DNA from: a virus
Taxonomy: Duplodnaviria; Caudoviricetes
Direction: 5' to 3' (one strand)
Virus record (IMG/VR): IMGVR_UViG_3300025120_000055
Span: 1 to 58,074 of that record
DNA length: 58,074 nt
Shown here: positions 1 to 58,074 of the stretch, in pieces
How positions within the stretch are numbered: the stretch's first letter is position 1
Layout of the letters: every line of letters starts with the position of its first letter
The notes under the pieces: model-generated
What the model saw: only the letters and a program-made list of their open reading frames with translations
What the model was told of the DNA's origin: nothing
Database searches by the model: none
Position numbers and translations under genes: made by a program

Positions 1-177
1 ACAGACGCATTAGAAAGTGGTAAACCTTTATTCGTACCTAGATTTGACGCTCGTGCAATACGCCCACGATTTACAGTAAGACAAGATATACAAGATAAAA
101 TGCCTTATTCAATGTCGGATATATACACTGATAATCCACCAATTAATTACTATGACCCAAAAAATTATGATGAATAA
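1..177 (+). CDS. 3' end of a hypothetical protein (truncated by window start)
   Basis: Frame 1 is open from base 1 (TDALESGKPLFVPRF...NYDE) to TAA at 175-177, just before the next ORF. Confidence 0.6.
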   Translation, partial: TDALESGKPLFVPRFDARAIRPRFTVRQDIQDKMPYSMSDIYTDNPPINYYDPKNYDE

Positions 178-180
178 AAG

Positions 181-609
181 GTGGAATTGTTAATGATTCG
201 TAAAGAGCGTGTAAGTCCTGAAGCCAAGCGACACAAGTTAGAATATGACAAAAAGTATGAGTCATCACCTGAGCGTGTTAAATACCGTGAAGAGTTGAAC
301 CGTGAAAGACAAAAGCGTGGTATGTATGGCGACCATTCTCACCGTGACATATCTCATACAGCAGGTGGAAAACTCACTGTAGAGGATGAGGGTAAGAATA
401 GAGCACGACACTTCAAAGATAAAGGTACTCTAAAACCTATTACTAAAGGTATACGACACGATTTAGCGTTATTAAGAGGTTTGATAAATGGCCCAATGGA
501 TGAACAAGATAAGAAAATTGCTCAAACAGTAATACTATCTTTAGACGATTATCATAATGATGCTGAAGTAGAAGATAAAAAAGAGTTAATGCACCCTTAC
601 CCGTTCTAA
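181..609 (+). CDS. HNH-like nuclease-fold protein (likely start ATG 193)
   Basis: Basic helix (KYREELNRERQKRG) followed by DISH-TAGG-KLTVE...NRARH, resembling small phage HNH-type proteins. Confidence 0.55.
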   Translation: MELLMIRKERVSPEAKRHKLEYDKKYESSPERVKYREELNRERQKRGMYGDHSHRDISHTAGGKLTVEDEGKNRARHFKDKGTLKPITKGIRHDLALLRGLINGPMDEQDKKIAQTVILSLDDYHNDAEVEDKKELMHPYPF

Positions 610-616
610 TTATCTT

Positions 617-693
617 GTTTGTATTGATTGTCTAATGTATTGTATAGACTAATATATTATTTGAATTATCACAATAGTATAGACAATACAAAC
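617..693. repeat. Imperfect inverted repeat in AT-rich intergenic region
   Basis: gtttgtattg (617-626) pairs with caatacaaac (684-693); attgtcta (627-634) pairs with tagacaat (680-687). Confidence 0.6.
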
Positions 694-724
694 GACAAAC
701 GATACAAAGCACCCAGTAACCTTT

Positions 725-1342
725 ATGATGACCTTCGTAGTGGCAAGTCCAGTGAACACTATGAATAACCAAGACCATCACGATGCAGAAATTAGGTTAA
801 TGGGTTTAATTTTAGCCCAAAGCGCACTTGTCGGAGTAGCCGTTGGTATCTTTGATTCCAAAATTTGGTTGACACAAGACAGCGTTTGGATTAATGGTTT
901 TACTTACGCTATGGGTGCTTTCTTTATGCAAGGTATTGCTTATTATTTCTTCAAAATGTTCTTTGAGCAGAACTTACAAGAAAGAGCAAGACATGGTAAC
1001 ATGGAGAAACAAAGAAATCACCAATACCGTAGTATGCAACAGCAGTTTGATAATCGTAGAGCCGACATGGAAATGCGTATGCAAGAAGCGCAACTTGAGC
1101 GTGAACTTAGGTGGATGGAACAAAACCCCGGTAAAATGCCTCCAAGTTGGGGAGTACAAGGTGGCTCTCAATCTATGATTGGTATGTTTGACCAACAGGG
1201 CGGTGGCTCAAGTGTATTCGATTCTAGTAGTATCCCAACACACGAAGCAAAAGTAGTACAGCCTCTAACTCTTGGTGTAGAAAATGACACACCCTTGAAG
1301 AAAGATGGGACTCCTGACAAGAGATTTGAAAAGAAATCTTGA
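725..1342 (+). CDS. Membrane protein: two TM helices, coiled coil, C-terminal KKDGTPDKRF motif (start may be ATG 761)
   Basis: Hydrophobic segments LMGLILAQSALVGVAVGIF and VWINGFTYAMGAFFMQGIAYYFF, then a Q/E/R-rich heptad region. Confidence 0.75.
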   Translation: MMTFVVASPVNTMNNQDHHDAEIRLMGLILAQSALVGVAVGIFDSKIWLTQDSVWINGFTYAMGAFFMQGIAYYFFKMFFEQNLQERARHGNMEKQRNHQYRSMQQQFDNRRADMEMRMQEAQLERELRWMEQNPGKMPPSWGVQGGSQSMIGMFDQQGGGSSVFDSSSIPTHEAKVVQPLTLGVENDTPLKKDGTPDKRFEKKS

Positions 1343-1355
1343 ATGAGGTTTACTC

Positions 1356-1613
1356 ATGGGCCGAATTTTTCGCACACCATCTGATGATGCTACAGAAAGT
1401 ACACTGCGTGCTATCCATATAGCAAACACTGTGGATACTACTTATGAAAGAGCATGGGGTTGGGTTAAAACAGTCCTTGCTTCGATTATTGCTACTTTAG
1501 TAATTAGCGGCATTGAGTTTTATAATCCTGAATTTAGTATTTATGAGAACACAGTAGATTGGGCTGTTGAAAAACTTGAGAATTTTATTAAATGGCTGAA
1601 ATGGTGGGATTAA
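1356..1613 (+). CDS. Small single-pass membrane protein
   Basis: TM segment WGWVKTVLASIIATLVISGIEFY; amphipathic C-terminus FIKWLKWW; GAGGT RBS. Confidence 0.75.
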   Translation: MGRIFRTPSDDATESTLRAIHIANTVDTTYERAWGWVKTVLASIIATLVISGIEFYNPEFSIYENTVDWAVEKLENFIKWLKWWD

Positions 1614-1616
1614 TGA

Positions 1617-2339
1617 GTGGTAGATGCAGGAGGCACAGCATTAGTTGGGGCTGCTATGTGGGGTCAGCACTTATTCAATTCATATAAACCAAGAAGAGTA
1701 GGAGTGTACGGAGCACCAATGGTGGGAAAAACTACCTTAGACCGTTACTTAACTACACCGGGTGAAATGGAAGAAATAGGCGAAGATGACCGGACTTCAC
1801 ATGGTCGTATTCTCAAAATTGGTAAATTTAAAATGCCAAAACCAACTAGAAAAAGAGTTTCTTGGCAAGGTGAAAAAAGAGTTGTATATTCGTCTGATAT
1901 AGGTGGTCAAGAGCGTTTTTGGAACTTATGGATTGAAGATATGGTTACACGAAATGTAGAAGCAATAGTGTATATGTTTGATGATAGAGCGTTTAAAGGT
2001 GGTGACGATGGCTTACAACAAGTTGCTGGGTTTAGATACTTAGTAGATTGCTTGATTAATCGTAATTATCGTTATCGGTCATTTTGGTCTAGGTTTAGAG
2101 GTAAGAAATATCATCCTAAAGTTGTAATGTTAGTTGCTAACAAAGCAGATAGATTTTTTGATGATGCTGCATCTAAACTTTGGCACGATGGTAGAATAGG
2201 TGAACATAAAATTTTTGACCCGTTTAGAGATGATTTAATTAGACTACAAAAAGCAGGAGTTCCTACTCGTAGGTCTTTCATGGCAACAAGAATAGGATGG
2301 AATGTAGAAAAGACAATGGTGAGCCTATTGACATCATGA
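1617..2339 (+). CDS. Arf/Sar/Ras-like small GTPase
   Basis: G1 GAPMVGKTT, G3 DIGGQERFWNLW, AIVYMFD strand, G4 LVANKAD, G5-like SFMAT; hydrophobic/amphipathic N-terminus. Confidence 0.88.
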   Translation: MVDAGGTALVGAAMWGQHLFNSYKPRRVGVYGAPMVGKTTLDRYLTTPGEMEEIGEDDRTSHGRILKIGKFKMPKPTRKRVSWQGEKRVVYSSDIGGQERFWNLWIEDMVTRNVEAIVYMFDDRAFKGGDDGLQQVAGFRYLVDCLINRNYRYRSFWSRFRGKKYHPKVVMLVANKADRFFDDAASKLWHDGRIGEHKIFDPFRDDLIRLQKAGVPTRRSFMATRIGWNVEKTMVSLLTS

Positions 2340-2394
2340 CCAAATAAATGACCCCATAGGTAGCCTTTTCAATAACAACTCTTTCGGTGTAATT

Positions 2395-2586
2395 ATGTCA
2401 GGCGGTCAATCATCTACAACTTTAGTATCTACAGGTGGCGGTAGTCGTAGTTTAAGAACTACTATACCAATATGGATTGTAGAGCATTTTAATCTTAATG
2501 CTGGAGACAATGTTAGTTGGAAATTTGTAGTAAAAGATGATAACATTGTAGTAGTAATGACTCCTACGCTCACTCAAGAGGTGTGA
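2395..2586 (+). CDS. AbrB/MazE/SpoVT-family DNA-binding protein
   Basis: SLRTTIPIWIVEHFNLNAGDNVSW matches the swapped-hairpin signature. Confidence 0.85.
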   Translation: MSGGQSSTTLVSTGGGSRSLRTTIPIWIVEHFNLNAGDNVSWKFVVKDDNIVVVMTPTLTQEV

Positions 2587-3518
2587 TTATGTTTACAAGA
2601 CAACCTCAGCAAACTCTAACTGAACCACAGTTAGCAAGTTTGGCTATGCAAGGTAATGAACAATTAACTCAGGCTGCTCTTCAAGAAATGTTAGTGGCTC
2701 AACAAGGTATGCAAGAAGTTGCTGCTGCTCAAAACATTGAAGTTCCTAAAGTTAATTTCTATCCTAGCCGCCATCCTGACCCGAGAAAGGCTCGTCGTAA
2801 AGACATAAAACAAGCATACAAGTTATTAGAGCCAGCAAAGCGTTCTATATTCAACCCAATGCGATGGTTATTTGGTAGAAAATATCGTTATAACAAAGAC
2901 ACAGGAACTTGTGTAGTTGATGGTGCTAATGTTGCTGAACTAATAAAGCACGACAATCTATACATGCGAATATGCGATGATGAAACAGGTCGCTCGCTGT
3001 GGGAAATGTATTGGCAAAACCCAGTCACTGGTCAACCTGAAGCCTTTATCGCTAGAGAAAAAATAACAAGTGGTAAAAAAATGAGAGGTACATATTGTCC
3101 TGAGCATCTTCACTTGTATCATTTATTGTGTAAGTGGGAAGCAGAAGAGGACAAACAGAATGAAATGAACCCAAGTCGTCTTAGAGATAAAGTCAAAAGA
3201 GGGGTTTCAATAGTGTCTGTCCCTGTGTCGTCGGTTAAGAAAAAAGACCCTACTCCTGCTATGTTACAAAAGTACGAGCCTTTTTTTGCTGAACTTGAAA
3301 GAGATGCTGGTATGACTAAAGGTATTAATGTGTTACATTATGCAAATCCAGCCACTGGTCAAAACGATGTAACGATGGTAGTATTTGACTTGCGTATATT
3401 CCAAATGGAGTTACAACAAATGAACATACCAACTCAATCATTTCAAGACTTAATTAATAGTGAAAATGCAAAAATCCAGCAGAACCTTGATGTTGCAGTA
3501 GTTGCTGGGGAGGTTTGA
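2583..3518 (+). CDS. Hypothetical protein with Q-rich N-terminus and possible metal-binding Cys/His residues
   Basis: 311-aa ORF, GTGA overlap with previous gene; TCVVDG and YCPEHLH motifs; amphipathic IFNPMRWLFGRKY. Confidence 0.7.
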   Translation: MIMFTRQPQQTLTEPQLASLAMQGNEQLTQAALQEMLVAQQGMQEVAAAQNIEVPKVNFYPSRHPDPRKARRKDIKQAYKLLEPAKRSIFNPMRWLFGRKYRYNKDTGTCVVDGANVAELIKHDNLYMRICDDETGRSLWEMYWQNPVTGQPEAFIAREKITSGKKMRGTYCPEHLHLYHLLCKWEAEEDKQNEMNPSRLRDKVKRGVSIVSVPVSSVKKKDPTPAMLQKYEPFFAELERDAGMTKGINVLHYANPATGQNDVTMVVFDLRIFQMELQQMNIPTQSFQDLINSENAKIQQNLDVAVVAGEV

Positions 3519-3522
3519 TACG

Positions 3523-4185
3523 ATGTTTGGCTTTGGTAATCAGCAGCAACAAAATAGTGGATTAAATCTTTCTCAAACTGGAGGAGGAGGTTATGGTATG
3601 CAACAACCGCAAAGCGGTTTTACTCTTGGAGCACAACCAATGCAGCAACAACAGGTAAATCAAGGATTTATGACTGGTATGATGGGTGGCGCAGGGATGA
3701 CACCTCAGCAACAAATGATGATGCAAAATGGTCAATTCGCACCACCAAGTGAAATGGAGTTATTTGGTGCCCTGCTACAATCACAAAATCCTATTCATCG
3801 CTTTATTAAAGATGGTGGGTTAAATTCTCTAATAGATTTAATCGCCGCTACAACGAGTTTAAGTTTGTTAAATATTCTTAAAAATACTAGTTTCACTGTA
3901 GATGACGATGGTAAAATGCAATTAGACCCTGCTAGTTTGCCGTCTGATTTACAAACTTTGAGTGTAGAAAATGTAAGTATGTTACTAAATAACATGGTAT
4001 CTCAAAGCAATCAAAAATTCCAAGAGGCTGAAATGCAAAGACAACAAATATTTGCTGCTGCCGAGCAGTCCTTAATGGGTAGCGCTCTTGGTGCTGCTTT
4101 ACAAGACGAAGGAATGATGAATAAAGTCGGTGGCGGAATTGGTAGTGTCGCTCGTGGATTAATAGGACTACCTAGAACTAGGTGA
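3523..4185 (+). CDS. Q/G/M-rich low-complexity protein with helical C-terminal part (track start 3502; ATG 3523 more likely)
   Basis: GGGGAGGT RBS precedes ATG 3523; low-complexity N-terminus; amphipathic C-terminal helix KVGGGIGSVARGLIGL. Confidence 0.72.
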   Translation: MFGFGNQQQQNSGLNLSQTGGGGYGMQQPQSGFTLGAQPMQQQQVNQGFMTGMMGGAGMTPQQQMMMQNGQFAPPSEMELFGALLQSQNPIHRFIKDGGLNSLIDLIAATTSLSLLNILKNTSFTVDDDGKMQLDPASLPSDLQTLSVENVSMLLNNMVSQSNQKFQEAEMQRQQIFAAAEQSLMGSALGAALQDEGMMNKVGGGIGSVARGLIGLPRTR

Positions 4186-4189
4186 TTAA

Positions 4190-4438
4190 ATGCAACCAAG
4201 AACTTTTACTGATTATGGAATTAAACTAAGTCAAGCAGGTAGTAGTATATTTGCTCCAAGTAGAAATATCATTATAGAAATGATAATGGTTCAGTTTATT
4301 GCTATAATTATTGCTTTAGCATCTATTTTAGTTTTCAAAGGAGACACTATGGCTAGTAACGATATCACTGTATTTATCGTTGGTATTTTTGGCTCTATGG
4401 TTTTCTTAGGTACTTTATACAGTAGAATTAGTAGATGA
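4190..4438 (+). CDS. Small two-TM membrane protein (holin-like topology)
   Basis: GGTGAT RBS; TM segments MIMVQFIAIIIALASILVF and ITVFIVGIFGSMVFLGTLY; basic C-terminus. Confidence 0.7.
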   Translation: MQPRTFTDYGIKLSQAGSSIFAPSRNIIIEMIMVQFIAIIIALASILVFKGDTMASNDITVFIVGIFGSMVFLGTLYSRISR

Positions 4439-4681
4439 CCACTTATCAATTGGGCATGAGACAGAAGGCGCTAGCGCTTTTATTTTCATAACACAATTAC
4501 AAAGTCTACAAGTACCACTTCGCTTTCTCATATACGGGCATTGATAACATTCATTTAGTCTATCTGTGTAATCTTTTTTACTAACTCTTTTACCTGTAAC
4601 AGCGTCTTTTGATGCTTTCAATAAATCTTTACCACGATTTTTTAGAGGCTGCTTGGGAATCCTCTCATAAGGTGGGAGCAT
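4415..4681 (-). CDS. Small Cys-rich protein (DUF6171-like)
   Basis: RLxxCxxCP...GTCRLCNCVMKIK...SCPIDKW pattern; GGAG RBS; the only credible minus-strand gene. Confidence 0.75.
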   Translation of the reverse strand: MLPPYERIPKQPLKNRGKDLLKASKDAVTGKRVSKKDYTDRLNECYQCPYMRKRSGTCRLCNCVMKIKALAPSVSCPIDKWSSTNSTV

Positions 4682-4740
4682 GTATCTCCGAAAGCGTATC
4701 TAGGAAAAAGGATTATGGGTAATGCTGCTTTAAGCGTGTC

Positions 4741-5424
4741 ATGGCGGAGGGGAACCCTATAACGAAAAGGTCTTGCCCCCTTTGTCAACATCCCAGTCGT
4801 GCTGATTTAGAAAAAGGCTTACTAGATGGTGAAATATCATCAAAACAGTTGGATAAAGACATGGGTTGGCGACTTAATACTACTGACAGACATGTTAGAA
4901 ATCACATGGGTGAGTATCACATGGCTTCTAATCCCCAGTGTAAAGTATGTGCACATCCCGATAGAGCAGAATTTGAGCATAGATATTTTGAAAACGGAGC
5001 AGAATCTCATGCTATTGCTGAAGAATTAGGTATTGCTGAAACTTCTGTTTATCATCACATGAAGCATCACTTTCAACCGTTAGTTCAAAGAAGTGTAGCC
5101 GCTGAGATAACTTTAGTGGTAGGCGAAGAAATAAATACACTTAGGTCAAATGTTGAACTTCTTAATGTTAAGTTATCAGAACTGCTTAACGAGGGAAGTG
5201 TTCATGAAGATGGTTTTGTCAGGGATGCAGTATCGCTGCACAAAGAAGTACGAGAGTCAATAAAAGACCTATTAAAGATGAATGAACAGTGGAGTCCTAC
5301 TACTGAAAATGGTCAAATCAATAACACTATCAATATCCTTAAAGTTGAACTTGGTAAAGAAAGCCCCGATTCGTGGGCTAGAATTCGCAGTCAATTAGTA
5401 GAACACGCAGGTGATATGATTTGA
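4741..5424 (+). CDS. Tandem Zn-binding HTH protein with coiled coil; putative terminase small subunit
   Basis: Two copies of CxxCxHPxRxxxE...helix-turn-helix...HxxxH, then a coiled coil and INNTINI tail; upstream of TerL. Confidence 0.55.
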   Translation: MAEGNPITKRSCPLCQHPSRADLEKGLLDGEISSKQLDKDMGWRLNTTDRHVRNHMGEYHMASNPQCKVCAHPDRAEFEHRYFENGAESHAIAEELGIAETSVYHHMKHHFQPLVQRSVAAEITLVVGEEINTLRSNVELLNVKLSELLNEGSVHEDGFVRDAVSLHKEVRESIKDLLKMNEQWSPTTENGQINNTINILKVELGKESPDSWARIRSQLVEHAGDMI

Positions 5425-5822
5425 TGCCAGTTCCAGTCCCTGACCTTTTACAAATGACCCATCCCGGTTATCTTATGGTAGATAGTCAGATAGTTATTTC
5501 AGAAAACAGTTTACCAATGTATCTTGATTTTTGTCGTTGTATGACAAAGAGATTCGAGCACTACGGTGAGTTAAACATCACACCTCCCGACATGTTCAAG
5601 TTGCTCGCAAAGTCTTTTCAAACAGTCTTTGAAGATGATAATCCTGTAACATTCTTTCCAGCATATCATCTGATACCTCGTTTGCTTGAAGAGTTTGAAT
5701 ACACAATAGAAAACATGACTTCAGCGTTTCAAGAAAGCCCTAGAATTACATCATTCTATAGAAAAGTAGCCCAAAAATTGCGACAGTGTTTTGAATACCA
5801 TATACTGGGGGATATATCATGA
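5421..5822 (+). CDS. Hypothetical protein
   Basis: 133-aa ORF with GGTGAT RBS, overlapping both neighbours. Confidence 0.65.
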   Translation: MMPVPVPDLLQMTHPGYLMVDSQIVISENSLPMYLDFCRCMTKRFEHYGELNITPPDMFKLLAKSFQTVFEDDNPVTFFPAYHLIPRLLEEFEYTIENMTSAFQESPRITSFYRKVAQKLRQCFEYHILGDIS

Positions 5823-7081
5823 CGGGCGGTATGATGGGGCGAACCTCCGACACAAGAATATACAATCCCCGTTCTGAATCTTCAGAAATGTTCAGGGCTA
5901 ATCATGAAGATGATAGGCCGCCAGCAGGTATGCAAGACGCCACAGATAGAGAAAGTAGACGAGATAAGCGTCAAGAAAAGAAAGAGCGTGAAGAAAAAGA
6001 AGATAAAAGCATTCGACACATCAAAGTTAGAGGTCATCATCTTGGTATAGATAAAAAGAAAGAGGGTGAAGAAACCGATGAGGAAGAAGATAAATTCAAA
6101 CCTCGTGGTTCTACTGATAACCCAGCCACTCAGACAATGCCAAGCGGCGCTGGTGGATTTATGACGAGTCTCGCTATGGGTGCTAAAGGGCCGGGCGCTG
6201 CTGGTGGAGAGATGATTCAAATGTCTGAACCTATGGATATTGCTTGGCAGTTACTAAAACAAGATACGATTCAAAAAAAAAGTTCTCGTTCAGTAGCCCG
6301 TAGGCGTAAAAAAGAAGGATACGCTAAGTGGCGACCATCCACAGGACAGTTTGAACGCCCAAAAGGAGGCGGTGACCCCCGTAATGCTTCATCGAGGCGG
6401 TCAAAAAACATCAGTCGTAATCTTCCTTTAGGGAGAAAAACAGGGTTAATGAGGCCACATCTTTCTGTAGAGTTTTCTCACCGAGGTCTTGCTAGTAAAC
6501 AACCTATGTCAAAAGACCCGCAAAAATACAATCAATACTTGGCTTCTCAAGATGCTCGCAAACTACAAGGCGGAGTAAGAAACACAACTACTCCTCACAT
6601 GAGACATAGCCAACGCTCATTCATATCAGGTCAAACTGGTGGTGGTCGTTTGACAAATACTCTACAATATCCTCGTGTTCCAAGACCACGACTTCATTCA
6701 GTTCGTGCGCCGAGTATAGTTCCTCCTAAGATGAAAATGCCAAAACTGCAAAAACCAAAGATGCCAAGTATGGTTACAATGAGTGAAGATGAGCCACAGC
6801 ATAGCGATATTCTCAAATCTAATTCTTATCAAGCAGCATTAATGAGAATCGCTCTCAAAGAGATTCGTGAACTAATGCGTGAAAAGAAAGATAAAGATAG
6901 AAAAACAAAAGGTAAGGGAAATCCCGATACTGCTGGTGCCGCCAGTAATTTACCTAATTATCCAGCCAACAATCCTGTTTCAACTACTAAACCTGAAGGT
7001 GGGACTGAAGATGAAACAGACGCACGCAAGTTTGGGTTAGACCCCGGTGCTAATGTAGGTAGAGGGAGTGGGCGAGTTTGA
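5819..7081 (+). CDS. Low-complexity protein with highly basic central region; putative internal head/DNA-binding protein
   Basis: 420 aa; R/K/P-rich core between PMDIAWQLLK and SDILKS motifs. Confidence 0.65.
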   Translation: MTGGMMGRTSDTRIYNPRSESSEMFRANHEDDRPPAGMQDATDRESRRDKRQEKKEREEKEDKSIRHIKVRGHHLGIDKKKEGEETDEEEDKFKPRGSTDNPATQTMPSGAGGFMTSLAMGAKGPGAAGGEMIQMSEPMDIAWQLLKQDTIQKKSSRSVARRRKKEGYAKWRPSTGQFERPKGGGDPRNASSRRSKNISRNLPLGRKTGLMRPHLSVEFSHRGLASKQPMSKDPQKYNQYLASQDARKLQGGVRNTTTPHMRHSQRSFISGQTGGGRLTNTLQYPRVPRPRLHSVRAPSIVPPKMKMPKLQKPKMPSMVTMSEDEPQHSDILKSNSYQAALMRIALKEIRELMREKKDKDRKTKGKGNPDTAGAASNLPNYPANNPVSTTKPEGGTEDETDARKFGLDPGANVGRGSGRV

Positions 7082-9384
7082 GTGTATTAGTTCGTAAATC
7101 TATTATTCTCAAAGGTGATGGTGTTTATGCATATTATGGTGGTCAAGGTCACTTACTGACAGCACCCCCACCCGAAGCGATGCACCCTGACCCGAACACA
7201 CCTGATGTACCACTTTATGCACATTATGGTGCTTACAGACCTCACAAGTCAGGTCATGCTGGAATGGGTGAATTAATCCCCGGTAAGTTTGGTGTAGGTA
7301 AACATGGCGAGATGGTATACATTGATGAAAACGGTGAGGCTCACCATCACGGCATAGATGGTGTCATTCACGCAATAGGTGAATCGCTTGAAAAAAATGG
7401 TATGCTTGGTCAAAACCATCCTATACTCGGAAAGTTAGACCCTAAATTGTTAGTGCAAAGAGCCATTGATATGACAAACAGCGAACACGCTGACAAAACA
7501 GGCGCTCAGAATATACCCGATGTAGACGATATGAAACATCGTAAAATTCGCATCGCTGGTTACGGTGGTCGTAGACCAACTGTTAGAGCGCACAATACCC
7601 CAAAAGGCGATTACATCACAGCCTATACCAACAGACCTAATCGACAAGAAAGAATAGGAGCGATGATTGAATCTTATGCTGTTCCTTACAATCATAACCT
7701 TTCAAGAATACTACTCGAAACATTGGGTCTTGATGATTTAGCAGGTTCTGAGTTTCTTGATAACCCACACATAGATATCGCTGACCTTCATCCTCGTGGT
7801 CGTAGAATAAGAGGAAAAGGTGGCGACGCTATTCAGCAAAGACCCGATGGTTTTTATTTACCCGACAGTCATATCAAAAACTCCCCTAAAGGCGTTACTC
7901 ATAATGCAGCCCACACAGGTATTAGGTCTTGGGAAATTCAACATCACACTCCTGATTTTTTGCACATGACAGGAAACAGCAAAGGTAATCCTAATGCTAT
8001 AGCGAGTGCTAATCATCATATTGATGAGGCTTTAAAACTTATAGACCCTGATAAAATACCTGATGTTGAAGTACCTATTAATGCAACTCCTGACTCAGCA
8101 GGAGTTCCTAGATACACAATGATGAATCTAAGAACAGTGCTTCGTAGCCCAAGTATGCGAGGTAATATGATTAATGAGTTATCAAAAACTCCTGCTTTTG
8201 TAAAACTATTTGGTCGTGTTAATTCAGGCGGTGTTAATAGACCCGGTGTAGGGAAGAGAGCATTTGAACATATCATACAAGCATTCGGTGGAGAAGATAG
8301 TTATAACACAATAAAAGACCATGCTGTTGCTGGTGCAAAATTAGCAACCCTCCCTCCAAATCTTAAAAAATTAGGAACACATGCAAACGCTGCTAAATTT
8401 TACGCTAAAGCCATGATGAGTGGCCCACATGAGGAATATGATAGCGCTCTTCGTGCTTATATGCCGAGAGATGCCGAAGGTAACATAGATGGTGCTACAC
8501 TTACCGCCATGGGTCTAAAGATGCAAAGTTACGATACAATACCACAAAGAAGACAAGCCACTCAAGCAATTGCTGATTTAGTTAGCGATGCTTTTGGTCA
8601 TGAAACTCGTCGTGCATTACCGGAAGAAATACCAACAACATCACTAGCATCTCGTATGATAATGGGTTATCCTGAAAAATTGATTGAGAAATTACCTGAG
8701 CATATTCCTTTCTACGAAGATGCTGGTCTTGCTCCTGTACAAAGACAAAGCGTTACACAACTTCAACCTCAACCATCAACCGTAAGACCGGCTGCTGAAA
8801 GACCCCCTCCTGCTACTGTCGCTCCCCCAGTAGCGGTACAACCTAGACCACCAATTGAACCTCAATCAATAGCAACACCTCCTAGGGGAGCACCATCTTT
8901 TAGACCACAATCACCTGAGTTGGTGGCTGCTAGGCAACAAGTCGGTCAGGCAGACCCTATGCGACTAAGACAAATTATGGAGGCTGCTGGAGTTCGTATG
9001 CCTCAAGGCCAAGGTCAAGAACTCTCACCTCGTGAAGCACAGTTTCAGCAAATGATGGGTGACCCTCGCCAACAGTTACTAACTCAATATATGAACAAAT
9101 CAAATCAAGAACTATCTCCAATGGATAGAGTAATGAAGGCCATGGAAGATATGCAAATGGATGACGCTCGTGGTGATTCAAAAATTATGAAGCATGCTTT
9201 ACCTCGTCAAATTAACATCGCTGACCTTCATGGGATTAATCATCTTGCCAAGAGTATTAATCTCACACCAGTAGATATTCGTTCAATTGCACATTCACAT
9301 GGAGATTGGGAACGCATCGCAAAGAAACTCAATGTTTCAACTGATGTTGTAAAGGTTGTCAAAGTAAGCGTAGGTGGTATCTGA
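7078..9384 (+). CDS. Hypothetical protein, putative internal head protein (His/Gly-rich domain, Pro-rich linker, C-terminal HTH-like domain)
   Basis: 768 aa; N-terminal VRKS/ILKG; C-terminal GDWERIAKKLNVSTDVVKVVK. Confidence 0.65.
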   Translation: MSVLVRKSIILKGDGVYAYYGGQGHLLTAPPPEAMHPDPNTPDVPLYAHYGAYRPHKSGHAGMGELIPGKFGVGKHGEMVYIDENGEAHHHGIDGVIHAIGESLEKNGMLGQNHPILGKLDPKLLVQRAIDMTNSEHADKTGAQNIPDVDDMKHRKIRIAGYGGRRPTVRAHNTPKGDYITAYTNRPNRQERIGAMIESYAVPYNHNLSRILLETLGLDDLAGSEFLDNPHIDIADLHPRGRRIRGKGGDAIQQRPDGFYLPDSHIKNSPKGVTHNAAHTGIRSWEIQHHTPDFLHMTGNSKGNPNAIASANHHIDEALKLIDPDKIPDVEVPINATPDSAGVPRYTMMNLRTVLRSPSMRGNMINELSKTPAFVKLFGRVNSGGVNRPGVGKRAFEHIIQAFGGEDSYNTIKDHAVAGAKLATLPPNLKKLGTHANAAKFYAKAMMSGPHEEYDSALRAYMPRDAEGNIDGATLTAMGLKMQSYDTIPQRRQATQAIADLVSDAFGHETRRALPEEIPTTSLASRMIMGYPEKLIEKLPEHIPFYEDAGLAPVQRQSVTQLQPQPSTVRPAAERPPPATVAPPVAVQPRPPIEPQSIATPPRGAPSFRPQSPELVAARQQVGQADPMRLRQIMEAAGVRMPQGQGQELSPREAQFQQMMGDPRQQLLTQYMNKSNQELSPMDRVMKAMEDMQMDDARGDSKIMKHALPRQINIADLHGINHLAKSINLTPVDIRSIAHSHGDWERIAKKLNVSTDVVKVVKVSVGGI

Positions 9385-10538
9385 TGACGCAGTATGTAGG
9401 TGTAATTCGTAAAGAATTATCGGCTGTGATGACTCCACAAGGGCCACAAATGCAACAGAATATTGGAGGTAATAATCCAGTAGACATGAAACCTGACCAA
9501 TTTGGTCAGATAGGAGTTAGAAATCAAAGAGCACATCAAGAAAAAAATCCTCAACCTGTGGGAACAGGTAATGTGTTGTTATATGATGCAGAAAATAACC
9601 CTACCTCACGAGTGCCTGATGCTATGGCAACTAGAGCAGTCGAAGAAAGAGCAAGAAAAAGAGGTGGAATTGGACAAAAAATAGGTCAAGGTATTGGTGG
9701 GGCGATAGGTGTTATGGGTGGGTTAGTTAGTCTTGCTAATGCTGGTGCTGCTGGTCAAGATGCTATCAGTGGTGGAGTTAATGCTTATCAAACAGGTCAA
9801 TATCTTACTCAAGAGGCTAAACCTAGACTTGGAAATCTTGTCGGTACTATTGGTGCCCATACAGCACTTCCTGTAAGAGTTACAAGAGAAAAAACATCTG
9901 ATGTAGCACCTATGGTTGCCTCTCCTACTAACACTCCTGCTGCTACTCCTGTTGCCGTTGCTGCGCCGACTGCACCGTTACCTACTGACAAAAGAAAAGT
10001 TCTTGGTGTTGATAACTATGAAGGAGCACAAAAAATACAACAAGAGGCTATGAGTATGTTAGGAAATCCTCACTATAATGCTGGAGCGTTTAGTGCAGTT
10101 AACACTACTGATGACCAAGGTAGGACTGTAGGTGTGCAGGGTGCTGGCCCTGCTCAAAATCAATATGACCCTACGGCTATTAATCCAAACCAACTCAATC
10201 CAATTACACCAGCAGGAACACTTCGACTAACTAAACCGGATGGCACTGCTTATCAATCCCCACAACAGGTGGCTATTACTAAACCTACAGTTGCTCAGCC
10301 AACCACACAACAAGACCCCGGCAAAGTGATAGCGAATGAACTGGGCACAATTCAACAATCCCTACCGCTACCTGACCCCAATGAACCAACAGATGCCGAG
10401 AAAACAATAGAATCTAGTGCACAGACTGGTAAAACGATAAGCGACGCTCTTAAGATAAAGATGTTGAAAGCAGAAATTTCAGGTCGTCGGGCTGCTTACG
10501 ATTACTTTACTAAAATGTTTATCGAGGTGAAACCATGA
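9384..10538 (+). CDS. Hypothetical protein with glycine-zipper hydrophobic segment; putative ejection/pilot protein
   Basis: GGIGQKIGQGIGGAIGVMGGLVSLANAGAAG segment; P/T/Q-rich remainder. Confidence 0.6.
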   Translation: MTQYVGVIRKELSAVMTPQGPQMQQNIGGNNPVDMKPDQFGQIGVRNQRAHQEKNPQPVGTGNVLLYDAENNPTSRVPDAMATRAVEERARKRGGIGQKIGQGIGGAIGVMGGLVSLANAGAAGQDAISGGVNAYQTGQYLTQEAKPRLGNLVGTIGAHTALPVRVTREKTSDVAPMVASPTNTPAATPVAVAAPTAPLPTDKRKVLGVDNYEGAQKIQQEAMSMLGNPHYNAGAFSAVNTTDDQGRTVGVQGAGPAQNQYDPTAINPNQLNPITPAGTLRLTKPDGTAYQSPQQVAITKPTVAQPTTQQDPGKVIANELGTIQQSLPLPDPNEPTDAEKTIESSAQTGKTISDALKIKMLKAEISGRRAAYDYFTKMFIEVKP

Positions 10539-12019
10539 GCAAGCGTGAAGAAGAAAAGCAGATGAAAGAACTCATCGTTGAAATGGATACTAAAATGTCC
10601 GAGCGCTCTTTCAAGTATTTCTTTGAAACAGTGTTAGATTTTGATTATGCAGGGCATCACCAATCTTGGAATGATGGTTTAGAAAACAACCGTTACTACT
10701 GTGTTAAAGCGAGTCGTGACCACGGTAAATCTGTATTCTTTATGTCCTATGCTCTTTGGTTAGCGGCTTTTAAACCTAATACTCATATCATGATTTTCTC
10801 ACACTCTCTTGAACAGACATTGGAACACATGCGTTTTATTCGTAATAATATAGATGCTGCTGCTTGTCTACAACATCTCAAACCAAGTGGTATACCATGG
10901 AGGAAAACATACTTCGAGTTTACTAATGGTAGCCGTATTATGGCTAAGTCGGTTGGTGGAGCAACTCGTGGTTTCCACCCTGATGTAGTAGTATGTGATG
11001 ACATTTTATCAGGGACAACTGGTAGTGAATTACAGCGTGCTGCTGATTGGTTTTACGGTGTTCTTCTACCTGTTCTTCACCACGAAGGAAAACTTATGAT
11101 GGTAGGAACTCCGTTTAGTTACAACGATTTGTATGCTGAGTTAGAAAGAAAAGAAACATTCCAAGTGGAGACTTATCCCGCTATCAATAAAGAAGGTGAA
11201 CCCTTATGGCCTGTTCGTTGGAGTCTTGAAGCACTAGAACAAAGAAGATTATCTATGCCAGCAATTCAATTTACTCGTGAGTATCTGTGTGAACCAATTC
11301 ACGATGTAGCGAGTATGTTTCCAATGACTATACTTGAAAAGGCTCGTGATAGAGAACTGGTTTTACTTGACCATGCTGAAAATGAATACGATGCTAATGG
11401 TGACGCTACAGGTATTTTTGGTCATCATTTTATTGGGTGGGATACTGCGATTGCATCTGACAAGAATGCTGACTTTACCGCCATGACTGTTTTACGACAA
11501 CCACCTGATGATAATGTAAAACAAATAGTTGGTATTGTACATGAGCGTGGACTGAGTTCTGTAGCACAGAAGCGACAAATTATTTTGTTGAATCAAAGAT
11601 TTCAACCTGATTTGATTGAACTTGAAGGTAACAATTTCCAGCGTATGTTTGCTATGGAATTAAATGAAATGCGAGAAGATATTCCTATTAGAACATTCAT
11701 GACGACTCGTACAAGAAAGGAAAGTCTCTTCATGTCATTACTCATGGCTTTTGAACAGGGACATCTTAAAACACCCTATGGTAACGAGAAGAGTAGAATA
11801 TTTACTCACAAATTAGAAGAAGAATTGAACAGGTTTGGTATGCAGAAAAACGGTAGATTAGAGAGTGTAGGAGTACATGATGACTTGGCTATGAGTTTAG
11901 CCTTGGCTAATTGGGCAACCAAAGAATTTAGAGGTTCAATTGTAATGTTAGATGATATTTTACCCGGTCTTGATAATATCATAACCGGCAGAAGTAACGG
12001 CGGATGGATGATACCATGA
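10535..12019 (+). CDS. terL: Terminase large subunit
   Basis: Walker A ASRDHGKS, RG..PDVVVCDD Walker B, VGTP coupling motif, PLWP..W, F..EYLC, nuclease acidic residues in IGWD, ELEGN and HDDLAMSLALA. Confidence 0.96.
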   Translation: MSKREEEKQMKELIVEMDTKMSERSFKYFFETVLDFDYAGHHQSWNDGLENNRYYCVKASRDHGKSVFFMSYALWLAAFKPNTHIMIFSHSLEQTLEHMRFIRNNIDAAACLQHLKPSGIPWRKTYFEFTNGSRIMAKSVGGATRGFHPDVVVCDDILSGTTGSELQRAADWFYGVLLPVLHHEGKLMMVGTPFSYNDLYAELERKETFQVETYPAINKEGEPLWPVRWSLEALEQRRLSMPAIQFTREYLCEPIHDVASMFPMTILEKARDRELVLLDHAENEYDANGDATGIFGHHFIGWDTAIASDKNADFTAMTVLRQPPDDNVKQIVGIVHERGLSSVAQKRQIILLNQRFQPDLIELEGNNFQRMFAMELNEMREDIPIRTFMTTRTRKESLFMSLLMAFEQGHLKTPYGNEKSRIFTHKLEEELNRFGMQKNGRLESVGVHDDLAMSLALANWATKEFRGSIVMLDDILPGLDNIITGRSNGGWMIP

Positions 12020-12678
12020 AAGAAAATAAGTTAGGCGGAAAAAAACACGGAGTTGTATTGATAATATCAGTAGGTAAGAAGGGTGACAAAGACCCTACAA
12101 AAGAGTCTGACCCTGATACAAAGAAAAAAGCCAGTGTAGAAGAGTTACAACAAGAAGCACAATCAATGCGTGACGCTGGTGATAAAACAAGTGCAAGAAG
12201 ATTTGGTAGTGTTGCTGATGCTATGGGTAGAGGCCCGGCACTTCGTCAAAATTTAATTGATAGACTTGGAACACAGGCTGCTAATGCTTTAGTGGCACAG
12301 AATCCCGAAATGGAAGGGGCTGAAGGACTCAATGAATTAATGTTTGAAGAGGGAAGAGAAAGCCCTGATTATCAAGAGGCACGCTCGGATTCATCTTATC
12401 TTGGTGATGATAGAAGCGCATTTATGCAAGCCATGAGTGCTTTATCGAGAGGTAAACAACAAGTTACTGAGCGTGATAAATCAGCACAAGAAATGTTACA
12501 ACAACTAATTGAAGACGACCCTACAAAATTCTTTGCTGATAAAAGAATGAAAGACACGCAAACAAAAAGCATGGTAGACCCTAGTGTTCAAATTGCTGAA
12601 AATAGAGGTGGAGTATTGTCGGGTCTAACAGGTTCTACTCTAACAATGTATCAGGCTTTCAAATCAGGTCGTTTCTGA
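12004..12678 (+). CDS. Hypothetical protein (start probably ATG 12016)
   Basis: 224-aa ORF between TerL and HMG-CoA lyase. Confidence 0.6.
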   Translation: MDDTMKENKLGGKKHGVVLIISVGKKGDKDPTKESDPDTKKKASVEELQQEAQSMRDAGDKTSARRFGSVADAMGRGPALRQNLIDRLGTQAANALVAQNPEMEGAEGLNELMFEEGRESPDYQEARSDSSYLGDDRSAFMQAMSALSRGKQQVTERDKSAQEMLQQLIEDDPTKFFADKRMKDTQTKSMVDPSVQIAENRGGVLSGLTGSTLTMYQAFKSGRF

Positions 12679-12687
12679 GGTGATAAA

Positions 12688-13602
12688 ATGACTGATGTAA
12701 ATATTTACGAAGTTGGCCCTCGTGATGGTTTACAGAATATTACTGAAAACACTCCTACTGATGATAAAATTTGTATGATACAAAGACTACATTATGCTGG
12801 GTTAAAAAATATGGAAATCACATCATTTGTACATCCTAAGTTAGTTCCTAACATGGCAGATGCTGAGGAAGTATTTGCCGCTACTAAAGACATTGATGAC
12901 TTCAGTGTTCTAGTTCCTAATCAAAAAGGACTCGATAGAGCAAAAGCCGTTGGTGCTAAAAAATTCAATGTATTCTTTTCTCCTATTGAATCATTTAATA
13001 AAGCAAACTTGGGCACAGATATGGATACTTCTATTGATAATATTTCTACTATGTTAGGTGATATTGATAGAGAAAGTGTTAGGGCTTACATTTCTTGTGC
13101 ATTCGGTACTACTACTGAAAAAGTCAATGAATATAGACTACTGTGGGCTATGCAAGCAGCAGATAACTTTGCAGACACTGTAGTTTTATGCGACACAGTA
13201 GGTATTGCTCATCCTTCGTCTATGACTAGAACATTAGAACTTTCAAGACACATTGATGCTAACATAGCACTGCATCTTCATCACACTAAAAATAAAAGAG
13301 ATAATATGTTTCCTAATATTCAGGCTGCTTTAGATTGGGGTATCACTGAATTCGACGCTAGCATAGGTGGTCTTGGTGGTTGTCCTTTTATGAAGGGTAG
13401 TGGTGGTAACTTATCTACTAACGACATGGTAAAGTATCTACATAAAAATAACTACGAAACAGGACTAGAAATATGGGAATTAAACGCTATTGCTAATTCT
13501 TATGCTGAAGAACAAATAATACCCTTTACACCAATGAGACTTAGAGTGCGAAATAAGTTACAAGAAATCATAAATAAATCGCCTATTGGTAGCAAGTGGT
13601 AA
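12688..13602 (+). CDS. hmgL: Hydroxymethylglutaryl-CoA lyase (DRE-TIM metallolyase); auxiliary metabolic gene
   Basis: IYEVGPRDGLQN, SFVHPKLVPNMAD, CDTVG, metal-binding HLH, GGLGGCPF with the conserved Cys, GNLST. Confidence 0.93.
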   Translation: MTDVNIYEVGPRDGLQNITENTPTDDKICMIQRLHYAGLKNMEITSFVHPKLVPNMADAEEVFAATKDIDDFSVLVPNQKGLDRAKAVGAKKFNVFFSPIESFNKANLGTDMDTSIDNISTMLGDIDRESVRAYISCAFGTTTEKVNEYRLLWAMQAADNFADTVVLCDTVGIAHPSSMTRTLELSRHIDANIALHLHHTKNKRDNMFPNIQAALDWGITEFDASIGGLGGCPFMKGSGGNLSTNDMVKYLHKNNYETGLEIWELNAIANSYAEEQIIPFTPMRLRVRNKLQEIINKSPIGSKW

Positions 13603-13612
13603 ATAGGTCAAT

Positions 13613-14860
13613 GTGGAGGTCAAATATATGTGGGGTTCGGCTATGATTGAAGATGACTTTGGTGAGGTCTATACCCACACCCCTGTTTCCACTGAAGAAA
13701 TCAAATCAATTAAAAAACAGCATCATTTTGCACCAAACGGTGATGGTTGGTTTGAAGCATCACTTGGATGTAATGCGGAAACTCTTGTAAAAAGATTAAG
13801 AAAAGCAAGAAGAAACAACAAAGACAATCGTAGTGAAATTGATAATTTCATCAATGATGTTAGGATGATTAAATCATTAGAAACTAATATGACAATCAAA
13901 TCTTTGTCTTGGGCTGAACCTTATGAAGACACTATCAAACAGTTAGGATTAAATGACCGTAAACTCAAAAGTCTTCGTAAGTTTGGTGAGACACGCTCTT
14001 TGAATCTCGAAAGAGCATGTATGATGTGGGATAAGGCAGAATTAACTCTTAAAATGCTAGATGAGCATGAAGATGTATGGGGTGCAGAAGAACAACAGGC
14101 TTGGGCTTCTGCTATGCAAGATAGAAGTTCTGCTAGAAAAATGTGGTCTAATTCACTTCATCCAATTGACAAACTTAGCAAGGCTGAGAAGAATTTTTTA
14201 GAATTTGCCTCTCAAGAATTACTCGAAAAAGGCCCAATGAAAGTAACTACCATTCGTAGTAATTTTTCCGATGCTGGTATGCTTAAAAAATCTCAAACTG
14301 ATAGAAAACTCGCTACACTCATGAACATGTATGGTGAAGATATGGATATTGTAAAAGGAGCACTACGAGGAACTTATGTTCGTATTTCCAGTGATGGACT
14401 GGTGTTAAAAGATGTGTGGTCTTATAGTGCTGGTTTTATTGATGCTGACGGATACATTACTATCACTGAGCGTGGTGAACCTCGTGCTGGAATGATAGCC
14501 ACAGGTGATAGAGGAAAAGTTCACTGTGAAGATTTGTACAAAACGCTAGACTGTGGTGTACTTTCTACTGATAATAAAGTGTACAAAGATTCTCAAAGAA
14601 GTCAACATAGATTACAATTCTATTCTAAGGCTGACTTGCGAAAGTTACTTCATGGGGTGTCCCCTCACTTAAAAATGAAGTCTACTCAAGCAAAGGCTGT
14701 ACTAGCCTATATTGATGAAAAAGATAAAACTAGAAAGCAAGAATTAAAACGCTTAGTAAGATACGAAAATTGGAAGGATGATAAGCGAAAATCTAACGCT
14801 TTGTTACAAGAATGGGGAATTGACATGGATACTATTGGTAAATACGGAGAGGGTCTATGA
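13613..14860 (+). CDS. Protein with C-terminal single-motif LAGLIDADG endonuclease domain and uncharacterised helical N-terminus
   Basis: WSYSAGFIDADGYITI ... HRLQFYSKADLRKLLHGVSPHLKMKSTQA (I-CreI-like layout); not inside an intein or intron. Confidence 0.8.
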   Translation: MEVKYMWGSAMIEDDFGEVYTHTPVSTEEIKSIKKQHHFAPNGDGWFEASLGCNAETLVKRLRKARRNNKDNRSEIDNFINDVRMIKSLETNMTIKSLSWAEPYEDTIKQLGLNDRKLKSLRKFGETRSLNLERACMMWDKAELTLKMLDEHEDVWGAEEQQAWASAMQDRSSARKMWSNSLHPIDKLSKAEKNFLEFASQELLEKGPMKVTTIRSNFSDAGMLKKSQTDRKLATLMNMYGEDMDIVKGALRGTYVRISSDGLVLKDVWSYSAGFIDADGYITITERGEPRAGMIATGDRGKVHCEDLYKTLDCGVLSTDNKVYKDSQRSQHRLQFYSKADLRKLLHGVSPHLKMKSTQAKAVLAYIDEKDKTRKQELKRLVRYENWKDDKRKSNALLQEWGIDMDTIGKYGEGL

Positions 14861-16647
14861 TGGCTGAAGAAAATCAAAGCATCGTTAGTAGATTTTTGTC
14901 TGCTCTATCAAGTCCATTTAGAAGAAGAACAACTCCTCAACCTCAGATGCCGTTGTATACTACTGGTATACAAGAGCCAGTTTTAGCACAAGGTATTACT
15001 TTACCAGCGCTCTATGCTGTCTCAAATGAAAATTTAATTCTCAGAACTGTTATTACAAAACTTGGTCAAGAAGTATTCCGTAGAGGTTACTACTGGGAAA
15101 AGAAGTTTCGTATGAAATGTGTTGAATGTGAAGAAGAGTTTCAACATGAAGTTGATGAATGCTCGACCTGTGGTGGAGAAGTTCGCAAACCTAACCCCGA
15201 CCAAGTATTGTATCCTAAGTGGTTACTTCAACAAGAAAACTCTATGGAACAAAGTTTTATGCAAATCCTTCATGAGATTGAGCGTGATTTGAATGTTGTA
15301 GATGATGCATTCTTGTTAATGATTAAAGAATACTATGTAGATGAAAAGACTGGTGAAGTACAATTCTATAGAATAAAAGAGTTAATTCGTGGTGACCCAA
15401 TCTTTATGCGAATTATCGCTGATAAGCGTGGTGTTCGTGGTGGGCGATACAAGATTTGTCGTATCCATCGTGACCAAGTTGCTTATCCGGGTCAAGAGCC
15501 AAAATGTAAAATATGTAACTCTCGTTTAGTTGATGCTCACTATGTTAACATGGCGGGTTCAGGTAAGAATCAATATTTTATGAAAGGTGAAGTTCTCCAT
15601 GTATCAAAATATAATCCGGGTAAATTATATGGGCGTGCTCCAGTAAACACGCTATGGCGACAAGCCATGACTCTTACTGCTATGGATAATTATATCTATA
15701 CTGCGTATCAAAAGCGTAGAATACCAAAGGGTATTGTGAGCGTCACTACAGATAATCTCGAATCTATGAAGTCTTTTTGGAAAGGCGTTGATGAAAAAAT
15801 GGAGCGTGACCCACACTACATTCCTAAAGTTGGTATCGAATCTTCTTCAGGCCGTGGTGGTGTGAACTGGGTCAAGTTTATGGATACACTTGAAGAGATG
15901 CAATACATAGCAGTGCGTGATGAAATAAGAAATCGTATTGCTGCTTTTTATGGTGTGTCTTCTATCTTTATGATTGATAATGGTAAATCAGGCGGTCTGA
16001 ATAACGAAGGTTTGCAGATTCTTGTAACTAATAGAGCAGTTGAATACGGACAAAAAGTGTATACAGATTTATTATTCCCTAGAATGTTGCGTGAATTAGA
16101 TGTCACTGATTGGAAATTAACTCTATATCCAAACGAAGAGGAAGATGAAATTACAAGACTACGCCGTGATGAAATGGAAGTTAATCTTGCTCAAAGAATG
16201 GCTATGCTTGGATATCAGCCTGAATTGTTAGAAGAAGGAGATAGAGATGTTAGGTTTAGTTACAAAAAGAAACCACCACAACCTGAAGGTCAACAACCAC
16301 AAGGTCAACCTCAACCACAAGGTCAACCTAGACAGGCTATGCCACCACAAGGTGGTATGCCTCCTAGACAGGCTATGCCACCTAGACAGGGTATGCCACC
16401 ACAAGGTGGTATGCCTCCACAAATGATGCAAGGTGGTAGAATGCCTCCACAAATGATGCCTCCATCACAGCCCGGAGGAGAGGGGATGGGAATCCGCACT
16501 CCACGCTCTCCGGCACGACCTCAACAAAGAGGTAGTCCGGGGGCGGGTGCACCTGTAACTAGTGTACAACAAAGAGGACTCCCTCCTAATATCCAACAAC
16601 AAAACAGTAGAACAATCCAAGATAGCAGACGCCTTAGAGGGGCGTAA
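14857..16647 (+). CDS. Portal protein with Zn-ribbon insertions and P/Q/G/M-rich C-terminal tail
   Basis: ERDLNVVDDAFL, GEVLHV...LYGRAPV, IPKGIV, RNRIAAFYGVS portal motifs; position between TerL and protease. Confidence 0.9.
   Translation: MMAEENQSIVSRFLSALSSPFRRRTTPQPQMPLYTTGIQEPVLAQGITLPALYAVSNENLILRTVITKLGQEVFRRGYYWEKKFRMKCVECEEEFQHEVDECSTCGGEVRKPNPDQVLYPKWLLQQENSMEQSFMQILHEIERDLNVVDDAFLLMIKEYYVDEKTGEVQFYRIKELIRGDPIFMRIIADKRGVRGGRYKICRIHRDQVAYPGQEPKCKICNSRLVDAHYVNMAGSGKNQYFMKGEVLHVSKYNPGKLYGRAPVNTLWRQAMTLTAMDNYIYTAYQKRRIPKGIVSVTTDNLESMKSFWKGVDEKMERDPHYIPKVGIESSSGRGGVNWVKFMDTLEEMQYIAVRDEIRNRIAAFYGVSSIFMIDNGKSGGLNNEGLQILVTNRAVEYGQKVYTDLLFPRMLRELDVTDWKLTLYPNEEEDEITRLRRDEMEVNLAQRMAMLGYQPELLEEGDRDVRFSYKKKPPQPEGQQPQGQPQPQGQPRQAMPPQGGMPPRQAMPPRQGMPPQGGMPPQMMQGGRMPPQMMPPSQPGGEGMGIRTPRSPARPQQRGSPGAGAPVTSVQQRGLPPNIQQQNSRTIQDSRRLRGA
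16327..16416 (+). repeat. Five tandem 18-bp units encoding P-[RQ]-[QG]-[AG]-M-P in the portal tail
   Basis: cctagacaggctatgcca / ccacaaggtggtatgcct / cctagacaggctatgcca / cctagacagggtatgcca / ccacaaggtggtatgcct. Confidence 0.9.
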
Positions 16648-16692
16648 GACTATTTAGGGTGATATTACTACGACTGTAGTAGAGGCGTTATT

Positions 16693-17037
16693 ATGGACTT
16701 ACTAAAAATGAATCCGATGGCTAGAAAACTAACTGTTCACACAGATGCATTTAACAAAGCATTAGAGAGCAGCGACCCATTTGCAGCACAGCAACATCTT
16801 AATGAAATTATGAAGTTTGCTGGATTTCTAAATGATGATATTCATGCTGCTGTTAAAAAAGCAGAATTACATGTTGGAGTTGTTCAACCGGGTGAAAGTA
16901 CAATATTAAAAATGAATAAAACTGGTCAGAAAAAAGGCACTTCAAAAGGTGCTGTTCTTCCCGGTACAATTAGGTCATCTCGTGTGGGTAATGGTTTCAC
17001 AAAACACTCCGGTACTTTTGGCCGCTATTCTCAATGA
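16693..17037 (+). CDS. Hypothetical protein, putative head protein
   Basis: 114 aa; MDLLK N-terminus; GAGG RBS. Confidence 0.65.
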   Translation: MDLLKMNPMARKLTVHTDAFNKALESSDPFAAQQHLNEIMKFAGFLNDDIHAAVKKAELHVGVVQPGESTILKMNKTGQKKGTSKGAVLPGTIRSSRVGNGFTKHSGTFGRYSQ

Positions 17038-17047
17038 AGGTGAATAA

Positions 17048-17395
17048 ATGAGTGAAGAATCTGTTGCTGAGCGTTTAATGAATGCTCTAATAACAAAAAT
17101 GGAAAATATGGATTCCGACCTCCAAGTAATAAAAGCCGAAAACGCTCGACTAAAACAAGCAGTGAAAGACCCTATCACCATGTTAAGAAAAGCAGGTTTT
17201 GTTTCTGCTGCCACACCATTAAGTCAAGATGTCTCAACTGATGGATTTAGAGGAGATGTAGGGGTGGAAAACAACATGGATTCTGCTCTACTAAAAAGCC
17301 AAAACGAGTATACTAACAATGAAATCCACCTAATGTCGTGGGAAGAAATTCATGAAATGGCTGAACAAGCCAAATCAACCGAGGTGATACAATGA
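17048..17395 (+). CDS. Small coiled-coil protein, scaffold-like paralogue
   Basis: AAGGTGAATAAATG start context; N- and C-termini resemble the scaffold region of 23613-25001 (MSWEEIH vs MTWEEVH). Confidence 0.7.
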   Translation: MSEESVAERLMNALITKMENMDSDLQVIKAENARLKQAVKDPITMLRKAGFVSAATPLSQDVSTDGFRGDVGVENNMDSALLKSQNEYTNNEIHLMSWEEIHEMAEQAKSTEVIQ

Positions 17396-18144
17396 AGCCA
17401 ATACCATCCCTAATAAGCAGACAAGCCCTAGACCTAATGAACAAAGCACAAGAACTAAGTGAAAGAATTAACATTTTCAAAGGAAAAGACTGTTGTTCTC
17501 AAATGACCAAGATGGGAACTTGTAAAAGTAGTTGTAATTCTATGGATAAAGATAAGAAAGATAAACAATTTTCTATTGCTGACTCTTTAGCACAAGATGC
17601 TGGTAAAGTTGCACCGGATGAATTTATGCCGGGAAGAAATATGCCAAAATTCAAACCCGGAGAAGATGCTAAACCCATGGGTGAAGCAGCAGAACTAGGA
17701 GGTAAAAATGAAAAACCTGAAAAAGAAATCTCTACTAAGCCAAGCGAAGGAAAACCTCGTGACCAAAAGCGTGGAGAAGCAGGTCGTGGTGTAAAGGTAA
17801 AGCGCCCCGGTTTCCGTGGTACTGAAGCCATGCCCTTAACTGATGCATCCGCTACTGGAACTAAAATGGAAAAAGCAGTAACAGAAGGCTCTCAACCCGG
17901 ATTTACTACAGCCTACGATTCAACACCTCAAGGTGTTATGTTTATGTCTGAAACTGGTGGTCAAACAAGAAACGCCTACTACACTACAAATCAATATCCA
18001 TACAACGCTCAAGATGTCGCTAACAAAGGTGCTACATCAGTGCAAGTAAGTCTTGACAAATTAGCCTCTATGTTGAACCCGCATGAAGGCGGAGGAGTCA
18101 GCCGTCTTGATGATGGCGGGGTATTGAGAGACAACCCCTATTAA
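17392..18144 (+). CDS. Hypothetical low-complexity protein, putative head protein
   Basis: 250 aa; GAGGTGAT RBS; IFKG and MEKA motifs flank a charged linker. Confidence 0.65.
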   Translation: MKPIPSLISRQALDLMNKAQELSERINIFKGKDCCSQMTKMGTCKSSCNSMDKDKKDKQFSIADSLAQDAGKVAPDEFMPGRNMPKFKPGEDAKPMGEAAELGGKNEKPEKEISTKPSEGKPRDQKRGEAGRGVKVKRPGFRGTEAMPLTDASATGTKMEKAVTEGSQPGFTTAYDSTPQGVMFMSETGGQTRNAYYTTNQYPYNAQDVANKGATSVQVSLDKLASMLNPHEGGGVSRLDDGGVLRDNPY

Positions 18145-18156
18145 GGGGGCGATTGA

Positions 18157-21100
18157 TTGATTGAAACACCTACTGACTGGTATTATAGAAGTAGAAATGA
18201 ACTTCTAAAATCTGTGTTAGACGGCCATGATTGGTTAAACTCATTAGGTGAGTATAAATTTGCTAAGATGAATTTAGAAGCACACAATGAGATAATACCA
18301 CAAACGACATTAGATGATATAACTAACTCTATTCTAAAAGCAGCCAATGAGCAAACTTTTGAAAGAGGCGCTGAAATGCGCTTAGGTTCACATCCTTGGC
18401 AGAATAGAGTTCGTGAAAGAGTCTTACATGAAGTAGCGGCGTCGTATCCCCATGTTGAGTTTGCACAAGGCCAGCACTTTGCTGAATCTCATCCTCATCA
18501 TCCGAAGCATCACCCTCTTCGTCAAAAAAATACCATCACTGGTAGGTCGAAAATGATAGAAAAATTAAGACAATTCTACTTACCTTCTGCACCGGGTGAA
18601 AGAAGTTTGTCATACGACTATAAGATGGCTGAAAGAGGGAAAGAACAGTTAGAGCGTAAAAATGAAAATCCTTCTGTTATAGGTAAAAAAAGATTCGACA
18701 CTAACGAAAATAAAGAAGTAGAACATCATAATTTCTTAGGCCCATTAAATGACCATTATCTACATGATATTTATTATGATAATTTTTTGGAGTGGCAAAG
18801 AAATAATCCTGACACTGTAAAAGAAATGATAGAAAAGTTTCCTAAACCGGAAGAACATGAGCATGCTTTACAATTAAAACACTTTGAAGAGTTTGCTGAT
18901 AGTTTAGAGAGTGACCAAAATCATGGGACACTTTACGACCCAAAAGAAAATTTAACTGAAGCAGAAATTCAAGAGATAACATATAGTGGTGATTTTGAAT
19001 CTTTAACCCCTTTTCCAATTAAAGAAGGTTTAGGTTATGATGGTTACTTGTATGGTCTTGAGTTTCTTCCACCTATTGATAGATTCAAAGTGCTAAAACA
19101 CCTTCATGAAAAAGGAACAGATGCTCATGATGCTCAAACTATACAACTATCAAATGGTAAAACAATAAGTGCTGGTAGGATAAAAAGAAATCTTGCTCAA
19201 CGATTTACTGGTGAGTTTGACCGCTATATGCGACCTCAACACATGCATGGAGCGAATGTTAAGAAACACTATGAAACAATAGATGACGACCCAAGAGATA
19301 GCGATAGAGTCATGAAGCAATCATTACTCGATGCTATGAGATTAGTTCCTCATGAAGAAGGTAGCACTATTAGTGTATACGATAAATTACTAGAGCAGTA
19401 TAATACTATGTTGAATAATCATAGAGATGAGGGTACAGAAAGTAGTCTTACTCATTTACCAATTAGAGGAATGATGCAAGGTAGAAAAATAAACAAAGGT
19501 GCTATTCAGCACCCAACTAGTCATGGAGAAGGTATACTTCAAGAATTACAAACTTTAGATGATGACCCGTTTACATTTACAGATTTGAATACTATGTTAG
19601 GTTTGTTAGGATACAATAGTGACATGACTGCTATGGATAATCATCCGTTATTACTAGACTTTGAAAACCCGTTGGTAGACCATGATAAAGTAAAAGAAAT
19701 TATCATGAAGGCTCAAGATATGTCGCAAGTATATCAACAACAAAAACCAATTCGTAATCACGATTTCTTCCATCATGGTGGAAAGAATGGCCCTGATATT
19801 AACGATATTCCTGAAGAAGAAAGAGAGCATTACCTCACAGATGACGAAGGTAACATCATAGGATTAGGGGCACACTTTGCTGATGAGTTCCATCATCAAG
19901 GTGGTATGGGAAGAAATGTTTTACATTACTTAGAAATGATGCACGACTCTCTACCAAAAGACAATAATGGGTATTCTATTATTGGTAGAGTAGATGGAGG
20001 AGAATTAATTCCTAATCCAAAAACAGTAGGACTATGGGGAAGATATCTCCCCTCATTATTTTCTAAAGATAGTGGAACTCATCAAGGCCCACACGGTATT
20101 TCATCTCTTTGGGACTCTTCTAGTCATATAAGAACTAAACCAAGAAATAACAAAAATCTACCTCATAGGCAAATGTCGTCTTTGATAGGTGGTTATACTA
20201 ACTTAGTTAGATATATGACTGATAATGAAAGAAAACAATACTTCAGTGTAGGTCAATCTAACAGGGGAGAGTTAGGTGGTAGGAATTTCTTTACTACAAA
20301 TCCTATCAACGCAATAGGTGGTAAGGGTGGTAAGGCTACTCAGACCATAAACAATCAAATCCACAGTGGGAGATTAATTACTTCGGGTGGAAGATATCAT
20401 CCGCCTCATGAGCCAATGAAAAAGAAACAACGCCTTGGAAGAAAAGATATCCGTGCTGATTCAAAATTAGCCCATAGTGAAGGTAACTTAACAACATACA
20501 GAACTATACAAGGGCATAAGAAATTAGCAGGTAAAGATTTACCTCTTACTAATCAACAACAACAACAAATTGATGAATTAGACCAAAAGTATGATGAAAT
20601 AAGTAATATAATAATGAATTTTGAAGAAGGTTCTGAAGAATATGGTAATCTTAATTTTCAATTACATGATATAGAAGGTAAAATTGAAGAAATAAATAAT
20701 CAGGCTGCTAAAGAGAATAAAAATTCCTATAATCAAATATCTGATAACGCTCAGATAAAAGATGAAAAAGACCATGAAGCCATAATGATTATGGCGAAAA
20801 AATTAAGACCTGAGTTTTTGAAGAAAGACCCTGATGCGTTTAATCCTGAGATGCCTGACAAGTTCTTAGCCAACACTTCTCGTTTGATGAGAGATGCTAA
20901 TATGGCTTTATTGAGATTACCTCATTCGGTACATGGACTATTTACTCATGGATATGGAGAATATGAAGATGTTCATCAAAGCGCTGCTGAGTTATTAACA
21001 GATGATGAAGATGAAGTTGTATCACCACATCACACTATTGCTAGTGTTCTAGGTAATGCTGGTAAACTAATTGAACCTACCATGTCGCTAGCAAAAGTTA

Positions 21101-23571
21101 GAGAGTTACTAAATTTACCTGATGATGATGCACATAATGATATGATTGAAAGATTGTTAGAAGGTCGAATGTCTCCTGTTAAAGTTTTAAAACACGGTGA
21201 TTTGTTAGGCACTGGGGTTAGTTTTGCTGGTGAAGAGGCTAACAGTATGTTTACTACAGACGACCATCATTCAGTAATAAATGGTATATTAGATGAGCAT
21301 ATTTCATCAAGACCTCACCACACTGATTATTCTCGAAGGGCGAGTGCTGACAAAAAATTCGGTAGAAACTTAGGTGAAAAATATGCAAAACATCTTGGCT
21401 TAATAGACAGATTGTTTAGACCTAATCAACAAAACCAATTAGACATGCATGGTTTATCTCGTGTTCAATTATCTCATCGTGATGGTGAATATGGTACAGG
21501 TAAGAATGCGCTTGGAGCAACAACAGGCGATATAGATGGGCCAGTAAATAGAGCCAAGAGTTTAGTTCATGACCTTTATTTGTTCGACTCTCAAGAAGCA
21601 CAGACCATGGATAAAGTAGTCGCCCCTGCTACAAAAGTCAAACTGGCTGGTTATAGGTCACAACCTATTCACCCAGCCACTTCTACAGGTGCATCAGTTC
21701 AAGACATGTATATTTCAGGTGGTATGGATAGTGGATATCCAATGACACCATCAGTCGGTATGGAGTTCCCCGGTAACAAAAAGGCTGTAGCCGGAACAAA
21801 TACAGAAGAGCAATTCTTACATTCTATCCCTGAAGAAGTGATGAATGACCTCCATGGTGAAGAGGCCGTGCAACAGGTCTTATCATCTAATTATCAAGTT
21901 CCAGTTAACACTACTAATATGAGTAGAACAAATGTAATGGCGCTACCAGCCAACTCCGATATGTCGTTGTTTACAGCAAGCGACCCTACTGAAACTCTTA
22001 CCGTATTGATGAATCCTGAAGCATTGTTAAAAGAAGATAAATCAAAACCACCACCCATTCTACCTATGCATAGAATATTTTCTTTGAAAGATTTTGATGC
22101 ACTTAGAGGATTTAGTGGGGATTGGGTTGTATCATCTTTCTATGATGGTGAGAGAATGATAATCACTAGAAAGAGTAACAAAGTTTCTGCTTACGATGAA
22201 AGTAACGATAATGTAATGTTAACTACTGATGATAAAAAACACTTGAAAGCACTAACTGAGAAAAACTTCATGGTAGACGCTGTTAGAATGAAAAACAATA
22301 TCCATCTCATAGATATCCTAGAATATGATGGGACTAACATAGCAGATATGACCGTAAAAGAGAGATTGAAAGTTCTTCGAGGTCAATTTGACAGTCATGA
22401 GCATGTATTAGTTCCCAGCCCGTTTGATACAAGAATTACTGAAGATGGTGGTTTAAAGTCTACTGTTGAGAATTTACAAAACGAACATAAGCAACTATTA
22501 CTTCGTGATGCTAACTCTACATACATGCGTGGTGAGCGTAGACATCCTAAGTGGTTTTTACTTCGTAAGAACAAGAATGTTAGTTTCATTATATTAGATG
22601 TTAGAGGTAAAGGCCCGTACACTTATCGCTTAGGGGCAGGGCCACTTGACTCCGAAGGCTTTGGTAATAGAGGTGTAGATTATGAAGGTAAACAATATCT
22701 TGATGTTGGAACAATCAAAAGCCCTAAGCCATTCAACGAAGGTGATACTGTGTCTATATCTGTATCGGGTGTTAAGAAAAGAAATCGAAATGGTAAAACA
22801 TTGTATGATGTAACCTCCTCAAAGATAGTAGGAGAAGCAGAAGCAGAAAGCCCTGCGAGCCTAGAGACTCTATCTTTACTAGCAAAATCCCACCCTGTGA
22901 TACCAGTGGTGTATGATATAGTCCTCAAAGAAAATGAAATATCAGTCGTTTTTGAGGGGTTAGACGAGGTAGTTTACAAAGCAGAATCATCTCATACTGG
23001 TAATTGGGTACACTCTCCTAAATCAATAATAGGTGAATTAAGTCATTCTGATTATACTTTACAGTTGGCTGAAAGCGTTAGACCACTATGGAGTCAGGCT
23101 GTATCTTTGATGTTAAAAGGTGTGGATAAGAAAAAAGATAGTGTAGTTGAAGAGATTATTCCTCAACCCACATATCATTCAATGCATGATAAGAAAAATA
23201 GAGAACATAGTGAAGAACAGTCACATGGTATAATAGATGCTGATGATGAGAAAAACCTACTCAAAGTAAAGATGCTAAAGACTCTAAGTAGAATAGCAGA
23301 TTTTTCAGATAGAATTGATGCTTTACAAAAAGAAAAAATGTCAGGTGGCCCCGGTGCTCGTGGTATGGGTATCAATGTTGGAAGCGCTATAGAATCACCA
23401 AGAGGCCCAACTAGTCTTACCAGTGAAGAGAGTGTACCTGATTGGGATATGATTGAGCGACCAACTGAAGACCCCGAAGAAGAATACCCAATTGCCATGA
23501 TGAGGAGACTTAAGCAGAAAAATGCTAAGCAGTCTCCTACTTATGAAGCAGAATCAGATTATGAGGCATAG
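18157..23571 (+). CDS. 1804-aa multidomain protein with degenerate ATP-dependent DNA ligase (adenylation + OB) domain near the C-terminus
   Basis: WVVSSFYDGER, IDILEYDGTNIADMTVKERLKVL, LLLRDANSTYMRGERRHPKWFLLRK, then an OB-like region (YRLGAG...YLDVG); His-rich N-terminal ~1290 aa unassigned. Confidence 0.8.
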   Translation: MIETPTDWYYRSRNELLKSVLDGHDWLNSLGEYKFAKMNLEAHNEIIPQTTLDDITNSILKAANEQTFERGAEMRLGSHPWQNRVRERVLHEVAASYPHVEFAQGQHFAESHPHHPKHHPLRQKNTITGRSKMIEKLRQFYLPSAPGERSLSYDYKMAERGKEQLERKNENPSVIGKKRFDTNENKEVEHHNFLGPLNDHYLHDIYYDNFLEWQRNNPDTVKEMIEKFPKPEEHEHALQLKHFEEFADSLESDQNHGTLYDPKENLTEAEIQEITYSGDFESLTPFPIKEGLGYDGYLYGLEFLPPIDRFKVLKHLHEKGTDAHDAQTIQLSNGKTISAGRIKRNLAQRFTGEFDRYMRPQHMHGANVKKHYETIDDDPRDSDRVMKQSLLDAMRLVPHEEGSTISVYDKLLEQYNTMLNNHRDEGTESSLTHLPIRGMMQGRKINKGAIQHPTSHGEGILQELQTLDDDPFTFTDLNTMLGLLGYNSDMTAMDNHPLLLDFENPLVDHDKVKEIIMKAQDMSQVYQQQKPIRNHDFFHHGGKNGPDINDIPEEEREHYLTDDEGNIIGLGAHFADEFHHQGGMGRNVLHYLEMMHDSLPKDNNGYSIIGRVDGGELIPNPKTVGLWGRYLPSLFSKDSGTHQGPHGISSLWDSSSHIRTKPRNNKNLPHRQMSSLIGGYTNLVRYMTDNERKQYFSVGQSNRGELGGRNFFTTNPINAIGGKGGKATQTINNQIHSGRLITSGGRYHPPHEPMKKKQRLGRKDIRADSKLAHSEGNLTTYRTIQGHKKLAGKDLPLTNQQQQQIDELDQKYDEISNIIMNFEEGSEEYGNLNFQLHDIEGKIEEINNQAAKENKNSYNQISDNAQIKDEKDHEAIMIMAKKLRPEFLKKDPDAFNPEMPDKFLANTSRLMRDANMALLRLPHSVHGLFTHGYGEYEDVHQSAAELLTDDEDEVVSPHHTIASVLGNAGKLIEPTMSLAKVRELLNLPDDDAHNDMIERLLEGRMSPVKVLKHGDLLGTGVSFAGEEANSMFTTDDHHSVINGILDEHISSRPHHTDYSRRASADKKFGRNLGEKYAKHLGLIDRLFRPNQQNQLDMHGLSRVQLSHRDGEYGTGKNALGATTGDIDGPVNRAKSLVHDLYLFDSQEAQTMDKVVAPATKVKLAGYRSQPIHPATSTGASVQDMYISGGMDSGYPMTPSVGMEFPGNKKAVAGTNTEEQFLHSIPEEVMNDLHGEEAVQQVLSSNYQVPVNTTNMSRTNVMALPANSDMSLFTASDPTETLTVLMNPEALLKEDKSKPPPILPMHRIFSLKDFDALRGFSGDWVVSSFYDGERMIITRKSNKVSAYDESNDNVMLTTDDKKHLKALTEKNFMVDAVRMKNNIHLIDILEYDGTNIADMTVKERLKVLRGQFDSHEHVLVPSPFDTRITEDGGLKSTVENLQNEHKQLLLRDANSTYMRGERRHPKWFLLRKNKNVSFIILDVRGKGPYTYRLGAGPLDSEGFGNRGVDYEGKQYLDVGTIKSPKPFNEGDTVSISVSGVKKRNRNGKTLYDVTSSKIVGEAEAESPASLETLSLLAKSHPVIPVVYDIVLKENEISVVFEGLDEVVYKAESSHTGNWVHSPKSIIGELSHSDYTLQLAESVRPLWSQAVSLMLKGVDKKKDSVVEEIIPQPTYHSMHDKKNREHSEEQSHGIIDADDEKNLLKVKMLKTLSRIADFSDRIDALQKEKMSGGPGARGMGINVGSAIESPRGPTSLTSEESVPDWDMIERPTEDPEEEYPIAMMRRLKQKNAKQSPTYEAESDYEA

Positions 23572-23574
23572 GGT

Positions 23575-23585
23575 TTTATTAATAT
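23575..23585 (+). promoter_or_regulatory. Possible archaeal TATA box upstream of protease/MCP genes
   Basis: ttttattaata about 30 nt before the GTG at 23613, in one of the few intergenic gaps. Confidence 0.35.
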
Positions 23586-23612
23586 AGGTAAACAAATAGA
23601 GAAGGAATTAGT

Positions 23613-25001
23613 GTGCTACGAACAAAGCGGAGAGAACTTGAACTGCTCAAAGGGTCTAACGACCTTATTGTTGCAGGTTATGCCTCAGTTGAACTAGTAG
23701 ACAAACAAGGAGATTTAATTACAAGGTCAGCATTGAAAGACGCTTTCAAAAAATTCATGTCAGACCCCATGTACAGGAATGTTCAATTAGCGCACTCAAA
23801 TATTCAAGTTGGAGAAGTAATATCAAATTATACTGACAATCAAGGGAGGTTATGGAAAAGCGAAGTTGACGATGCTGGAATGTTTGTTGTAGTAAAATTA
23901 CGAAACGACATTGAGAAAGCACGAGAAGTAGCATCCGAGATACGAAAAGGAAATCTAACAGGATTTAGTATCGGAGGTCAAGCATTCAAAAGAGTTAACA
24001 AAAGCGATAAAAACCATGGCTCTTATCAAGAAATCTCAAAATTAGAATTACACGAAATAACAATATGCGAAAAAGGAATAAACCCGGAAGCCACATTCAA
24101 TATACTAAAAGAAGATAAAAAAAACAAGGTGAATAAAATGACTGATGAAGTAATGGAACAAATGAACGATGTACTAACCCGCTTAGAAGGGCGACTTGAC
24201 TCTATGGAAAAAGGTGAAATGCCACCCGGACTCAAAGAGCACATGAAGAACAAAAAAGGTAAGAAAGACCACGACGATGACGACGATAAAAAAGACGACA
24301 AAGAGAAGGGTAACTACATGAAAGATGAAGATGACGACGATAAAAAAGACGGCAAAAAGAAGTCTGAATATTCTGATGTTATCACTGCTGAATACCTAGA
24401 TTGGATGGAACATACTCTAAAGTCTGCTGGTGTTGACACTGGCGCTGCTCGTACTCACTTTGATACAGTAGCAAAAGCAAACCTTGGTTCTACCCCTGAA
24501 GATATAGGAGACGGTGCTAACTACTTTGCAGGACAAGTAAAAGGTCGTGTTCAAGAAGGTGGCAGCCCATCTACCAACGCTATCCAGCGTGCTGGTCTAA
24601 GTGGCAAAGGTGGAAAAGTTGAGAAATCTGATTTCATTAACGCTTCTCAAGTAGATTCTCACAGATTAGAAGAAGCATACGGTGTCTTTAAGGCTGCAAA
24701 GCAAGAAGAAGAGTTCCGTAAGTCTCTTGAACAGAACTTTGAGGGTCGTTTCGCACAAGAAAATCAAGCAGAAATAGCAAAAGCACAAGCACAAAACTTC
24801 GACGCTCGTGCTCCTCTTGATGAAGTTATGAAGGCTCTTGGGGCACTCAATGACCGAATCGACAACATCTCTAGCGGTGCTGGCGAAACAATCGCAAAAT
24901 CTGCTGGTTCCAATGTTGAAGTACCAAGTACACAAGACTTGGCTAACATGACATGGGAAGAAGTACATCAACTCGCTGGAGGATTATACCGAGGCGAGTG
25001 A
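23613..25001 (+). CDS. HK97-type prohead protease fused to scaffold protein
   Basis: IVAGYASVELVDKQGDLI, LAHSNIQVG (catalytic His), GFSIGG (catalytic Ser), LELHEITICEKGINPEATF; charged coiled-coil C-terminal half. Confidence 0.93.
   Translation: MLRTKRRELELLKGSNDLIVAGYASVELVDKQGDLITRSALKDAFKKFMSDPMYRNVQLAHSNIQVGEVISNYTDNQGRLWKSEVDDAGMFVVVKLRNDIEKAREVASEIRKGNLTGFSIGGQAFKRVNKSDKNHGSYQEISKLELHEITICEKGINPEATFNILKEDKKNKVNKMTDEVMEQMNDVLTRLEGRLDSMEKGEMPPGLKEHMKNKKGKKDHDDDDDKKDDKEKGNYMKDEDDDDKKDGKKKSEYSDVITAEYLDWMEHTLKSAGVDTGAARTHFDTVAKANLGSTPEDIGDGANYFAGQVKGRVQEGGSPSTNAIQRAGLSGKGGKVEKSDFINASQVDSHRLEEAYGVFKAAKQEEEFRKSLEQNFEGRFAQENQAEIAKAQAQNFDARAPLDEVMKALGALNDRIDNISSGAGETIAKSAGSNVEVPSTQDLANMTWEEVHQLAGGLYRGE
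24138..25001 (+). CDS. Putative nested in-frame scaffold protein
   Basis: In-frame ATG at 24138 preceded by AAGGTGAATAAA, just after the protease domain ends. Confidence 0.6.
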   Translation: MTDEVMEQMNDVLTRLEGRLDSMEKGEMPPGLKEHMKNKKGKKDHDDDDDKKDDKEKGNYMKDEDDDDKKDGKKKSEYSDVITAEYLDWMEHTLKSAGVDTGAARTHFDTVAKANLGSTPEDIGDGANYFAGQVKGRVQEGGSPSTNAIQRAGLSGKGGKVEKSDFINASQVDSHRLEEAYGVFKAAKQEEEFRKSLEQNFEGRFAQENQAEIAKAQAQNFDARAPLDEVMKALGALNDRIDNISSGAGETIAKSAGSNVEVPSTQDLANMTWEEVHQLAGGLYRGE

Positions 25002-25006
25002 AACTC

Positions 25007-25044
25007 AGGACAATAAAAAAAAATATGGAGAGATAAATATGGCA
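25007..25044 (+). promoter_or_regulatory. Conserved leader/RBS, copy 1 (before MCP)
   Basis: aggacaataaa...atggagagataaatATGGCA; the 20 nt at 25025-25044 are identical to 26235-26254. Confidence 0.75.
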
Positions 25045-26211
25045 AGAAATTATGTAAGAACAGTAACAGACATGGAAAGATACTACTACGGAGCAGGTAA
25101 CTCAATGGGCTATACCTACACAGGAAGCGAACTATTGAAGTCCGATGCACCAATGCTCAGCACAACTGCTGGAACATACCAAGCAATCTACGGTAGAAAA
25201 GTTTGGTCACAACTAAACCAAGAATTTAACGCATTTTCAATTCTACCTAAGAAACCATGGGAAAGAAGTGGATGGAGAGTTATCACAGCAAAGCCAAACG
25301 GTGGAGCAGTTCACGGTGGAATAGCAGAAAACGGTACACTACCTGAAACTGTCAAACCAACCTTCCAACATGTAGCAGCAAAACCAAAGACAATCGCTCA
25401 CTCATTCGATGTAAGCGAAGTCGCAGTATTCCTTGCTGACAAAGATGACGGTATGGGTGACATGCGCTCAGTTCTAAAAGAAGAAATGGGTAAGCACCAC
25501 GCTGAAATGGTTAACCTAATGCTACTACAAGACACCAGCACAGTCGCTGGAAACAACTTTGAATCACTTGACAGAATCACTGCCGGTGACGGTGCAGGAA
25601 CAGGTCTAACTGGTCTAAGAACTACTGGCGGAAACGAGCATGTAGACGCAGCAGCAGACCTAGATATCTACAGTATTGACCGAAGTGCAAACGCTTGGTC
25701 ACATGCTGAGGTAAACTGCGCAGCAGACACTCAAGCAGCAAACAAGCGTGTTCTATCATTAGACCACCTAGACACAATCTTCCAACAAGTTTGGGAGCGT
25801 GGTGGTAATCCAAAGGTTATCCTAACTGGATATGATACTCTAATGAGACTACAACAACTTCTACAAGCACAACAAAGATTCATGGAAGAGAAGAGAGTTA
25901 CACCAACCTACAACGGTGTTAAGGGTGTTCCGGGTATTGAAGCCGGTTTCATCGTAGCAACCTACAATGGTGTACCAATCATCCCATCTAAGGATGTTGT
26001 CGATGCTGACGGACTAAGCAGAATGTACTTACTAGACACTGACTACATGTACTTCAGTACAGCAATACCAACTCAATACTTTGAGTCCGGTATCGAAACT
26101 GGTGACCCATTCGCAATCAACCGCCTCGGTCAAGAGGGACTTTACCGAACAATGGGTGAAATATGGACTACTTTCTTTGGAGCACAAGCAAGCATTCGTG
26201 ACTTGAAGTGA
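25039..26211 (+). CDS. Major capsid protein (HK97 fold)
   Basis: Directly after protease/scaffold; 390 aa; LPKKPW, GIAENGTLPET E-loop, FESLDRI, TYNGVPIIPSKDV, MYLLDTDY; high-expression codon bias. Confidence 0.93.
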   Translation: MARNYVRTVTDMERYYYGAGNSMGYTYTGSELLKSDAPMLSTTAGTYQAIYGRKVWSQLNQEFNAFSILPKKPWERSGWRVITAKPNGGAVHGGIAENGTLPETVKPTFQHVAAKPKTIAHSFDVSEVAVFLADKDDGMGDMRSVLKEEMGKHHAEMVNLMLLQDTSTVAGNNFESLDRITAGDGAGTGLTGLRTTGGNEHVDAAADLDIYSIDRSANAWSHAEVNCAADTQAANKRVLSLDHLDTIFQQVWERGGNPKVILTGYDTLMRLQQLLQAQQRFMEEKRVTPTYNGVKGVPGIEAGFIVATYNGVPIIPSKDVVDADGLSRMYLLDTDYMYFSTAIPTQYFESGIETGDPFAINRLGQEGLYRTMGEIWTTFFGAQASIRDLK

Positions 26212-26254
26212 GGACAATAAATAAATAATAAAACATGGAGAGATAAATATGGCA
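26211..26254 (+). promoter_or_regulatory. Conserved leader/RBS, copy 2
   Basis: aggacaataaa...atggagagataaatATGGCA duplicate of the MCP leader. Confidence 0.75.
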
Positions 26255-26659
26255 GCAGAATTAACAATTACAGGAACAGCAGCAGGAAACGCAACAATAG
26301 TTGGAGCATGGGAACTTAGAGCAGGGTCACACGACACCACAGAATACTTGGCTCGTGGTGGAACATACCCGGGTAACATCAACGCATTTGCACCCTTAAA
26401 CGGTGACGACTCCACTTCAGGAGACGCAGCAAATGGATACGACCCAGCACCTAAGATGGCTTTGATTACACTTGGTTCAACCACTGACGGACAAACAATC
26501 GTTCTAGGTGGAGGAGCAACCAGTATCCTATCACACATAGTATCCGGTGGAACAGCAAACAATGGTCAAACTATTGGCGGTAACCACACTGGACTTACTA
26601 TTACATTTGAAACAACAGGAACTGTAACAAGCGGTCAATTAGTAGTGTTTTACAACTGA
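26249..26659 (+). CDS. Putative capsid decoration/cement protein
   Basis: T/G/A-rich beta-type 136 aa; same leader and codon bias as MCP. Confidence 0.65.
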   Translation: MAAELTITGTAAGNATIVGAWELRAGSHDTTEYLARGGTYPGNINAFAPLNGDDSTSGDAANGYDPAPKMALITLGSTTDGQTIVLGGGATSILSHIVSGGTANNGQTIGGNHTGLTITFETTGTVTSGQLVVFYN

Positions 26660-26669
26660 GGTGCTTTAA

Positions 26670-27041
26670 GTGCCTACAGTAACCTACATAGGTCGTTCTT
26701 GGTCTAAAAGAAACATAGACCCTTCCTATCCTGAATTTATACGAGGTAGACCCCAAGAAGTCACCACCGCATGGTGTGACAAGTGGGCTGGTCGTCTTGG
26801 AGACAATTACAAAGTAGAAGGCTATGAGCCTGTAGATGCGATAAACTCATCAAAAACACCTGATGAAACTTGGAAGCGAGGCGACATCGTTACTTGGCTT
26901 GCTAAGTATGGCATCAAACCAAAAGGTTATGCAACCAAGACAACACTACTCGAACTTGTAGCAACTGTAATGAGTCCTGACGGAGTTCAAGAAACAGAAG
27001 CACTTGTAGAAGAATCAAAAGAAACAAACGGAGATGAATAA
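26670..27041 (+). CDS. Small protein with HeH/LEM-like helical motif
   Basis: PDETWKRGDIVTWLAKYGIKPKGYATKTTLLELV. Confidence 0.65.
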   Translation: MPTVTYIGRSWSKRNIDPSYPEFIRGRPQEVTTAWCDKWAGRLGDNYKVEGYEPVDAINSSKTPDETWKRGDIVTWLAKYGIKPKGYATKTTLLELVATVMSPDGVQETEALVEESKETNGDE

Positions 27042-27043
27042 AT

Positions 27044-27271
27044 ATGGCAGTAACAATAGACCCAAGACCAACTTACTTTGGAGACAGAATGATAGTAACA
27101 GGAAGCGCCACTACTGGTGAAGCAGTAGACCTTAGCAGTTTACTCGCATCAATTGATGGTGCTATGGTGAACGCTATAGGTAACGCCGCTACTGTAACTC
27201 ACGGTATCAACGGTGCTGTCTTAAATGTCGGCGCTGCTTGCACTTTTGTCGCTATGGGTCGCCGTTCTTGA
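27044..27271 (+). CDS. Small putative virion structural protein
   Basis: 75 aa, beta-rich; leader ggagatgaataaatATGGCA resembles the MCP leader. Confidence 0.65.
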   Translation: MAVTIDPRPTYFGDRMIVTGSATTGEAVDLSSLLASIDGAMVNAIGNAATVTHGINGAVLNVGAACTFVAMGRRS

Positions 27272-27281
27272 GGTGACCTAA

Positions 27282-27476
27282 ATGGCTGACTTAGTACCTA
27301 AATACAAAGTAGTCGGGCCTTTCTCACCTAGAGAATTTACAGACCCTGCTACAATGTCAACTACTATTGCTACGGCAGTAGGTACACTTGGTGATGCTAG
27401 TTCTACTACAAGTTTAGTAGCATCAGACCCAATCGTTGTATTAGGAAATATTTACATTGTAGTGAGTTATGTTTGA
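27282..27476 (+). CDS. Small hypothetical protein
   Basis: GAGGTGA RBS; 64 aa. Confidence 0.65.
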   Translation: MADLVPKYKVVGPFSPREFTDPATMSTTIATAVGTLGDASSTTSLVASDPIVVLGNIYIVVSYV

Positions 27477-27491
27477 GTGTGAGGAGTATGT

Positions 27492-27791
27492 ATGTCGCTA
27501 GGAGAGCAAACAATTGACCTTACGGACATTGAGCGTTTTCAAAAGCAAGGCATTCGTTCTGACGCACAAACTCTTCTTGGTAAAGTAATTGATGAAGAAA
27601 ACCCACTTAAGGGTGTTACTTCACAGCAGCGTAATCGTAATCTCAAAGCCAGCGATGTTCTAAACATCGGCTCAGGCACTCGTTGCCAACATTGTGGTAT
27701 GCTTCATTTTATGTGGAGAGAAAACTGCGGTAGTTGTGGTAAACCTATGGAATATAATCTTGCTTTTGTAGACGAGGAGAATAGAGCATGA
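27492..27791 (+). CDS. Zn-ribbon protein
   Basis: CQHCG...CGSCGKP; GAGGAG RBS. Confidence 0.75.
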   Translation: MSLGEQTIDLTDIERFQKQGIRSDAQTLLGKVIDEENPLKGVTSQQRNRNLKASDVLNIGSGTRCQHCGMLHFMWRENCGSCGKPMEYNLAFVDEENRA

Positions 27792-27901
27792 CACGATGTA
27801 AATTCCTTGATGATTGGTTTGATGCTAAATCAAAACAAGTAGATAAGAAAGAGTCTAAGACTAAAAAATGTTTTGTAACGGGGGATAAGAAATGCCAGTA
27901 G
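27788..27901 (+). CDS. Small 37-aa ORF not in the track
   Basis: ATGA overlap with previous stop; GAGGAG RBS; MTRCKFLDDWFDAKSKQVDKKESKTKKCFVTGDKKCQ fills the gap to the next gene. Confidence 0.5.
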   Translation: MTRCKFLDDWFDAKSKQVDKKESKTKKCFVTGDKKCQ

Positions 27902-29454
27902 TATTTAACCCCGGAGAAGCAGAAACAAGACCACTAGACCCCACAGCCATTGTATACACCACAGCACAGAAAGTTGCTGATTTCCTATCAATTGGCCCTC
28001 AAGATGCTGTATTAGTAAGTGCAGATAGTACATCAACTGCTGTGTTTGTCACAGGGGCTGATTATAGAACTATTGGATTTCAAAAGGATGACACTATACT
28101 CATTTACTCCGACGCTGACCCGTTAGGTCTTGAAAGAGTTATTACTTCTATAGGAACAAGTGCTAGTGGGGTGCAACTAAACTTTGCTGAAACTATTACT
28201 GCCGCTGACTATCAAGCGGCTGACAACGCTTATGTTCAAAACACAGCGTCGTTTACTAACGGTAAAACTCGTGGTATGAAGAAATCTATAGTAGAGGCTC
28301 GTATCAAAGAGGCTCAAGATAAGATTGACAACTTAACACACAATGCTTGGCGACCTTATCTTGTTAGCGCTGAGTACATCAACTTCGATACATACAAACC
28401 ATACAGAAGACGATACTATACTGATTATGTAGGAACAGCCCCTCTTTTGTTTAGAAATGTTCAACAAATCCTTCGTTTAGAACTATGGCAAGGTGATGAT
28501 TATCGTGAGATATGTAGCGCTGAAGTTCGGATTAAATTACCTGAAGATGTGAGAGCACTGTCAGGTTCTATCGTTATGTCGCCGGGCAACGGAACGGCTG
28601 CTACACTAACAATCGGAACGGCATCTAATCAATGGCGTGCTGATTTTGATGCTGCTACTACTGGTCAAAATCTTGCTGATTTAATTAACAAAGAAGATAG
28701 AGTAAATAAAGCAGCAGTGGAATTTGCACCCGCATTTACATTAGAAGGCTCTACAGCGAATGTAGCACTGAACAATGAATTCTACGCTAGTGCTAACGCT
28801 GATTACGGTACTGGTCAAGTCAAAGTAACAAGTATGCGTGCAGGTAAAGGCGGAGAGGTTTGTTCAATAGTTGTCACTGACAGTAATATAGAACTTGCTC
28901 AAGTAGCAACCCACACCGCCAATGTCACTAGCGTAGTTAACACTACAGTCAATGTAGATAGCACTGAAGCGTTTGCCGCAGCCGGTGTTTGTGTGAAAGG
29001 GGATACTGTGTTTAGATATACGGGTAAAACTAATACATCTTTTACAGGATGTGTTATTGTAATAGGCTCTCCTTTGGGTGACATTTCCGGTGCTATTTCT
29101 CAATCTACTTTGGTCATTGACTTACAGGGTGGTAGTAGTAAAGGCGACAATGCAAGGCTTCGTGACTGGTGGCTTGACCATGAGATTGGTCAGATTTATT
29201 TCAATAACTCCTATCCTTTCTTTGAGTGGAATGCAATTAAGTGTTCTTACATCTATGGTGAAAGATATCTTGAGAAGGCTATAGAAGAAGCCGCTACAAA
29301 AATGGTGGCTTGTGATGTCTTGATGTCCGATGACAGAAGTGTTTTAATCCCCGAAGGTACACAGAATGTAGATTTAACTTCTAAGATTCAGTTACTGAAA
29401 GCAGAAGTAGACAGTATACTTGCTAGATATATCGAGATAATAGTATTTGAGTGA
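27892..29454 (+). CDS. Head-tail adaptor (gp6/gp15-like) with inserted beta domains
   Basis: YTTAQKVADFL ... IVEARIKEAQDKIDNLTHNAW ... IKCSYIYG..LEKAIEEAATKMVA core split by large insertions. Confidence 0.75.
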   Translation: MPVVFNPGEAETRPLDPTAIVYTTAQKVADFLSIGPQDAVLVSADSTSTAVFVTGADYRTIGFQKDDTILIYSDADPLGLERVITSIGTSASGVQLNFAETITAADYQAADNAYVQNTASFTNGKTRGMKKSIVEARIKEAQDKIDNLTHNAWRPYLVSAEYINFDTYKPYRRRYYTDYVGTAPLLFRNVQQILRLELWQGDDYREICSAEVRIKLPEDVRALSGSIVMSPGNGTAATLTIGTASNQWRADFDAATTGQNLADLINKEDRVNKAAVEFAPAFTLEGSTANVALNNEFYASANADYGTGQVKVTSMRAGKGGEVCSIVVTDSNIELAQVATHTANVTSVVNTTVNVDSTEAFAAAGVCVKGDTVFRYTGKTNTSFTGCVIVIGSPLGDISGAISQSTLVIDLQGGSSKGDNARLRDWWLDHEIGQIYFNNSYPFFEWNAIKCSYIYGERYLEKAIEEAATKMVACDVLMSDDRSVLIPEGTQNVDLTSKIQLLKAEVDSILARYIEIIVFE

Positions 29455-29801
29455 TTGATATGGTAAGAACGGAGCAAGATGAGTTCTTAGAAATGCTGAC
29501 TGCTGAGTTATCCGACCCTAAATATCAAGAAGAGATAAGACAAGTTGTTACTAAAAGACCTGAAGTTTATCGAGAAAAGGTAGAAGCACAAGAACTAGGT
29601 GGAAGAGGTATTAGAAAAACTGAGGGTGGGTACAAAAAAGGTAGTCAACCAGCCTCTCAAAGCGAAGTTGATGCTGCCTTAAACGATGCTGACAAGCGTA
29701 TGCTTCGTGAATCACCCATGTTAATTCAGCATAAATTGATATTCAAAGGTGGTCTACTTTTACCTGACCACGAGGCACATAAGAGAGAGGAGGGAAAGTA
29801 A
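29451..29801 (+). CDS. Hypothetical protein (neck region)
   Basis: 116-aa ORF between the adaptor and the tail terminator-like gene. Confidence 0.6.
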   Translation: MIDMVRTEQDEFLEMLTAELSDPKYQEEIRQVVTKRPEVYREKVEAQELGGRGIRKTEGGYKKGSQPASQSEVDAALNDADKRMLRESPMLIQHKLIFKGGLLLPDHEAHKREEGK

Positions 29802-29802
29802 C

Positions 29803-30249
29803 ATGGTAGCGACTTTTACTGAATCTTTAGATATGGTGATAAACACTCTCGACAATTGGAATCGGGCTAACACTGGTAACATAAAACCAGTCATAGCGGA
29901 TATCACTACGCTACAACCGGAGCGAGGTAAGAGAATAGACTTGTCTCGCCATGATTATATTCTATGTTACGAGACGGCTCACAACGAAGAAGCCCCTGAA
30001 TTATTGTATGATTTCGTAACTACCCGTCTAAATATCACCGTAGATGCTCGTACCGCTAGGGGTAGAAAGCATCTACAAGCCATGGAAAACGAGATACGCC
30101 GCCTTATACACAGTGTAAGAAAAGGTGACGGCGTGAACTTTGACCGCATGGTATACAAAACTCGCACTGACTTGTCTGATAGGTCAAAGGTTTTATTTCG
30201 TATGACCTTTCAGATAGAAGTAGTTATCTTTGCGGAGTTAGTGCCTTGA
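29803..30249 (+). CDS. Putative tail completion/terminator protein (track start 29749; ATG 29803 more likely)
   Basis: Immediately before tail tube; RLNITVDART...MENEIRRLIH...FRMTFQIEV pattern. Confidence 0.6.
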   Translation: MVATFTESLDMVINTLDNWNRANTGNIKPVIADITTLQPERGKRIDLSRHDYILCYETAHNEEAPELLYDFVTTRLNITVDARTARGRKHLQAMENEIRRLIHSVRKGDGVNFDRMVYKTRTDLSDRSKVLFRMTFQIEVVIFAELVP

Positions 30250-30260
30250 GTTGAACGGAC

Positions 30261-32507
30261 ATGCCATCTACAGTATACAAAGGAGATTTGACCGAAGTTT
30301 CATTCGGTCACGAGACAGGATTAAAACTAGAACACAACTACGCAGGGTCTTTTGCTTGGCTACATCCAACTGGTGGTGTAAACAGTAACGCTAATACAAG
30401 CATAATTGAATTTACTGGAGGCGATGCTGCTACTCCTTGTCAAGCCGGTCTTTTACGATACCCAGTCGGCATGCTGGTAGGTTGTAGGATTTCAATCATC
30501 GGTGGGGGTGCTTTTTCCGCTGATGATTCTCATGATACTGGTCGGACATATACAATTATGGAACATAAAAACTTTCAAAACAACGCTGTAGCAACTGTCA
30601 CAGTCACCAGTAATGGTAACGGTGGTTATTCCAACGGTTCAGGAGTAGCCACCACAGGCGGAACAGGAACAGGACTTACTGTTGACACTACAACAAGTGC
30701 AGGAGGGGTAGCGAGCGTTACTATCGCTGCGGCTGGTAAAGGTTACACAGTTGGTGATGTTATCACTATCACAGGTGGTGGAGCAAACGCCACACTTAGT
30801 GTTACTGGTTTAACTGCTGGAGCAAGTAAAACTCAACTAACTTTAACACCTGCTTTGAAAACAGCCGTTGCTACAAGCAGCGCTACGGGCGATGTCCTTT
30901 ACATTGAATCATTCGGGACTCCTACTTTCGACGCAAGCATGTCGAGTTGGAATATTACAGCAGCCTCTAGCAGTGAGCGTGTGTTGACTGACCAGTTTCT
31001 CGGTCTTGCTGCTACACTAACTCTACCTGAAACAAAAGTAGACCTCAAGCGATATCACATTGTAGGGCTTGGTCGAGATACAGCAATACAAGTTCCGGGT
31101 CGTTTCTTAAATGAAGGTGGCTCTTTTGAAGTAAACATGCACAATCCTCGTTGGTTGTATTATTGTTTAGGTATGGAATCAGTATCGGTAGGTGACCAAT
31201 TCGACGGTCTTACAAGCGCTAATAGAGAATTAAGTGGTAAAGTAGAGAAAGGCGAGACTCTCATTACACTAAACGGCGCTGCTGAGTTTACAAGCGCTGC
31301 TAATGGTGGTACTGGGACATCGGCTGTCGCTGCTGGCGATTATGTTCTTTTCAAAGACGATAGTGTAGAGGATATTGTGACATTCAAAGAAGCAGGTGAC
31401 TTAGGCGCTAGTGCTGCTTTTGGCGCTGATAATGTGACAGGAACTACATATTTTGACCAAACAGAAAAACAAGAAATTCGCCGTATCGCTGCTGTTAGTG
31501 GTACAAAAATTTGGCTTGATGACGGTCTTTGTTATGCTCATGCTACTGGCACTGATTTGAGATTTATTCGTTATAATGGAAGCGCAGGAGGAGCGACAAA
31601 AACTGGTAGCCCTCATCGTGAATCAACAGGAGCGCTTACCAATAGTGTTACACGACTACTATATTCTCGTGATGCTATTCCATCTTTTGCTTTAGAGGTC
31701 AGTATTCGTAGAAGAGATGTAGACGGCGCTGACGCTGATATCACAGATAACGGCCCAAGCGACCCCAAACAATTAACTCGTGTATTCAAAGGATGTAAAA
31801 TTAAGGATTTTTCTTTAACCGCTGATACAGATGCTGCTTTAAGACTAAGCGTTAACTTTGATGCTGCACTTTGTTATACAGATACTGGTCGTCTTGAAAC
31901 CACTGCTGTAGGTCACTACTCAACAGGAACAAAAGGTGACCGATACAAAACTCATCGTATGTTTGAAGAAACCGCTGGTGACCTAGTAGGTAGAAAAGAA
32001 GCCGGTATCGAAAAGGGCACACAGAAGCCTTTCATGTTCTACAACGGAACAGTGAGTATCGCTGGAATCACAGTCGGACAAGTTGTATCATTCACTATTG
32101 CAGGTAGCACTGGAGTTCAACAATTCTATACTATCAACGGCGCTGCTGTGACTGATAGTGCTACTGACCAAATTCCATTTGGTGGTGCTCGTAATGCTTC
32201 GCTCGCAGTTGAGGGTAAGACTGAATATTCCATGGACTGCGAGATTATAGTTGATGACCCAGTATTCTATCATAAAGTTCGTAGAACTATAGACCACGAG
32301 GCTTCTACAGCAAATATGATTCGTTTGTCTTTTACTAAACCGGGAACTGCTAGCGGAAGAGAACAACTCGATATCTTGATAGATGATTTCTATATCACTG
32401 AAGCACCGCTTCCTATACCGGAAGATAAAGGTGTTATTAGAGCACCACTGAAGATTCTACCAAAGGCTATCCGAATTGTATCAGTTGATACACTATTACA
32501 TTCTTGA
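30261..32507 (+). CDS. Major tail tube protein with inserted accessory domains
   Basis: N-terminal YKGDLTEVSFGHET; LGRD...GRFLNEGGSFEV; IPSFALEV; RVFKGCKIKDFSL; PFMFYNGTVS; followed by chaperones and tape measure. Confidence 0.75.
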   Translation: MPSTVYKGDLTEVSFGHETGLKLEHNYAGSFAWLHPTGGVNSNANTSIIEFTGGDAATPCQAGLLRYPVGMLVGCRISIIGGGAFSADDSHDTGRTYTIMEHKNFQNNAVATVTVTSNGNGGYSNGSGVATTGGTGTGLTVDTTTSAGGVASVTIAAAGKGYTVGDVITITGGGANATLSVTGLTAGASKTQLTLTPALKTAVATSSATGDVLYIESFGTPTFDASMSSWNITAASSSERVLTDQFLGLAATLTLPETKVDLKRYHIVGLGRDTAIQVPGRFLNEGGSFEVNMHNPRWLYYCLGMESVSVGDQFDGLTSANRELSGKVEKGETLITLNGAAEFTSAANGGTGTSAVAAGDYVLFKDDSVEDIVTFKEAGDLGASAAFGADNVTGTTYFDQTEKQEIRRIAAVSGTKIWLDDGLCYAHATGTDLRFIRYNGSAGGATKTGSPHRESTGALTNSVTRLLYSRDAIPSFALEVSIRRRDVDGADADITDNGPSDPKQLTRVFKGCKIKDFSLTADTDAALRLSVNFDAALCYTDTGRLETTAVGHYSTGTKGDRYKTHRMFEETAGDLVGRKEAGIEKGTQKPFMFYNGTVSIAGITVGQVVSFTIAGSTGVQQFYTINGAAVTDSATDQIPFGGARNASLAVEGKTEYSMDCEIIVDDPVFYHKVRRTIDHEASTANMIRLSFTKPGTASGREQLDILIDDFYITEAPLPIPEDKGVIRAPLKILPKAIRIVSVDTLLHS

Positions 32508-32517
32508 GGTGACTATC

Positions 32518-33039
32518 ATGCCAACACCATCAGAAAGAGCGTACCAATACGGAAAACTATCTCACGCTGAATATGCCAGTTGGTATGGTCAGCAGATAGG
32601 GGTAGTTTCAGGTGACCTCGTTGCCGCTGGTGAGAAGCGCACATTGGGTCTTATCGAGAAGGCTGTCGAGGCTTGCTTACCAGCACCTATAGAGGAAGTA
32701 GTAGAAGTGGAGGAAGAATTAGCAACTCCTGAAGATATAGGAGATACTGAAAACTTCCCAGCAGAATTAACTTACGATGCTATGACAGCGAAAGAACTGA
32801 AAGCATTATGCAAAGACCGTGGGCTACCTGTCTACGGCACAAAAGCCGAACTCGCCTTACGCCTAAAGCGTGATGACGAGGGTATATCCGAGTCCCCGAC
32901 AGAAACCGAAGCCCCCGCTGATGAAGCGGCTGCTGAAGAAGAGTCGGACACCCCCGCTGATGAAGCGGCTGTGACCATAGGTGAGACAAATGACGAAAAC
33001 AGTAATAGCGAACAAGAACTTATTGATGAGAAAGAATGA
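32518..33039 (+). CDS. Acidic SAP-domain protein (track start 32476; ATG 32518 has the RBS)
   Basis: YDAMTAKELKALCKDRGLPVYGTKAELALRL is a SAP motif; GAGGTGA RBS. Confidence 0.82.
   Translation: MPTPSERAYQYGKLSHAEYASWYGQQIGVVSGDLVAAGEKRTLGLIEKAVEACLPAPIEEVVEVEEELATPEDIGDTENFPAELTYDAMTAKELKALCKDRGLPVYGTKAELALRLKRDDEGISESPTETEAPADEAAAEEESDTPADEAAVTIGETNDENSNSEQELIDEKE
32912..32971 (+). repeat. 21-bp direct repeat (PADEAA) in the SAP protein tail
   Basis: cccccgctgatgaagcggctg at 32912 and 32951. Confidence 0.85.
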
Positions 33040-33367
33040 TGAACAGAAACACGAAGTTAGAGTAGACCCCGACGACCCCGACCTCATAATGGAGGTTTGG
33101 GTTAGAGATGTCTCTTTCTTCGACATTCAGCATGCTGCTCAGCAAATGTTCGACATTAAAAAAGACGGTCAAATGTCTCTAAACCTAGAAGGTTTTTACA
33201 AATATGCATTCACTAATTGGGTAGTGAGAACTAATCCTAAATTATCTAAGGATGAATTACTTAATTTAAAAGGCTATGTCGGTGAACAAATCTCCGCATT
33301 ATTACCAAGCCCTAACGAACTTGGTGAGATGATGTCAGGGGGGTTTACAAAAGGCGGGAAGAAGTGA
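32990..33367 (+). CDS. Tail assembly chaperone (gpG-like; track start 32981)
   Basis: GGTGA RBS before ATG 32990; position between tube and tape measure. Confidence 0.65.
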   Translation: MTKTVIANKNLLMRKNDEQKHEVRVDPDDPDLIMEVWVRDVSFFDIQHAAQQMFDIKKDGQMSLNLEGFYKYAFTNWVVRTNPKLSKDELLNLKGYVGEQISALLPSPNELGEMMSGGFTKGGKK

Positions 33368-33642
33368 TTGAGGCATTCCTCAGTCGCAAACTTATACAAA
33401 CCCCCGCCGATGTAGAACTGGCTACTGAAATGAGAGTCTATGTTGTGGCAAAGCATTATGGGATATCAATAAAAGAGGTACATGAGATGACTCCGCAACA
33501 GTTCCTACAATCCTTCGCTTGGGCCATGGTTGGTCGTAAAGAAGAAGAGAAGGCTCAGAAAAGAAGTAACCAATCTAGCAATAGTGGTGGAAGAGAAACA
33601 GTATCACTCGATTATGATTTCTTAAATACGGAGGATTTCTGA
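33364..33642 (+). CDS. Tail assembly chaperone, gpT-like second ORF
   Basis: In the -1 frame relative to the upstream ORF; VAKHYGISIKEVHEMTPQQF; abuts tape measure. Confidence 0.65.
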   Translation: MIEAFLSRKLIQTPADVELATEMRVYVVAKHYGISIKEVHEMTPQQFLQSFAWAMVGRKEEEKAQKRSNQSSNSGGRETVSLDYDFLNTEDF

Positions 33643-34958
33643 TGGTAGCACTAGCAGCCATGACTATAGCCCTAGGTGGTTTATCATCAGGAGCAAGTGC
33701 AGTCTCAGGTATTTTTGGAGCAATAGGTAGTATATTCAGCGCAGCAATAGGTGTAGTAACAAGTGTATTTTCAACAGCAATTAGTTTTATCAAAGAGAAA
33801 TTTCAAGGAGTTAAAGACTTCTTTGATGAAAATATCATGCCTATTTTCCAAGAGTTCTTTGAATTTATATCACCAGTAGTTGAATTAATTGGTGCTTTAA
33901 TAAAAGACTCGCTAGGATTAGCATTTGAAGGTATCAAAATATTATGGGAAGTGTTAGTATTAGCCATGGATAAATATTGGAATGATTTTATCGTTCCTTT
34001 ATGGAATTTAATAGGCCCAGTAATCGAAGCAGGTATCGCTGTTATAGGAATACTGTGGGATACTTTTGTAGGTGCTATGAAAGTTATTTGGGATAATCTA
34101 ATAGTTCCTTTGTGGAATTCAGTTGGCGACCCTATGACTATGGGTATTACTGCAATCGGTGCTATATGGGACACTATTATGGGGTTGATGGCTAACACCT
34201 TTAACAAACTCATAGTTCCTTTATGGGATTTAGTTGGCACTCCAATTATGGCTGGTATTAATCTAATTAAGGATACTTGGCTTTTCTTATTAAACACAAT
34301 GTTTAGTCTTTGGATGGCGATTATAGAGCCGATTTGGAGTTTTATTGGCCCTCCGATTATGGCTGGTATAAACGCTATCAAAGATAATTGGGATATTCTT
34401 GTTGATGGGATGTGGACTATTTGGGATAAGACATTAGGCGGCACTCTTGAGTTAGCGTTTGCTGGATTAGGTTTAGTCTTTGACGGGCTTAAAATGGCAT
34501 GGGATGCTCTAGTAAGTGGTATAGATTGGGCTTGGAATAATATTCTGAAACCAATCTTCGACGCTTTCAAATATGTTATAGATTTAATAATGGTACCAAT
34601 AGAATTTATTGCTGACGCTATTAAAGACATCTTAGGTGCTGGAAAGAAGATTATTGGTAAAGCGATGGACTTCATAGGATTTGAAGATGGAGGGATATCA
34701 ACTGGGCCAGCGTCAGGATATCCAGTAATGTTACACGGTACTGAGGCTGTAGTCCCATTACCTAATGGGCGCTCTATTCCTGTAGAAATTAGTGGTGGCG
34801 GAGGTGGCGGAGGTGGAAACACCTTCAATATTACAATCAACGCTAGTGGTATGACAGATAGAAGTGATAAGCGTGAATTCGCTAGACAAATAAGTAACAC
34901 TATACAACAAGAAATTGCTCGTGCTTCGGGTGGTTCAACAATGAGGTCGGGTAGATGA
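33642..34958 (+). CDS. Tape measure protein (short, 438 aa)
   Basis: Trp/Phe-periodic amphipathic repeats; C-terminal FEDGG...MLHGTEAVVPL...FNITINA signature. Confidence 0.88.
   Translation: MVALAAMTIALGGLSSGASAVSGIFGAIGSIFSAAIGVVTSVFSTAISFIKEKFQGVKDFFDENIMPIFQEFFEFISPVVELIGALIKDSLGLAFEGIKILWEVLVLAMDKYWNDFIVPLWNLIGPVIEAGIAVIGILWDTFVGAMKVIWDNLIVPLWNSVGDPMTMGITAIGAIWDTIMGLMANTFNKLIVPLWDLVGTPIMAGINLIKDTWLFLLNTMFSLWMAIIEPIWSFIGPPIMAGINAIKDNWDILVDGMWTIWDKTLGGTLELAFAGLGLVFDGLKMAWDALVSGIDWAWNNILKPIFDAFKYVIDLIMVPIEFIADAIKDILGAGKKIIGKAMDFIGFEDGGISTGPASGYPVMLHGTEAVVPLPNGRSIPVEISGGGGGGGGNTFNITINASGMTDRSDKREFARQISNTIQQEIARASGGSTMRSGR
33990..34433 (+). repeat. Four tandem 111-bp (37-aa) repeats in tape measure
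   Basis: IVPLW/IVPLW/IVPLW/IEPIW units start at 33990, 34101, 34212, 34323. Confidence 0.88.
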
Positions 34959-36211
34959 GTGACGGCTACGGTACACCAATACGCCTTCACTTCGACGGCG
35001 GGATACTAAGTGGTGTTCCTTTCTTTGGTTATGGTGATGACCCTTTTCCTCCTATGGAACTTCAGGCTCTATCTATCGCACTCAGTGTAGAGCGTAAAGT
35101 CGGAGGTATGTCTTTACCGCTTATGGGAGGTAAAAGGTTAGGTATTGACCTAAATATGGTAAATTCTACTATTGTTATTGAAGGAATTTTTACTGATGAT
35201 GATGTAAACAGAAGGATAGGTATCAGCAGCCCGGCTAATGGTTTTATTGATTTTTCTATAGAACAATCATATCTTAATGCAATATATGGCTCATCTATTG
35301 TAGCAAATTCTCAGTTCGCAAAACTAGTAGGTAGTGAAAGCAAGTTAGTCATAACACAAAAAAATGGAGATAAAAAAGAGATAAACTTTGCATTGAATAA
35401 TACTGGTAGTTTTTACACTAATCCGGGTGTAACAAATGTTGTAACAGGTGGTGGGACTACTGTAGTAAATATTCATGGTACTAATTTCCTTACCCCTGCT
35501 CAGATGGCTAAATCAATACAGACTGCGCTAGGAGGGAGTCATCTAAATTCTACTATTAATGGTACACTTGCTGCTTCAGATTTTACTGGTTTGGCTGATT
35601 CAAAAATTGTATTAACTGAAACTGTAAATGGTAGAATGAGTGGTGCTGGTTCTATAGTATTCAAAAACGCTAGCGTATACGCTCCGATGCATTCACCTCT
35701 TACTGGGGGTAGTGATGCTTCCTCTAACAAACCAAAGTCTGCTGGAGACAAGGTACAAGATTTGTATGGTATCCTACACAACACAAGTAGAGGAACTGCC
35801 GCATTAGTAGCAGGTGCTCTTATCGGTCTTGTCGCTGCTCCTGTTGCTGCTACGGCTGGTACTCTCGCTATAGCAGGTGGTGCTGGCGCTGCCGCTGGTG
35901 CTGTTGCTGGGCTTGGTAGTTTCTTTAATGGTGACTATCCAATCGGCTTGCAGATTCCTTACAACTCAATGATAACAGCGGCTGATGGTAAAAAATACAG
36001 CGTTAGAAATTTCTTGATACGCACTGGTATAAAATCAACTAATGAGAAAGTATCAGATGACAACAACCATAATGCTAACCGAGCATTCGATACAGGAGAT
36101 GACACTACGGGTATACAGGGTACTATTCAAAAGTTTGATGTAGGTTACAGTGCTGGAGAGCAGCATTATACTTATCAAATGGTCTTTGCTCCAATCGACA
36201 TGATAATTTAA
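34955..36211 (+). CDS. Putative distal tail/baseplate protein with inserted domain and Gly/Ala hydrophobic segment
   Basis: Follows tape measure; GIDLNMVNSTIVIEGIF ... IQGTIQKFDVGY...YTYQMVF. Confidence 0.6.
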   Translation: MSDGYGTPIRLHFDGGILSGVPFFGYGDDPFPPMELQALSIALSVERKVGGMSLPLMGGKRLGIDLNMVNSTIVIEGIFTDDDVNRRIGISSPANGFIDFSIEQSYLNAIYGSSIVANSQFAKLVGSESKLVITQKNGDKKEINFALNNTGSFYTNPGVTNVVTGGGTTVVNIHGTNFLTPAQMAKSIQTALGGSHLNSTINGTLAASDFTGLADSKIVLTETVNGRMSGAGSIVFKNASVYAPMHSPLTGGSDASSNKPKSAGDKVQDLYGILHNTSRGTAALVAGALIGLVAAPVAATAGTLAIAGGAGAAAGAVAGLGSFFNGDYPIGLQIPYNSMITAADGKKYSVRNFLIRTGIKSTNEKVSDDNNHNANRAFDTGDDTTGIQGTIQKFDVGYSAGEQHYTYQMVFAPIDMII

Positions 36212-36220
36212 GGTGATAGA

Positions 36221-39200
36221 ATGCCAATTATGTTACAGTCGAATCACGCTCTTTTCTTTGATGGAGTTAGCGATAGCGTTATCATTCCTCAAGGTAGTTT
36301 TAGTAGACTAGGAAGAGATTATGATTCGAGCAATAAAAGTTCTAGTGATATAATTGCTACAAGTTCTCAAGGTAACTCGGGTAAAGGTGCCATAAGTGAT
36401 GTTTTTGGTAAAGGTCTTGCTATCGAAGCGTGGGTTGTTCCTGATTGTGGTGGTGTTATATTATCAAAAGATGGTCAATTCAGATTATCAATAGGTAGCG
36501 TAGACACTCCCGGGCCTGTTGAATTTGAAGTCAATATACAAGCACCCGCTACTGGTAAAATGAAAGTGTTTGCGAGAACGGCGTTACCTGAGACAAATAA
36601 TTTCAACGGCCATGTTTATCCTGTTACCACCTTTGGTGGGCTAGATGATTCGTATAACCGCTTTGATGGTAGTAAAGATAAAGCAACATCACTATCGCTA
36701 AATCAAAGACCATTGTATCATATTGTTGCTGCTTTAAATAATAACGCAGCAGAAATATATGTCAATGGGGCTTTAATGTCCCAGCAAAGAATTCCCAAGG
36801 GTTCGGAAATTCTTGAGAATGACTCTCATGTTTACATCGGTGGTAAGGGTGGTGAGTTTAGAGGTGTTATAGAAGGTATACATGTTTCATCATCTTTTAA
36901 TCCTGAAATGACAACTCGCAACCCTGCTTTACTGACGGAGAAATCAATTTCTCTTTTTAGATTTGAAGAGCCTATCTCTACTTTTGACTCGGTGTATACT
37001 ATCAATAGTATTGACTCTACATATAGCGACACAGCAGTTACTGAAAATGACTTAACTGCTATCACTATATCTACTACTGAAGCGCAATCTTTGGCTAATT
37101 TATTGACTGGTAAGACTGTAACAGATTATGTAGATTTCACAGTCTCACCTTATTCCACTGGTAATTATTCTGTCGTTGACAGATTCACCACACCCGGTAC
37201 TACTAACAAAAGAAGTATACCGCATGTACCATATAATCTTCTAATTAACCCCGGCTCTATCAATCAAGATACTAAGAAGCCAAACGGTAAACCACCCGAG
37301 CGTGTAAGACTTCATAGAATTAATATTTCAACAGGTGAAATATTAGTATCGAGTATCCACTTAGATTTTCCCAACTCAACTAATGGAGATGGGTTAAGAC
37401 CGATACTACACAGCACTCATACTTCTGCTAATGGTGCTAATTCTTTTGTTGTTATAGCGGCTGACTATCTAATTGAAAACGGCACAGGTCGCCCTTATCA
37501 ACCACCTCATTTATCTACTCAAATTATCGACAGAACAGGGCAGATGTTGATTGATGAAGGTAATTATGAACAGCATGCCTTAGCGTATTCTAGCAGAATG
37601 GCTACTACTACGAACAGCCCTAATAACCCGTTTAAAGTTACTTGGCCCGCAGATATTGACGAACTGTTCCAAGTAGGGCACTCAGGAAGGCATACTCTAA
37701 ACCATGTCGAGGGTCATCATTATCTAAGAACTATGCCTCGTGCTAATAACGAAGCATTAGACCAACAAGCAGGTAATTCAGACATTCTGACTGTGATGTA
37801 TGATGAAACAGCGAAGGGTATAGATAAATTATTTCCGGTAAACAGTAAAATAGATTACTATAGAGAAGTTGCTCATTTTGAAATTGTCGATGCGGTTAAT
37901 TCCAGCATAGTTCACGAAGTGGTAACAAACGGATTAACAGGTGCTAATAAAAAACTTATAGCCATAGGCGGGACAAAAGCCAATTCAGTTTCCTTTAATC
38001 CTTTACCGTTTGTTCTCAAAGGCCCAGTTCCTATAGATATAAACAATGTTGATGCTGATTTAAATAAGTTTCACTTACATCCTTCTAGTAAAAGTAGAGT
38101 AGCATTACTTAGTGTTCCTACTCTTGCTAGTCGTGGTATCGCTCCTTATGTAGAGGTTCATTACAACGCTATAGATTTTTCAGGTGCATCAATGAGTAAA
38201 ACAACTCCTATGATAATGATAGAAAAAACTGTACCTGCGTCTAATCTACAGATAGGCGGGGCGTATATTGTAGATGATATAGCAACTGATGTCGCCGCTG
38301 GTAATGCAACGCTATTTGCACCCGGTGGTTATATTGATGTTGGAAAAACAAAAGAAGGTAACTTAGGCCAAGTTGCTTTTAGTCATTCTTTAATTGGAGA
38401 TAATAGCGAAGGGTTCGAGGCTGATGTAGAGTTAGATGAGCGATTAACTCCTCAAAATTTCACAGCAACGGCTAATTTAGGTAACACGACTCCACAAAAC
38501 ATTTCTTCTTCTCAAACTACAAAAGCCGAACATGACTCAGTGTTTCATAAATTATTTTTAGAAAGAAATGAAATTGAAAGTGATGTTAGTAAAGTTGTAG
38601 AGTTTTCAAGGCAAACACCTACTACAGTACACGGTAGTCCATCAGCAGGTCAGTTTGATGTTGGTATAACTTCTTCAGCATCATCCACACATGAAATGTT
38701 TGATATCATTGATAATTTACAGATAGGACACTTACAAGGAGTCACTCATCGTTTCTTTATTCAACCCTCGGATAGAAGAAGAACTAATCAATTACAACAT
38801 GTGTTTTCACTACAAGATAGAATTAACGATGCTAATCATGCAATTATACTATTTTTAATGAGTACGGCTAGACTTCGTGGTATAGAACAAATAGAAAACG
38901 ATAATGGTAGATTTACTACCATATCTGCCGTAGGTCTTACAGATGTGGCTGCTACTAGGAGCGTTAACGAGTTAGCATCAGGTAGTCCTGACTCCCATGT
39001 AGTGAAAGAAATAGACCCTAATGCTCCAGTAGTAAGTGTAACTCTTGGTGGTGTAGGGCAAGGAGGTTTTGATACTAAACCATCTTTTGACCGTAGCACT
39101 CTAGCCAACTTACCTTACAGTTCTCGAAGAGGTTTTTCTTGTTTAGCAACTAAACTTAGAGTAGACCGTAACCCAACTAACAACTTTCAATTTATCGAAG

Positions 39201-42200
39201 TAGCCCCATTAAACAACACCTCTCCTGATTTGAAGAGTTGGGGGACATATCCATTCCCAAAGGAAGGGCGAATATATTTGAAGAACGGAGCAAGTGCAAA
39301 ATATAGTTCTAAAACTGGAAGTTGTTTTATATTTACAGATTCTACTTTAGCAACTCGTAACTTCATAATACCGAGTGGGGGGGTAGTAGCCACTTTTCAA
39401 GAGTGGGTTGCATCTAGTGGATTAAGCGCCAACGCTGCCACTCTCACAGGGACTGCTGCTGATGTATTCCCTATAGGTGAAATTTTGATGGGAGACGGTA
39501 ACTTTTTCATAGAAAACTTACAAACTGATGGGAGTACAGTAAACGATAGAATGTTTCAGTCAGCGGATAATATATCTCATGATTATCAATTAGGAACACA
39601 GTTTGCTTCAACTCGTGCGCTTGTAGAAATACCGTTGTTTAGGGGGCAGTTCTTTGCAGACAAACTAAACGGCATTTATCCTGCACCTGACAACTCGTTA
39701 AAGTTACATATAGACCCAACTATGACAGCGCACACATGGAATCCTTCACCAGTTGGTAGACGCTTTCAAGACATTCCTGCTTCTGATAGAACAGCATTTA
39801 GTGCGTATGCTAAAAATGCGCTAACTAACAATAAAACCAATCAAACATCTATTACTCACTTTGGTCTTTTTGGTACTAATTATAGAATAACTGTTGCTAA
39901 TACAAAGGTATTTCCGGCTTCTATTACAACTTCTATCGCTCTCTTTCAGCAACCGGACAAAGTAATGGCGTACAGAAGAGCCTTCCTACCTTCAGGTGAG
40001 TGGTGTATTTACGACAACGACCCTGAAACAGATGGGTATTTACAATTTCCTAATACCACAGCATTTTTCTCAGAAAATTTCATTACTGAAATGAATGAAT
40101 CTATAGGTCTACCATTATTAATTGGAAACTCCTTAGAGTCAGAAGTTTTAGTTCCTCTAAAGGGTGATACGCTAAATAAAGTATCAGAAATTGAAAACAG
40201 GTCTGAATATTATCACGATGCGGCTAGTGTAAAAACTCAAGGCGGTAACATAGATTACGGACTCAGGCAGTATGTAAGTGCTGTTGAGTTTAAAGCGGGG
40301 CCAATGACTAACCCACATGCTGCTAAAACAAAAACAGGAAGAGCCGAGGGGACTATAGTGAATGTAGAACCTATAATGAGTGGGTCTACCTATAGTGGTT
40401 ATGCTAGATTAATAATGAGTGATGAAGATGCTGATTTATTTCCTAACATAGACCCAGCAGACCTAGGAGAATCATTTAAAGAGTGGAGAATGGGAGAAGC
40501 ACATTATACTTTAGAAATAATAGTAGGCGCCACCACTCATATATTTACTTACATGGGTCACGGTAATGATTTAAAAATAACTGGTAACGCTATTCTTGAT
40601 GATGCGATTTCAAGTATCATAGTTAGAACTAAAGAAATTGGGGGTACTGCTCCTGCTTATTTACCTAACTTAATTGGTAATTCTGCCCTCTTAAGCAGAT
40701 ATGGTTTTAATCAACATTTTGATACTGATAAAGAAAATGTACTGTTGAACCAATCAAACAATCTTTCTAACACAGCAAGACCTACTCATTATTCTTATCC
40801 TTGGAGTATTGTATCTATCACTGGGAGTAATCAATTACTCAGGGTAACTTGTCCTAAGACAGAATTGTTACAATCTAACACGCTTAATATGAGTATACAA
40901 GATGGTGATTATGTATACGCTGAAACTATCGGTGTCAACGCACTTGGGAGCACTCCTACTTCTTCTATATATTTAGGACAAGTAAGTAAAATAGAAGAGG
41001 GGATGATACAAAACAATCCAAACGCCGCTGCTAGCATTGAATGTATTATTAGTTTAGCAGCAGCAGTCCCAGCAGCGCAGTTAACTTTACTCAATGATGC
41101 TATTTCTAATGGCGCTATAAGTGTAGTTTTAAGAGTTGGTTGTCATGATATAATGAAAAATGACGATACCGCTTGTTTAAACAAATCATGGAACTATCCG
41201 TTTGCTCAAGGTGGTTTAAGACACGGTGATACAATATGGATGAATATGACATACAACAATCCTCATGCTGTACAAGGTTTGTTTTGTAAGAGTAGAGGGG
41301 TGTTTAACGAAGCGTTAGTTTACAAGTCTTTCAATGGTGGAAAAGGTGACACTGCTAATCTTCCTAGAGATTCTATACCTCTTGAAAATTTCTTAATAGG
41401 AGATACTTGTTTAGAAACTGCTAACAATTTTGTGCAGCATGTAAACAAAACAATTCAATTAAATTATAATAATTTAGGTATGACTCACGCACCTACTATA
41501 GCATACCTAGACCCGTATCTAGCCAAAGAAGGACATGCTCGTGTGCTTCTCTACGATGTTTCTCATGACCGTGAATTTATCGCATTCCAAGATATACACA
41601 TGCAGGTTCAAAGTTCTGCTAAGGCTTTAGAAATAGGGTACGAAAGATATACTGCTACTTCTAATTTTGCTGACGGAACTGATGAAATAGACTTAGGTAA
41701 TTATTCTGTTGTATACAACGGCGGTGCACAAAATCCTTTCATAACTCAAATTGATGTTGCTAACGGTTTCCCTTCTCAAAACAAGTATATCAGAAGTAAT
41801 CAACGCTCTAACTTTATGGAAAGTGCGTATGCTCATAACATAGCAAATAATATTGCTAATGAAATGTTACAACCTGAAGTTGGTAAAGTTAGCAGTTTGG
41901 TTCATTTAGGAAGAGGTAATACTACGCTTAACCAAAGAGGAAGTGGGTATAGCAACGCCAATGGAGTGGCTACCACTTCTCTTACTGGTCAAGGAACAGG
42001 TTTGACTGTGAATATTACTACAGTTCAAGGCGAAGTTGTATCCGCTGTTGTTGTAAATTCCGGTACTAGATATATCAACACTACTAATGCTTTTGAGTCT
42101 AAAGTAAGAATAACTGGTGGTAATAATGACTGTGTAATGGCTGTTAGCACTACAAACGCCAGCCTGATAAGCACTATATCTTCTATAGAGCAAAGCGTAG

Positions 42201-45200
42201 TCTATGGTAAAGCACATGGTCATTTTGTTCAAACAGGATACTACACAGGAGGGTTGTCATCTAGTGAAAGAAGTATAGGTGATAGTATAATTTCACGAAC
42301 TAATAGAGGTGTGGTTTTATCGTATTTTGCAGAAAAAACCCATATAAAAACTAGAGAGTTATATTCGAGTGATAAGTTTATCGTAAAAGAACTGATGCAG
42401 CGTAAAACTGGAGATTTAGAAAGACAACTAGGTACTGTAGTTGCTGGTGGTAGTGGTTATAATAATGGTACATTTTACAATGTGATAACTACTACTAATG
42501 GGAACGGTAGAGGTATGACTGTAAATGTAGCAATTAGTGGCGGTGTTGTTCAAACTGTTGTTATAAATAGAGTAGGAGATGGTAATTATAAAAACGGAGA
42601 TGCTATCTTTGTGGGTGATAGAACTTTAGATTCACCAAATGCTGCTTCAAATGTTAGTGGAAACGGTTTGGCAAATGCTATTCTTAATGTCGGTCACAAA
42701 CATCACGAAACTTCTACTCTATTCGACACACCTGACGGAACTAGAGTTATACCTGCTTTCCTTGCTTTAAAGGGAATACGCTCCGCCCCGTTAGATTTAA
42801 CCAATCATCCCGAGGCTAACACTAGAGGAATTAATTTACTTCCTCAGTGGAGTCAAATGGATTTCGTTAGAAGATTAACTATTGACCTTGGAGAAGTTTC
42901 TATCATAGAAGGAATCACCAACATAGAGGCTGCTGCTAATGAAGTAGTTAGGATGATAAACCAAGCAGGGGCTACTGGTGGTAAAACACACGCTCCTAGG
43001 AATAACAAACAATACCCTGTAAAGGTAGTAGGTGACGCAGATTTCGCTGTAACAGGTTCTACCTTTGACCCAACGGTGTGGTGGGATGAAGAGAAAGCCT
43101 TTGCTTCACATGACAAAGGAACTCACATGGGTTATTTGCGTGCACATCTTGGTCGTGTTGTAAAAGATATTGACGGTAATGAAGGTTTCTCAATAGTTAT
43201 TCACAGTACCGTTCCGGGTGCAACAGGTCGTAACTTCGCTGTTTGGTTAGACAATAGTAAAGGTCAAGCCCCGTACAAGCCTGAATTTTTAATAGGTCAT
43301 GGTGGTCGTTTCAGAACCTTTTGGTGTTTACCTGATGAATTGACTGGAGAAAACATGCACCCAGCACCGATGCCGCTTAATAAACACGGTAGACCTTTTG
43401 CGCCTATTACATCGCTTCGACAATTTACACCTCTTGAACAAAATACAGATGTAACATCATCAACTGGTGATTTTACATCTAATCTTTCTAACACTGCCGA
43501 ACCTAAATTAAGAGCGATTTCTGCCGCCACAGGTGGTGGGCAAACTCATAATACTGTAAATGCTGAATCTTTTGAAGCAGAAGGTTTTACTGCATCTCTT
43601 GTTGAAGGGTTAAGAACTGGAACTTCTGCTGTAGGAAGAATTAACTTTGGTGGTTTAGTTGAGGCCGGAGTTCCCGGTTTTGCACCTGATGCTGGTAAAT
43701 GGGGCTTTGGTAGAAAAGGTGATACTAGATTTATGAACGATTACGGGATAGTGACAAAAGTAGGTCAAACCGATGCACCTTCAACTTACACAGGTCATGT
43801 GCCTAATAGAGATGTATTTCCTGAAAATATAGGCGACACTCCGATTTACGGTCTTAAGTTACAAGACCATGTAGGTTCATCTCATGGTATTAGATATATT
43901 TACAAAAATATGGGTGAGAAATTTACTCTTGAAAATACAAAGATACCACAAACTCTTGATAATGAAATTGTTGTTCATTTTAACCATAAAGACTGTTCTC
44001 AAGGTGGATTCACTATAGGTAGACACATGCATGGTATAGGTGACCCAACTGGTCGCTTCCCTGATGCTAGAAACACATCTTTTGCTAATTGGCAAGGCAA
44101 TCTTTGGAGAGGCGCTAGCGCTCCAAACGCTGGATATCTTACCGATATTGTATATAATAAATCAACATCAACTCTCACAGTGACAACTTACGGGCCTTAT
44201 GATGGTCATGACCATCCTGATATATTAGGTTACATGGGATTCCCTGCAACTAACGGGGTAATTCATGTATCAGACCCGTTTAATTGCACAGGGAGTGCTA
44301 CTACTACTGGTAATAATGGAACAGGTTATACAAACGGCACTTATCAAACCACTGCGACAGATAGCGCTGGAAACACATTAACTGTAGATATACTCGTTTC
44401 AGGTGGCGTAGTTCAAAGTGGTAATACTGCTATAGTATCTTTTGGTGATGGTAATTATGCTAACGGTGAAGTATTTACTATTAGCGGAGGAAATAACAAC
44501 GCCACATTTACACTCGGAAACGCTGTAAAGGGTAGTTGGGGTAACATGTTTAATTATACTCATAGAAGTAGACTACCCGGAACTAGTAGCACACATACTT
44601 TCCATGGAGTCACGGCTGATACATTTATTTCTAATCATTCTGTTACCCTTCATAGTGACAGTGCTACGAATAGAGTTGGTCTTGGAACTTTTGTAGTAGG
44701 AGAGGCTACACAGGCTACTCGTGCTATTATAACATCGGTAGCAAATTGGACTACTCTAGTAACAGATGAACTTATGGCTGCTGTAACTGCTTTTGCTATT
44801 AACTTAGATGACCCTAACATAGAGGAGGGGGTTTTCTTTGATTGCACCGATATGTATGCTTCAGATGGTAAGACATTTGGAGAGTGGGGTATAACCCCTG
44901 AGTCAATTAAAGTTAAAGCGTTTAATACTAAAAATAATATCACCCCTATATCTAATTTCTTCACAGCAAGTGTATCTCGAGATATGGGTATCAAAGCAGC
45001 CCATCTTGAATTTGGTGAGATTCCAAGAATAAATGCAGACCCTACTTTTGGTTTAATTAAAGTATCAGGTACTAATAATGCACCAACTACTTCTTTGCTA
45101 GAAGAAGGTAGGGGGATAGAGTGTGGTTATATCCCGAAAACAATTTTACAAATTAATTCAAGAGGTAAAGGAACTAATACCAATACTGCAACTCCTATTT

Positions 45201-48200
45201 TAGTAGATTCAGATAATATTGCTATAGATACAACTACTTGGTCTAAAAACTTAAACGGTCAAAATTTTACAGCATCCAGTGGAGATTTAATTTTACCAAA
45301 CTGCGACAACCCTACTTTGAAAATGACTTCAATTCATCCTACAGGTACTAATATTAATGTAGATACACAAAACGAAATGTGGCATTTTACTAGACCTCCT
45401 ACTGCTGAAAAAGGTTTGCAGATATTAGCAGCAGCACCATCGGCGTTTAATTTGGCTCCTGTTAACGATACCCAATATGTATTTTCTTTTGGTCAAATAA
45501 CTAAAGTAGCCTACGGTTCTGAAACAGGAGTCTTGACTCCGAGAAATAATAATTTAACTTTAACAACTGTTCAATTTTTTGACAGCCCTGATATGAATGC
45601 TATGAGTGAAGATTGGCCTACATCAGCGCCGGGTGGCACTCTTATTATTCAAAAATACGCAGATAAGAGAGCATACTTGTTTGCTGGTAAAAGGTCGCTT
45701 GGTAGTGTACACTCTATACCAATTATACACTTTAGCGGCGGTAGAGATAGTCCCGATAAGTATGTGCCGTTATACTTCGGTGGTGGTTTTACAGGTGCTA
45801 CTATAGACATAAATGATGGCACTAACAATGATTATGCTGAACATAATACTCATCATTATGCTAATGGCCCTACTGGTTCTGCTGGAATACAAAATGCCAA
45901 TGAAATACTTTCATCTTTCTCTACATTAGATTGTAATGCTATTATGGCATTTTTCCCTGCTACTGCTTTACTAAATCAAAATCGTGGCTCAATCAACCCA
46001 CCTGTATATAATAAAAACAACATACTTTCGCCTGATTTAAAACGAGGAGGTCATACACCAAGCAACATATTCCCCGATGCTGCTCCATATACTGCTGGAG
46101 TCCACATGCAAGCACCGTCGCCTATGGTGTTGAGGTTTGCTCATCCTACAGCAAGATACCAAGACCACAAAAATAACATTGATAATAAAACAACATTCAT
46201 CGTATTTGGCCCGGGTCAGGCGTTCCCGCTTACTAGAGATTCAGCCTCACCTGCCAATCAATTTGAACCACATCCCGGTGCTGCTCTTACAGTTGGTAAC
46301 ACTTGGAGTAAAATACCTGCTAAAACTAATGATGGTAATTTCTTGCCTAATCACATAGCAAACTTCAACGGAGATTTCTTGCCGGAGCAATCATCTTTCC
46401 AAACTACACATAGAGAGTTTCATTACAAAACAACTCTCAATTGGGAATCATCTCTCGGTATACCATTAGCAGGGGTAACAGTTAGACACCGACCCGAGAA
46501 CGGTAGAAACTACGGTAGTCAGTTTAGTCCTAAAGCGTTTGAAAATTATACAGCAGCGGGTTCAATGGATGTTTCTGCGGCACAAATTTATGCAATTGCT
46601 CAACCAAATAGACACGCTATACTTGTCCCTAGTGGTATGACTAAAAATGCAGATTTATGTTGGCACATGGATAATGGTAATCACCCCGGTGGTTCTTGGA
46701 TGGATAATCAAATTACTATGAATCCACCTATGCAAACTGGTGATGCGAGAGTAGCAAAGACAGCAGCGACTATCATAAACCCTACAGCGTTTAGAGTAGC
46801 GGGTGTGCTAGCAAATAAAATGTTATACTCAAATGGTAATTCAGGTTCACCCGCATTTCAAGCAGAAACGCTAGATGCTGATGATGTAGACCACGAATAC
46901 ATTGTAGTAGACGCTACACGCTGTCAAAACGGAGAAGAGTTAGCGTGTGTTTTAGGTGCTGCAATCAACACATTCCCCGGTAAAGGTGCACTCAAAGCAA
47001 TTGGTGGTACATTTATGCCGTCTATGGGTAACTCTTCTCGACAAGACCGTTACGGTTGGATTGAGGCTGAGTCTACTGCCATACCTGCTGGTGCTGGTAA
47101 TTCACCAGATTTTGCTAGTATATATGGGAACGGAACAGTCGGTGGCGCTACTGCTGATGCTGATGTAACCAATTTAGGATATTCTAACAGAACCGCTACC
47201 ACTTCACCAGCCACAAGAAGTTCTACTACCACTATTACTTTTACAGGTACAGTTACTTCCGGTAGCGCAACTATTACTGGAGTTACAGTTCCAGCGACTA
47301 TGAAAATTGGTCAATCTATTACCGGAACAGGATTGGCAGCATACACTATTGTTACAGGTTTTGATAGCGGTGCTAATACTGTCACTGTTAGCCCATCGGG
47401 TACATCAACTCCGGGAAGCCCTGTGACATTAACACTAACAATAAACACACTTGGAAATTTACTGTCAAGTTCTACTGTTAAGTTTGCTGATTGTTTCATT
47501 GATTTAAGAATAACCGCACATCAAAGTGTATCTGCTAAAGTTATGGCAAGTAGAATACCATCATCGGGTTGGCTCAGAAGTGAGGCTAAACATAATTATT
47601 CTTATGAACTTTCTAGTACATCTAGTCTTAAAACTCCAGCATGGGCTTGTTACACCAGTAGAGCATTTTATACTCATAACAGTGATTTGTATGTTAGGTT
47701 TTATCTAGGAATAAATAAATTAACAGGGTCTAAATTATTTGAAGATGGTGATGTATGGCAGCAATATGCTAGAAATCTATCAGAAATTGACAGTGTTGGT
47801 AACGGTCAGTATGATGGTTTGACTACACCACATCCTGCACCTAATGCTGGTGATACAATTTGGATATGGTCTAAATCTTCTACTCATTATGTTGATAACT
47901 CTACTAATTTCATAGGCTCTAGGTTTACCAACTACGGTATAGGCGCTGTTCATTTTAACGGATTAGTTGATGCTATAGATAGAACAAAACCAATAGGTGC
48001 AGTTGGTTGGCATGGTGAACGATATTCATATCTTAACACTCTTAATGTTGGGACTGGTTACGCTGCTGGGTTAGGAGCGTGGCACACAGAACTTGGCTTC
48101 TCCCCATACGGTAGTTCTTCATCTTGTGCTACTGTTTTGTCTCACTTACCAAACACAACTCCTTTACCAAACAGCCCTGAAAGCGCACCTCCTATAGATT

Positions 48201-51200
48201 ACAAAAACGACAGAATAGACACTATACCATCACCCGGTAATTTAGAAGGTGAAAATAATAGTGCCGGAGATGACCCTCATGGTTATGGTGACTATACTAA
48301 AAATAATGTTGAAAATTCAAAATTCCATAGCCCACCTATAATGAGGACAATGCCTGAACTACAAAAAGAATTAATCAACCCACAAGGTATATACGCACGC
48401 TCGTTACTTGTGGTGGCTCACGAAGGTGAATTAAGCCTAGTAGCAAGAAAAGATAGAGACGGTTACACCACTACTGGTGATTATTTAGTTAGAGGAGGCA
48501 CTACTGAATGGGATGAAAGATTCCACGATGCTGACCGATTTATCGCACCAGCCAACGCAGGGCCGAATGTAGAGGCTTTGATAGCAGATAACACAACACC
48601 GCCTTCTACTGATGTGAGTAATGAAATTACAGTAAGCGCTTACACTTTACACGGAGCAATTACAGCGGATACATCTTTGTCAAACGCTGAACCTTGTCTA
48701 AATGAAATAGGTGATTTATTCACTGACCTTGATAACAGCATAGGAACTGCATTAAATGAAAACGACATAGGTAGGCGTAATATTAGCCCTGATTATTTTA
48801 CTACTTCTCAAGGTGCAATTATAGCAGAATCAGGAGCAATATCCAACAAGTTTTGGATTGGTGATGTTAACGGATATGATGTTATGAGTAGAAGTCCTCA
48901 CAAAAACTTCAGCACAGAACATGTAGTTTGGAAGCGTATGGATGGTGGTAGCCTTACTTTACCTACCTCTAACGCTCGTGGTCTTGGAGCAGTACCTTGG
49001 GTTACAAGAGTTACAGCAGACGGTGATGGGAACAAAACAGTCGCTCATTTAACAGGAGAAAAATTACTAGGTAACATTAGGTTCTCTTTTGAGTCAACTA
49101 ACACCGCTATGATGCCCGTTCTACAAGCACAAGAAATAGCCCATCCTCAACTAGCAGCGGGTAACTCGGTAACGATTGCTAATGTACTTAACATACCAAA
49201 CGAAGAGTTACAGTTTGAAGACATGAGTGTTATAGATGATACAGGACAATTACATGTTATTCAAGGTGGCTCCCCACTGGGTGTTATAATTAGAGCATAT
49301 AAACCAGCATCAGAAAGACTGTCTACTGGATTAAGCCCTTCGTTTACTAATTCAGGTATAGAGCCTAACTTAGAAATTCAATTACCTAATCCTGATGACA
49401 TACCGGGTAACCTTCTAGTTAGAAGTGGATTCGACCCAGTACAAGCATATCAACACGAAACTATGGGTGATGGTGGTATGTTACCTATGTCTAGTAATAA
49501 CTTAAAACAATTATTCGTCAACGAAAACAAAGCACCTAGGTTAGCCCCTACTATGAACGAGGTAGGGTGGGAGCACATATCTCAAGATAAAAATTTCCCT
49601 GAGTCTAGTCGTGATGGATGGAATGCTGCTACAAACAACAATCCTATAGAAACCTCATACGAGTTACATGATAGAGCACTTTACTTCCATATCACTAAGA
49701 TGGGTCACAGCCACACTGAAAAGTTCCCTACTACCTATACTCATGCTAGTGGTGTACAAAGTCAAACGCTCAGTTTTGTTAGTTTAGTAGGTGCTACTTT
49801 AACTGTTGATGCTACAATTACTCAATCAATTTTTGCTGCTGGGTTTGGGACTCAAGAAGTTCTCGATGAGGGTAGTGGTAAGCGTCGTAGATTCCTTCGC
49901 ATAGCAAACACCGCAGGTAAAAGCGTTGTTGCTTCATATACTGGTATCAGTGGTGCTACATTTACTGGAGTAGTTGGGGATATTGATACCACTCAATTCC
50001 TTGTCGATAATGCTAGCGCTACTCTTACTATTACTCCGTCGTATTATGTTCCTGCTGGTAGCACTCGTATATTTGCAGCACGCCGTTTGCGTGACCATGC
50101 CGAAGTAAGTGGTAGCAGCCCTGACATGGCACACACAATGTATTTTGATGGCGATTCTCAAACTACAATTCACTCAAGATATAGCAAACCACAACTTACA
50201 CCAATGCCGTTACCTCGTATGGGACATCATTATGTTAACGCTACAATGCCTATGATGCCGGGTCACTGGGCGCATCCTTCTTATCAAGGATTATACACTA
50301 GAGCAAACAGCAATAAAACTGTAACTTCACAGGAAGAAGAGTTTAGATTATTAACAGAAGAGTTAGCACTTACGGATGGTAACAGCAACAACACTCCAAC
50401 AATAGATAGTATAGTGAATCAACTTTTCCCACTTAATCCATACCTTATGGTTGGTAGTTTAACAGCAAACCCTTCAGGCCCAAGTGACATACACGGCGGT
50501 GCATTCACACTAATGTTTGAAACCAAAATCAAATATGATGGTTACGGTGTACTTGCTTCTAAAGGTACTGCGGGAGACATCAATAAGGCTGGAGGACATT
50601 CTATTGTACTCGAGGCTGGAGGTAACTACACCCAAGCAAATCATTTCCCTGACCCTGCTGAGGTAGGCGCATATCAAATAATTATCCAGCCAAACTTGTC
50701 AGAAAAACAGTTTACTGGATTCCATAGAAATAACACAACTACTACCGCCTTACCAAATGCTAGCGATATGGATTTGACAAGTCAACAAGTTAATCTTGTT
50801 ATAGGTATAAAGTATGATGAAGAAAGACATGCATCGCTAACTAATGCTGCTAATATAGGTGGTGTAACTCTCATACTAGCCGAGGCTACATTGGCTGATG
50901 TAAGAGGTTGTGAAATATTCATCAACGAGGTAATACTTGACCACGACCCTGACCATGGTAGTCAATTCACTAATATCCCACCAATGCTGCTTTATAACCC
51001 ACTTGGAGTTCAGGGTAGCGAAAGCCCCCACTTTACCCGTAGAGGACATCCTTATCACCCACCTACGACTAATATTAATTTTAAAGACGCTACGCCGGGG
51101 CATACTACAAACATTCCTTGGTGGAGTATCATGCACAAAGACACACCAAATGCTGCAACTTCTGTAGGATTTAGACACTTAGCAATATATCGTATTGATA

Positions 51201-54200
51201 ATTATTATCAGTTCTGTAGAGCGAGTTATGGTTCAGTAGCAGCACAGATAACTCTCGCTGGGTATCCAAGTATCAGCCCTGATATTTATTCAACTATAAT
51301 GGAAAACATCAGTTTAACACCGTCATGTACTATTGTGGGCAATCAAACAGGGACATCTATACAAGTTGATGATGCTTCTTTATTCCCTGAAATTCCATAC
51401 TATGGGCAGAAATTAATAATTCACGATAACCCAACAGAAGGAGAAACTCTTGTAGTAGATTATTCCAGTAGACAAGGAGTTACTCAAGCCCCTTCTACAA
51501 TGAATGAACCTGATATACTGACTTTAAGTTCTAGTGCAACTGTAAAAAATGGTCAAAAAATAACTTTGAGTAAACCTTACTCAACTAAACCAATGAGTGA
51601 GTTGTTTACAATTGATAGCGAATCTATCATTACAAAAAATCTCGGGCAAACTCTAGCAGGGACACGAGACACTAACAGTCTTACTTCAGGCGATGCCTAC
51701 CTATGCGCTTGGAGTCCTAACTTGGGTAGACCGCATACATTTTATTCTGATGCGAGCAGAACATGGATTACTAACGGTGTTAATCATACTGCCGATAGAG
51801 CGATAAACAAAGCAGCATACAATAGTATGCCAAAACATTTTGAGACTATTCACTATCATGATGTAAACTACGCAGCGAGTCATGGGCCTTTTGCATTGAT
51901 GATGAAGTCACCCCAACCGCCTATAAAACTAGACGGAGTAACTATGAGTTTCACAAGTAGTTCTTCGGGTAGCAATTTTGTTATGAATTCTAATCAATCT
52001 TTAGGCGCTGGTTTAATTGGTAAAACAGTTTATGCTAACGGGCAAGTTATAGGTAAGATAACTGCTTATGCCGCCGATACTCCAAGTGCTGGTCAATCAA
52101 GAATATCTACACCCCATGTAATCTTTGGCGGTGATGTTGCTGGTCTTACTGCGTTTGTTGACGGCGACGGGACAGCACTTACTGCTAGTCAAATACATGC
52201 ACTAACAGGATATTCAGCCCAAGGTAGTAACTCTACTATGTATACTAATTTTTGGCCTTGCGGTAGTAGAGGTGGGCCTTTAGTAAGTCGATTAGATGGG
52301 TATGCTACTACAACAGCCGCATGGCATATTCCACAAAATTATGGTCATGATACTGGTAAACACTGGATTGACGATGATGATGATGGGTCTTATTCTGTAG
52401 CAAACGGTATAATAGCCGGTAATTTAATCTCAACAAGAACATATCCGTTTGGTTACCGATTTGGTTTAAGACAACCGTGGAACAGACCTCAATGGGGTCA
52501 TTACGGTATGAGAGCATTCCAAGAGTTGAGTAACCACGGTAGCGCTACACAGATTACCACAGGGTATAGAGCAGGGCCAGTGGTTCATTACGAGAGTCAA
52601 GGGTCAAACACTTGGGTTTACGAAGGTGGTAATGCTTCACAAAGTAACACTACTCTTCAAACAATATACGCTGGAATACTAGAAAGACAAACAACTGCTG
52701 CTGGTATGTTAAATGCAGATAAGTATGAGTGGCAAGTTCGATATAGCGAAGGTCGAAGAATGACTAGAGGGTTTGGTTGCGCTGTTAGAACTATAAGAAA
52801 TCCTAATACTGTAATTAGAGATTGGTGGGGTGATTCTGCCGGTAAGAATTTAAAGAATTTTGGCGCTGCTGTAAAATACTACTTAGTAGATTGGTGGGGT
52901 AATACTCGTGGTGAAGATATACGCAGATTCCCTGTTCGTAGTTTTGGTATCAATCCATCTTGGGATGCTGGGGATGCATACGAATATGATAGAACCTATG
53001 GTAGAACTCCATACGATAGAATATGGAACAACGGTAAACCTATCTTTAATCTAAAAGGAGTTGCCAACTTATCTACTGGCGCTGTTCTATCCTCGCCCAC
53101 ATCTACCATTCCTAGATTCGGTGGTAGAAAAAATACTGGTAACAACAATACAGATACAACACTAGTAGATGTTTTCGCACCAACTAACGCCATGCGTGTC
53201 GGTGATATGGGTGGTGGTCGTGGTGTTAGATTCCCAACTCAATTTAATGAAGATGTGCTAGTCGAACTAGATGCTGTATACGAAAACTCAGGTGTTGTCT
53301 TATCAAGCAGCACTGCTGAGCCTACATTTGGTAAAGGATATCTAAGACCAAGAGACGATGTATTACAACCTACTGAAATTGTTAGAGGTATCAGTAGAAG
53401 ATTAGAAATTGACGAAGATGGGTTGTTAAAACCTGAAGCGACTGTTAGTGATAGAGTAGAAGATATCAGTGGTAACTCGGTACACAAAGATGCTGTATCG
53501 AGGTCATCACCAAGAATAGGTATAGAAGGTCAAACAATGCAGTCATTAACTGGTAGTAATACTAACATGGTTGCTATAAACTCAGAAGCACATAGTCTAC
53601 ACACTAACAGGGGTGTAGGTCAGCGTGTAATTTTACACGGAGGTATGCAATCAGGCTCTCAAACACTAGGTCATTATGATTTGACCACTCTATCTTTTGC
53701 TGCTCAACCCCATGGTGGTGTAATGAGATTTAGCCACACTGCTAACTTCAAACCAATGGGCGGTACTTATGTCTTAGAAAGTCGTAGTTTCGCAAGTCCG
53801 TTTGACGACACAGGATGGGGTAGAAGCGGTATGGCTGTGGATGGTAGTGAAAAGACAAGTAACCCATATCAGATAACTAATTCAGTTTCAGCGCAAACAA
53901 ATAAGACTGATGATTCTGTTAAGTTCTTAGTACGACCAATAAGATTACTTGACAACCAACATATTGCGGTGTTTAGACCGCAACTCGCTTTACACAGTAG
54001 TAGTAAACAAACGGGTAGCACCGCTTACACGGCAACTGCTGGTGGTAAGTACGGTATGTTTAGTTATGAAACAACATCGAGTAGAGCAAGTAGTGGACTC
54101 TACATGCGTGCTACCGACCCTAACACTAACGCTCCTTACCAACCTGTATACTTGGTAGAAGATTCTAGTGATACTGTACCTACTTCTAAAGGCCCAAAGT

Positions 54201-54427
54201 TACTCGGAACAGAAGTTACTGGGTATGACAAGACGACTCTAAAATCAAATGTAACTAGATTAGTCATTAGTGAAAACAGCCTACAGCACTTTAGAAGTGA
54301 TGCACCAAGAAGAGACGGTGTAGACAAAGACTATACTGTAAAGGCTAGATTTAGCCAAGCATTACACAGTAAAGGCCACAAAGGTGATGTTGATTACAGT
54401 AAGAATACACATACGGGGGATAGTTGA
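36221..54427 (+). CDS. Giant (6068 aa) virion tail/adhesion protein with N-terminal LamG/concanavalin-A-like domain
   Basis: Uninterrupted 18.2-kb ORF with GGTGAT RBS; ALFFDGVSD, IEAWVVPD, YHIVA..IYVNG, YIGG..FRGVIEGIHVS; T/S/G/N-rich beta modules. Confidence 0.85.
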   Translation: MPIMLQSNHALFFDGVSDSVIIPQGSFSRLGRDYDSSNKSSSDIIATSSQGNSGKGAISDVFGKGLAIEAWVVPDCGGVILSKDGQFRLSIGSVDTPGPVEFEVNIQAPATGKMKVFARTALPETNNFNGHVYPVTTFGGLDDSYNRFDGSKDKATSLSLNQRPLYHIVAALNNNAAEIYVNGALMSQQRIPKGSEILENDSHVYIGGKGGEFRGVIEGIHVSSSFNPEMTTRNPALLTEKSISLFRFEEPISTFDSVYTINSIDSTYSDTAVTENDLTAITISTTEAQSLANLLTGKTVTDYVDFTVSPYSTGNYSVVDRFTTPGTTNKRSIPHVPYNLLINPGSINQDTKKPNGKPPERVRLHRINISTGEILVSSIHLDFPNSTNGDGLRPILHSTHTSANGANSFVVIAADYLIENGTGRPYQPPHLSTQIIDRTGQMLIDEGNYEQHALAYSSRMATTTNSPNNPFKVTWPADIDELFQVGHSGRHTLNHVEGHHYLRTMPRANNEALDQQAGNSDILTVMYDETAKGIDKLFPVNSKIDYYREVAHFEIVDAVNSSIVHEVVTNGLTGANKKLIAIGGTKANSVSFNPLPFVLKGPVPIDINNVDADLNKFHLHPSSKSRVALLSVPTLASRGIAPYVEVHYNAIDFSGASMSKTTPMIMIEKTVPASNLQIGGAYIVDDIATDVAAGNATLFAPGGYIDVGKTKEGNLGQVAFSHSLIGDNSEGFEADVELDERLTPQNFTATANLGNTTPQNISSSQTTKAEHDSVFHKLFLERNEIESDVSKVVEFSRQTPTTVHGSPSAGQFDVGITSSASSTHEMFDIIDNLQIGHLQGVTHRFFIQPSDRRRTNQLQHVFSLQDRINDANHAIILFLMSTARLRGIEQIENDNGRFTTISAVGLTDVAATRSVNELASGSPDSHVVKEIDPNAPVVSVTLGGVGQGGFDTKPSFDRSTLANLPYSSRRGFSCLATKLRVDRNPTNNFQFIEVAPLNNTSPDLKSWGTYPFPKEGRIYLKNGASAKYSSKTGSCFIFTDSTLATRNFIIPSGGVVATFQEWVASSGLSANAATLTGTAADVFPIGEILMGDGNFFIENLQTDGSTVNDRMFQSADNISHDYQLGTQFASTRALVEIPLFRGQFFADKLNGIYPAPDNSLKLHIDPTMTAHTWNPSPVGRRFQDIPASDRTAFSAYAKNALTNNKTNQTSITHFGLFGTNYRITVANTKVFPASITTSIALFQQPDKVMAYRRAFLPSGEWCIYDNDPETDGYLQFPNTTAFFSENFITEMNESIGLPLLIGNSLESEVLVPLKGDTLNKVSEIENRSEYYHDAASVKTQGGNIDYGLRQYVSAVEFKAGPMTNPHAAKTKTGRAEGTIVNVEPIMSGSTYSGYARLIMSDEDADLFPNIDPADLGESFKEWRMGEAHYTLEIIVGATTHIFTYMGHGNDLKITGNAILDDAISSIIVRTKEIGGTAPAYLPNLIGNSALLSRYGFNQHFDTDKENVLLNQSNNLSNTARPTHYSYPWSIVSITGSNQLLRVTCPKTELLQSNTLNMSIQDGDYVYAETIGVNALGSTPTSSIYLGQVSKIEEGMIQNNPNAAASIECIISLAAAVPAAQLTLLNDAISNGAISVVLRVGCHDIMKNDDTACLNKSWNYPFAQGGLRHGDTIWMNMTYNNPHAVQGLFCKSRGVFNEALVYKSFNGGKGDTANLPRDSIPLENFLIGDTCLETANNFVQHVNKTIQLNYNNLGMTHAPTIAYLDPYLAKEGHARVLLYDVSHDREFIAFQDIHMQVQSSAKALEIGYERYTATSNFADGTDEIDLGNYSVVYNGGAQNPFITQIDVANGFPSQNKYIRSNQRSNFMESAYAHNIANNIANEMLQPEVGKVSSLVHLGRGNTTLNQRGSGYSNANGVATTSLTGQGTGLTVNITTVQGEVVSAVVVNSGTRYINTTNAFESKVRITGGNNDCVMAVSTTNASLISTISSIEQSVVYGKAHGHFVQTGYYTGGLSSSERSIGDSIISRTNRGVVLSYFAEKTHIKTRELYSSDKFIVKELMQRKTGDLERQLGTVVAGGSGYNNGTFYNVITTTNGNGRGMTVNVAISGGVVQTVVINRVGDGNYKNGDAIFVGDRTLDSPNAASNVSGNGLANAILNVGHKHHETSTLFDTPDGTRVIPAFLALKGIRSAPLDLTNHPEANTRGINLLPQWSQMDFVRRLTIDLGEVSIIEGITNIEAAANEVVRMINQAGATGGKTHAPRNNKQYPVKVVGDADFAVTGSTFDPTVWWDEEKAFASHDKGTHMGYLRAHLGRVVKDIDGNEGFSIVIHSTVPGATGRNFAVWLDNSKGQAPYKPEFLIGHGGRFRTFWCLPDELTGENMHPAPMPLNKHGRPFAPITSLRQFTPLEQNTDVTSSTGDFTSNLSNTAEPKLRAISAATGGGQTHNTVNAESFEAEGFTASLVEGLRTGTSAVGRINFGGLVEAGVPGFAPDAGKWGFGRKGDTRFMNDYGIVTKVGQTDAPSTYTGHVPNRDVFPENIGDTPIYGLKLQDHVGSSHGIRYIYKNMGEKFTLENTKIPQTLDNEIVVHFNHKDCSQGGFTIGRHMHGIGDPTGRFPDARNTSFANWQGNLWRGASAPNAGYLTDIVYNKSTSTLTVTTYGPYDGHDHPDILGYMGFPATNGVIHVSDPFNCTGSATTTGNNGTGYTNGTYQTTATDSAGNTLTVDILVSGGVVQSGNTAIVSFGDGNYANGEVFTISGGNNNATFTLGNAVKGSWGNMFNYTHRSRLPGTSSTHTFHGVTADTFISNHSVTLHSDSATNRVGLGTFVVGEATQATRAIITSVANWTTLVTDELMAAVTAFAINLDDPNIEEGVFFDCTDMYASDGKTFGEWGITPESIKVKAFNTKNNITPISNFFTASVSRDMGIKAAHLEFGEIPRINADPTFGLIKVSGTNNAPTTSLLEEGRGIECGYIPKTILQINSRGKGTNTNTATPILVDSDNIAIDTTTWSKNLNGQNFTASSGDLILPNCDNPTLKMTSIHPTGTNINVDTQNEMWHFTRPPTAEKGLQILAAAPSAFNLAPVNDTQYVFSFGQITKVAYGSETGVLTPRNNNLTLTTVQFFDSPDMNAMSEDWPTSAPGGTLIIQKYADKRAYLFAGKRSLGSVHSIPIIHFSGGRDSPDKYVPLYFGGGFTGATIDINDGTNNDYAEHNTHHYANGPTGSAGIQNANEILSSFSTLDCNAIMAFFPATALLNQNRGSINPPVYNKNNILSPDLKRGGHTPSNIFPDAAPYTAGVHMQAPSPMVLRFAHPTARYQDHKNNIDNKTTFIVFGPGQAFPLTRDSASPANQFEPHPGAALTVGNTWSKIPAKTNDGNFLPNHIANFNGDFLPEQSSFQTTHREFHYKTTLNWESSLGIPLAGVTVRHRPENGRNYGSQFSPKAFENYTAAGSMDVSAAQIYAIAQPNRHAILVPSGMTKNADLCWHMDNGNHPGGSWMDNQITMNPPMQTGDARVAKTAATIINPTAFRVAGVLANKMLYSNGNSGSPAFQAETLDADDVDHEYIVVDATRCQNGEELACVLGAAINTFPGKGALKAIGGTFMPSMGNSSRQDRYGWIEAESTAIPAGAGNSPDFASIYGNGTVGGATADADVTNLGYSNRTATTSPATRSSTTTITFTGTVTSGSATITGVTVPATMKIGQSITGTGLAAYTIVTGFDSGANTVTVSPSGTSTPGSPVTLTLTINTLGNLLSSSTVKFADCFIDLRITAHQSVSAKVMASRIPSSGWLRSEAKHNYSYELSSTSSLKTPAWACYTSRAFYTHNSDLYVRFYLGINKLTGSKLFEDGDVWQQYARNLSEIDSVGNGQYDGLTTPHPAPNAGDTIWIWSKSSTHYVDNSTNFIGSRFTNYGIGAVHFNGLVDAIDRTKPIGAVGWHGERYSYLNTLNVGTGYAAGLGAWHTELGFSPYGSSSSCATVLSHLPNTTPLPNSPESAPPIDYKNDRIDTIPSPGNLEGENNSAGDDPHGYGDYTKNNVENSKFHSPPIMRTMPELQKELINPQGIYARSLLVVAHEGELSLVARKDRDGYTTTGDYLVRGGTTEWDERFHDADRFIAPANAGPNVEALIADNTTPPSTDVSNEITVSAYTLHGAITADTSLSNAEPCLNEIGDLFTDLDNSIGTALNENDIGRRNISPDYFTTSQGAIIAESGAISNKFWIGDVNGYDVMSRSPHKNFSTEHVVWKRMDGGSLTLPTSNARGLGAVPWVTRVTADGDGNKTVAHLTGEKLLGNIRFSFESTNTAMMPVLQAQEIAHPQLAAGNSVTIANVLNIPNEELQFEDMSVIDDTGQLHVIQGGSPLGVIIRAYKPASERLSTGLSPSFTNSGIEPNLEIQLPNPDDIPGNLLVRSGFDPVQAYQHETMGDGGMLPMSSNNLKQLFVNENKAPRLAPTMNEVGWEHISQDKNFPESSRDGWNAATNNNPIETSYELHDRALYFHITKMGHSHTEKFPTTYTHASGVQSQTLSFVSLVGATLTVDATITQSIFAAGFGTQEVLDEGSGKRRRFLRIANTAGKSVVASYTGISGATFTGVVGDIDTTQFLVDNASATLTITPSYYVPAGSTRIFAARRLRDHAEVSGSSPDMAHTMYFDGDSQTTIHSRYSKPQLTPMPLPRMGHHYVNATMPMMPGHWAHPSYQGLYTRANSNKTVTSQEEEFRLLTEELALTDGNSNNTPTIDSIVNQLFPLNPYLMVGSLTANPSGPSDIHGGAFTLMFETKIKYDGYGVLASKGTAGDINKAGGHSIVLEAGGNYTQANHFPDPAEVGAYQIIIQPNLSEKQFTGFHRNNTTTTALPNASDMDLTSQQVNLVIGIKYDEERHASLTNAANIGGVTLILAEATLADVRGCEIFINEVILDHDPDHGSQFTNIPPMLLYNPLGVQGSESPHFTRRGHPYHPPTTNINFKDATPGHTTNIPWWSIMHKDTPNAATSVGFRHLAIYRIDNYYQFCRASYGSVAAQITLAGYPSISPDIYSTIMENISLTPSCTIVGNQTGTSIQVDDASLFPEIPYYGQKLIIHDNPTEGETLVVDYSSRQGVTQAPSTMNEPDILTLSSSATVKNGQKITLSKPYSTKPMSELFTIDSESIITKNLGQTLAGTRDTNSLTSGDAYLCAWSPNLGRPHTFYSDASRTWITNGVNHTADRAINKAAYNSMPKHFETIHYHDVNYAASHGPFALMMKSPQPPIKLDGVTMSFTSSSSGSNFVMNSNQSLGAGLIGKTVYANGQVIGKITAYAADTPSAGQSRISTPHVIFGGDVAGLTAFVDGDGTALTASQIHALTGYSAQGSNSTMYTNFWPCGSRGGPLVSRLDGYATTTAAWHIPQNYGHDTGKHWIDDDDDGSYSVANGIIAGNLISTRTYPFGYRFGLRQPWNRPQWGHYGMRAFQELSNHGSATQITTGYRAGPVVHYESQGSNTWVYEGGNASQSNTTLQTIYAGILERQTTAAGMLNADKYEWQVRYSEGRRMTRGFGCAVRTIRNPNTVIRDWWGDSAGKNLKNFGAAVKYYLVDWWGNTRGEDIRRFPVRSFGINPSWDAGDAYEYDRTYGRTPYDRIWNNGKPIFNLKGVANLSTGAVLSSPTSTIPRFGGRKNTGNNNTDTTLVDVFAPTNAMRVGDMGGGRGVRFPTQFNEDVLVELDAVYENSGVVLSSSTAEPTFGKGYLRPRDDVLQPTEIVRGISRRLEIDEDGLLKPEATVSDRVEDISGNSVHKDAVSRSSPRIGIEGQTMQSLTGSNTNMVAINSEAHSLHTNRGVGQRVILHGGMQSGSQTLGHYDLTTLSFAAQPHGGVMRFSHTANFKPMGGTYVLESRSFASPFDDTGWGRSGMAVDGSEKTSNPYQITNSVSAQTNKTDDSVKFLVRPIRLLDNQHIAVFRPQLALHSSSKQTGSTAYTATAGGKYGMFSYETTSSRASSGLYMRATDPNTNAPYQPVYLVEDSSDTVPTSKGPKLLGTEVTGYDKTTLKSNVTRLVISENSLQHFRSDAPRRDGVDKDYTVKARFSQALHSKGHKGDVDYSKNTHTGDS

Positions 54428-55851
54428 TGCCGTTAATAAGTTCTCATAGATTAGGCACAGTAGTTAATTCGACTATTATGAAGTCTGTTCGCAAACCTGT
54501 CTTTGTAGACAACGCACTCCACTTAGGTGAATACACAGGTCAAACTAATATACAGAATAAAGTTACTATAAAGCAAAAAAAGACAGCCACATACGGAGTA
54601 GCAACCGGGCGTGCTTACGATATAACTGAATTAGAAAATTCTATGATTGTTAAACATCCTCAAACTCATAGTAGTAAATATCAAGGCTCAGTCTTCTACA
54701 TGGATTCTACTATAACAGATGATAACGCTACTAACAAACCCGTTTTATTTTACGCAAAAGGTCTTACTCATCAAAGATTAAGACCATCTAATGTAATGAA
54801 TAGCGGGGTAGGGACAACTTATTCTGTTAAGAATACTAAGTCTAAGTCGCTTGTTAATTTAGGTTTTGAATCTACTCAAGCACACATAGCACAACCAATT
54901 GATGTTGGTTTAAGAACTACCGACTTAGCGATGCGTATTAGTAGAGATATAGCAGACACTTTGACATCAGTGAATATATCTTTACCATTAAGCGCTGCTA
55001 ATTCTAAAATTGATAGAAGAAGACATAGCCATGTTTTCTTAGGCACTGATTTCCATGGTATTACATTAATAGATGCTTTACGCTTTATTGGTAGACACGA
55101 CGGTAGAGTGGTTCACTTCGATAGATTTGGTAATTTACTATATGTCCCTTTCCAATTCGAGGAAGGTAGTAGAGTAGTTAATGCCGCTGCTAGAGTTGGT
55201 GATAAGATAAACAACCCTATAGAGAACATTTCTAACCGTGTAATAGTAGAAGGTCTACCTACAGCAGTGAACGATACAGCCTTTGCTGAAATTAATGATT
55301 CGGAAAAGCAATCAGGCTTTAATGGTGAGATATTAGAAGAGCCGCAAATTGTAGGAGATTTCACAGTTCGTAGTAACGAGCAAGCAAGAGAAGTTGGTAG
55401 GAATATTTTGAAAGCAAACTCAGTCATGAAAGGTAATTTAAGTAGCAACGGTCATCCTAATTCTTGGGATTTAAGACCGGGGATGATAATACAGTACGAG
55501 GGTAGAAGAAAAATATTAGTAGAAGTTAGACATAACTTAGCAAAGAATACTGCTGACTTAGTATTCCTAAGTGTAGAAAGTGGTGTGGAAGGAGTGTTAC
55601 AAGGTATTCTTGAAGGCACTAGAAATACAGGTAAGCAACAAGACACTATACAACAAGTGATTGAGAAAAACTTGGCCTTCTTTGGTGATGTAGAAATAGT
55701 CTCGATAATCATGACAGAAAAAATAGTTCACGGTTCACCGGGGGATGGATTCATTATAGGTAAAGGTATGGCTAGAGGTGTGCTCGGAGTTGCTAATGCT
55801 GAAACTATGGGTGGAAGTAAATCTACTAAGATAATAGAGGGAGGTGAATAG
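54424..55851 (+). CDS. Baseplate hub/tail tip protein (gp27/gpD-like)
   Basis: LIDALRFIG..DGRVVHFDRFGNLLY, NRVIVEG, EQAREVGRNILK, DLRPGMIIQY. Confidence 0.7.
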   Translation: MMPLISSHRLGTVVNSTIMKSVRKPVFVDNALHLGEYTGQTNIQNKVTIKQKKTATYGVATGRAYDITELENSMIVKHPQTHSSKYQGSVFYMDSTITDDNATNKPVLFYAKGLTHQRLRPSNVMNSGVGTTYSVKNTKSKSLVNLGFESTQAHIAQPIDVGLRTTDLAMRISRDIADTLTSVNISLPLSAANSKIDRRRHSHVFLGTDFHGITLIDALRFIGRHDGRVVHFDRFGNLLYVPFQFEEGSRVVNAAARVGDKINNPIENISNRVIVEGLPTAVNDTAFAEINDSEKQSGFNGEILEEPQIVGDFTVRSNEQAREVGRNILKANSVMKGNLSSNGHPNSWDLRPGMIIQYEGRRKILVEVRHNLAKNTADLVFLSVESGVEGVLQGILEGTRNTGKQQDTIQQVIEKNLAFFGDVEIVSIIMTEKIVHGSPGDGFIIGKGMARGVLGVANAETMGGSKSTKIIEGGE

Positions 55852-56196
55852 ATGCCTATATCGAATCATGTAAGACGATTACTAATCGACACTATAGCCT
55901 CTAACATTAATGAAATGGTAATTGGTTTTGACGGTAGCCCAGCAACTAAAAGCGACGGGTCAGCAGGTAGACCTGCTAAAGTTATCAATCCTACTGTTCG
56001 TATAATTAGTGACTCATCATTGTTAGTAGAGGGATTCTTGCCAGCAACTGATAGTTTCGATGAAAATTTACAAGAAGTATTTGTGCAGTTTAGAGGTGCA
56101 CTCAGTAGTATACCTATCGCTAGGCATACTATAGCATCCTTTAAAAAAACAACTGCTAACGAGATTAGAATTCAGATATTAATTGAGGTGAGATAG
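55852..56196 (+). CDS. Small baseplate/fibre-attachment protein
   Basis: GAGGTGA RBS; MVIGFDGSPATKSD...IARHTIASFKKT...EIRIQILIEV. Confidence 0.6.
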   Translation: MPISNHVRRLLIDTIASNINEMVIGFDGSPATKSDGSAGRPAKVINPTVRIISDSSLLVEGFLPATDSFDENLQEVFVQFRGALSSIPIARHTIASFKKTTANEIRIQILIEVR

Positions 56197-56197
56197 A

Positions 56198-58074
56198 ATG
56201 GCAGAAAATCCAATATCAGGACATACAGCAGGAACTAACGATGGACTAAGAGACGGCGACCACATACTGTCTCCGTCTTTGACTAATATATACGAAGGAT
56301 TACATGGTAATGGTATACTAAACCCACATGATACCGCTTTCGGTAGTGGTGATAGAAACAATATCGCTAACCTACCGGGTGCTGTTACTAATTCTAGTAA
56401 TCATATTCTTTCTATCAAATCATTTCAGTCTATTCTTGATGGAGTATTGTATAATATAGATGATGGTTCAGGTGGTGCAACACTCAATCTTACTCTAGCA
56501 ACTGGTAGTAGCGACTTGTTATCAGGTACTTCTGTCACTGCTTTAACAAGCGGGCAGGAAACTATCTTCGCTATTCTCGCTGTAGGTGGTTTAGATGACG
56601 GTAGTGCGAAATTCGTTCAGGGTTCTATAGTTACTACTGCTGTAGGTAACTACCCATCTTTGTCAGGCAGTAGCGTAGATGCTTACCTAAAGATGAACGG
56701 AGTCGGAGCAGCAGCGAACAAACAAACCATGGTTATTGCTACTGTAAGAGCAACATTTAACGGCTCCCCAGCAGCGGGTAACAACCTTAATCTTACCATA
56801 TCTGAAATAAATGATAAGCGGGTATTTATTCGCCCTTCGCCTTTCTATCTATCCCCTGTTACCACAGGCTCTCCGGGCGATTCAGACCATCTAAACTCAC
56901 ACACTGCTCTAGCACAAATACACGGTAGTGGTGAACATGGTAACTTTGGTAACAACGGTGTCTTATGGATGTCGTATAACCAAGATGACAATGCACCTAA
57001 TCTTTACTTTAGCGAGGCTGACGCAAACGGCTCAAATCGACACACACATTTGCTCGGCCCTAGTCGTATCAAAGCATTAACAGCGAGTCGTGCCTTTGAG
57101 TTTGACGATGCACAAGTGTTCACCTTTACAGGTGCTAGTGCTAAAAATCTAACACCTACTGGGACATTCCCTCCCGGTCACACTGTTATAGCAACGGTGT
57201 TAAGTGGTGGTGTTGTGACATTCGACCCAAGTGGTCTTAACACAGCATTGACCGCTAGTGACGCTGTAATGTTTGTCTATAACGGCAGTGCTTGGGTAAA
57301 GGTCATACATAGTGGTACTAGTTCCTCATCATCAAGTGGTGGTACTGGGTTAGTTCAACTGTCAGACGGTAGCGGAGGTTACACAAGCGACGCTAAATTA
57401 TTTTGGACTACAGCCTCGTCTACGCTCACCGTCAACGGTAAACTCACTGTTACAGGGTTAATTGACCCTACTGGTTTAGTGATTGACGAGAAGGTCGATG
57501 TCGCCGCTACAGGGCATACTACAGCGGCTGGTAAGGGTTTAGTATGGGTTAAAAATGATGCACCTAACAGACTTTACTTCACTGATGATGCTGGGACTGA
57601 TAAGAAGGTTCTACACGCCACAGACAGTGTTACTGAACTGAGTGATGTTACAGCCGTAGGTTCGGGGTCTATCATCAGTGGTGCTGAGAGGACTAAACTA
57701 ACAAACATAGAGACTGCTGCTGATGTTACAGATGCAACAAATGTCAATGCTGCTATCGCTGGTCACACTTACACAGCAGCAACAGTCGCTGCTAACGACA
57801 AAATATTGATTCAGGATACAGATGGTAGTAATGCAGTCAAGACTGTTACTGCTTCTTCTATAGCAGCATTAGGCGGTGGCGGTGGCGGTGGCGGCTCTAG
57901 TATAGCAGATGCTGACAACGACACTAAGATAGATGTAGAAACTTCATCGGATGATGATAAAATAATCATGACTTCCGCCGGAACTGATTTAGTTGAGGTA
58001 ACAAAAGGAGCCTTATTAAATCCTAATTCTGTGAAACTGCTTAACGCAACTGCCCTTACCTTTCACGCAACCGA
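56198..58074 (+). CDS. Tail fibre protein, truncated by window end (absent from track)
   Basis: GAGGTGA RBS and ATG 56198; open to the window end: MAENPISGHTAG...MFVYNGSAW...ERTKLTNIETAADVTDATNV...GGGGGGGG-SSIADADNDTKIDVE (fibre-type motifs). Confidence 0.85.
   Translation, partial: MAENPISGHTAGTNDGLRDGDHILSPSLTNIYEGLHGNGILNPHDTAFGSGDRNNIANLPGAVTNSSNHILSIKSFQSILDGVLYNIDDGSGGATLNLTLATGSSDLLSGTSVTALTSGQETIFAILAVGGLDDGSAKFVQGSIVTTAVGNYPSLSGSSVDAYLKMNGVGAAANKQTMVIATVRATFNGSPAAGNNLNLTISEINDKRVFIRPSPFYLSPVTTGSPGDSDHLNSHTALAQIHGSGEHGNFGNNGVLWMSYNQDDNAPNLYFSEADANGSNRHTHLLGPSRIKALTASRAFEFDDAQVFTFTGASAKNLTPTGTFPPGHTVIATVLSGGVVTFDPSGLNTALTASDAVMFVYNGSAWVKVIHSGTSSSSSSGGTGLVQLSDGSGGYTSDAKLFWTTASSTLTVNGKLTVTGLIDPTGLVIDEKVDVAATGHTTAAGKGLVWVKNDAPNRLYFTDDAGTDKKVLHATDSVTELSDVTAVGSGSIISGAERTKLTNIETAADVTDATNVNAAIAGHTYTAATVAANDKILIQDTDGSNAVKTVTASSIAALGGGGGGGGSSIADADNDTKIDVETSSDDDKIIMTSAGTDLVEVTKGALLNPNSVKLLNATALTFHAT

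Follow-up and report, generated by a model that had tools for sequence, protein, structure and literature searches.

The Locus and Its Features

The window analyzed here, the whole 58,074-nucleotide stretch of viral DNA, carries seven co-oriented + strand genes between positions 725 and 4438, just as the first-pass annotation had drawn them. These genes (g1–g7) and the features that border them are given below, with the evidence for each assignment in brackets.

610..724, no strand: AT-rich intergenic region 5' of g1, candidate promoter/operator (inverted repeat, motif copies)
725..1342, +: g1, 205 aa, membrane protein (two hydrophobic helices, conserved C-terminus)
1356..1613, +: g2, 85 aa, small protein (conserved N-terminus and one hydrophobic segment)
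1617..2339, +: g3, 240 aa, divergent Ras-superfamily small GTPase, closest to the Arf/SRbeta/Roc group (motifs, fold)
2395..2586, +: g4, 63 aa, AbrB/MazE-type (SpoVT/AbrB-like) small DNA-binding protein (PF04014)
2583..3518, +: g5, 311 aa, probable zinc-binding protein (invariant Cys/His residues, motif GTYCPEHLHLYHLL)
3502..4185, +: g6, 227 aa, Q/G/M-rich protein (composition, conserved core and C-terminus)
4190..4438, +: g7, 82 aa, small protein with two predicted transmembrane segments, accessory membrane component (Kyte–Doolittle)
4415..4681, −: g8, 88 aa, Cys-rich DUF6171 protein (Pfam DUF6171, phrog_13558)
4464..4481, +: terminator-like hairpin and T-run, just 3' of the g7 stop (consensus scan only)

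The genes are closely packed into an operon-like cassette, whose junctions have medians of at most 13 nt; g5 and g6 overlap by 4 or 1 nt in most loci. All seven genes are under purifying selection, with dN/dS values of 0.02–0.35 against five close relatives, the lowest being those of the GTPase and g5 (0.02–0.08); dS is often at least 1, so that these values are rough. All the related loci referred to below were collected with either the GTPase or a close MCP as the entry point. The convergent gene previously proposed as a boundary is indeed one: the minus-strand g8, which matches Pfam DUF6171 (29.9 bits for a cut-off of 27) and phrog_13558 (E 1.6e-12), overlaps the end of g7. Present in 48 of the 80 loci of the window clade, it is the right boundary there and lies outside the cassette. 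The hairpin at 4464..4481 is a possible end of the transcription unit; the evidence for it is weak, since the consensus scan gave 6 terminator-like sites in 7.2 kb against 4.9 expected. No published description of this cassette was found in the literature searched.

A Divergent Small GTPase

The assignment of g3 as an Arf/Ras-like GTPase is confirmed by its motifs and predicted fold. The G1, G3 (DxGG), G4 (NKAD) and G5 (MAT) motifs are invariant in the family, and the AlphaFold2 model (pLDDT 70.6, pTM 0.72) gives at least 500 Foldseek matches in the PDB at E≤0.001, headed by Rab, Rac and Ras. Sequence similarity is weak, the best matches being those to Arl8/Arl10 and to the Pfam families Arf, SRPRB and Roc. 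The Roc match (E 0.011) lies below the cut-off, and window g3 does not reach the Arf cut-off, which is passed by the distant members P0086 and P0088. Of 24 family members, 11 are matched by Arf, 8 by SRPRB and 2 by Ras (E≤0.1). The residue following DxGG, which in Ras and Arf is the catalytic Gln, is Q, E, D or H depending on the family member. In window g3, the spacers separating G1 from G3 and G3 from G4 are longer than in Ras or Arf. A search of 1.84 billion representative proteins with the g3 profile gave only 88 matches. The family is found on viral or metagenome contigs, its only occurrences among the cellular genomes scanned being three short MAG contigs.

The G domain is preceded by a conserved N-terminal extension of 23–24 residues, which contains a hydrophobic helix. 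Its hydrophobic 12-mer has a median Kyte–Doolittle value of 1.58 among window-clade proteins and of 2.48 among those of the P0020 clade, whereas the remainder of the chain scores about −0.6 to −0.7. The helix of window g3 is only moderately hydrophobic, and its low hydrophobic moment (0.21–0.25) indicates that it is not a classic amphipathic helix. Transmembrane segments were detected in none of 80 g3 orthologues by a crude Kyte–Doolittle scan.

In the distant member P0079, the N-terminus includes a long hydrophobic stretch, which we take to resemble the N-terminal membrane anchor of SRbeta. This feature and the SRPRB matches, among which P0086 passes the cut-off (26.2 against 25 bits), would suit an SRbeta-like targeting device, in which the GTPase and its partners place or insert viral membrane proteins without deforming the membrane. 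Such a role appears improbable, since the cassette proteins include no detectable SRalpha-, SRP- or translocon-like partner, and since the viral membrane proteins concerned are very small, with no evident need for a dedicated targeting system.

Membrane Proteins of the Cassette

Transmembrane assignments for g1–g7 all come from the same crude scan only. The first gene product had been described as a coiled-coil protein with two transmembrane segments. A pair of hydrophobic helices (about residues 25–43 and 57–80) is indeed conserved in g1, together with a long polar/charged helix and a C-terminal LKKDGTPDxRY motif; the scan detects one segment in 66 of 76 orthologues, two in 3 and none in 7, the second stretch being aromatic and under the threshold. 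The coiled coil was not confirmed, its best heptad register having only 7 of 17 a/d positions hydrophobic. In g2, the N-terminal 33 residues are highly conserved and are followed by a hydrophobic segment (35–53). Its description as a single-span protein holds for 46 of 78 orthologues, the remainder failing the scan. The two segments of g7 are recovered in 73 of 77 orthologues, and the likeness to holins that had been pointed out is one of topology only.

The Partners g5 and g6

The best-conserved partner of the GTPase is g5. Its residues C110, C172, H175, H177 and H180 (motif GTYCPEHLHLYHLL) are invariant, which bears out its description as a Cys/His protein and makes zinc binding probable. 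Comparison with solved structures gave no fold or sequence match, and Pfam no ArfGAP match. The proteins g1, g2, g5, g6 and g7 match none of the known families against which the window genes were compared. A fused GTPase–partner protein was looked for and none was found, which is weak evidence.

In g6, the low-complexity N-terminus, rich in Q, G and M, is as initially noted, and a helical core and a Gly-rich C-terminus are conserved; the true start may be the ATG of residue 8. The first-pass annotation had also given every protein except AbrB a membrane-engaging element, and this finds no support for g5 and g6. The scan detected transmembrane segments in none of 80 g5 orthologues and a single one in 24 of 73 g6 orthologues. 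As for the amphipathic RWLF patch of g5 and the supposed amphipathic C-terminal helix of g6, their hydrophobic moments (0.35–0.50) are no stronger than those of the controls TerL, g9 and g10 (0.47–0.66).

The AbrB Gene and the Upstream Repeat

The identification of g4 as an AbrB regulator is supported at the family level, 21 of 25 members matching PF04014 at E≤0.01, with the window's own g4 at 21.9 bits for a cut-off of 24.7. Transmembrane segments are found in 0 of 64 orthologues by the Kyte–Doolittle scan. By tblastn, AbrB is present in 64 of the 80 window-clade loci and missing from 16. In the group L065–L080, g5 starts 5–27 nt past the GTPase stop, which leaves no room for AbrB, and a distance of 4 nt was counted in 13 AbrB-less loci. 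Profiles of the window family give no match at the AbrB position in the other clades. AbrB is thus an insertion in one subclade and not a core component.

The AT-rich inverted repeat reported 5' of g1 is present at 618–708, although it is imperfect (45-nt arms, 73% complementary) and, as a long repeat, lacks conservation in relatives. Two copies of a TATAGACAATACA-like motif in inverted orientation make it up, at 636–648 (−) and 678–690 (+). Two further matches occur in the window, both inside the giant ORF, and the total is not above chance (4 matches for 3.35 expected). With up to 2 mismatches allowed, the motif lies 5' of g1 in 30 of 58 AbrB-positive relatives, in 0 of 16 AbrB-negative ones and in 0 of 74 control coding segments. 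These loci being kin to one another, the association between motif and AbrB is not independent evidence.

A Core Cassette in Changing Surroundings

The 80 loci of the window clade share one gene order, with g3, g5 and g6 present in all of them, g1 in 77 (tblastn), g2 in 79 and g7 in 78. The order in the P0007 clade is chaperonin, g1, g2-like ORF, GTPase, g5 and g6-like gene, with profile matches at E 2e-12 and 7e-18 for g1 and at E 2e-46 and 5e-26 for g5; the g6 counterpart has matches to g6 (E 9e-5) and to the P0020-clade form (E 7e-9). Five of the 11 loci of the P0008 clade were examined, in which the cassette lies downstream of glycosyltransferase-like genes. The GTPase, g5 (E 1e-35 to 6e-40) and g7 (E about 1e-9 to 1e-10) are found in all five, g1 (E about 1e-18 to 1e-19) and g2 (E 9e-4 to 3e-6) in four, and g6 (E≤1e-6) in three. 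A further g2 match, at E 0.006, comes from locus L082.

In the P0020 clade (80 loci), the cassette sits between the MCP and tail-tube genes. An upstream ORF with two predicted transmembrane segments is present in 73 loci, a small ORF in 75, a g5-like gene in 74 and a Q-rich gene in 73. By hhalign, the counterparts of g5 (E 7e-5, probability 63%) and g6 (E 1.2e-5) can be related to the window proteins. Those of g1 (E 0.21) and g2 (E 0.13) are positional analogues only, for which homology is not demonstrable by sequence comparison. No g7 was found 3' of g6 in the P0007 or P0020 clades.

The core order is therefore constant in four GTPase clades while the flanking genes change, namely the terminase side, a chaperonin, capsid and tail genes on either side, or glycosyltransferases. 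Relative to TerL, the GTPase is found 8.9 kb upstream in the window and 15–16 kb downstream in three P0020-clade genomes that are 100% complete. Over the evolution of these viruses, the cassette has shifted as a unit from one genomic position to another. The synteny expected in relatives is thus observed for the core order, whereas g7 was found only in the window and P0008 clades and AbrB in one subclade, and the position next to the packaging genes holds only in the window clade, the other clades having different flanks. The self-contained module first proposed is a real cassette of a small GTPase and small membrane proteins, yet its unit differs from the seven genes as drawn: the core consists of g1, g2, the GTPase, g5 and g6, with g7 added in some clades and AbrB in one subclade.

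Colinearity in the window clade runs past the right boundary (g9 in 80, g11 in 64 and g12 in 71 of the 80 loci), as would be the case if these genes were mere neighbors in a colinear, conserved genome and formed no functional unit. This explanation is strongly disfavored, because one gene order recurs with four sets of flanks and neighboring genes abut closely or overlap.

The viruses carrying the cassette are abundant, magrovirus-like marine tailed viruses that probably infect archaea. The window MCP is 32–34% identical to those of the closest cultured haloviruses, and the GTPase and g5 profiles give no match at E≤1 in the complete HVTV-1 and HCTV-1 genomes. Since neither is detectable there despite a homologous MCP, the cassette appears to lie outside the shared morphogenesis. 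This bears on the proposal of a morphogenesis factor, which would organize a membrane-associated site of head/tail assembly or packaging, or chaperone assembly. The P0020-clade cassette lies inside the structural gene block, so that a morphogenetic role fits too; the terminase genes that lie downstream in the window clade and the chaperonin adjacent to the P0007-clade cassette point the same way. Such a factor is nevertheless rather unlikely. The closest cultured relatives share morphogenetic genes without a detectable GTPase or g5, the cassette does not keep a fixed place with respect to the conserved structural backbone, and neither membrane proteins nor a small GTPase is, to our knowledge, needed for tailed-virus assembly.

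The same absence from haloviruses of this capsid lineage can be read as a tie to the marine host. The cassette could then be a device for host takeover or exclusion, which would block superinfection, disturb division or vesicle formation, or counter a membrane defense, with no part in virion release. The viral and metagenomic distribution of the GTPase family, the small membrane proteins, and the location in the window clade, where the cassette precedes the packaging genes at the left margin of the structural block, are all compatible with this proposal, which is unlikely but the strongest of the competitors. Exclusion and anti-defense genes are usually variable accessories. The GTPase and its cassette are in contrast present in single copy in 4/4 complete genomes examined, a core-like distribution, and the cassette has been kept across clades whose TerL proteins are only 38–39% identical. 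The strong selection on g3 and g5 also argues against a takeover device, as does PADLOC, which gave no match among nine proteins scanned.

Proposed Role at the Host Membrane

The cassette probably acts at the host membrane, and we infer a role in egress or membrane remodeling. Our best reading as a whole, a relocatable core cassette providing a GTP switch at the membrane for the late remodeling or breach of the host membrane, is given somewhat less than an even chance (about 0.45). In this mechanism, g3 would be a GTP-dependent switch with a hydrophobic N-terminal helix, held at or recruited to the host cytoplasmic membrane by g1 and g2, and by g7 where present. The probably zinc-binding g5, which would be translationally coupled to g3, may regulate it or act as its effector, possibly in the manner of a GAP, as zinc-finger ArfGAPs and ArvC would suggest by analogy, and g6 could be a further soluble partner. 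The most speculative step is that the complex would remodel or breach the host membrane late in infection, leading to virion release or vesiculation. The function would be specific to the host and separate from the morphogenesis of capsid or tail. The GTP-switched membrane machine put forward at first sight thus keeps part of its support, the cassette being real, with its limits redrawn and without the membrane elements of g5 and g6.

Comparison with Known Systems

Eukaryotic Arf, Sar1 and Arl proteins, as well as SRbeta, have a small G domain behind an N-terminal membrane-engaging helix, and ArfGAPs are zinc-finger proteins. The viral GTPase resembles Arf, Sar1 and Arl in its G domain following an N-terminal helix and in a DxGGQ-type G3 followed by a conserved Trp, and a partner with Cys/His ligands comes after it. 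It differs from Arf in its sub-threshold Pfam score, its variable catalytic Gln position and the low hydrophobic moment of its helix, and g5 differs from ArfGAPs in lacking their Pfam signature.

Phage lysis cassettes (holin, endolysin, spanin) are likewise clusters of small membrane proteins in tailed viruses, and g7 is holin-like in size and two-span topology. However, no endolysin-like enzyme and no holin family match are detectable in the cassette, and we know of no phage lysis cassette with a GTPase. Among archaeal viruses, holin-like genes have been proposed for the Adrikavirales viruses of Poseidoniales (PMC11706807).

Virus-encoded small GTPases with a suspected action on membranes are also found in giant viruses of eukaryotes, which encode Rab and other trafficking GTPases that appear to be close copies of host genes (PMC4569851, PMC9546365). 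The g3 family, in contrast, belongs to tailed viruses of prokaryotes, has its own partner genes and, in the cellular genomes scanned, has no counterpart except on three short MAG contigs. An Asgard archaeon also carries Arf-like GTPases, in a region that resembles, and putatively is, an archaeal mobile element. They cluster with Asgard and eukaryotic Arf proteins, and are not reported there in a tailed virus or in a conserved membrane-protein operon (PMC11529989).

The parallel drawn earlier with Haloferax ArvA is no more than an analogy; the OapB (PF09846) and OapC (PF09845) families were searched for in the window and are undetectable. In Haloferax volcanii, ArvA/ArvB/ArvC (OapA/B/C) form an operon acting in membrane vesiculation. 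Its small GTPase, ArvA, bears an N-terminal helix for which membrane engagement is proposed, and the accessory genes downstream include one for a zinc-binding proposed GAP (PMC10927574). The viral cassette differs by its predicted integral membrane proteins and by partners without a known family. Both are small-GTPase operons of the archaeal world, with an N-terminal helix on the GTPase and a zinc-binding accessory candidate.

Organisation and conservation of the cassette

The seven co-oriented reading frames of the first-pass annotation, and the convergent minus-strand frame that bounds them, are all present as it stated; the end of g7 is overlapped by this convergent gene, g8, which encodes a DUF6171 protein. 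The window clade of the GTPase gave 97 hits, from which 80 loci were kept, and nearly all genes recur in the same order in these loci.

Cassette genes of the window, with the number of the 80 window-clade loci that keep each gene in the same order
725-1342, + strand: g1, two-helix membrane protein, 205 aa; 77 loci
1356-1613, + strand: g2, small transmembrane protein, 85 aa; 79 loci
1617-2339, + strand: g3, GTPase, 240 aa; 80 loci
2395-2586, + strand: g4, AbrB-like protein; 64 loci
2583-3518, + strand: g5, Cys/His protein, 311 aa; 80 loci
3502-4185, + strand: g6, Q/G/M-rich protein; 80 loci
4190-4438, + strand: g7, two-segment membrane protein, 82 aa; 78 loci

Colinearity in this clade runs on into g9 (80 of 80 loci), g11 (64) and g12 (71), so that co-occurrence within the window clade alone does not delimit a unit. 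The comparison that decides the matter is with three other GTPase clades, P0007, P0020 and P0008. In the four loci of the P0007 clade, a thermosome-type chaperonin (Cpn60_TCP1, E 5.5e-133) is followed by g1, a g2-like ORF, the GTPase, g5 and a Q-rich protein. Profile matches are clear for g1 (E 2e-12 and 7e-18) and g5 (2e-46 and 5e-26), and the g2-like ORF matches at 0.006. The g5 start overlaps the GTPase stop, and the Q-rich protein is homologous both to g6 (hhalign E 9e-5) and to the form found in the P0020 clade (E 7e-9).

The P0020 clade (140 hits, 80 loci kept) has GTPases 28-31% identical to g3. Its loci encode a two-TM ORF (73 of 80), a small ORF (75), the GTPase (80), a g5-like ORF (74) and a Q-rich ORF (73). 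By hhalign, the g5-like ORF (E 7e-5, probability 63%) and the Q-rich ORF (E 1.2e-5, probability 81%) are supported as homologues of g5 and g6; the E-values of the two TM proteins (0.21 and 0.13) give no such support. The genomic setting is quite different: the cassette follows the protease, the major capsid protein (MCP) and three small ORFs, and is followed by genes for a phrog_17057 protein and the tail tube. In three genomes of this clade that are 100% complete, the single GTPase gene lies 15-16 kb downstream of a TerL gene whose product is 38-39% identical to that of the window; the window GTPase lies 8.9 kb upstream of TerL.

The P0008 clade comprises 11 metagenome loci, of which five were examined. 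Here, glycosyltransferase-like genes lie upstream of the cassette, and the GTPase, g5 (E 1e-35 to 6e-40) and g7 (E about 1e-9 to 1e-10) are found in all five loci, g1 (E about 1e-18 to 1e-19) and g2 in four, and g6 at E<=1e-6 in three, with weaker matches in the remaining two. An extra conserved gene of about 250 aa sits between g2 and the GTPase (5229-5999 in locus L251, with counterparts in L253, L255, L256 and L260). It has no recognisable relative among PDB sequences and may be a further, clade-specific component of the cassette.

Since the gene order recurs in the P0007, P0020 and P0008 clades, the core made of g1, g2, the GTPase, g5 and g6 behaves as a single relocatable unit. Its genes are closely packed in both large clades (median junctions of at most 13 nt), and g5 and g6 usually overlap by 4 or 1 nt. 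The protein g7 is a frequent accessory and g4 an insertion in one subclade; in the AbrB-lacking group of the window clade (L065-L080), g5 starts 5-27 nt past the GTPase stop, which leaves no room for g4. The self-contained module proposed at first is thus retained as a cassette kept across four clades, but its limits are redrawn to this five-gene core.

The virus and its genome

The window, an IMG/VR virus record of 58,074 nt, is linear, with a CheckV completeness estimate of 54%, and complete relatives measure 98-108 kb. Besides a tape-measure-like protein, the main landmarks of its structural region are as follows.

Structural genes of the window
10535-12019: TerL
14857-16647: portal
18157-23571, + strand: 1804-aa ORF between portal and protease, with a weak ATP-dependent DNA ligase domain (DNA_ligase_A_M, residues 1370-1466, 23.1 bits for a cut-off of 26.2)
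23613-25001: prohead protease
25039-26211: HK97-type MCP

Among cultured viruses, the MCP best matches those of HVTV-1, HCTV-1 and HCTV-5, tailed viruses of haloarchaea (32-34% identity), and an HNH-type gene is inserted in the structural block. According to the parts of the magrovirus report drawn on here (PMC5434244), these viruses have morphogenetic genes of halovirus type, a ligase within the structural module (described for groups A and B) and an inserted nuclease gene. The hallmarks of Magrovirales (halovirus-like morphogenesis genes, ligase in the structural block and, in the relatives, a genome of about 100 kb) are all found. In view of the halovirus-like MCP, the embedded ligase, the HNH gene and the size of its relatives, the window virus is treated, from its gene content, as a magrovirus-like marine archaeal tailed virus. 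The same source reports magroviruses as the dominant part of the archaeal virome in surface ocean waters (PMC5434244).

Several other features of this genome deserve mention. Downstream of the tape-measure-like gene, a single ORF of 6068 aa (36221-54427, + strand) has as its only Pfam match a sub-threshold Laminin_G_3 (concanavalin-like lectin) hit near its N-terminus; this giant ORF is possibly a tail fibre or adhesin. Between TerL and portal, an HMGL-like gene of the pyruvate carboxyltransferase/aldolase family (12688-13602, + strand, E 1.8e-25) looks like an auxiliary metabolic gene, a category of which no example was observed in magroviruses according to the same portions of the report (PMC5434244). 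The 227-aa product of g9 (4741-5424, + strand), kept at all 80 window-clade loci, contains two HTH-like regions, and its weak PHROG matches are to DNA-binding and small-terminase families; it may be the small terminase subunit or a late regulator. The tape-measure-like ORF (33642-34958, + strand) is overlapped over nearly its whole length by a 395-aa antisense ORF (33803-34990, - strand), probably a compositional artefact. A tRNA-Cys called by ARAGORN at 28709-28797 (- strand) is probably a false positive, given its unusual anticodon ACA and its antisense position within a 520-aa ORF (27892-29454).

The g3 GTPase

The GTPase motifs of g3 are invariant in an alignment with 32 orthologues of 55-91% identity: G1 (Y-G-x3-V-G-K-T-T), D94-x-G-G97, N175-K-A-D178 and M222-A-T224. 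Across 24 sequences covering all clades and distant representatives, G32, G37, K38, D94, G97, D122, N175 and K176 are invariant, and T39 of the G1 P-loop (GxxxxGK[ST]) and D178 of G4 (NKxD) nearly so. The position of the catalytic glutamine after DxxG is more variable, with Q98 in g3 and Q, E, D, H and once F across the family. The AlphaFold2 model (pLDDT 70.6, pTM 0.72), in which the switch regions, notably switch I, are of low confidence, retrieved, with Foldseek at E<=0.001, at least 500 PDB structures, with E-values from 6e-8. Among those listed, the top ones are Rab33, Rab27B, Rac3, DiRas1, Rap2A and KRas, with target-normalised TM-scores of 0.46-0.59. The G1 P-loop, the G3 DxxG, the G4 NKxD and the small G-domain fold expected of a Ras-superfamily GTPase are all found in g3.

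Assignment within the superfamily is more delicate. In Pfam, g3 matches Roc at E 0.011, under the cut-off, and there is no match to Arf (PF00025) at E<=0.1; phmmer against PDB sequences gives Arl8/Arl10 at E 0.2-0.3, the family profile has a best E of 0.04 in the same database, and NCBIfam returns only a sub-threshold small_GTP match. When 24 family members are considered, the commonest weak Pfam matches are to Roc (15), Arf (11, at E<=0.1), MMR_HSR1 (10) and SRPRB (8), versus only two to Ras. Among members whose scores were inspected, only the fringe proteins P0086 (36.2 bits) and P0088 (26.8 bits) exceed the Pfam Arf cut-off of 22.3 bits. P0086 is also above the SRPRB cut-off and, like P0036, has no confirmed locus in the viral contig collection. 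The SRPRB matches bring to mind a targeting role like that of SRbeta, which is ranked fourth and last among the readings considered for the cassette. When a profile was searched against 1.84 billion representative proteins, only 88 passed E<=0.001; many of these are short, and none was recognised as a canonical member of the Ras, Rab or Arf families.

We conclude that g3 is a genuine small GTPase whose closest affinity is with the Arf/SRbeta/Roc group. The initial label of Arf/Ras-like GTPase holds as regards motifs and fold, but g3 itself fails Arf-family membership, and "Arf-like" is acceptable only in the sense of "works like and nearest to". With this family, the Arf/SRbeta-like GTPases gain a further branch, which is deeply divergent.

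Ahead of the G domain, an N-terminal extension of 23-24 residues with a hydrophobic 12-mer is found in all 80 sequences of the window clade and all 80 of the P0020 clade. This 12-mer has a median Kyte-Doolittle value of 1.58 for window-clade and 2.48 for P0020-clade sequences, against about -0.6 to -0.7 in the rest of the protein. The extension is helical in the AlphaFold2 model of g3, and its hydrophobic moment is only 0.21-0.25 in the window protein. No fusion of the GTPase within a longer protein was found at E<=1e-5, a result that the search method itself rates as weak evidence.

The other cassette proteins

Comparison with five close relatives points to purifying selection on every cassette gene, with dN/dS values, rough since dS is often >=1, of 0.03-0.07 for the GTPase and 0.02-0.08 for g5; they reach 0.27 in g4 and 0.35 in g7. 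In Kyte-Doolittle scans, 66 of 76 g1 orthologues have one strong segment, and g1 also has a second stretch that is aromatic and conserved; 46 of 78 g2 orthologues have one segment and 73 of 77 g7 orthologues have two. The description of g7 as holin-like agrees with its size and two-TM topology, but g7 matches no holin family and the cassette contains no detectable lytic enzyme, so that g7 does not qualify as a holin. Two other elements of the first-pass annotation were dropped: the coiled coil of g1, for which a heptad count gives no support, and the amphipathic patches of g5 and g6, which are no stronger than segments of TerL, g9 or g10.

The g4 protein of the window scores 21.9 bits against the SpoVT/AbrB-like family PF04014, below the cut-off of 24.7. 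The same family does match 21 of 25 g4 relatives at E<=0.01, the best at 5.8e-6, and g4 is probably an AbrB/MazE-type protein; its profile finds nothing below E 0.25 among PDB sequences. The AbrB-type assignment has support at the level of the family, and the gene occurs in one subclade only.

In g5, C110, C172, H175, H177 and H180 are invariant, mostly with a further Cys five residues past C110, and the P0020-clade counterpart displays a CxxC ... CxxHxxxH pattern. From these residues we infer a putative zinc site. Searches of g5 in Pfam, PHROGs, NCBIfam and PDB sequences, and by Foldseek at E<=0.001 with a poor AlphaFold2 model (pLDDT 63, pTM 0.44) as query, matched no known family, solved structure or fold. 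The g6 protein begins with a variable N-terminus rich in Q, G and M and ends in a Gly-rich C-terminus; it also has a PPSE motif and a helical core. Neither the g5 nor the g6 profile has a credible match among PDB sequences; a protein-atlas comparison gave nothing usable for g5 and placed g6 with a cluster of viral hypothetical proteins at 0.77, too low for an assignment. PADLOC returned zero matches for the nine proteins scanned.

The upstream region

The AT-rich inverted repeat noticed ahead of g1 is indeed present in the intergenic segment 610-724, as an imperfect repeat with 45-nt arms that are 73% complementary, but conservation of the long repeat was not found in relatives. It consists of two inverted copies of a TATAGACAATACA-like motif, the inverted motif spanning 636-690. 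Elsewhere in the window, this motif has only two matches, both in the giant ORF, and its overall count in the window is no higher than chance. With at most two mismatches, it is found upstream of g1 in 30 of 58 AbrB-carrying relatives, in none of 16 AbrB-lacking ones and in none of 74 coding segments used as controls. Because the AbrB-negative loci all belong to a single clade, the association of motif and AbrB is not independent evidence. It would fit an operator bound by the AbrB-like protein, or else a promoter specific to the clade.

Distribution

The GTPase gene is single-copy in the four complete genomes examined (G001, G006-G008). Three fragments carry no GTPase, which is uninformative at their completeness of 34-50%. 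The GTPase and g5 profiles find nothing at E<=1 in the complete genomes of HVTV-1 and HCTV-1, and the same GTPase profile matches strongly in complete relatives of the window virus; tblastn of the GTPase against 50,697 phage records gave zero hits. Among cellular genomes, one for each of 185,579 species, three GTPase loci were detected (L166, L167 and L168), all on short MAG contigs of 8-16 kb. Their inconsistent labels, Parvibaculum, Promethearchaeati and Maricaulis, suggest mis-binned viral DNA as the simplest explanation. Among the genomes examined, all of whose GTPase loci were reached via the GTPase or a close MCP, a sample that does not give the prevalence across all magrovirus groups, the cassette is specific to this marine virus lineage.

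Proposed function and comparison with known systems

The cassette is an operon-like, relocatable set that associates a GTPase bearing a hydrophobic N-terminal helix with two or three small membrane proteins and two conserved soluble partners. The GTPase would act at the cytoplasmic membrane of the host, alongside g1 and g2 and, in clades that have it, g7. The g5 protein, translationally coupled to the GTPase, equally conserved and probably zinc-binding, may for these reasons be its regulator or effector.

The egress role suggested by the first-pass annotation is a reasonable but tentative hypothesis. Membrane remodelling for virion release ranks as the most likely purpose of the cassette, because its function looks core-like, host-lineage-specific and outside shared morphogenesis, and because the window has no other recognisable lysis genes, its sole "endolysin" PHROG match lying in the tape-measure-like ORF. 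Takeover of the host envelope, or exclusion at that level, comes second. A morphogenetic role, which the place of the P0020-clade cassette among capsid and tail genes would also fit, comes third. In its complete form, the release reading would make the cassette the long-sought exit machinery of these marine archaeal viruses, a GTP-timed switch whose Arf-like GTPase would dock on viral membrane proteins under the control of a zinc-binding partner, and the host membrane would be deformed or opened for virion exit. We give this tentative scheme roughly one chance in four.

How tailed archaeal viruses leave their host is poorly known. The accounts drawn on here describe only budding, pyramids and a proposed holin system for archaeal viruses. 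A conserved, single-copy and strongly constrained operon, centred on the kind of GTPase that drives eukaryotic membrane remodelling and haloarchaeal vesiculation, is of interest here, and its five or six small, cloneable genes form a concrete set for the study of GTPase-driven membrane biology in a prokaryotic virus. Should its function prove different, the cassette would still carry out a core function, as yet uncharacterised, in a virus group that is abundant worldwide.

Rab homologues are reportedly present in giant viruses. Arf-like GTPases have been described in a mobile-element-like region of an Asgard archaeon (PMC11529989, in the part drawn on here). Searches combining GTPase, Poseidoniales and virus retrieved only papers on Asgard archaea and eukaryogenesis, none on Poseidoniales viruses, and none of the papers listed in a further search paired a small GTPase with Caudoviricetes. 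The term "GTPase" is absent from the main text of PMC5434244, PMC11706807, PMC10160649, PMC8651126 and PMC13465236. Within the limits of these main texts and searches, no description of the cassette was found in print, although the supplementary gene tables of PMC5434244, PMC10160649 and PMC11706807 could already list a GTP-binding protein.

Among the closest known systems is the ArvABC (OapABC) vesiculation operon of Haloferax, to which ArvC belongs (PMC10927574, in the part drawn on here). ArvB/OapB (PF09846) is not matched in the window, whereas the control search matched it in Haloferax volcanii and Methanosarcina acetivorans; the zinc-ribbon protein ArvC/OapC (PF09845) is not matched in the window at E<=1, and g5 is a different Cys/His protein. 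The proposed parallel of g5 with the zinc-finger ArfGAPs and with ArvC is functional only, since OapB and OapC are undetectable in the window. If the release reading is true, the cassette would be the prokaryotic-virus counterpart of the Arf/Sar1-driven membrane remodelling of eukaryotes, unrelated to holin-endolysin systems or to virus-associated pyramids.

Follow-up and report, generated by a model that had tools for sequence, protein, structure and literature searches.

How does the head of a magrovirus-like virus mature, and does any of its accessory protein leave with the DNA? Magroviruses rank among the most abundant archaeal viruses of the surface ocean; to our knowledge none has been cultured. 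The 58,074-nt record IMGVR_UViG_3300025120_000055, analysed here over its whole length (hereafter the window), is part of the genome of a marine, magrovirus-like archaeal tailed virus. Its halovirus-like major capsid protein (MCP; 33% identity to that of the halovirus HVTV-1), portal protein and protease, with nuclease and ligase genes within the structural module, agree with the magrovirus description in PMC5434244, and an archaeal-type replication module (DNAP, MCM, RFC and others) is absent from the 58-kb window. The original prediction held that a recurring motif, two hydrophobic residues and Lys followed by Ser, Ala or Gly, marks the sites at which a prohead protease cuts some 8–10 packaged precursors into modules of an inner body or an ejected cargo. 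Our analysis makes it probable that an S78 protease reads such a signal throughout the head module, with the MCP being trimmed, the scaffold destroyed and accessory proteins cut at domain borders.

Results

The head genes all lie on the + strand. The portal gene (14857..16647; phrog_18178, E 1.6e-63; Pfam Phage_portal 33.5 bits, under the cut-off of 39.1) is the upstream limit of a head-accessory gene block. Downstream lie ORF16693 (16693..17037, 114 aa), ORF17048 (17048..17395, 115 aa), ORF17392 (17392..18144, 250 aa), ORF18157 (18157..23571, 1804 aa; an accessory head protein and predicted polyprotein), a prohead protease–scaffold fusion (23613..25001, 462 aa) and the MCP gene (25039..26211, 390 aa); ORF5819 (5819..7081, 420 aa) and ORF7078 (7078..9384, 768 aa) are found upstream of TerL. 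Both profile and fold assign the MCP as an HK97-fold major capsid protein: it matches Pfam SU10_MCP (PF17236) at 34.8 bits against a cut-off of 24.1 and phrog_24667 at E 1.5e-58, and its AF2 model (pLDDT 83, pTM 0.80; residues 1–4, 20–25 and 27–34 below 50) retrieved the Mic1 (E 5e-15), SU10, T5 and HK97 capsids by Foldseek, with encapsulins also among the fold matches. The protease matches Peptidase_S78 (PF04586) over residues 15–168 at 41.9 bits against a cut-off of 21, and the head maturation protease family phrog_23555 at E 1e-14. His61 (AHSN) and Ser119 (GFSIGG), presumably the catalytic His/Ser pair, are invariant in 30 sequences and lie in stretches that resemble FNHK and MSVGF of HK97 gp4, a likeness of stretches rather than a residue-level alignment to a solved protease.

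All 32 peptides named in the original prediction were found in their ORFs, each once and in its claimed place; 23 satisfy the pattern proposed with them, [ILVMF][ILVMAERF]K[SAG], and the other nine differ at P1', P2 or P3. Against composition-preserving shuffles, this pattern was enriched in ORFs 5819–26211 as foreseen (36 observed vs 10.8 expected), with 11 vs 1.2 in the protease–scaffold and 17 vs 13.8 in the rest of the window. Within the six portal-to-MCP proteins, hhK[SAG] occurs 22 times against 5.4 expected (p 0.002), with no enrichment of the reversed motif (3 vs 5.4) or of its Arg-for-Lys version (2 vs 3.4), and with the Glu, Gln and Asn versions at about 1. ORF18157 taken alone fell short of significance with the proposed pattern (5 vs 2.5, p 0.11). 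The three ORFs before TerL were weakly enriched by the proposed pattern (6 vs 2.1) and not significantly by h.K[SAG] (7 vs 5.1); the TerL-to-portal group also has an excess of the latter (14 vs 7.1), six of the 14 lying in the homing-endonuclease-like ORF13613. No excess was seen in helical tail proteins, the tape measure among them. N-terminal leaders ending in hydrophobic–any–Lys (h-x-K) occur in 5 of the 14 ORFs of the region and in 3 of 28 elsewhere (Fisher p 0.066).

The proposed pattern was drawn from these very sequences, a circularity which an unbiased scan, related loci and HVTV-1 reduce but do not abolish. When every reduced-alphabet k-mer was ranked separately in the head proteins and in the rest of the window, hhK came first of 323 3-mers and hhK-small first of 464 4-mers (z 4.3) in the head proteins, and only 357th of 482 and 565th of 1239 in the rest. 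Head orthologues of 27 related loci, each with at least 2200 aa of them, hold 456 motifs against 119 expected, with the Arg version at 91 vs 86 and the reversed motif at 103 vs 119; tail orthologues of these loci show a mild excess (115 vs 73). HVTV-1, a cultured halovirus which had no part in deriving the motif, gave 19 vs 7.9 in its head proteins gp113–120 (p 0.002), 10 vs 5.0 in accessory gp113–118 by themselves (p 0.024) and 4 vs 7.2 in its tail proteins, together with a slight rise of the Arg version (14 vs 9.4, p 0.09).

Motif Lys residues are retained better than other Lys residues, at a mean of 0.78 (n=22) vs 0.40 (n=191; Mann–Whitney p 5.6e-6). Among conserved Lys, P3 is hydrophobic at 29 of 39 in the scaffold, ORF16693, ORF17048 and ORF18157 vs 12 of 55 in the portal and tail proteins (Fisher p 4e-7). 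Where a basic site is conserved, Lys is exchanged for Arg in 4 of 1561 alignment cells for head h-x-K (0.3%), and this exchange reaches 13.1% at other head sites, 8.5% at control h-x-K sites and 7.4% at other control sites, the cells coming from kindred sequences and not being independent events. Motif sites fall at borders of hypervariable or indel-rich segments, and the AF2 models place them within low-confidence linkers or next to these. The motif is not by itself enough to define a cut, because conserved h-x-K also occurs inside the folded protease domain (8 sites) and in the mature MCP or portal (4). Of the predicted motif form, hydrophobic P3 and Lys P1 stood, whereas P2 turned out to be free and Ser/Ala/Gly at P1' to be usual rather than constant. 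Conservation upheld the MCP site, most scaffold sites and several accessory sites, and failed at scaffold K370, ORF7078 K674, ORF9384 K10 and K362, and ORF17392 K30. Taken as sequence evidence, these results support a real Lys-ending signal of protease type, which is K-specific, orientation-specific and conserved.

At the MCP, ELLK34|S35 is present and ends a predicted propeptide of 34 aa (K34 codon 25138–25140), with Lys kept in 64 of 64 close and 114 of 121 divergent relatives, the latter being 31–57% identical to the window MCP. Of these 121 rows, 92 have Lys in the column itself and 22 have it one residue later; 93 have a hydrophobic P3, and the commonest P1' is Ala (62). The family leader is hypervariable, spans 16–108 residues and is followed by the consensus ADAPVL(S/T)TTTG, and a conserved h-x-K|[AST]D border separates the hypervariable leader from the conserved mature end in 114 of the 121 homologues. 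The HVTV-1 MCP reads GMSK|ADNLLDTTD at the equivalent place (GMSK102). In the AF2 model, the window's site lies in a non-helical, low-confidence stretch.

The protease domain was claimed to be bracketed by ELLK|G and NILK|E, and the motif indeed occupies both ends: a 13-aa leader (residues 1–13) ends in LLK13|G, and the S78 domain (23652–24110, residues ~14–166) ends in NILK166|E. A Lys/Asp/Glu-rich linker and then a helical scaffold part complete the fusion, with conserved h-x-K at K200, K270, K288, K338, K390, K407 and K429. Of ten claimed protease–scaffold sites, eight keep Lys in 57 of 57 relatives and K390 in 54 of 57, whereas FRK|S at K370 is retained in only 24. These comparisons lend good support to the predicted cleavage of both the MCP and the scaffold. 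The C-terminal tail of the scaffold (24900..24998, residues 430–462) follows IAK429|S, contains the helix-like NMTWEEVHQLA, is conserved in 57 relatives and represents a candidate capsid-binding end. Profile–profile comparison (hhalign) matched it to the tail of ORF17048 over 31 columns (probability 88%, E 3.1e-6).

The motif had also been placed at domain edges of otherwise unexplained ORFs, which is borne out by conserved sites in ORF16693 (K56), ORF17048, ORF17392, ORF18157 and ORF5819 and at the N-terminus of ORF7078. ORF17048 consists of a helical N part, an indel-rich linker, LLK83|S and the tail IHLMSWEEIHEMAEQ (bases 17297–17392); K83 is kept in 28 of 30 orthologues within a hypervariable linker, and the tail is retained in all 30. 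The scaffold and ORF17048 both have, at the extreme C-terminus, a predicted cut site and an MSWEEIH helix, and we read this unit, with its spacer and in the general form MSWEE(I/V)H, as a putative detachable capsid-binding tail. In ORF16693, VKK56|A (16858–16860) precedes a variable linker; K56 is kept in 31 of 31 with P1' Ala, Ser or Glu and a low downstream conservation of 0.23, and further conserved h-x-K at K5, K22, K41 and K73 have a bulky P1'. ORF17392 comprises a hypervariable Cys-rich N part, KMEK161|A (17872–17874) and a conserved C-terminal domain. All 31 members of its family hold h-x-K|[SAG] 22–27 residues upstream of an E[ST]GGQT anchor, the column-wise count of 10 of 30 for K161 being an alignment artefact; the other claimed site, IFK|G at K30, is kept in 0 of 30.

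ORF18157, whose orthologues in related loci span 1734–2139 aa, has conserved h-x-K sites at K18 (18208–18210), K61 (18337–18339), K1292 (22030–22032) and K1577 (22885–22887) and, toward the C-terminus, at K1654 (23116–23118), K1703 (23263–23265) and K1725 (23329–23331). At a mean identity of 34%, K1292 and K1577 are retained in 33 of 33 sequences, K1654 in 31 of 33, and K1703 and K1725 at 0.97; K18 (18/33) and K61 (16/33) lie where many rows are unaligned. P1' of K1703 is Pro in relatives. In the AF2 model of residues 1280–1804, the sites are in or edge low-confidence linkers, and several conserved sites end predicted helices (model residues 298, 375 and 446), as a structural helix-end motif would. 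An LPDWDM motif is conserved near the C-terminus, and BLAST found no similarity between ORF18157 and HVTV-1 gp113–115.

K1292 and K1577 bracket a ligase-fold module (22033..22887, residues 1293–1577), which has both the adenylation-domain profile and the fold of a ligase. It matches Pfam DNA_ligase_A_M (PF01068) at 29.5 bits when excised (cut-off 26.2) and at 23.1, below the cut-off, within the whole protein; it also matches the archaeal ligase of PDB 4eq5 (E 2.4e-6) and, by Foldseek, archaeal DNA ligases (E 7e-14). Motif I of 4eq5, KYDG, aligns to FYDG of the module in a low-scoring but motif-anchored segment, and the adenylated Lys of KxDG is missing, with Lys in 0 of 33 orthologues at that column. 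The module is unfit to be filed as an active ligase because the motif I lysine is replaced.

Upstream of TerL, ORF5819 holds one PMDIAWQLLK147 cassette (6230–6259) and ILK333|S (6815–6817), K333 being kept in 7 of 7, with only seven relatives compared. Relatives have one to four copies of [ES]PMDxAWxLLK flanking inserted modules, the four copies being in a relative of 948 aa; in ORF5819, P3 is a conserved hydrophobic residue at only 1 of 17 conserved Lys. ORF7078 begins with VRK7|S and ILK12|G, both Lys being kept in 7 of only 8 relatives, including those at 35% identity. Its conserved C-terminal domain contains VMK687|A and LAK725|S, which are uninformative because the surrounding stretch is uniformly conserved; MNK|S at K674 is kept in 0 of 8. 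Two further proposed members fall away. ORF9384 has no conserved h-x-K site (K10 2/5, K362 1/5), and ORF13613, proposed as cargo, is homing-endonuclease-like, with relatives too close for conservation to inform.

Discussion

In the scheme that we propose, the S78 serine protease, fused to the scaffold, would cut after Lys with a hydrophobic P3, any P2 and mostly Ser, Ala or Gly at P1'. Within the prohead, the MCP would lose its 34-residue leader and begin at S35, and the protease would release itself from its 13-residue leader and from the scaffold, which, probably together with the protease, would be chopped into pieces small enough to exit. Accessory substrates would be cut at domain borders, namely ORF16693, ORF17048, ORF17392 and ORF18157 in the portal–protease interval and probably ORF5819 and ORF7078, with ORF18157 yielding a ~1230-aa piece, the ~285-aa ligase-fold module and smaller pieces. 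The large fragments would remain with the DNA and reach the host. Four to six accessory proteins are likely to be cleaved; that they lie inside the prohead, form an inner body and are ejected with the DNA we infer only by analogy with T4, phiKZ/SPN3US and P1. The 8–10 precursors originally envisaged are too many, and about 6–8 have sequence support, with the MCP and protease–scaffold counted.

Cutting might instead be confined to the MCP leader and the protease–scaffold, as in HK97, and the accessory tripeptides be kept for another reason, such as a binding or folding element. The strongest signals do come from the scaffold and MCP, ORF18157 is not significant by itself, and conserved h-x-K in folded domains are unlikely to be cut. 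We nevertheless consider this unlikely, given that K1292 and K1577, on either side of a folded module, are invariant at a mean identity of 34%, that the ORF17392 site stands at a domain border in every member, that ORF17048 and the scaffold have cut site and tail in common, that the accessory proteins of HVTV-1 are enriched, and that Arg almost never replaces Lys. No common cleavage signal would be needed if the pattern reflected the way in which helical proteins tend to end their helices (C-cap), or chance arising from a loose short motif. Arg suits helix ends equally well. It is neither enriched nor accepted at the sites (0.3% vs 7–13%); moreover, the MCP site is non-helical, its family prefers Ala at P1', helical tail proteins show no excess, and the pattern is replicated in HVTV-1 and agrees with the known HK97 cut. 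This explanation is very improbable, even though the motif is short, nine of the 32 listed sites lie outside the proposed pattern, several sites end predicted helices, and hp-h (z 4.2) scored close to hhK-small (z 4.3) in the scan.

A different possibility is that the accessory proteins are cut as auxiliary scaffold or assembly factors, to be degraded and expelled with no cargo delivered to the host. ORF17048 resembles a small second scaffold, since it combines a helical N part with the scaffold's own tail, and the pieces predicted from it and from ORF16693 would be small enough to exit. The fragments predicted for ORF18157 (~1230 and ~285 aa) far exceed the scaffold pieces, include a folded ligase-like domain and, judging from HK97 and T4 proheads, would hardly pass capsid pores; P1 is also known to package a protein as large as DarB (PMC9024508). 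We regard expulsion of the accessory proteins as rather unlikely.

The scheme of a Lys-cutting S78 protease with accessory substrates resembles several known systems in part. The HK97 S78 protease cuts its MCP at K103/S104 (PMC10275583) in the sequence TFNK|SLGSD; the delta domain also holds LIK|S, LTK|S and KK|S, and gp4 holds AMK|S, LTK|S, RFK|S and SIK|S. HK97 gp4/gp5 and the window share the S78 protease, the HK97-fold MCP, the protease gene directly upstream of the MCP gene and the Lys|Ser cut, which in the window is a predicted one, whereas in the window the scaffold forms a fusion with the protease instead of the MCP, the MCP leader has just 34 aa, and an accessory block including the 1804-aa protein bears the same signal. 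We know of no such accessory cargo in HK97. The T4 and phiKZ proteases cut after Glu. T4 gp21, phiKZ gp175 and SPN3US gp245 resemble the proposed system in a single prohead protease with a short P3-x-P1 motif, which acts on MCP, scaffold or core and many internal proteins, and in propeptides with several motif copies; they differ in belonging to the Glu-cutting T4 gp21 lineage, whereas the window encodes a predicted Lys-cutting S78 enzyme, and the virus is archaeal, its genome measuring ~100 kb. SPN3US gp245 cuts after A-X-E and prefers Ser at P1' (PMC10052503).

P1 packages DarB (250 kDa), whose gene neighbours those of the portal and protease, via a short terminal capsid-targeting sequence, and its prohead protease removes N-terminal pieces from DarA and from the MCP (PMC9024508 and PMC12810830), the MCP being cut at E120/S121 (PMC9024508). 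The likeness of the Dar system (DarB, DarA, Hdf) to the window concerns gene layout and processing, with no claim of sequence similarity, and the window's candidate targeting elements differ in being the C-terminal helix common to scaffold and ORF17048 and short N-terminal leaders. The magrovirus structural module, which matches that of the window, has an embedded ATP-dependent DNA ligase, to which the available part of the description assigns no role in processing or packaging (Philosof et al. 2017, PMC5434244). The window's ligase fold differs in being one module of a 1804-aa protein, with conserved Lys brackets and without the motif I lysine. Short terminal helices guide proteins to the inner face of HK97-fold shells in encapsulin cargo-loading peptides and P22-type scaffolds. 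The MSWEE(I/V)H tail resembles these as a candidate targeting element at the extreme C-terminus of scaffold and ORF17048, but it follows a predicted cut site, so that it would detach after assembly.

The cleavage rule (hydrophobic, any, Lys | small) yields a predicted mature MCP and a predicted fate of the scaffold, and the presence of the signal in the cultured HVTV-1 already opens the prediction to bench work. Should the accessory proteins prove to be packaged, protease-processed capsid cargo would reach beyond T4-type proteases and jumbo phages to HK97-type proteases and archaeal viruses, and natural cut-and-target cassettes would become available for loading foreign proteins into HK97-fold shells. 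More tentatively, with the balance somewhat against it, magroviruses and their halovirus relatives may practise modular protein delivery, in which large precursors, made up of swappable modules with Lys-ending cut-and-target cassettes between them, are loaded into the prohead, cut by the S78 protease and injected with the genome; the ligase-fold module, a conserved passenger with its catalytic Lys lost, may bind DNA ends or nicks. In that case archaeal viruses would gain a first described capsid cargo system, which would also be the first to depend on an S78 protease. Its cassettes would be PMDxAWxLLK, the short N-terminal leaders and the detachable MSWEEIH tail.

A lysine motif enriched in the head-gene region

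The original prediction held that a short motif, [ILVMF][ILVMAERF]K[SAG], recurs in the proteins of ORFs 5819-26211 (ORFs are named by their start base) and marks sites at which the prohead protease cuts a set of packaged precursors. All 32 peptides that it listed were found, each once, and 23 of them match its own expression. Against shuffles preserving the composition of each protein, the expression occurs 36 times in these ORFs versus 10.8 expected, and 17 times versus 13.8 in the rest of the window; the recurrence itself is thus confirmed. The protease-scaffold (23613-25001), in which an S78 prohead protease is joined to a long C-terminal part and which, like the other genes, was identified by family scans, contains 11 matches versus 1.2 expected. 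A 6068-aa ORF (36221-54427) downstream of the tape-measure-like protein (33642-34958), which presumably encodes a giant protein of the tail or for host recognition, is depleted (2 versus 5.3).

Given that the expression was derived from these very sequences, controls were run in the six portal-to-MCP proteins (MCP, HK97-type major capsid protein, 25039-26211). The pattern hhK[SAG], in which h denotes a hydrophobic residue, was observed 22 times versus 5.4 expected (p 0.002), its reversed version 3 times versus 5.4 and its Arg version twice versus 3.4; the Glu, Gln and Asn versions were near 1, and the Asp version was seen 10 times versus 5.1. In a scan of all reduced-alphabet 3-mers and 4-mers with no motif supplied, hhK ranked 1 of 323 and hhK-small 1 of 464 (z 4.3) in these six proteins, versus 357 of 482 and 565 of 1239 in the rest of the window. 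The 4-mer hp-h scored nearly as high (z 4.2), so the scan is not decisive by itself.

The motif extends beyond the window. In 27 related loci whose head orthologues add up to at least 2200 aa, in some of which the giant protein is only 24-27% identical, hhK[SAG] was observed 456 times versus 119 expected; the Arg and reversed versions gave 91 versus 86 and 103 versus 119, and the tail orthologues showed a mild excess (115 versus 73). The cultured halovirus HVTV-1 is independent of the motif definition. Its gp113-gp120 contain 19 h.K[SAG] sites versus 7.9 expected (p 0.002), gp113-118 alone 10 versus 5.0 (p 0.024) and its tail proteins 4 versus 7.2; the Arg version in the head set gave 14 versus 9.4 (p 0.09).

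Conservation and specificity of the lysine

Conservation was measured on alignments built from the related loci. The Lys of the motif is kept at 0.78 on average (22 sites), versus 0.40 for the remaining 191 Lys sites in these proteins (Mann-Whitney p 5.6e-6). Where Lys is at least 85% conserved, the P3 position (P3, P2 and P1 precede the predicted cut, P1' follows it) is a conserved hydrophobic residue at 29 of 39 sites in the scaffold, ORF16693, ORF17048 and the 1804-aa protein, a count that excludes ORF17392 (0/1, alignment problem), MCP (4/13), ORF5819 (1/17), ORF7078 (8/8) and ORF9384 (0/0). The portal and twelve tail proteins give 12 of 55 (Fisher p 4e-7).

The Lys-to-Arg exchange is the most telling control. 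Arg occupies 4 of 1561 alignment cells (0.3%) at the conserved h-x-K sites of head proteins, versus 13.1% at their other conserved basic sites, these cells coming from related sequences and hence not being independent events; in the portal and tail proteins the values are 8.5% at h-x-K and 7.4% elsewhere. The near absence of Arg indicates that Lys itself is required, not positive charge. The motif is therefore present, conserved and Lys-specific.

Several observations fit a simple cleavage reading less well. The group from TerL (10535-12019) to portal (14857-16647) likewise shows an excess of h.K[SAG], with 14 observed versus 7.1 expected (p 0.01), six of them in the homing-endonuclease-like ORF13613 (13613-14860), whose relatives, at 81% mean identity, are too close for a conservation test. 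Several sites of the 1804-aa protein terminate predicted helices in an AF2 model, as a structural motif would, and its K1703 is followed by Pro in relatives. Moreover, eight further conserved h-x-K sites lie within the protease domain; they would fit self-destruction, and they mean that the tripeptide alone cannot define a cut. In ORF13613, the endonuclease match spans residues 270-377 only, and residues 1-260 (13613-14400) are Lys-rich, belong to no family and hold all six sites.

The MCP and the protease-scaffold

The predicted MCP cut is ELLK34↓S35 (↓ marks the bond after the Lys). Close MCP relatives, at least 82% identical, are too similar to inform on the site, except that P1' switches between Ser and Ala among them; a 50%-identity cluster library was therefore searched. 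In the resulting alignment of 121 rows, with 120 full-length representatives at 31-57% identity to the window, the K34 column holds Lys in 92 rows, and 22 more have it one residue later; Arg occurs in two of the seven without it. P3 is hydrophobic in 93 rows, and P1' is most often Ala (62 rows), with Ser and Thr in 11 rows each. The leader before the Lys is unalignable and 16 to 108 residues long, and the consensus after it is ADAPVL(S/T)TTTG. Similarly, the HVTV-1 MCP has a 102-residue leader followed by GMSK↓ADNLLDTTD. In the AF2 model (pLDDT 83), residues 1-4, 20-25 and 27-34 fall below 50, and the HK97 fold begins after them. A conserved Lys, a variable leader and low confidence before the fold together form the pattern expected of a maturation cut. 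HK97 itself has TFNK↓SLGSD at the MCP cut; its delta domain contains LIK↓S, LTK↓S and KK↓S, and its protease AMK↓S, LTK↓S, RFK↓S and SIK↓S.

In the protease-scaffold, LLK13↓ is invariant and comes after a hypervariable leader. The protease domain ends at ILK166↓, and the HVTV-1 protease has VVSK↓AD at most one residue from that point. Among the scaffold sites, K200, K270, K288, K338, K407 and K429 are kept in 57/57 sequences and K390 in 54/57, with flanks that are often variable or gapped; FRK370↓S, also proposed as a site, fails here, its Lys being kept in just 24/57.

ORF17048 carries [LI][LI]K83, kept in 28/30 relatives. The site lies within a linker rich in indels, and the tail after it, IHxMSWEEIHEMAEQ, is conserved in 30 orthologues. 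Profile-profile comparison matched the putative cut site, spacer and helix of ORF17048 to the last 34 residues of the scaffold, ETIAK↓S...NMTWEEVHQLAGG (88% probability, E 3.1e-6, 31 columns). Complex prediction of MCP with ORF17048 scored 0.00 twice, with the controls not folding, and weighs neither way on binding.

Accessory proteins

Three small ORFs (16693, 17048 and 17392) lie between the portal and the 1804-aa ORF18157 (18157-23571). ORF16693 keeps K56 (h-x-K↓[AS][ED]) in 31/31, ahead of a variable linker. Anchoring on the conserved C-terminal domain of ORF17392 revealed h-x-K↓[SAG] in 31/31, 22-27 residues before the anchor and exactly at the end of a hypervariable Cys-rich part. This N-terminal part (17392-17870) is hypervariable in length and bears CPxCG- or MKMGC-type Cys repeats, as in orthologues; conservation is good over the C-terminal 90 residues.

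Orthologues of ORF18157 in related loci have 1734-2139 aa and a mean identity of 34%. K1292 and K1577 are kept in 33/33, K1654 in 31/33, and K1703 and K1725 in 97%; where the N-termini align, K18 (18/33) and K61 (16/33) are retained in all but two rows, which have Asp. In the AF2 model of residues 1280-1804 (pLDDT 68), K1292 lies in a disordered lead-in, the folded domain covers model residues 20-298, K1577 sits at its end with a low-confidence linker directly after, and K1654 closes the small domain that follows, ahead of a further low-confidence stretch. Near the C-terminus, residues 1745-1765 or so (window 23400-23500) hold a strongly conserved ESPRGPT...LPDWDM in otherwise low-confidence sequence, which may be a binding motif. 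A C-terminal W motif common to ORF7078 (GDWERIA) and this protein (PDWDMIE) was considered, on a by-eye basis only.

The module bracketed by K1292 and K1577 (residues 1293-1577; 22033-22887) has an ATP-dependent DNA ligase fold (Foldseek E 7e-14), and, when excised, scores 29.5 in Pfam against a cut-off of 26.2. This module evidently corresponds to the magrovirus paper's "structural-module ligase". Alignment with the archaeal ligase 4eq5 places KYDG of motif I against FYDG, with the Lys lost, EGLMAK of motif IV against QLLLRD, and WLKIK of motif V against WFLLR; none of the 33 orthologues has Lys in the motif I column. By its sequence the module looks like a pseudo-ligase and not like the active enzyme that magrovirus papers have taken it to be. 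Pfam searches at E up to 1 found nothing credible in pieces of the 1804-aa protein but the ligase domain, nor in ORFs 5819, 7078, 9384, 16693, 17048 and 17392; residues 62-1292 had no usable match in a protein atlas search.

For the proteins upstream of TerL, 7-8 relatives were found. ORF5819 has one PMDIAWQLLK147 element, and its relatives have one to four [ES]PMDxAWxLLK copies with entire extra modules inserted between them, the four copies occurring in a 948-aa protein (locus L087); K333 is kept in 7/7. Orthologues from loci L084-L088 range from 385 to 948 aa, and some of the inserted modules are Cys-rich or acidic. In ORF7078, VRK7↓S and ILK12↓G persist in relatives with as little as 35% identity. 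Neither of the sites listed for ORF9384 is conserved, and the broader h.K[SAG] is not enriched upstream of TerL (7 versus 5.1). N-terminal leaders occur in 5/14 ORFs of the region versus 3/28 elsewhere (p 0.066), which is at most suggestive of a leader on every N-terminus there.

A putative processing model

The original interpretation is supported in part. The conserved h-x-K sites make processing of the MCP and scaffold very likely and favor, less firmly, that of four to six accessory proteins; of the predicted substrates, ORF9384 and the FRK370↓S site are not supported. That the products form a retained or ejected cargo is a tentative proposal resting on analogy. Beyond the motif itself, the steps of the model draw on HK97, T4, SPN3US and P1 Dar. 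SPN3US differs in its motif, A-X-E with Ser at P1' (PMC10052503), and the P1 Dar proteins provide the analogy for packaged processed proteins (PMC9024508, PMC12810830). Initially, MCP and protease-scaffold would assemble together on the portal, the C-terminal tail of the scaffold and the matching tail of ORF17048 anchoring both proteins to the shell. Putative leaders or tails would bring in the giant protein and the other accessory proteins. Afterwards, the protease would cleave after Lys at exposed h-x-K contexts, removing the MCP leader, detaching the tails, fragmenting scaffold and protease, and freeing modules from the accessory proteins. Finally, large fragments unable to exit would go along with the DNA.

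Multi-substrate processing by prohead proteases is already known; here it would involve an HK97-type, putatively Lys-specific enzyme in archaeal viruses. The magrovirus passages of PMC5434244 and PMC11706807 make no mention of cleavage sites or packaged proteins. The predicted anatomy adds new details: a shared detachable tail, cut cassettes that recur around exchangeable modules, and a passenger with a ligase fold that is catalytically degenerate.

Relatives and other features of the window

The 58,074-base window is the entire assembly, with all long ORFs on the + strand. Its MCP and protease share 26-34% identity with HVTV-1, HCTV-1, HCTV-5 and a Methanofastidiosa virus, and close MCP relatives are encoded in >600 IMG/VR stretches. 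BLASTP against HVTV-1 gp113-136 matched the protease, the MCP and three tail proteins only, and none of the accessory proteins. Sequence searches of the PDB returned 0 hits for the MCP and chance-level hits for the protease-scaffold.

A gene for an HMGL-like enzyme (12688-13602, Pfam E 1.8e-25) sits inside the structural module between TerL and portal, and 5 related loci also have it, with roughly 69% identity; the magrovirus paper reports having observed no auxiliary metabolic genes (PMC5434244). A 240-aa ORF (1617-2339), 84-96% identical in related loci and of no Pfam family at E <=0.01, shows by eye the small-GTPase-like motifs GAPMVGKTT (P-loop), DIGGQERF (DxxGQ) and ANKAD (NKxD). At its C-terminus the portal has a long low-complexity tail rich in Pro, Gln, Gly and Met (residues ~470-596; 16270-16647) with MPPQGGMPPRQ repeats, and ORFs 3502, 7078 and 9384 contain comparable Q/P/M-rich stretches. 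Lying among the tail genes, 32476-33039 codes for a protein that combines a SAP domain (Pfam E 3.5e-10) with an acidic tail.

Follow-up and report, generated by a model that had tools for sequence, protein, structure and literature searches.

What does a small protein, encoded close to the portal gene of a tailed virus, do with the peptide that ends the scaffold of the same virus? The question is raised by ORF115, an open frame of 115 aa on the plus strand (17048..17395, stop codon included) of the window, which is the whole 58,074-base stretch of viral DNA analysed here. The original prediction, made from the letters of the window, had described its product as a mini-scaffold paralogue that docks on the capsid by a C-terminal motif in common with the scaffold. 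By analogy with known small scaffolds, and with a probability that we would put at roughly 60%, ORF115 is an auxiliary scaffold or adaptor, small and dimeric, which employs the coat-docking peptide of the scaffold much as CpmB does. It is from conservation, predicted structure and analogy that we infer docking on the major capsid protein (MCP), dimerisation and release by cleavage.

The window is 40% G+C and every long ORF in it is on the plus strand. Its large terminase gene (10535-12019) is followed by a portal gene (plus strand, 14857-16647; phrog_18178, E 1.6e-63; PF04860 at 33.5 bits, under the cut-off of 39.1), orf114 (16693-17037), ORF115, orf250 (17392-18144), an ORF of 1,804 aa (orf1804, 18157-23571), a protease gene fused to a scaffold domain, and the MCP gene (plus strand, 25039-26211). 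This order, from portal to MCP, is kept in relatives, and in them ORF115 is 6.0-6.9 kb upstream of the protease gene. ORF115 is thereby placed in the head-morphogenesis module, with the genes for portal, protease and capsid close by, where a protein of the scaffold class belongs. The MCP, the presumed target of the docking peptide, matches PF17236 and the PHROG major head protein and has an HK97 fold lacking the delta domain; the portal is the alternative target.

The MCP also indicates what kind of virus this is. Its only named relatives in the phage collection are the haloarchaeal siphoviruses HVTV-1, HCTV-1 and HCTV-5 with their close relatives, at 32-34% identity, and one Methanofastidiosa virus, at 28%. 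In IMG/VR there are 455 relatives of the portal, many of them on contigs of 100-115 kb, and none were found for P0129. Magroviruses, which infect archaea of Marine Group II and have genomes of roughly 100 kb, were originally described as having 33% identity to haloviruses only (PMC5434244, as far as its account of these genes goes), a pattern like that of the MCP here. The pattern of MCP relatives, taken with the portal relatives, leads us to read the window as probably part of a magrovirus-like genome, by likeness and not as a taxonomic assignment.

The family to which ORF115 belongs is narrow by sequence search. There are 123 homologues at E<=0.01 in a collection clustered at 90%, and among 1.84 billion representatives of 50% clusters only 58 at E<=1e-3. 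Searches of Pfam and PHROG yielded no family at E<=0.01, no described scaffold family and no enzymatic domain. The best sequence match in the PDB has an E of only 0.024, the ORF115 model gave 0 Foldseek matches to the PDB at E<=10, and in the ESM Atlas its own family alone is found at >=0.95. A cluster of phi29 Scaffolding_pro is a weak lead in the same atlas, at 0.76 on 15% of members. Orthologues of ORF115 occupy the same place in all 118 virus sources and in five genomes that are 95-100% complete.

An AlphaFold2 model on the family alignment (mean pLDDT 71.5) predicts a helix at residues 6-40, short helices at 42-48 and 57-61, disorder at 62-89, a helix at 90-94, an L-M-S turn and a final helix at 98-113. 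The long N-terminal helix (plus strand, 17063..17167), whose residues 11-30 have a pLDDT of about 95, is predicted to be a dimerising coiled coil, with M11, L14, M18, M21, L25, I28, N32, L35 and V39 at its heptad a/d positions. Across 51 sequences these columns are M, L, M, M, L, I/L, N, L and V, and Asn32, at an 'a' position, is found in 47 of the 51, the remaining four being gapped there. A buried Asn at such a position is a mark of parallel dimers, as in GCN4, and the weak sequence matches of the coil in the PDB are to coils of GpsB, GCN4 and NEMO (E 0.036-1.6). ORF115 would probably dimerise through an N-terminal parallel coiled coil.

Next to the coil is a central motif, (N/D)PxxLLRKAGFVxxxTPLSxDVxxDxFR, at residues 42-68 (plus strand, 17171..17251), with P42, G50, D65 and R68 invariant. 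Residues 69-85 have a pLDDT below 50 and within this variable, disordered linker stands K83, invariant in 51/51 ORF115 sequences and followed by S84 (plus strand, 17294..17299). The candidate docking module takes up residues 90-106 (plus strand, 17315..17365) and consists of the short helix NNEIH, the turn LMS and WEEIHEMAE, which starts the last helix. N90, H94, W98, I101, H102 and A105 are invariant, and the core motif runs from M96 to A105 (plus strand, 17333-17362). A helix at 6-40 whose a/d heptad is perfect, with its conserved 'a' Asn, a disordered linker and no enzymatic domain would together give ORF115 the build of a small scaffold.

The other bearer of the peptide is a prohead serine protease of the S78 type fused to a scaffold domain, 462 aa in all (plus strand, 23613..25001). 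PF04586 matches residues 15-168 at 41.9 bits (E 1.5e-10), against a cut-off of 21, and PHROG names it a head maturation protease. In phage lambda the scaffold Nu3 is nested in the 3′ part of the protease gene C, and something similar is likely here. An internal Shine-Dalgarno sequence, AAGGTGA, precedes an in-frame ATG at 24138 (plus strand, 24126..24140) that is the likely start of a nested scaffold of 287 aa. The internal start is aligned in 25/25 genomes (24 ATG, 1 GTG), each with a purine-rich Shine-Dalgarno-like run upstream, and the run is kept though the residues that it encodes change (K-V, E-M, E-V, E-D, G-D). It is this retention of start and run despite the changing residues, a matter of comparative sequence, which suggests that the 3′ part of the protease gene likely also encodes a nested scaffold protein.

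For the scaffold domain, numbered from the internal start, AlphaFold2 gives a mean pLDDT of 63.6 and predicts two helices (2-24 and 30-42), disorder in a stretch rich in Lys and Asp (41-80), further helices over 84-117 and a 70-residue helix at 174-245. Its tail is predicted to form a helix at 265-269, an N-M-T turn and a helix at 273-284. The C-terminal module (plus strand, 24897..24977) comprises K254-S255, then VPSTQDLA, which contains the short helix, the NMT turn and WEEVHQLA, with which the last helix starts; its core motif is at 24948-24977 on the plus strand, the motif Met being at 24948. Among 25 sequences K254, P263, T265, M271, W273, V276, H277, L279 and A280 are invariant.

That the C-terminus of ORF115 matches the C-terminus of the protease-scaffold had been claimed from inspection, and four kinds of comparison agree on it. 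ORF115 ends in ...NNEIHLMSWEEIHEMAEQAKSTEVIQ and the protease-scaffold in ...STQDLANMTWEEVHQLAGGLYRGE. Both tails fit [ML][ST]W[ED][ED][IV]Hx[LM]A and no other ORF of the window carries the peptide; in a six-frame translation of all 58,074 bases the patterns M[ST]W[ED][ED] and W[ED][ED][IVLM][HQ] each occur exactly twice, at the two tails only. BLASTP of the pair gives an E of 0.002 over MSWEEIHEMA/MTWEEVHQLA. With a motif HMM of 21 columns the two ORFs reach 42.1 and 40.9 bits and the next ORF reaches 3.6, and in a Smith-Waterman comparison of the last 28 residues of ORF115 with 266 ORFs the protease-scaffold is ranked first (46 vs 34). Comparison of a profile of 51 ORF115 relatives with one of 25 scaffold domains gives an E of 6.6e-7 and a probability of 92% over 35 columns, which include the invariant Lys upstream. 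At the level of sequence the match of the tails is beyond chance, and the two C-terminal modules, of some 35 columns, are to be taken as homologous.

The AlphaFold models give both tails a local build in common: a 5-residue helix, a 3-residue turn and a helix that begins at the Trp. A helix N-cap and capping box would explain both the Ser, Thr or Asp ahead of the Trp and the acidic residues that follow. In both proteins an invariant Lys, followed by Ser or Gly, stands 12-18 residues upstream of the Trp in variable disordered sequence; K83-S84 of ORF115 aligns with K254-S255 of the scaffold.

The word paralogue is apt for the C-terminal module of about 35 residues only; the N-terminal and middle parts of ORF115 have no detectable homology to the scaffold. 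A resemblance of the N-terminus of ORF115 to the scaffold at its internal start had also been claimed. Local profile comparison gives it a probability of 0.75% and an E of 0.075, in a register other than the one claimed, and N-terminal paralogy was rejected on this result and on the comparison of ORF115 residues 1-85 with scaffold residues 1-255 (E 0.37).

The original prediction had named motif conservation in related viruses as a check, and the motif is kept in orthologues of both proteins in more than 130 related genomes. Both tails were seen in 77 of 81 sources (80 loci and the window), the protease gene being absent from the locus or truncated in the other four. After wider sampling both were present in 108/118 sources, 10 showing one, and all 118 showing at least one; three apparently 'triple' counts were due to a spurious 0.1-bit second match in the same ORF. 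In a further clade (fetched with P0131), whose members are about 35-43% identical to the window in ORF115 and 47-52% in the protease-scaffold, 24/44 loci have both tails. The conservation reaches down to about 35-40% identity in ORF115 and 47-50% in the protease-scaffold. Within the large group to which the window belongs every pair seen keeps W-x-x-[IV]-H-x-[LM]-A, and in each family alignment the Trp, the Ile/Val, the His and the Ala are invariant and the flanks vary. Five related genomes, 95-100% complete, have the strict motif, looked for in back-translation, exactly twice each, 7.5-7.9 kb apart, with 0 occurrences in the reversed control.

The likeness of the tails does not extend to their codons. 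Over the 30-nt core, ORF115 and the protease-scaffold are identical at 17-24 of the 30 nucleotides, and where a residue is identical the codon agrees as well in only 191 of 449 cases; Ser, for instance, has TCA vs AGT. Because the codons differ, it is selection on the protein that maintains the likeness, and recent gene conversion is rejected as its cause.

A more distant group of relatives (loci L119-L128, reached via P0166 and P0173), in which 7/10 loci hold both genes, sets a boundary to this. Its identity to the window is about 49% in the portal, 59-62% in the MCP and 33-34% in the protease; the gene order is the same and an ORF115-like gene is present. The small protein there ends ..RHDELEEWKEAER.. 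or ..SETLHEWKEMEKAM.. and the scaffold ends ..PTHDEF-AMGNG-DGW-A-E-LA... In both tails the His is lost, and in both a Trp helix and H-[DE]-E-[LFY] are kept, with a spacing that differs by seven residues. Within this group the protease tail is not among the top 4 Smith-Waterman matches of the small-protein tail, and an HMM of the small-protein tail gives no score on the protease. The sole profile match, of the small-protein coiled coil to the last coiled coil of the scaffold (E 1.3e-4, probability 54%), was rejected as a shared tail and treated as a likeness of coiled coils. Comparison of sequences thus demonstrates sharing of the motif for the large group that includes the window, a demonstration that does not extend to every relative. 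The N-terminal helix and the central motif are nevertheless common to the small proteins of both groups (E 1e-11, profile columns 14-88), (N/D)PxxLLRKAGFVxxxTP..D..FR being kept in the distant group. The deepest conservation of ORF115 is therefore in its N-terminal and central region and not in its tail, and its core job may lie elsewhere than in the tail. The nearest named virus, HVTV-1, has no ORF115-like gene and no motif and was unusable as an outgroup.

On the favoured reading a magrovirus-like tailed virus of archaea would have in ORF115 a small internal protein for head assembly, made up of a coiled-coil dimeriser, a central motif, a flexible linker and a C-terminal peptide, (N)xE[IF]H-xM[ST]-Wx[ED][IV]Hx[LM]A. 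One predicted helix-turn-helix module would end ORF115, the protease-scaffold and the nested scaffold alike, and would act as the handle by which ORF115 and the scaffold protein dock on the inner face of the MCP during procapsid building. There ORF115 would fill scaffold sites as an auxiliary 'mini-scaffold' or adaptor, to be removed or released at maturation, perhaps via cleavage at K-S just upstream of the module. In HK97 the cut that the protease makes in the capsid protein falls between Lys and Ser, which is why cleavage is proposed at this candidate site. A charge match is conceivable between the acidic tail and the N-arm of the MCP, the sequence of which bears Arg3, Arg7 and Arg14. A complex prediction for one MCP monomer (21-row alignment) with ORF115 residues 80-115, run without controls, returned a score of 0.00 and a mark of 0.32 and speaks neither for nor against docking.

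The closest parallel is CpmB of the satellite SaPI1, a dimeric helical protein of 72 aa which, according to the structural account in PMC5644958, has only a C-terminal motif in common with gp46, the scaffold of phage 80alpha. The tails of CpmB and of the 80alpha scaffold take up an almost identical structure beside the N-arm helix of the MCP, and the two proteins compete for the site (the same account in PMC5644958). ORF115 is like CpmB in being a small helical protein whose profile match to the scaffold is confined to the last 35 columns. It differs in provenance: the gene for CpmB belongs to a satellite, which hijacks the phage and makes its capsid smaller, whereas ORF115 is the virus's own conserved gene in fixed synteny. 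The motifs differ too, that of CpmB and 80alpha being a basic RIIK hook and the tail of ORF115 an acidic Trp-His helix-turn-helix, with no sequence homology between them.

Scaffolds of the type of P22 gp8 offer a second likeness, since here also a predicted helix-turn-helix ends an elongated helical protein encoded beside the capsid gene. The coat-binding domain of gp8 is basic; the tail here, by contrast, is acidic and has no detectable sequence relation to it. Coat binding in P22 requires the helix-turn-helix at the C-terminus of the scaffold (10.1101/2022.12.13.520362, in its treatment of that domain). As in lambda C/Nu3 and in UL26/UL26.5 of herpesviruses, protease and nested scaffold would share the docking tail. 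C/Nu3 and UL26/UL26.5 are nested protease/scaffold genes sharing a C-terminus that comes from one reading frame, whereas ORF115 is a separate gene, 7.6 kb upstream, with its own diverged copy.

Terminal targeting peptides for shells of the HK97 fold are known as well in T4, as the capsid targeting sequence. In encapsulins the cargo-loading peptides play this part (PMC8229669, for the peptides that it describes). The tail peptide here resembles both in that it is short and terminal, stands on otherwise unrelated proteins and would direct them inside an HK97-fold shell; unlike them, it has two carriers per genome only (5/5 near-complete genomes). Because there are only two carriers and ORF115 has no enzymatic domain, ORF115 looks like an assembly factor rather than cargo. 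A loose N-terminal-type pattern gave 19 matches, vs 6 in the control, 10 of the 19 being the two known sites, and no ORF of the window starts with Met-x-Trp. An N-terminal MSW tag spread over many proteins was not found in this lineage.

There is an outside chance that ORF115 is not itself a scaffold and serves instead as a dimeric adaptor, its N-terminal and central part gripping the portal or the 1,804-aa protein and its exchangeable tail plugging that load into scaffold sites on the MCP, to be cut later at K-S. The 1,804-aa protein is possibly a packaged enzyme that has a ligase-like nucleotidyltransferase region. The adaptor role keeps its place since conservation goes less deep in the tail of ORF115 than in the rest of it. 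The cut at K-S would then be comparable to that at the M-site of herpesviruses, which frees the scaffold. If this is how ORF115 works, an archaeal virus would have a natural adaptor, modular in design, for loading its capsid.

The partner of the peptide need not be the MCP, and the variation of the tails among clades bears on two other candidates. A Ser after the Trp (W-S) is present in both proteins in two independent clades, in one of which an Asp precedes the Trp in both as well; loci L083-L088 have the variant MDWSEIH on both proteins. On the portal tree the W-S contrasts are in the same direction in 2/2 independent cases, at which number a sign test cannot reach 0.05, and this joint appearance, seen in the sequences, is suggestive only. 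The W-S clades are separated from the rest by 0 MCP columns (101 rows), by one portal column (residue 15, S to D/E) and by one column of orf114, and these patterns count for little in either direction. The MCP itself has a mean column identity of 84% among 21 relatives.

Binding of the shared peptide to the portal, so that both proteins dock at the portal vertex and there either nucleate assembly or bring the portal into position, would account for the behaviour of portal residue 15, which separates both W-S clades from the rest as no MCP column does. It would also suit the position of ORF115 two genes after the portal gene, and contacts of scaffolds with portals are described (PMC12005531, in the assemblies that it deals with). 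However, one variable column among about 600 could easily arise by chance, and the scaffolds solved so far that are treated in PMC5644958 and, for P22, in 10.1101/2022.12.13.520362 bind coat protein by the extreme C-terminus. Nor would a many-copy protease-scaffold be expected to depend on 12 portal subunits for its sole terminal handle, and we consider the portal an unlikely partner.

The joint Ser could equally be explained by direct contact, were the two tails to bind each other. ORF115 would then pair with the protease-scaffold or regulate it, for instance by holding the protease inactive or by bridging scaffold dimers, instead of competing for sites on the capsid, and in the models both modules are amphipathic helix-turn-helices with the same hydrophobic face. 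Against this, the clade of loci L129-L171 shows no co-variation at the residue preceding the Trp, which is G, D, N or E in ORF115 and Ser in the protease, and pairing of the acidic helices WEEIHE and WEEVHQ would be expected to be electrostatically unfavourable. We know of no precedent for tail-to-tail pairing of such modules and regard it as quite unlikely.

A different function for the module, as a recognition or cleavage signal by which the prohead protease degrades both proteins after assembly, would make it no docking handle at all. Both proteins must leave the head, proteases of the HK97 type cleave at defined sites, and the invariant K-[SG] upstream of the motif in both proteins, within variable linker, is what such a signal might look like. 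A cleavage signal, however, need not be a terminal helix-turn-helix of 20 residues, and the K-S can exist apart from the Trp helix: the distant group, both proteins of which have a hydrophobic-x-K-[SQ] element, keeps the K-S, and its Trp motif diverges. As the whole function of the module this is very unlikely; cleavage of this kind is in itself compatible with docking on the MCP. That the tails have no shared partner, a capping box with an amphipathic helix having arisen twice or an old duplicated fragment being kept for folding, is highly improbable. It is true that the motif is short, that S-x-x-E after a turn is a generic capping box and that the distant group has differing tails. Yet both families have an invariant Trp, [IV], His and Ala in more than 130 genomes with varying flanks, and there are exactly two copies per genome, both at the extreme C-terminus of head-assembly proteins.

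Docking of ORF115 on the MCP by a scaffold tail would put a known trick, by analogy with the systems above, into a new virus group in which head assembly is undescribed. Few viruses of ocean archaea are as abundant as magroviruses; to our knowledge no magrovirus has been cultured, and what is known of their head assembly goes no further than the names of genes. Capsid protein, portal, protease and terminase are named in PMC11706807, PMC10160649 and PMC5434244, which leave a scaffold protein unmentioned: the word 'scaffold' occurs 0 times in the main texts of the first and second and once in the third, for assembly scaffolds. The finding gives a proposed role to a conserved gene that had no assigned function, and defines a candidate docking peptide of about 20 residues that could serve to load proteins into an archaeal-virus shell. 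It would add a case from an archaeal virus to the idea that a scaffold tail is a portable address.

There is a Shine-Dalgarno-like AAGGTGA (plus strand, 17037..17043) 4 nt ahead of the ATG of ORF115, and the start context had been thought to be in common with the internal scaffold start. The identity is real, the 12-mer AAGGTGAATAAA being found exactly only at 17037-17048 and 24126-24137, but what the two sites share is a generic Shine-Dalgarno sequence. GGTGA is ahead of 9 of the 39 ORF starts among those listed, and of this context relatives retain the Shine-Dalgarno core but no constant spacer. With GGTGA so common at starts and the spacer not conserved, the context is best taken as a generic strong ribosome-binding site. 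A Shine-Dalgarno-like purine run is upstream of the start of the ORF115 orthologue in 28/31 loci checked.

The gene for the protease-scaffold, an S78 prohead protease fused to a scaffold domain (window 23613-25001), has an in-frame internal start at 24138 with its own Shine Dalgarno run upstream. In the alignment both the internal start and the Shine Dalgarno run are kept in all of the genomes (25 of 25). Judged from sequence, initiation there probably yields a nested scaffold of 287 aa. A disordered stretch rich in Lys and Asp and a helix of 70 residues are predicted for this putative product. The start context ATGGAGAGATAAAT-ATGGCA is common to the capsid gene (25025-25044) and to the next gene, 26249-26659 (26235-26254); with these two, the head module has a second pair of ribosome-binding contexts that are nearly identical.

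In the distant sister group (L120-L126), the N-terminal coiled coil of the protein resembling ORF115, the 115-aa head-module protein, is similar to the last coiled coil of the scaffold (residues 17-42 and 175-200 respectively; hhalign E 1.3e-4, probability 54%), and the likeness takes in an E-N pair. The ‘mini-scaffold’ of the original prediction could have descended from the C-terminal third of the scaffold, or the resemblance in this group could be mere coiled-coil likeness. In the haloarchaeal siphovirus HVTV-1, the products of genes 115 and 116 have in common the motif VY[VI]xSPxEAPE..V..G..GG.[FW]Y, which is at the N-terminus of a protein of 1,313 aa with the annotation ‘zeta toxin’ and occurs at two sites in the small product of gene 116. 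It is a further shared peptide of a related head module and has no relation to that of ORF115 and the protease-scaffold.

The small head genes are separated from the protease by an ORF of 1,804 aa (18157-23571), the only family signal of which is a weak match of its residues 1370-1466 to the ATP-dependent DNA ligase adenylation domain (PF01068; 23.1 bits, under the 26.2 cut-off). Its counterpart in the distant group, 1,154-1,182 aa long, matches that same region. The product of the 1,804-aa ORF may be a packaged enzyme.

Terminase and portal flank an HMGL-like (pyruvate carboxyltransferase-type) gene (12688-13602; PF00682, E 1.8e-25). Next after it is a 415-aa ORF (13613-14860), the C-terminal part of which matches a PHROG annotated HNH endonuclease (E 1.7e-8), and there may be a homing-endonuclease insertion immediately upstream of the portal gene. 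The portal C-terminus (16270-16560) is a long low-complexity run rich in Pro, Gln, Gly and Met (PQGQPQPQGQPRQAMPPQGGMPPRQAMPP...), which is outside the Pfam-matched core.

For a single ORF of 6,068 aa in the tail region (36221-54427), the only match is a weak one to Laminin_G_3, close to the N-terminus. Also in the tail region, a 187-aa ORF (32476-33039) has a SAP DNA-binding domain (PF02037, E 3.5e-10), which is unusual for structural genes.
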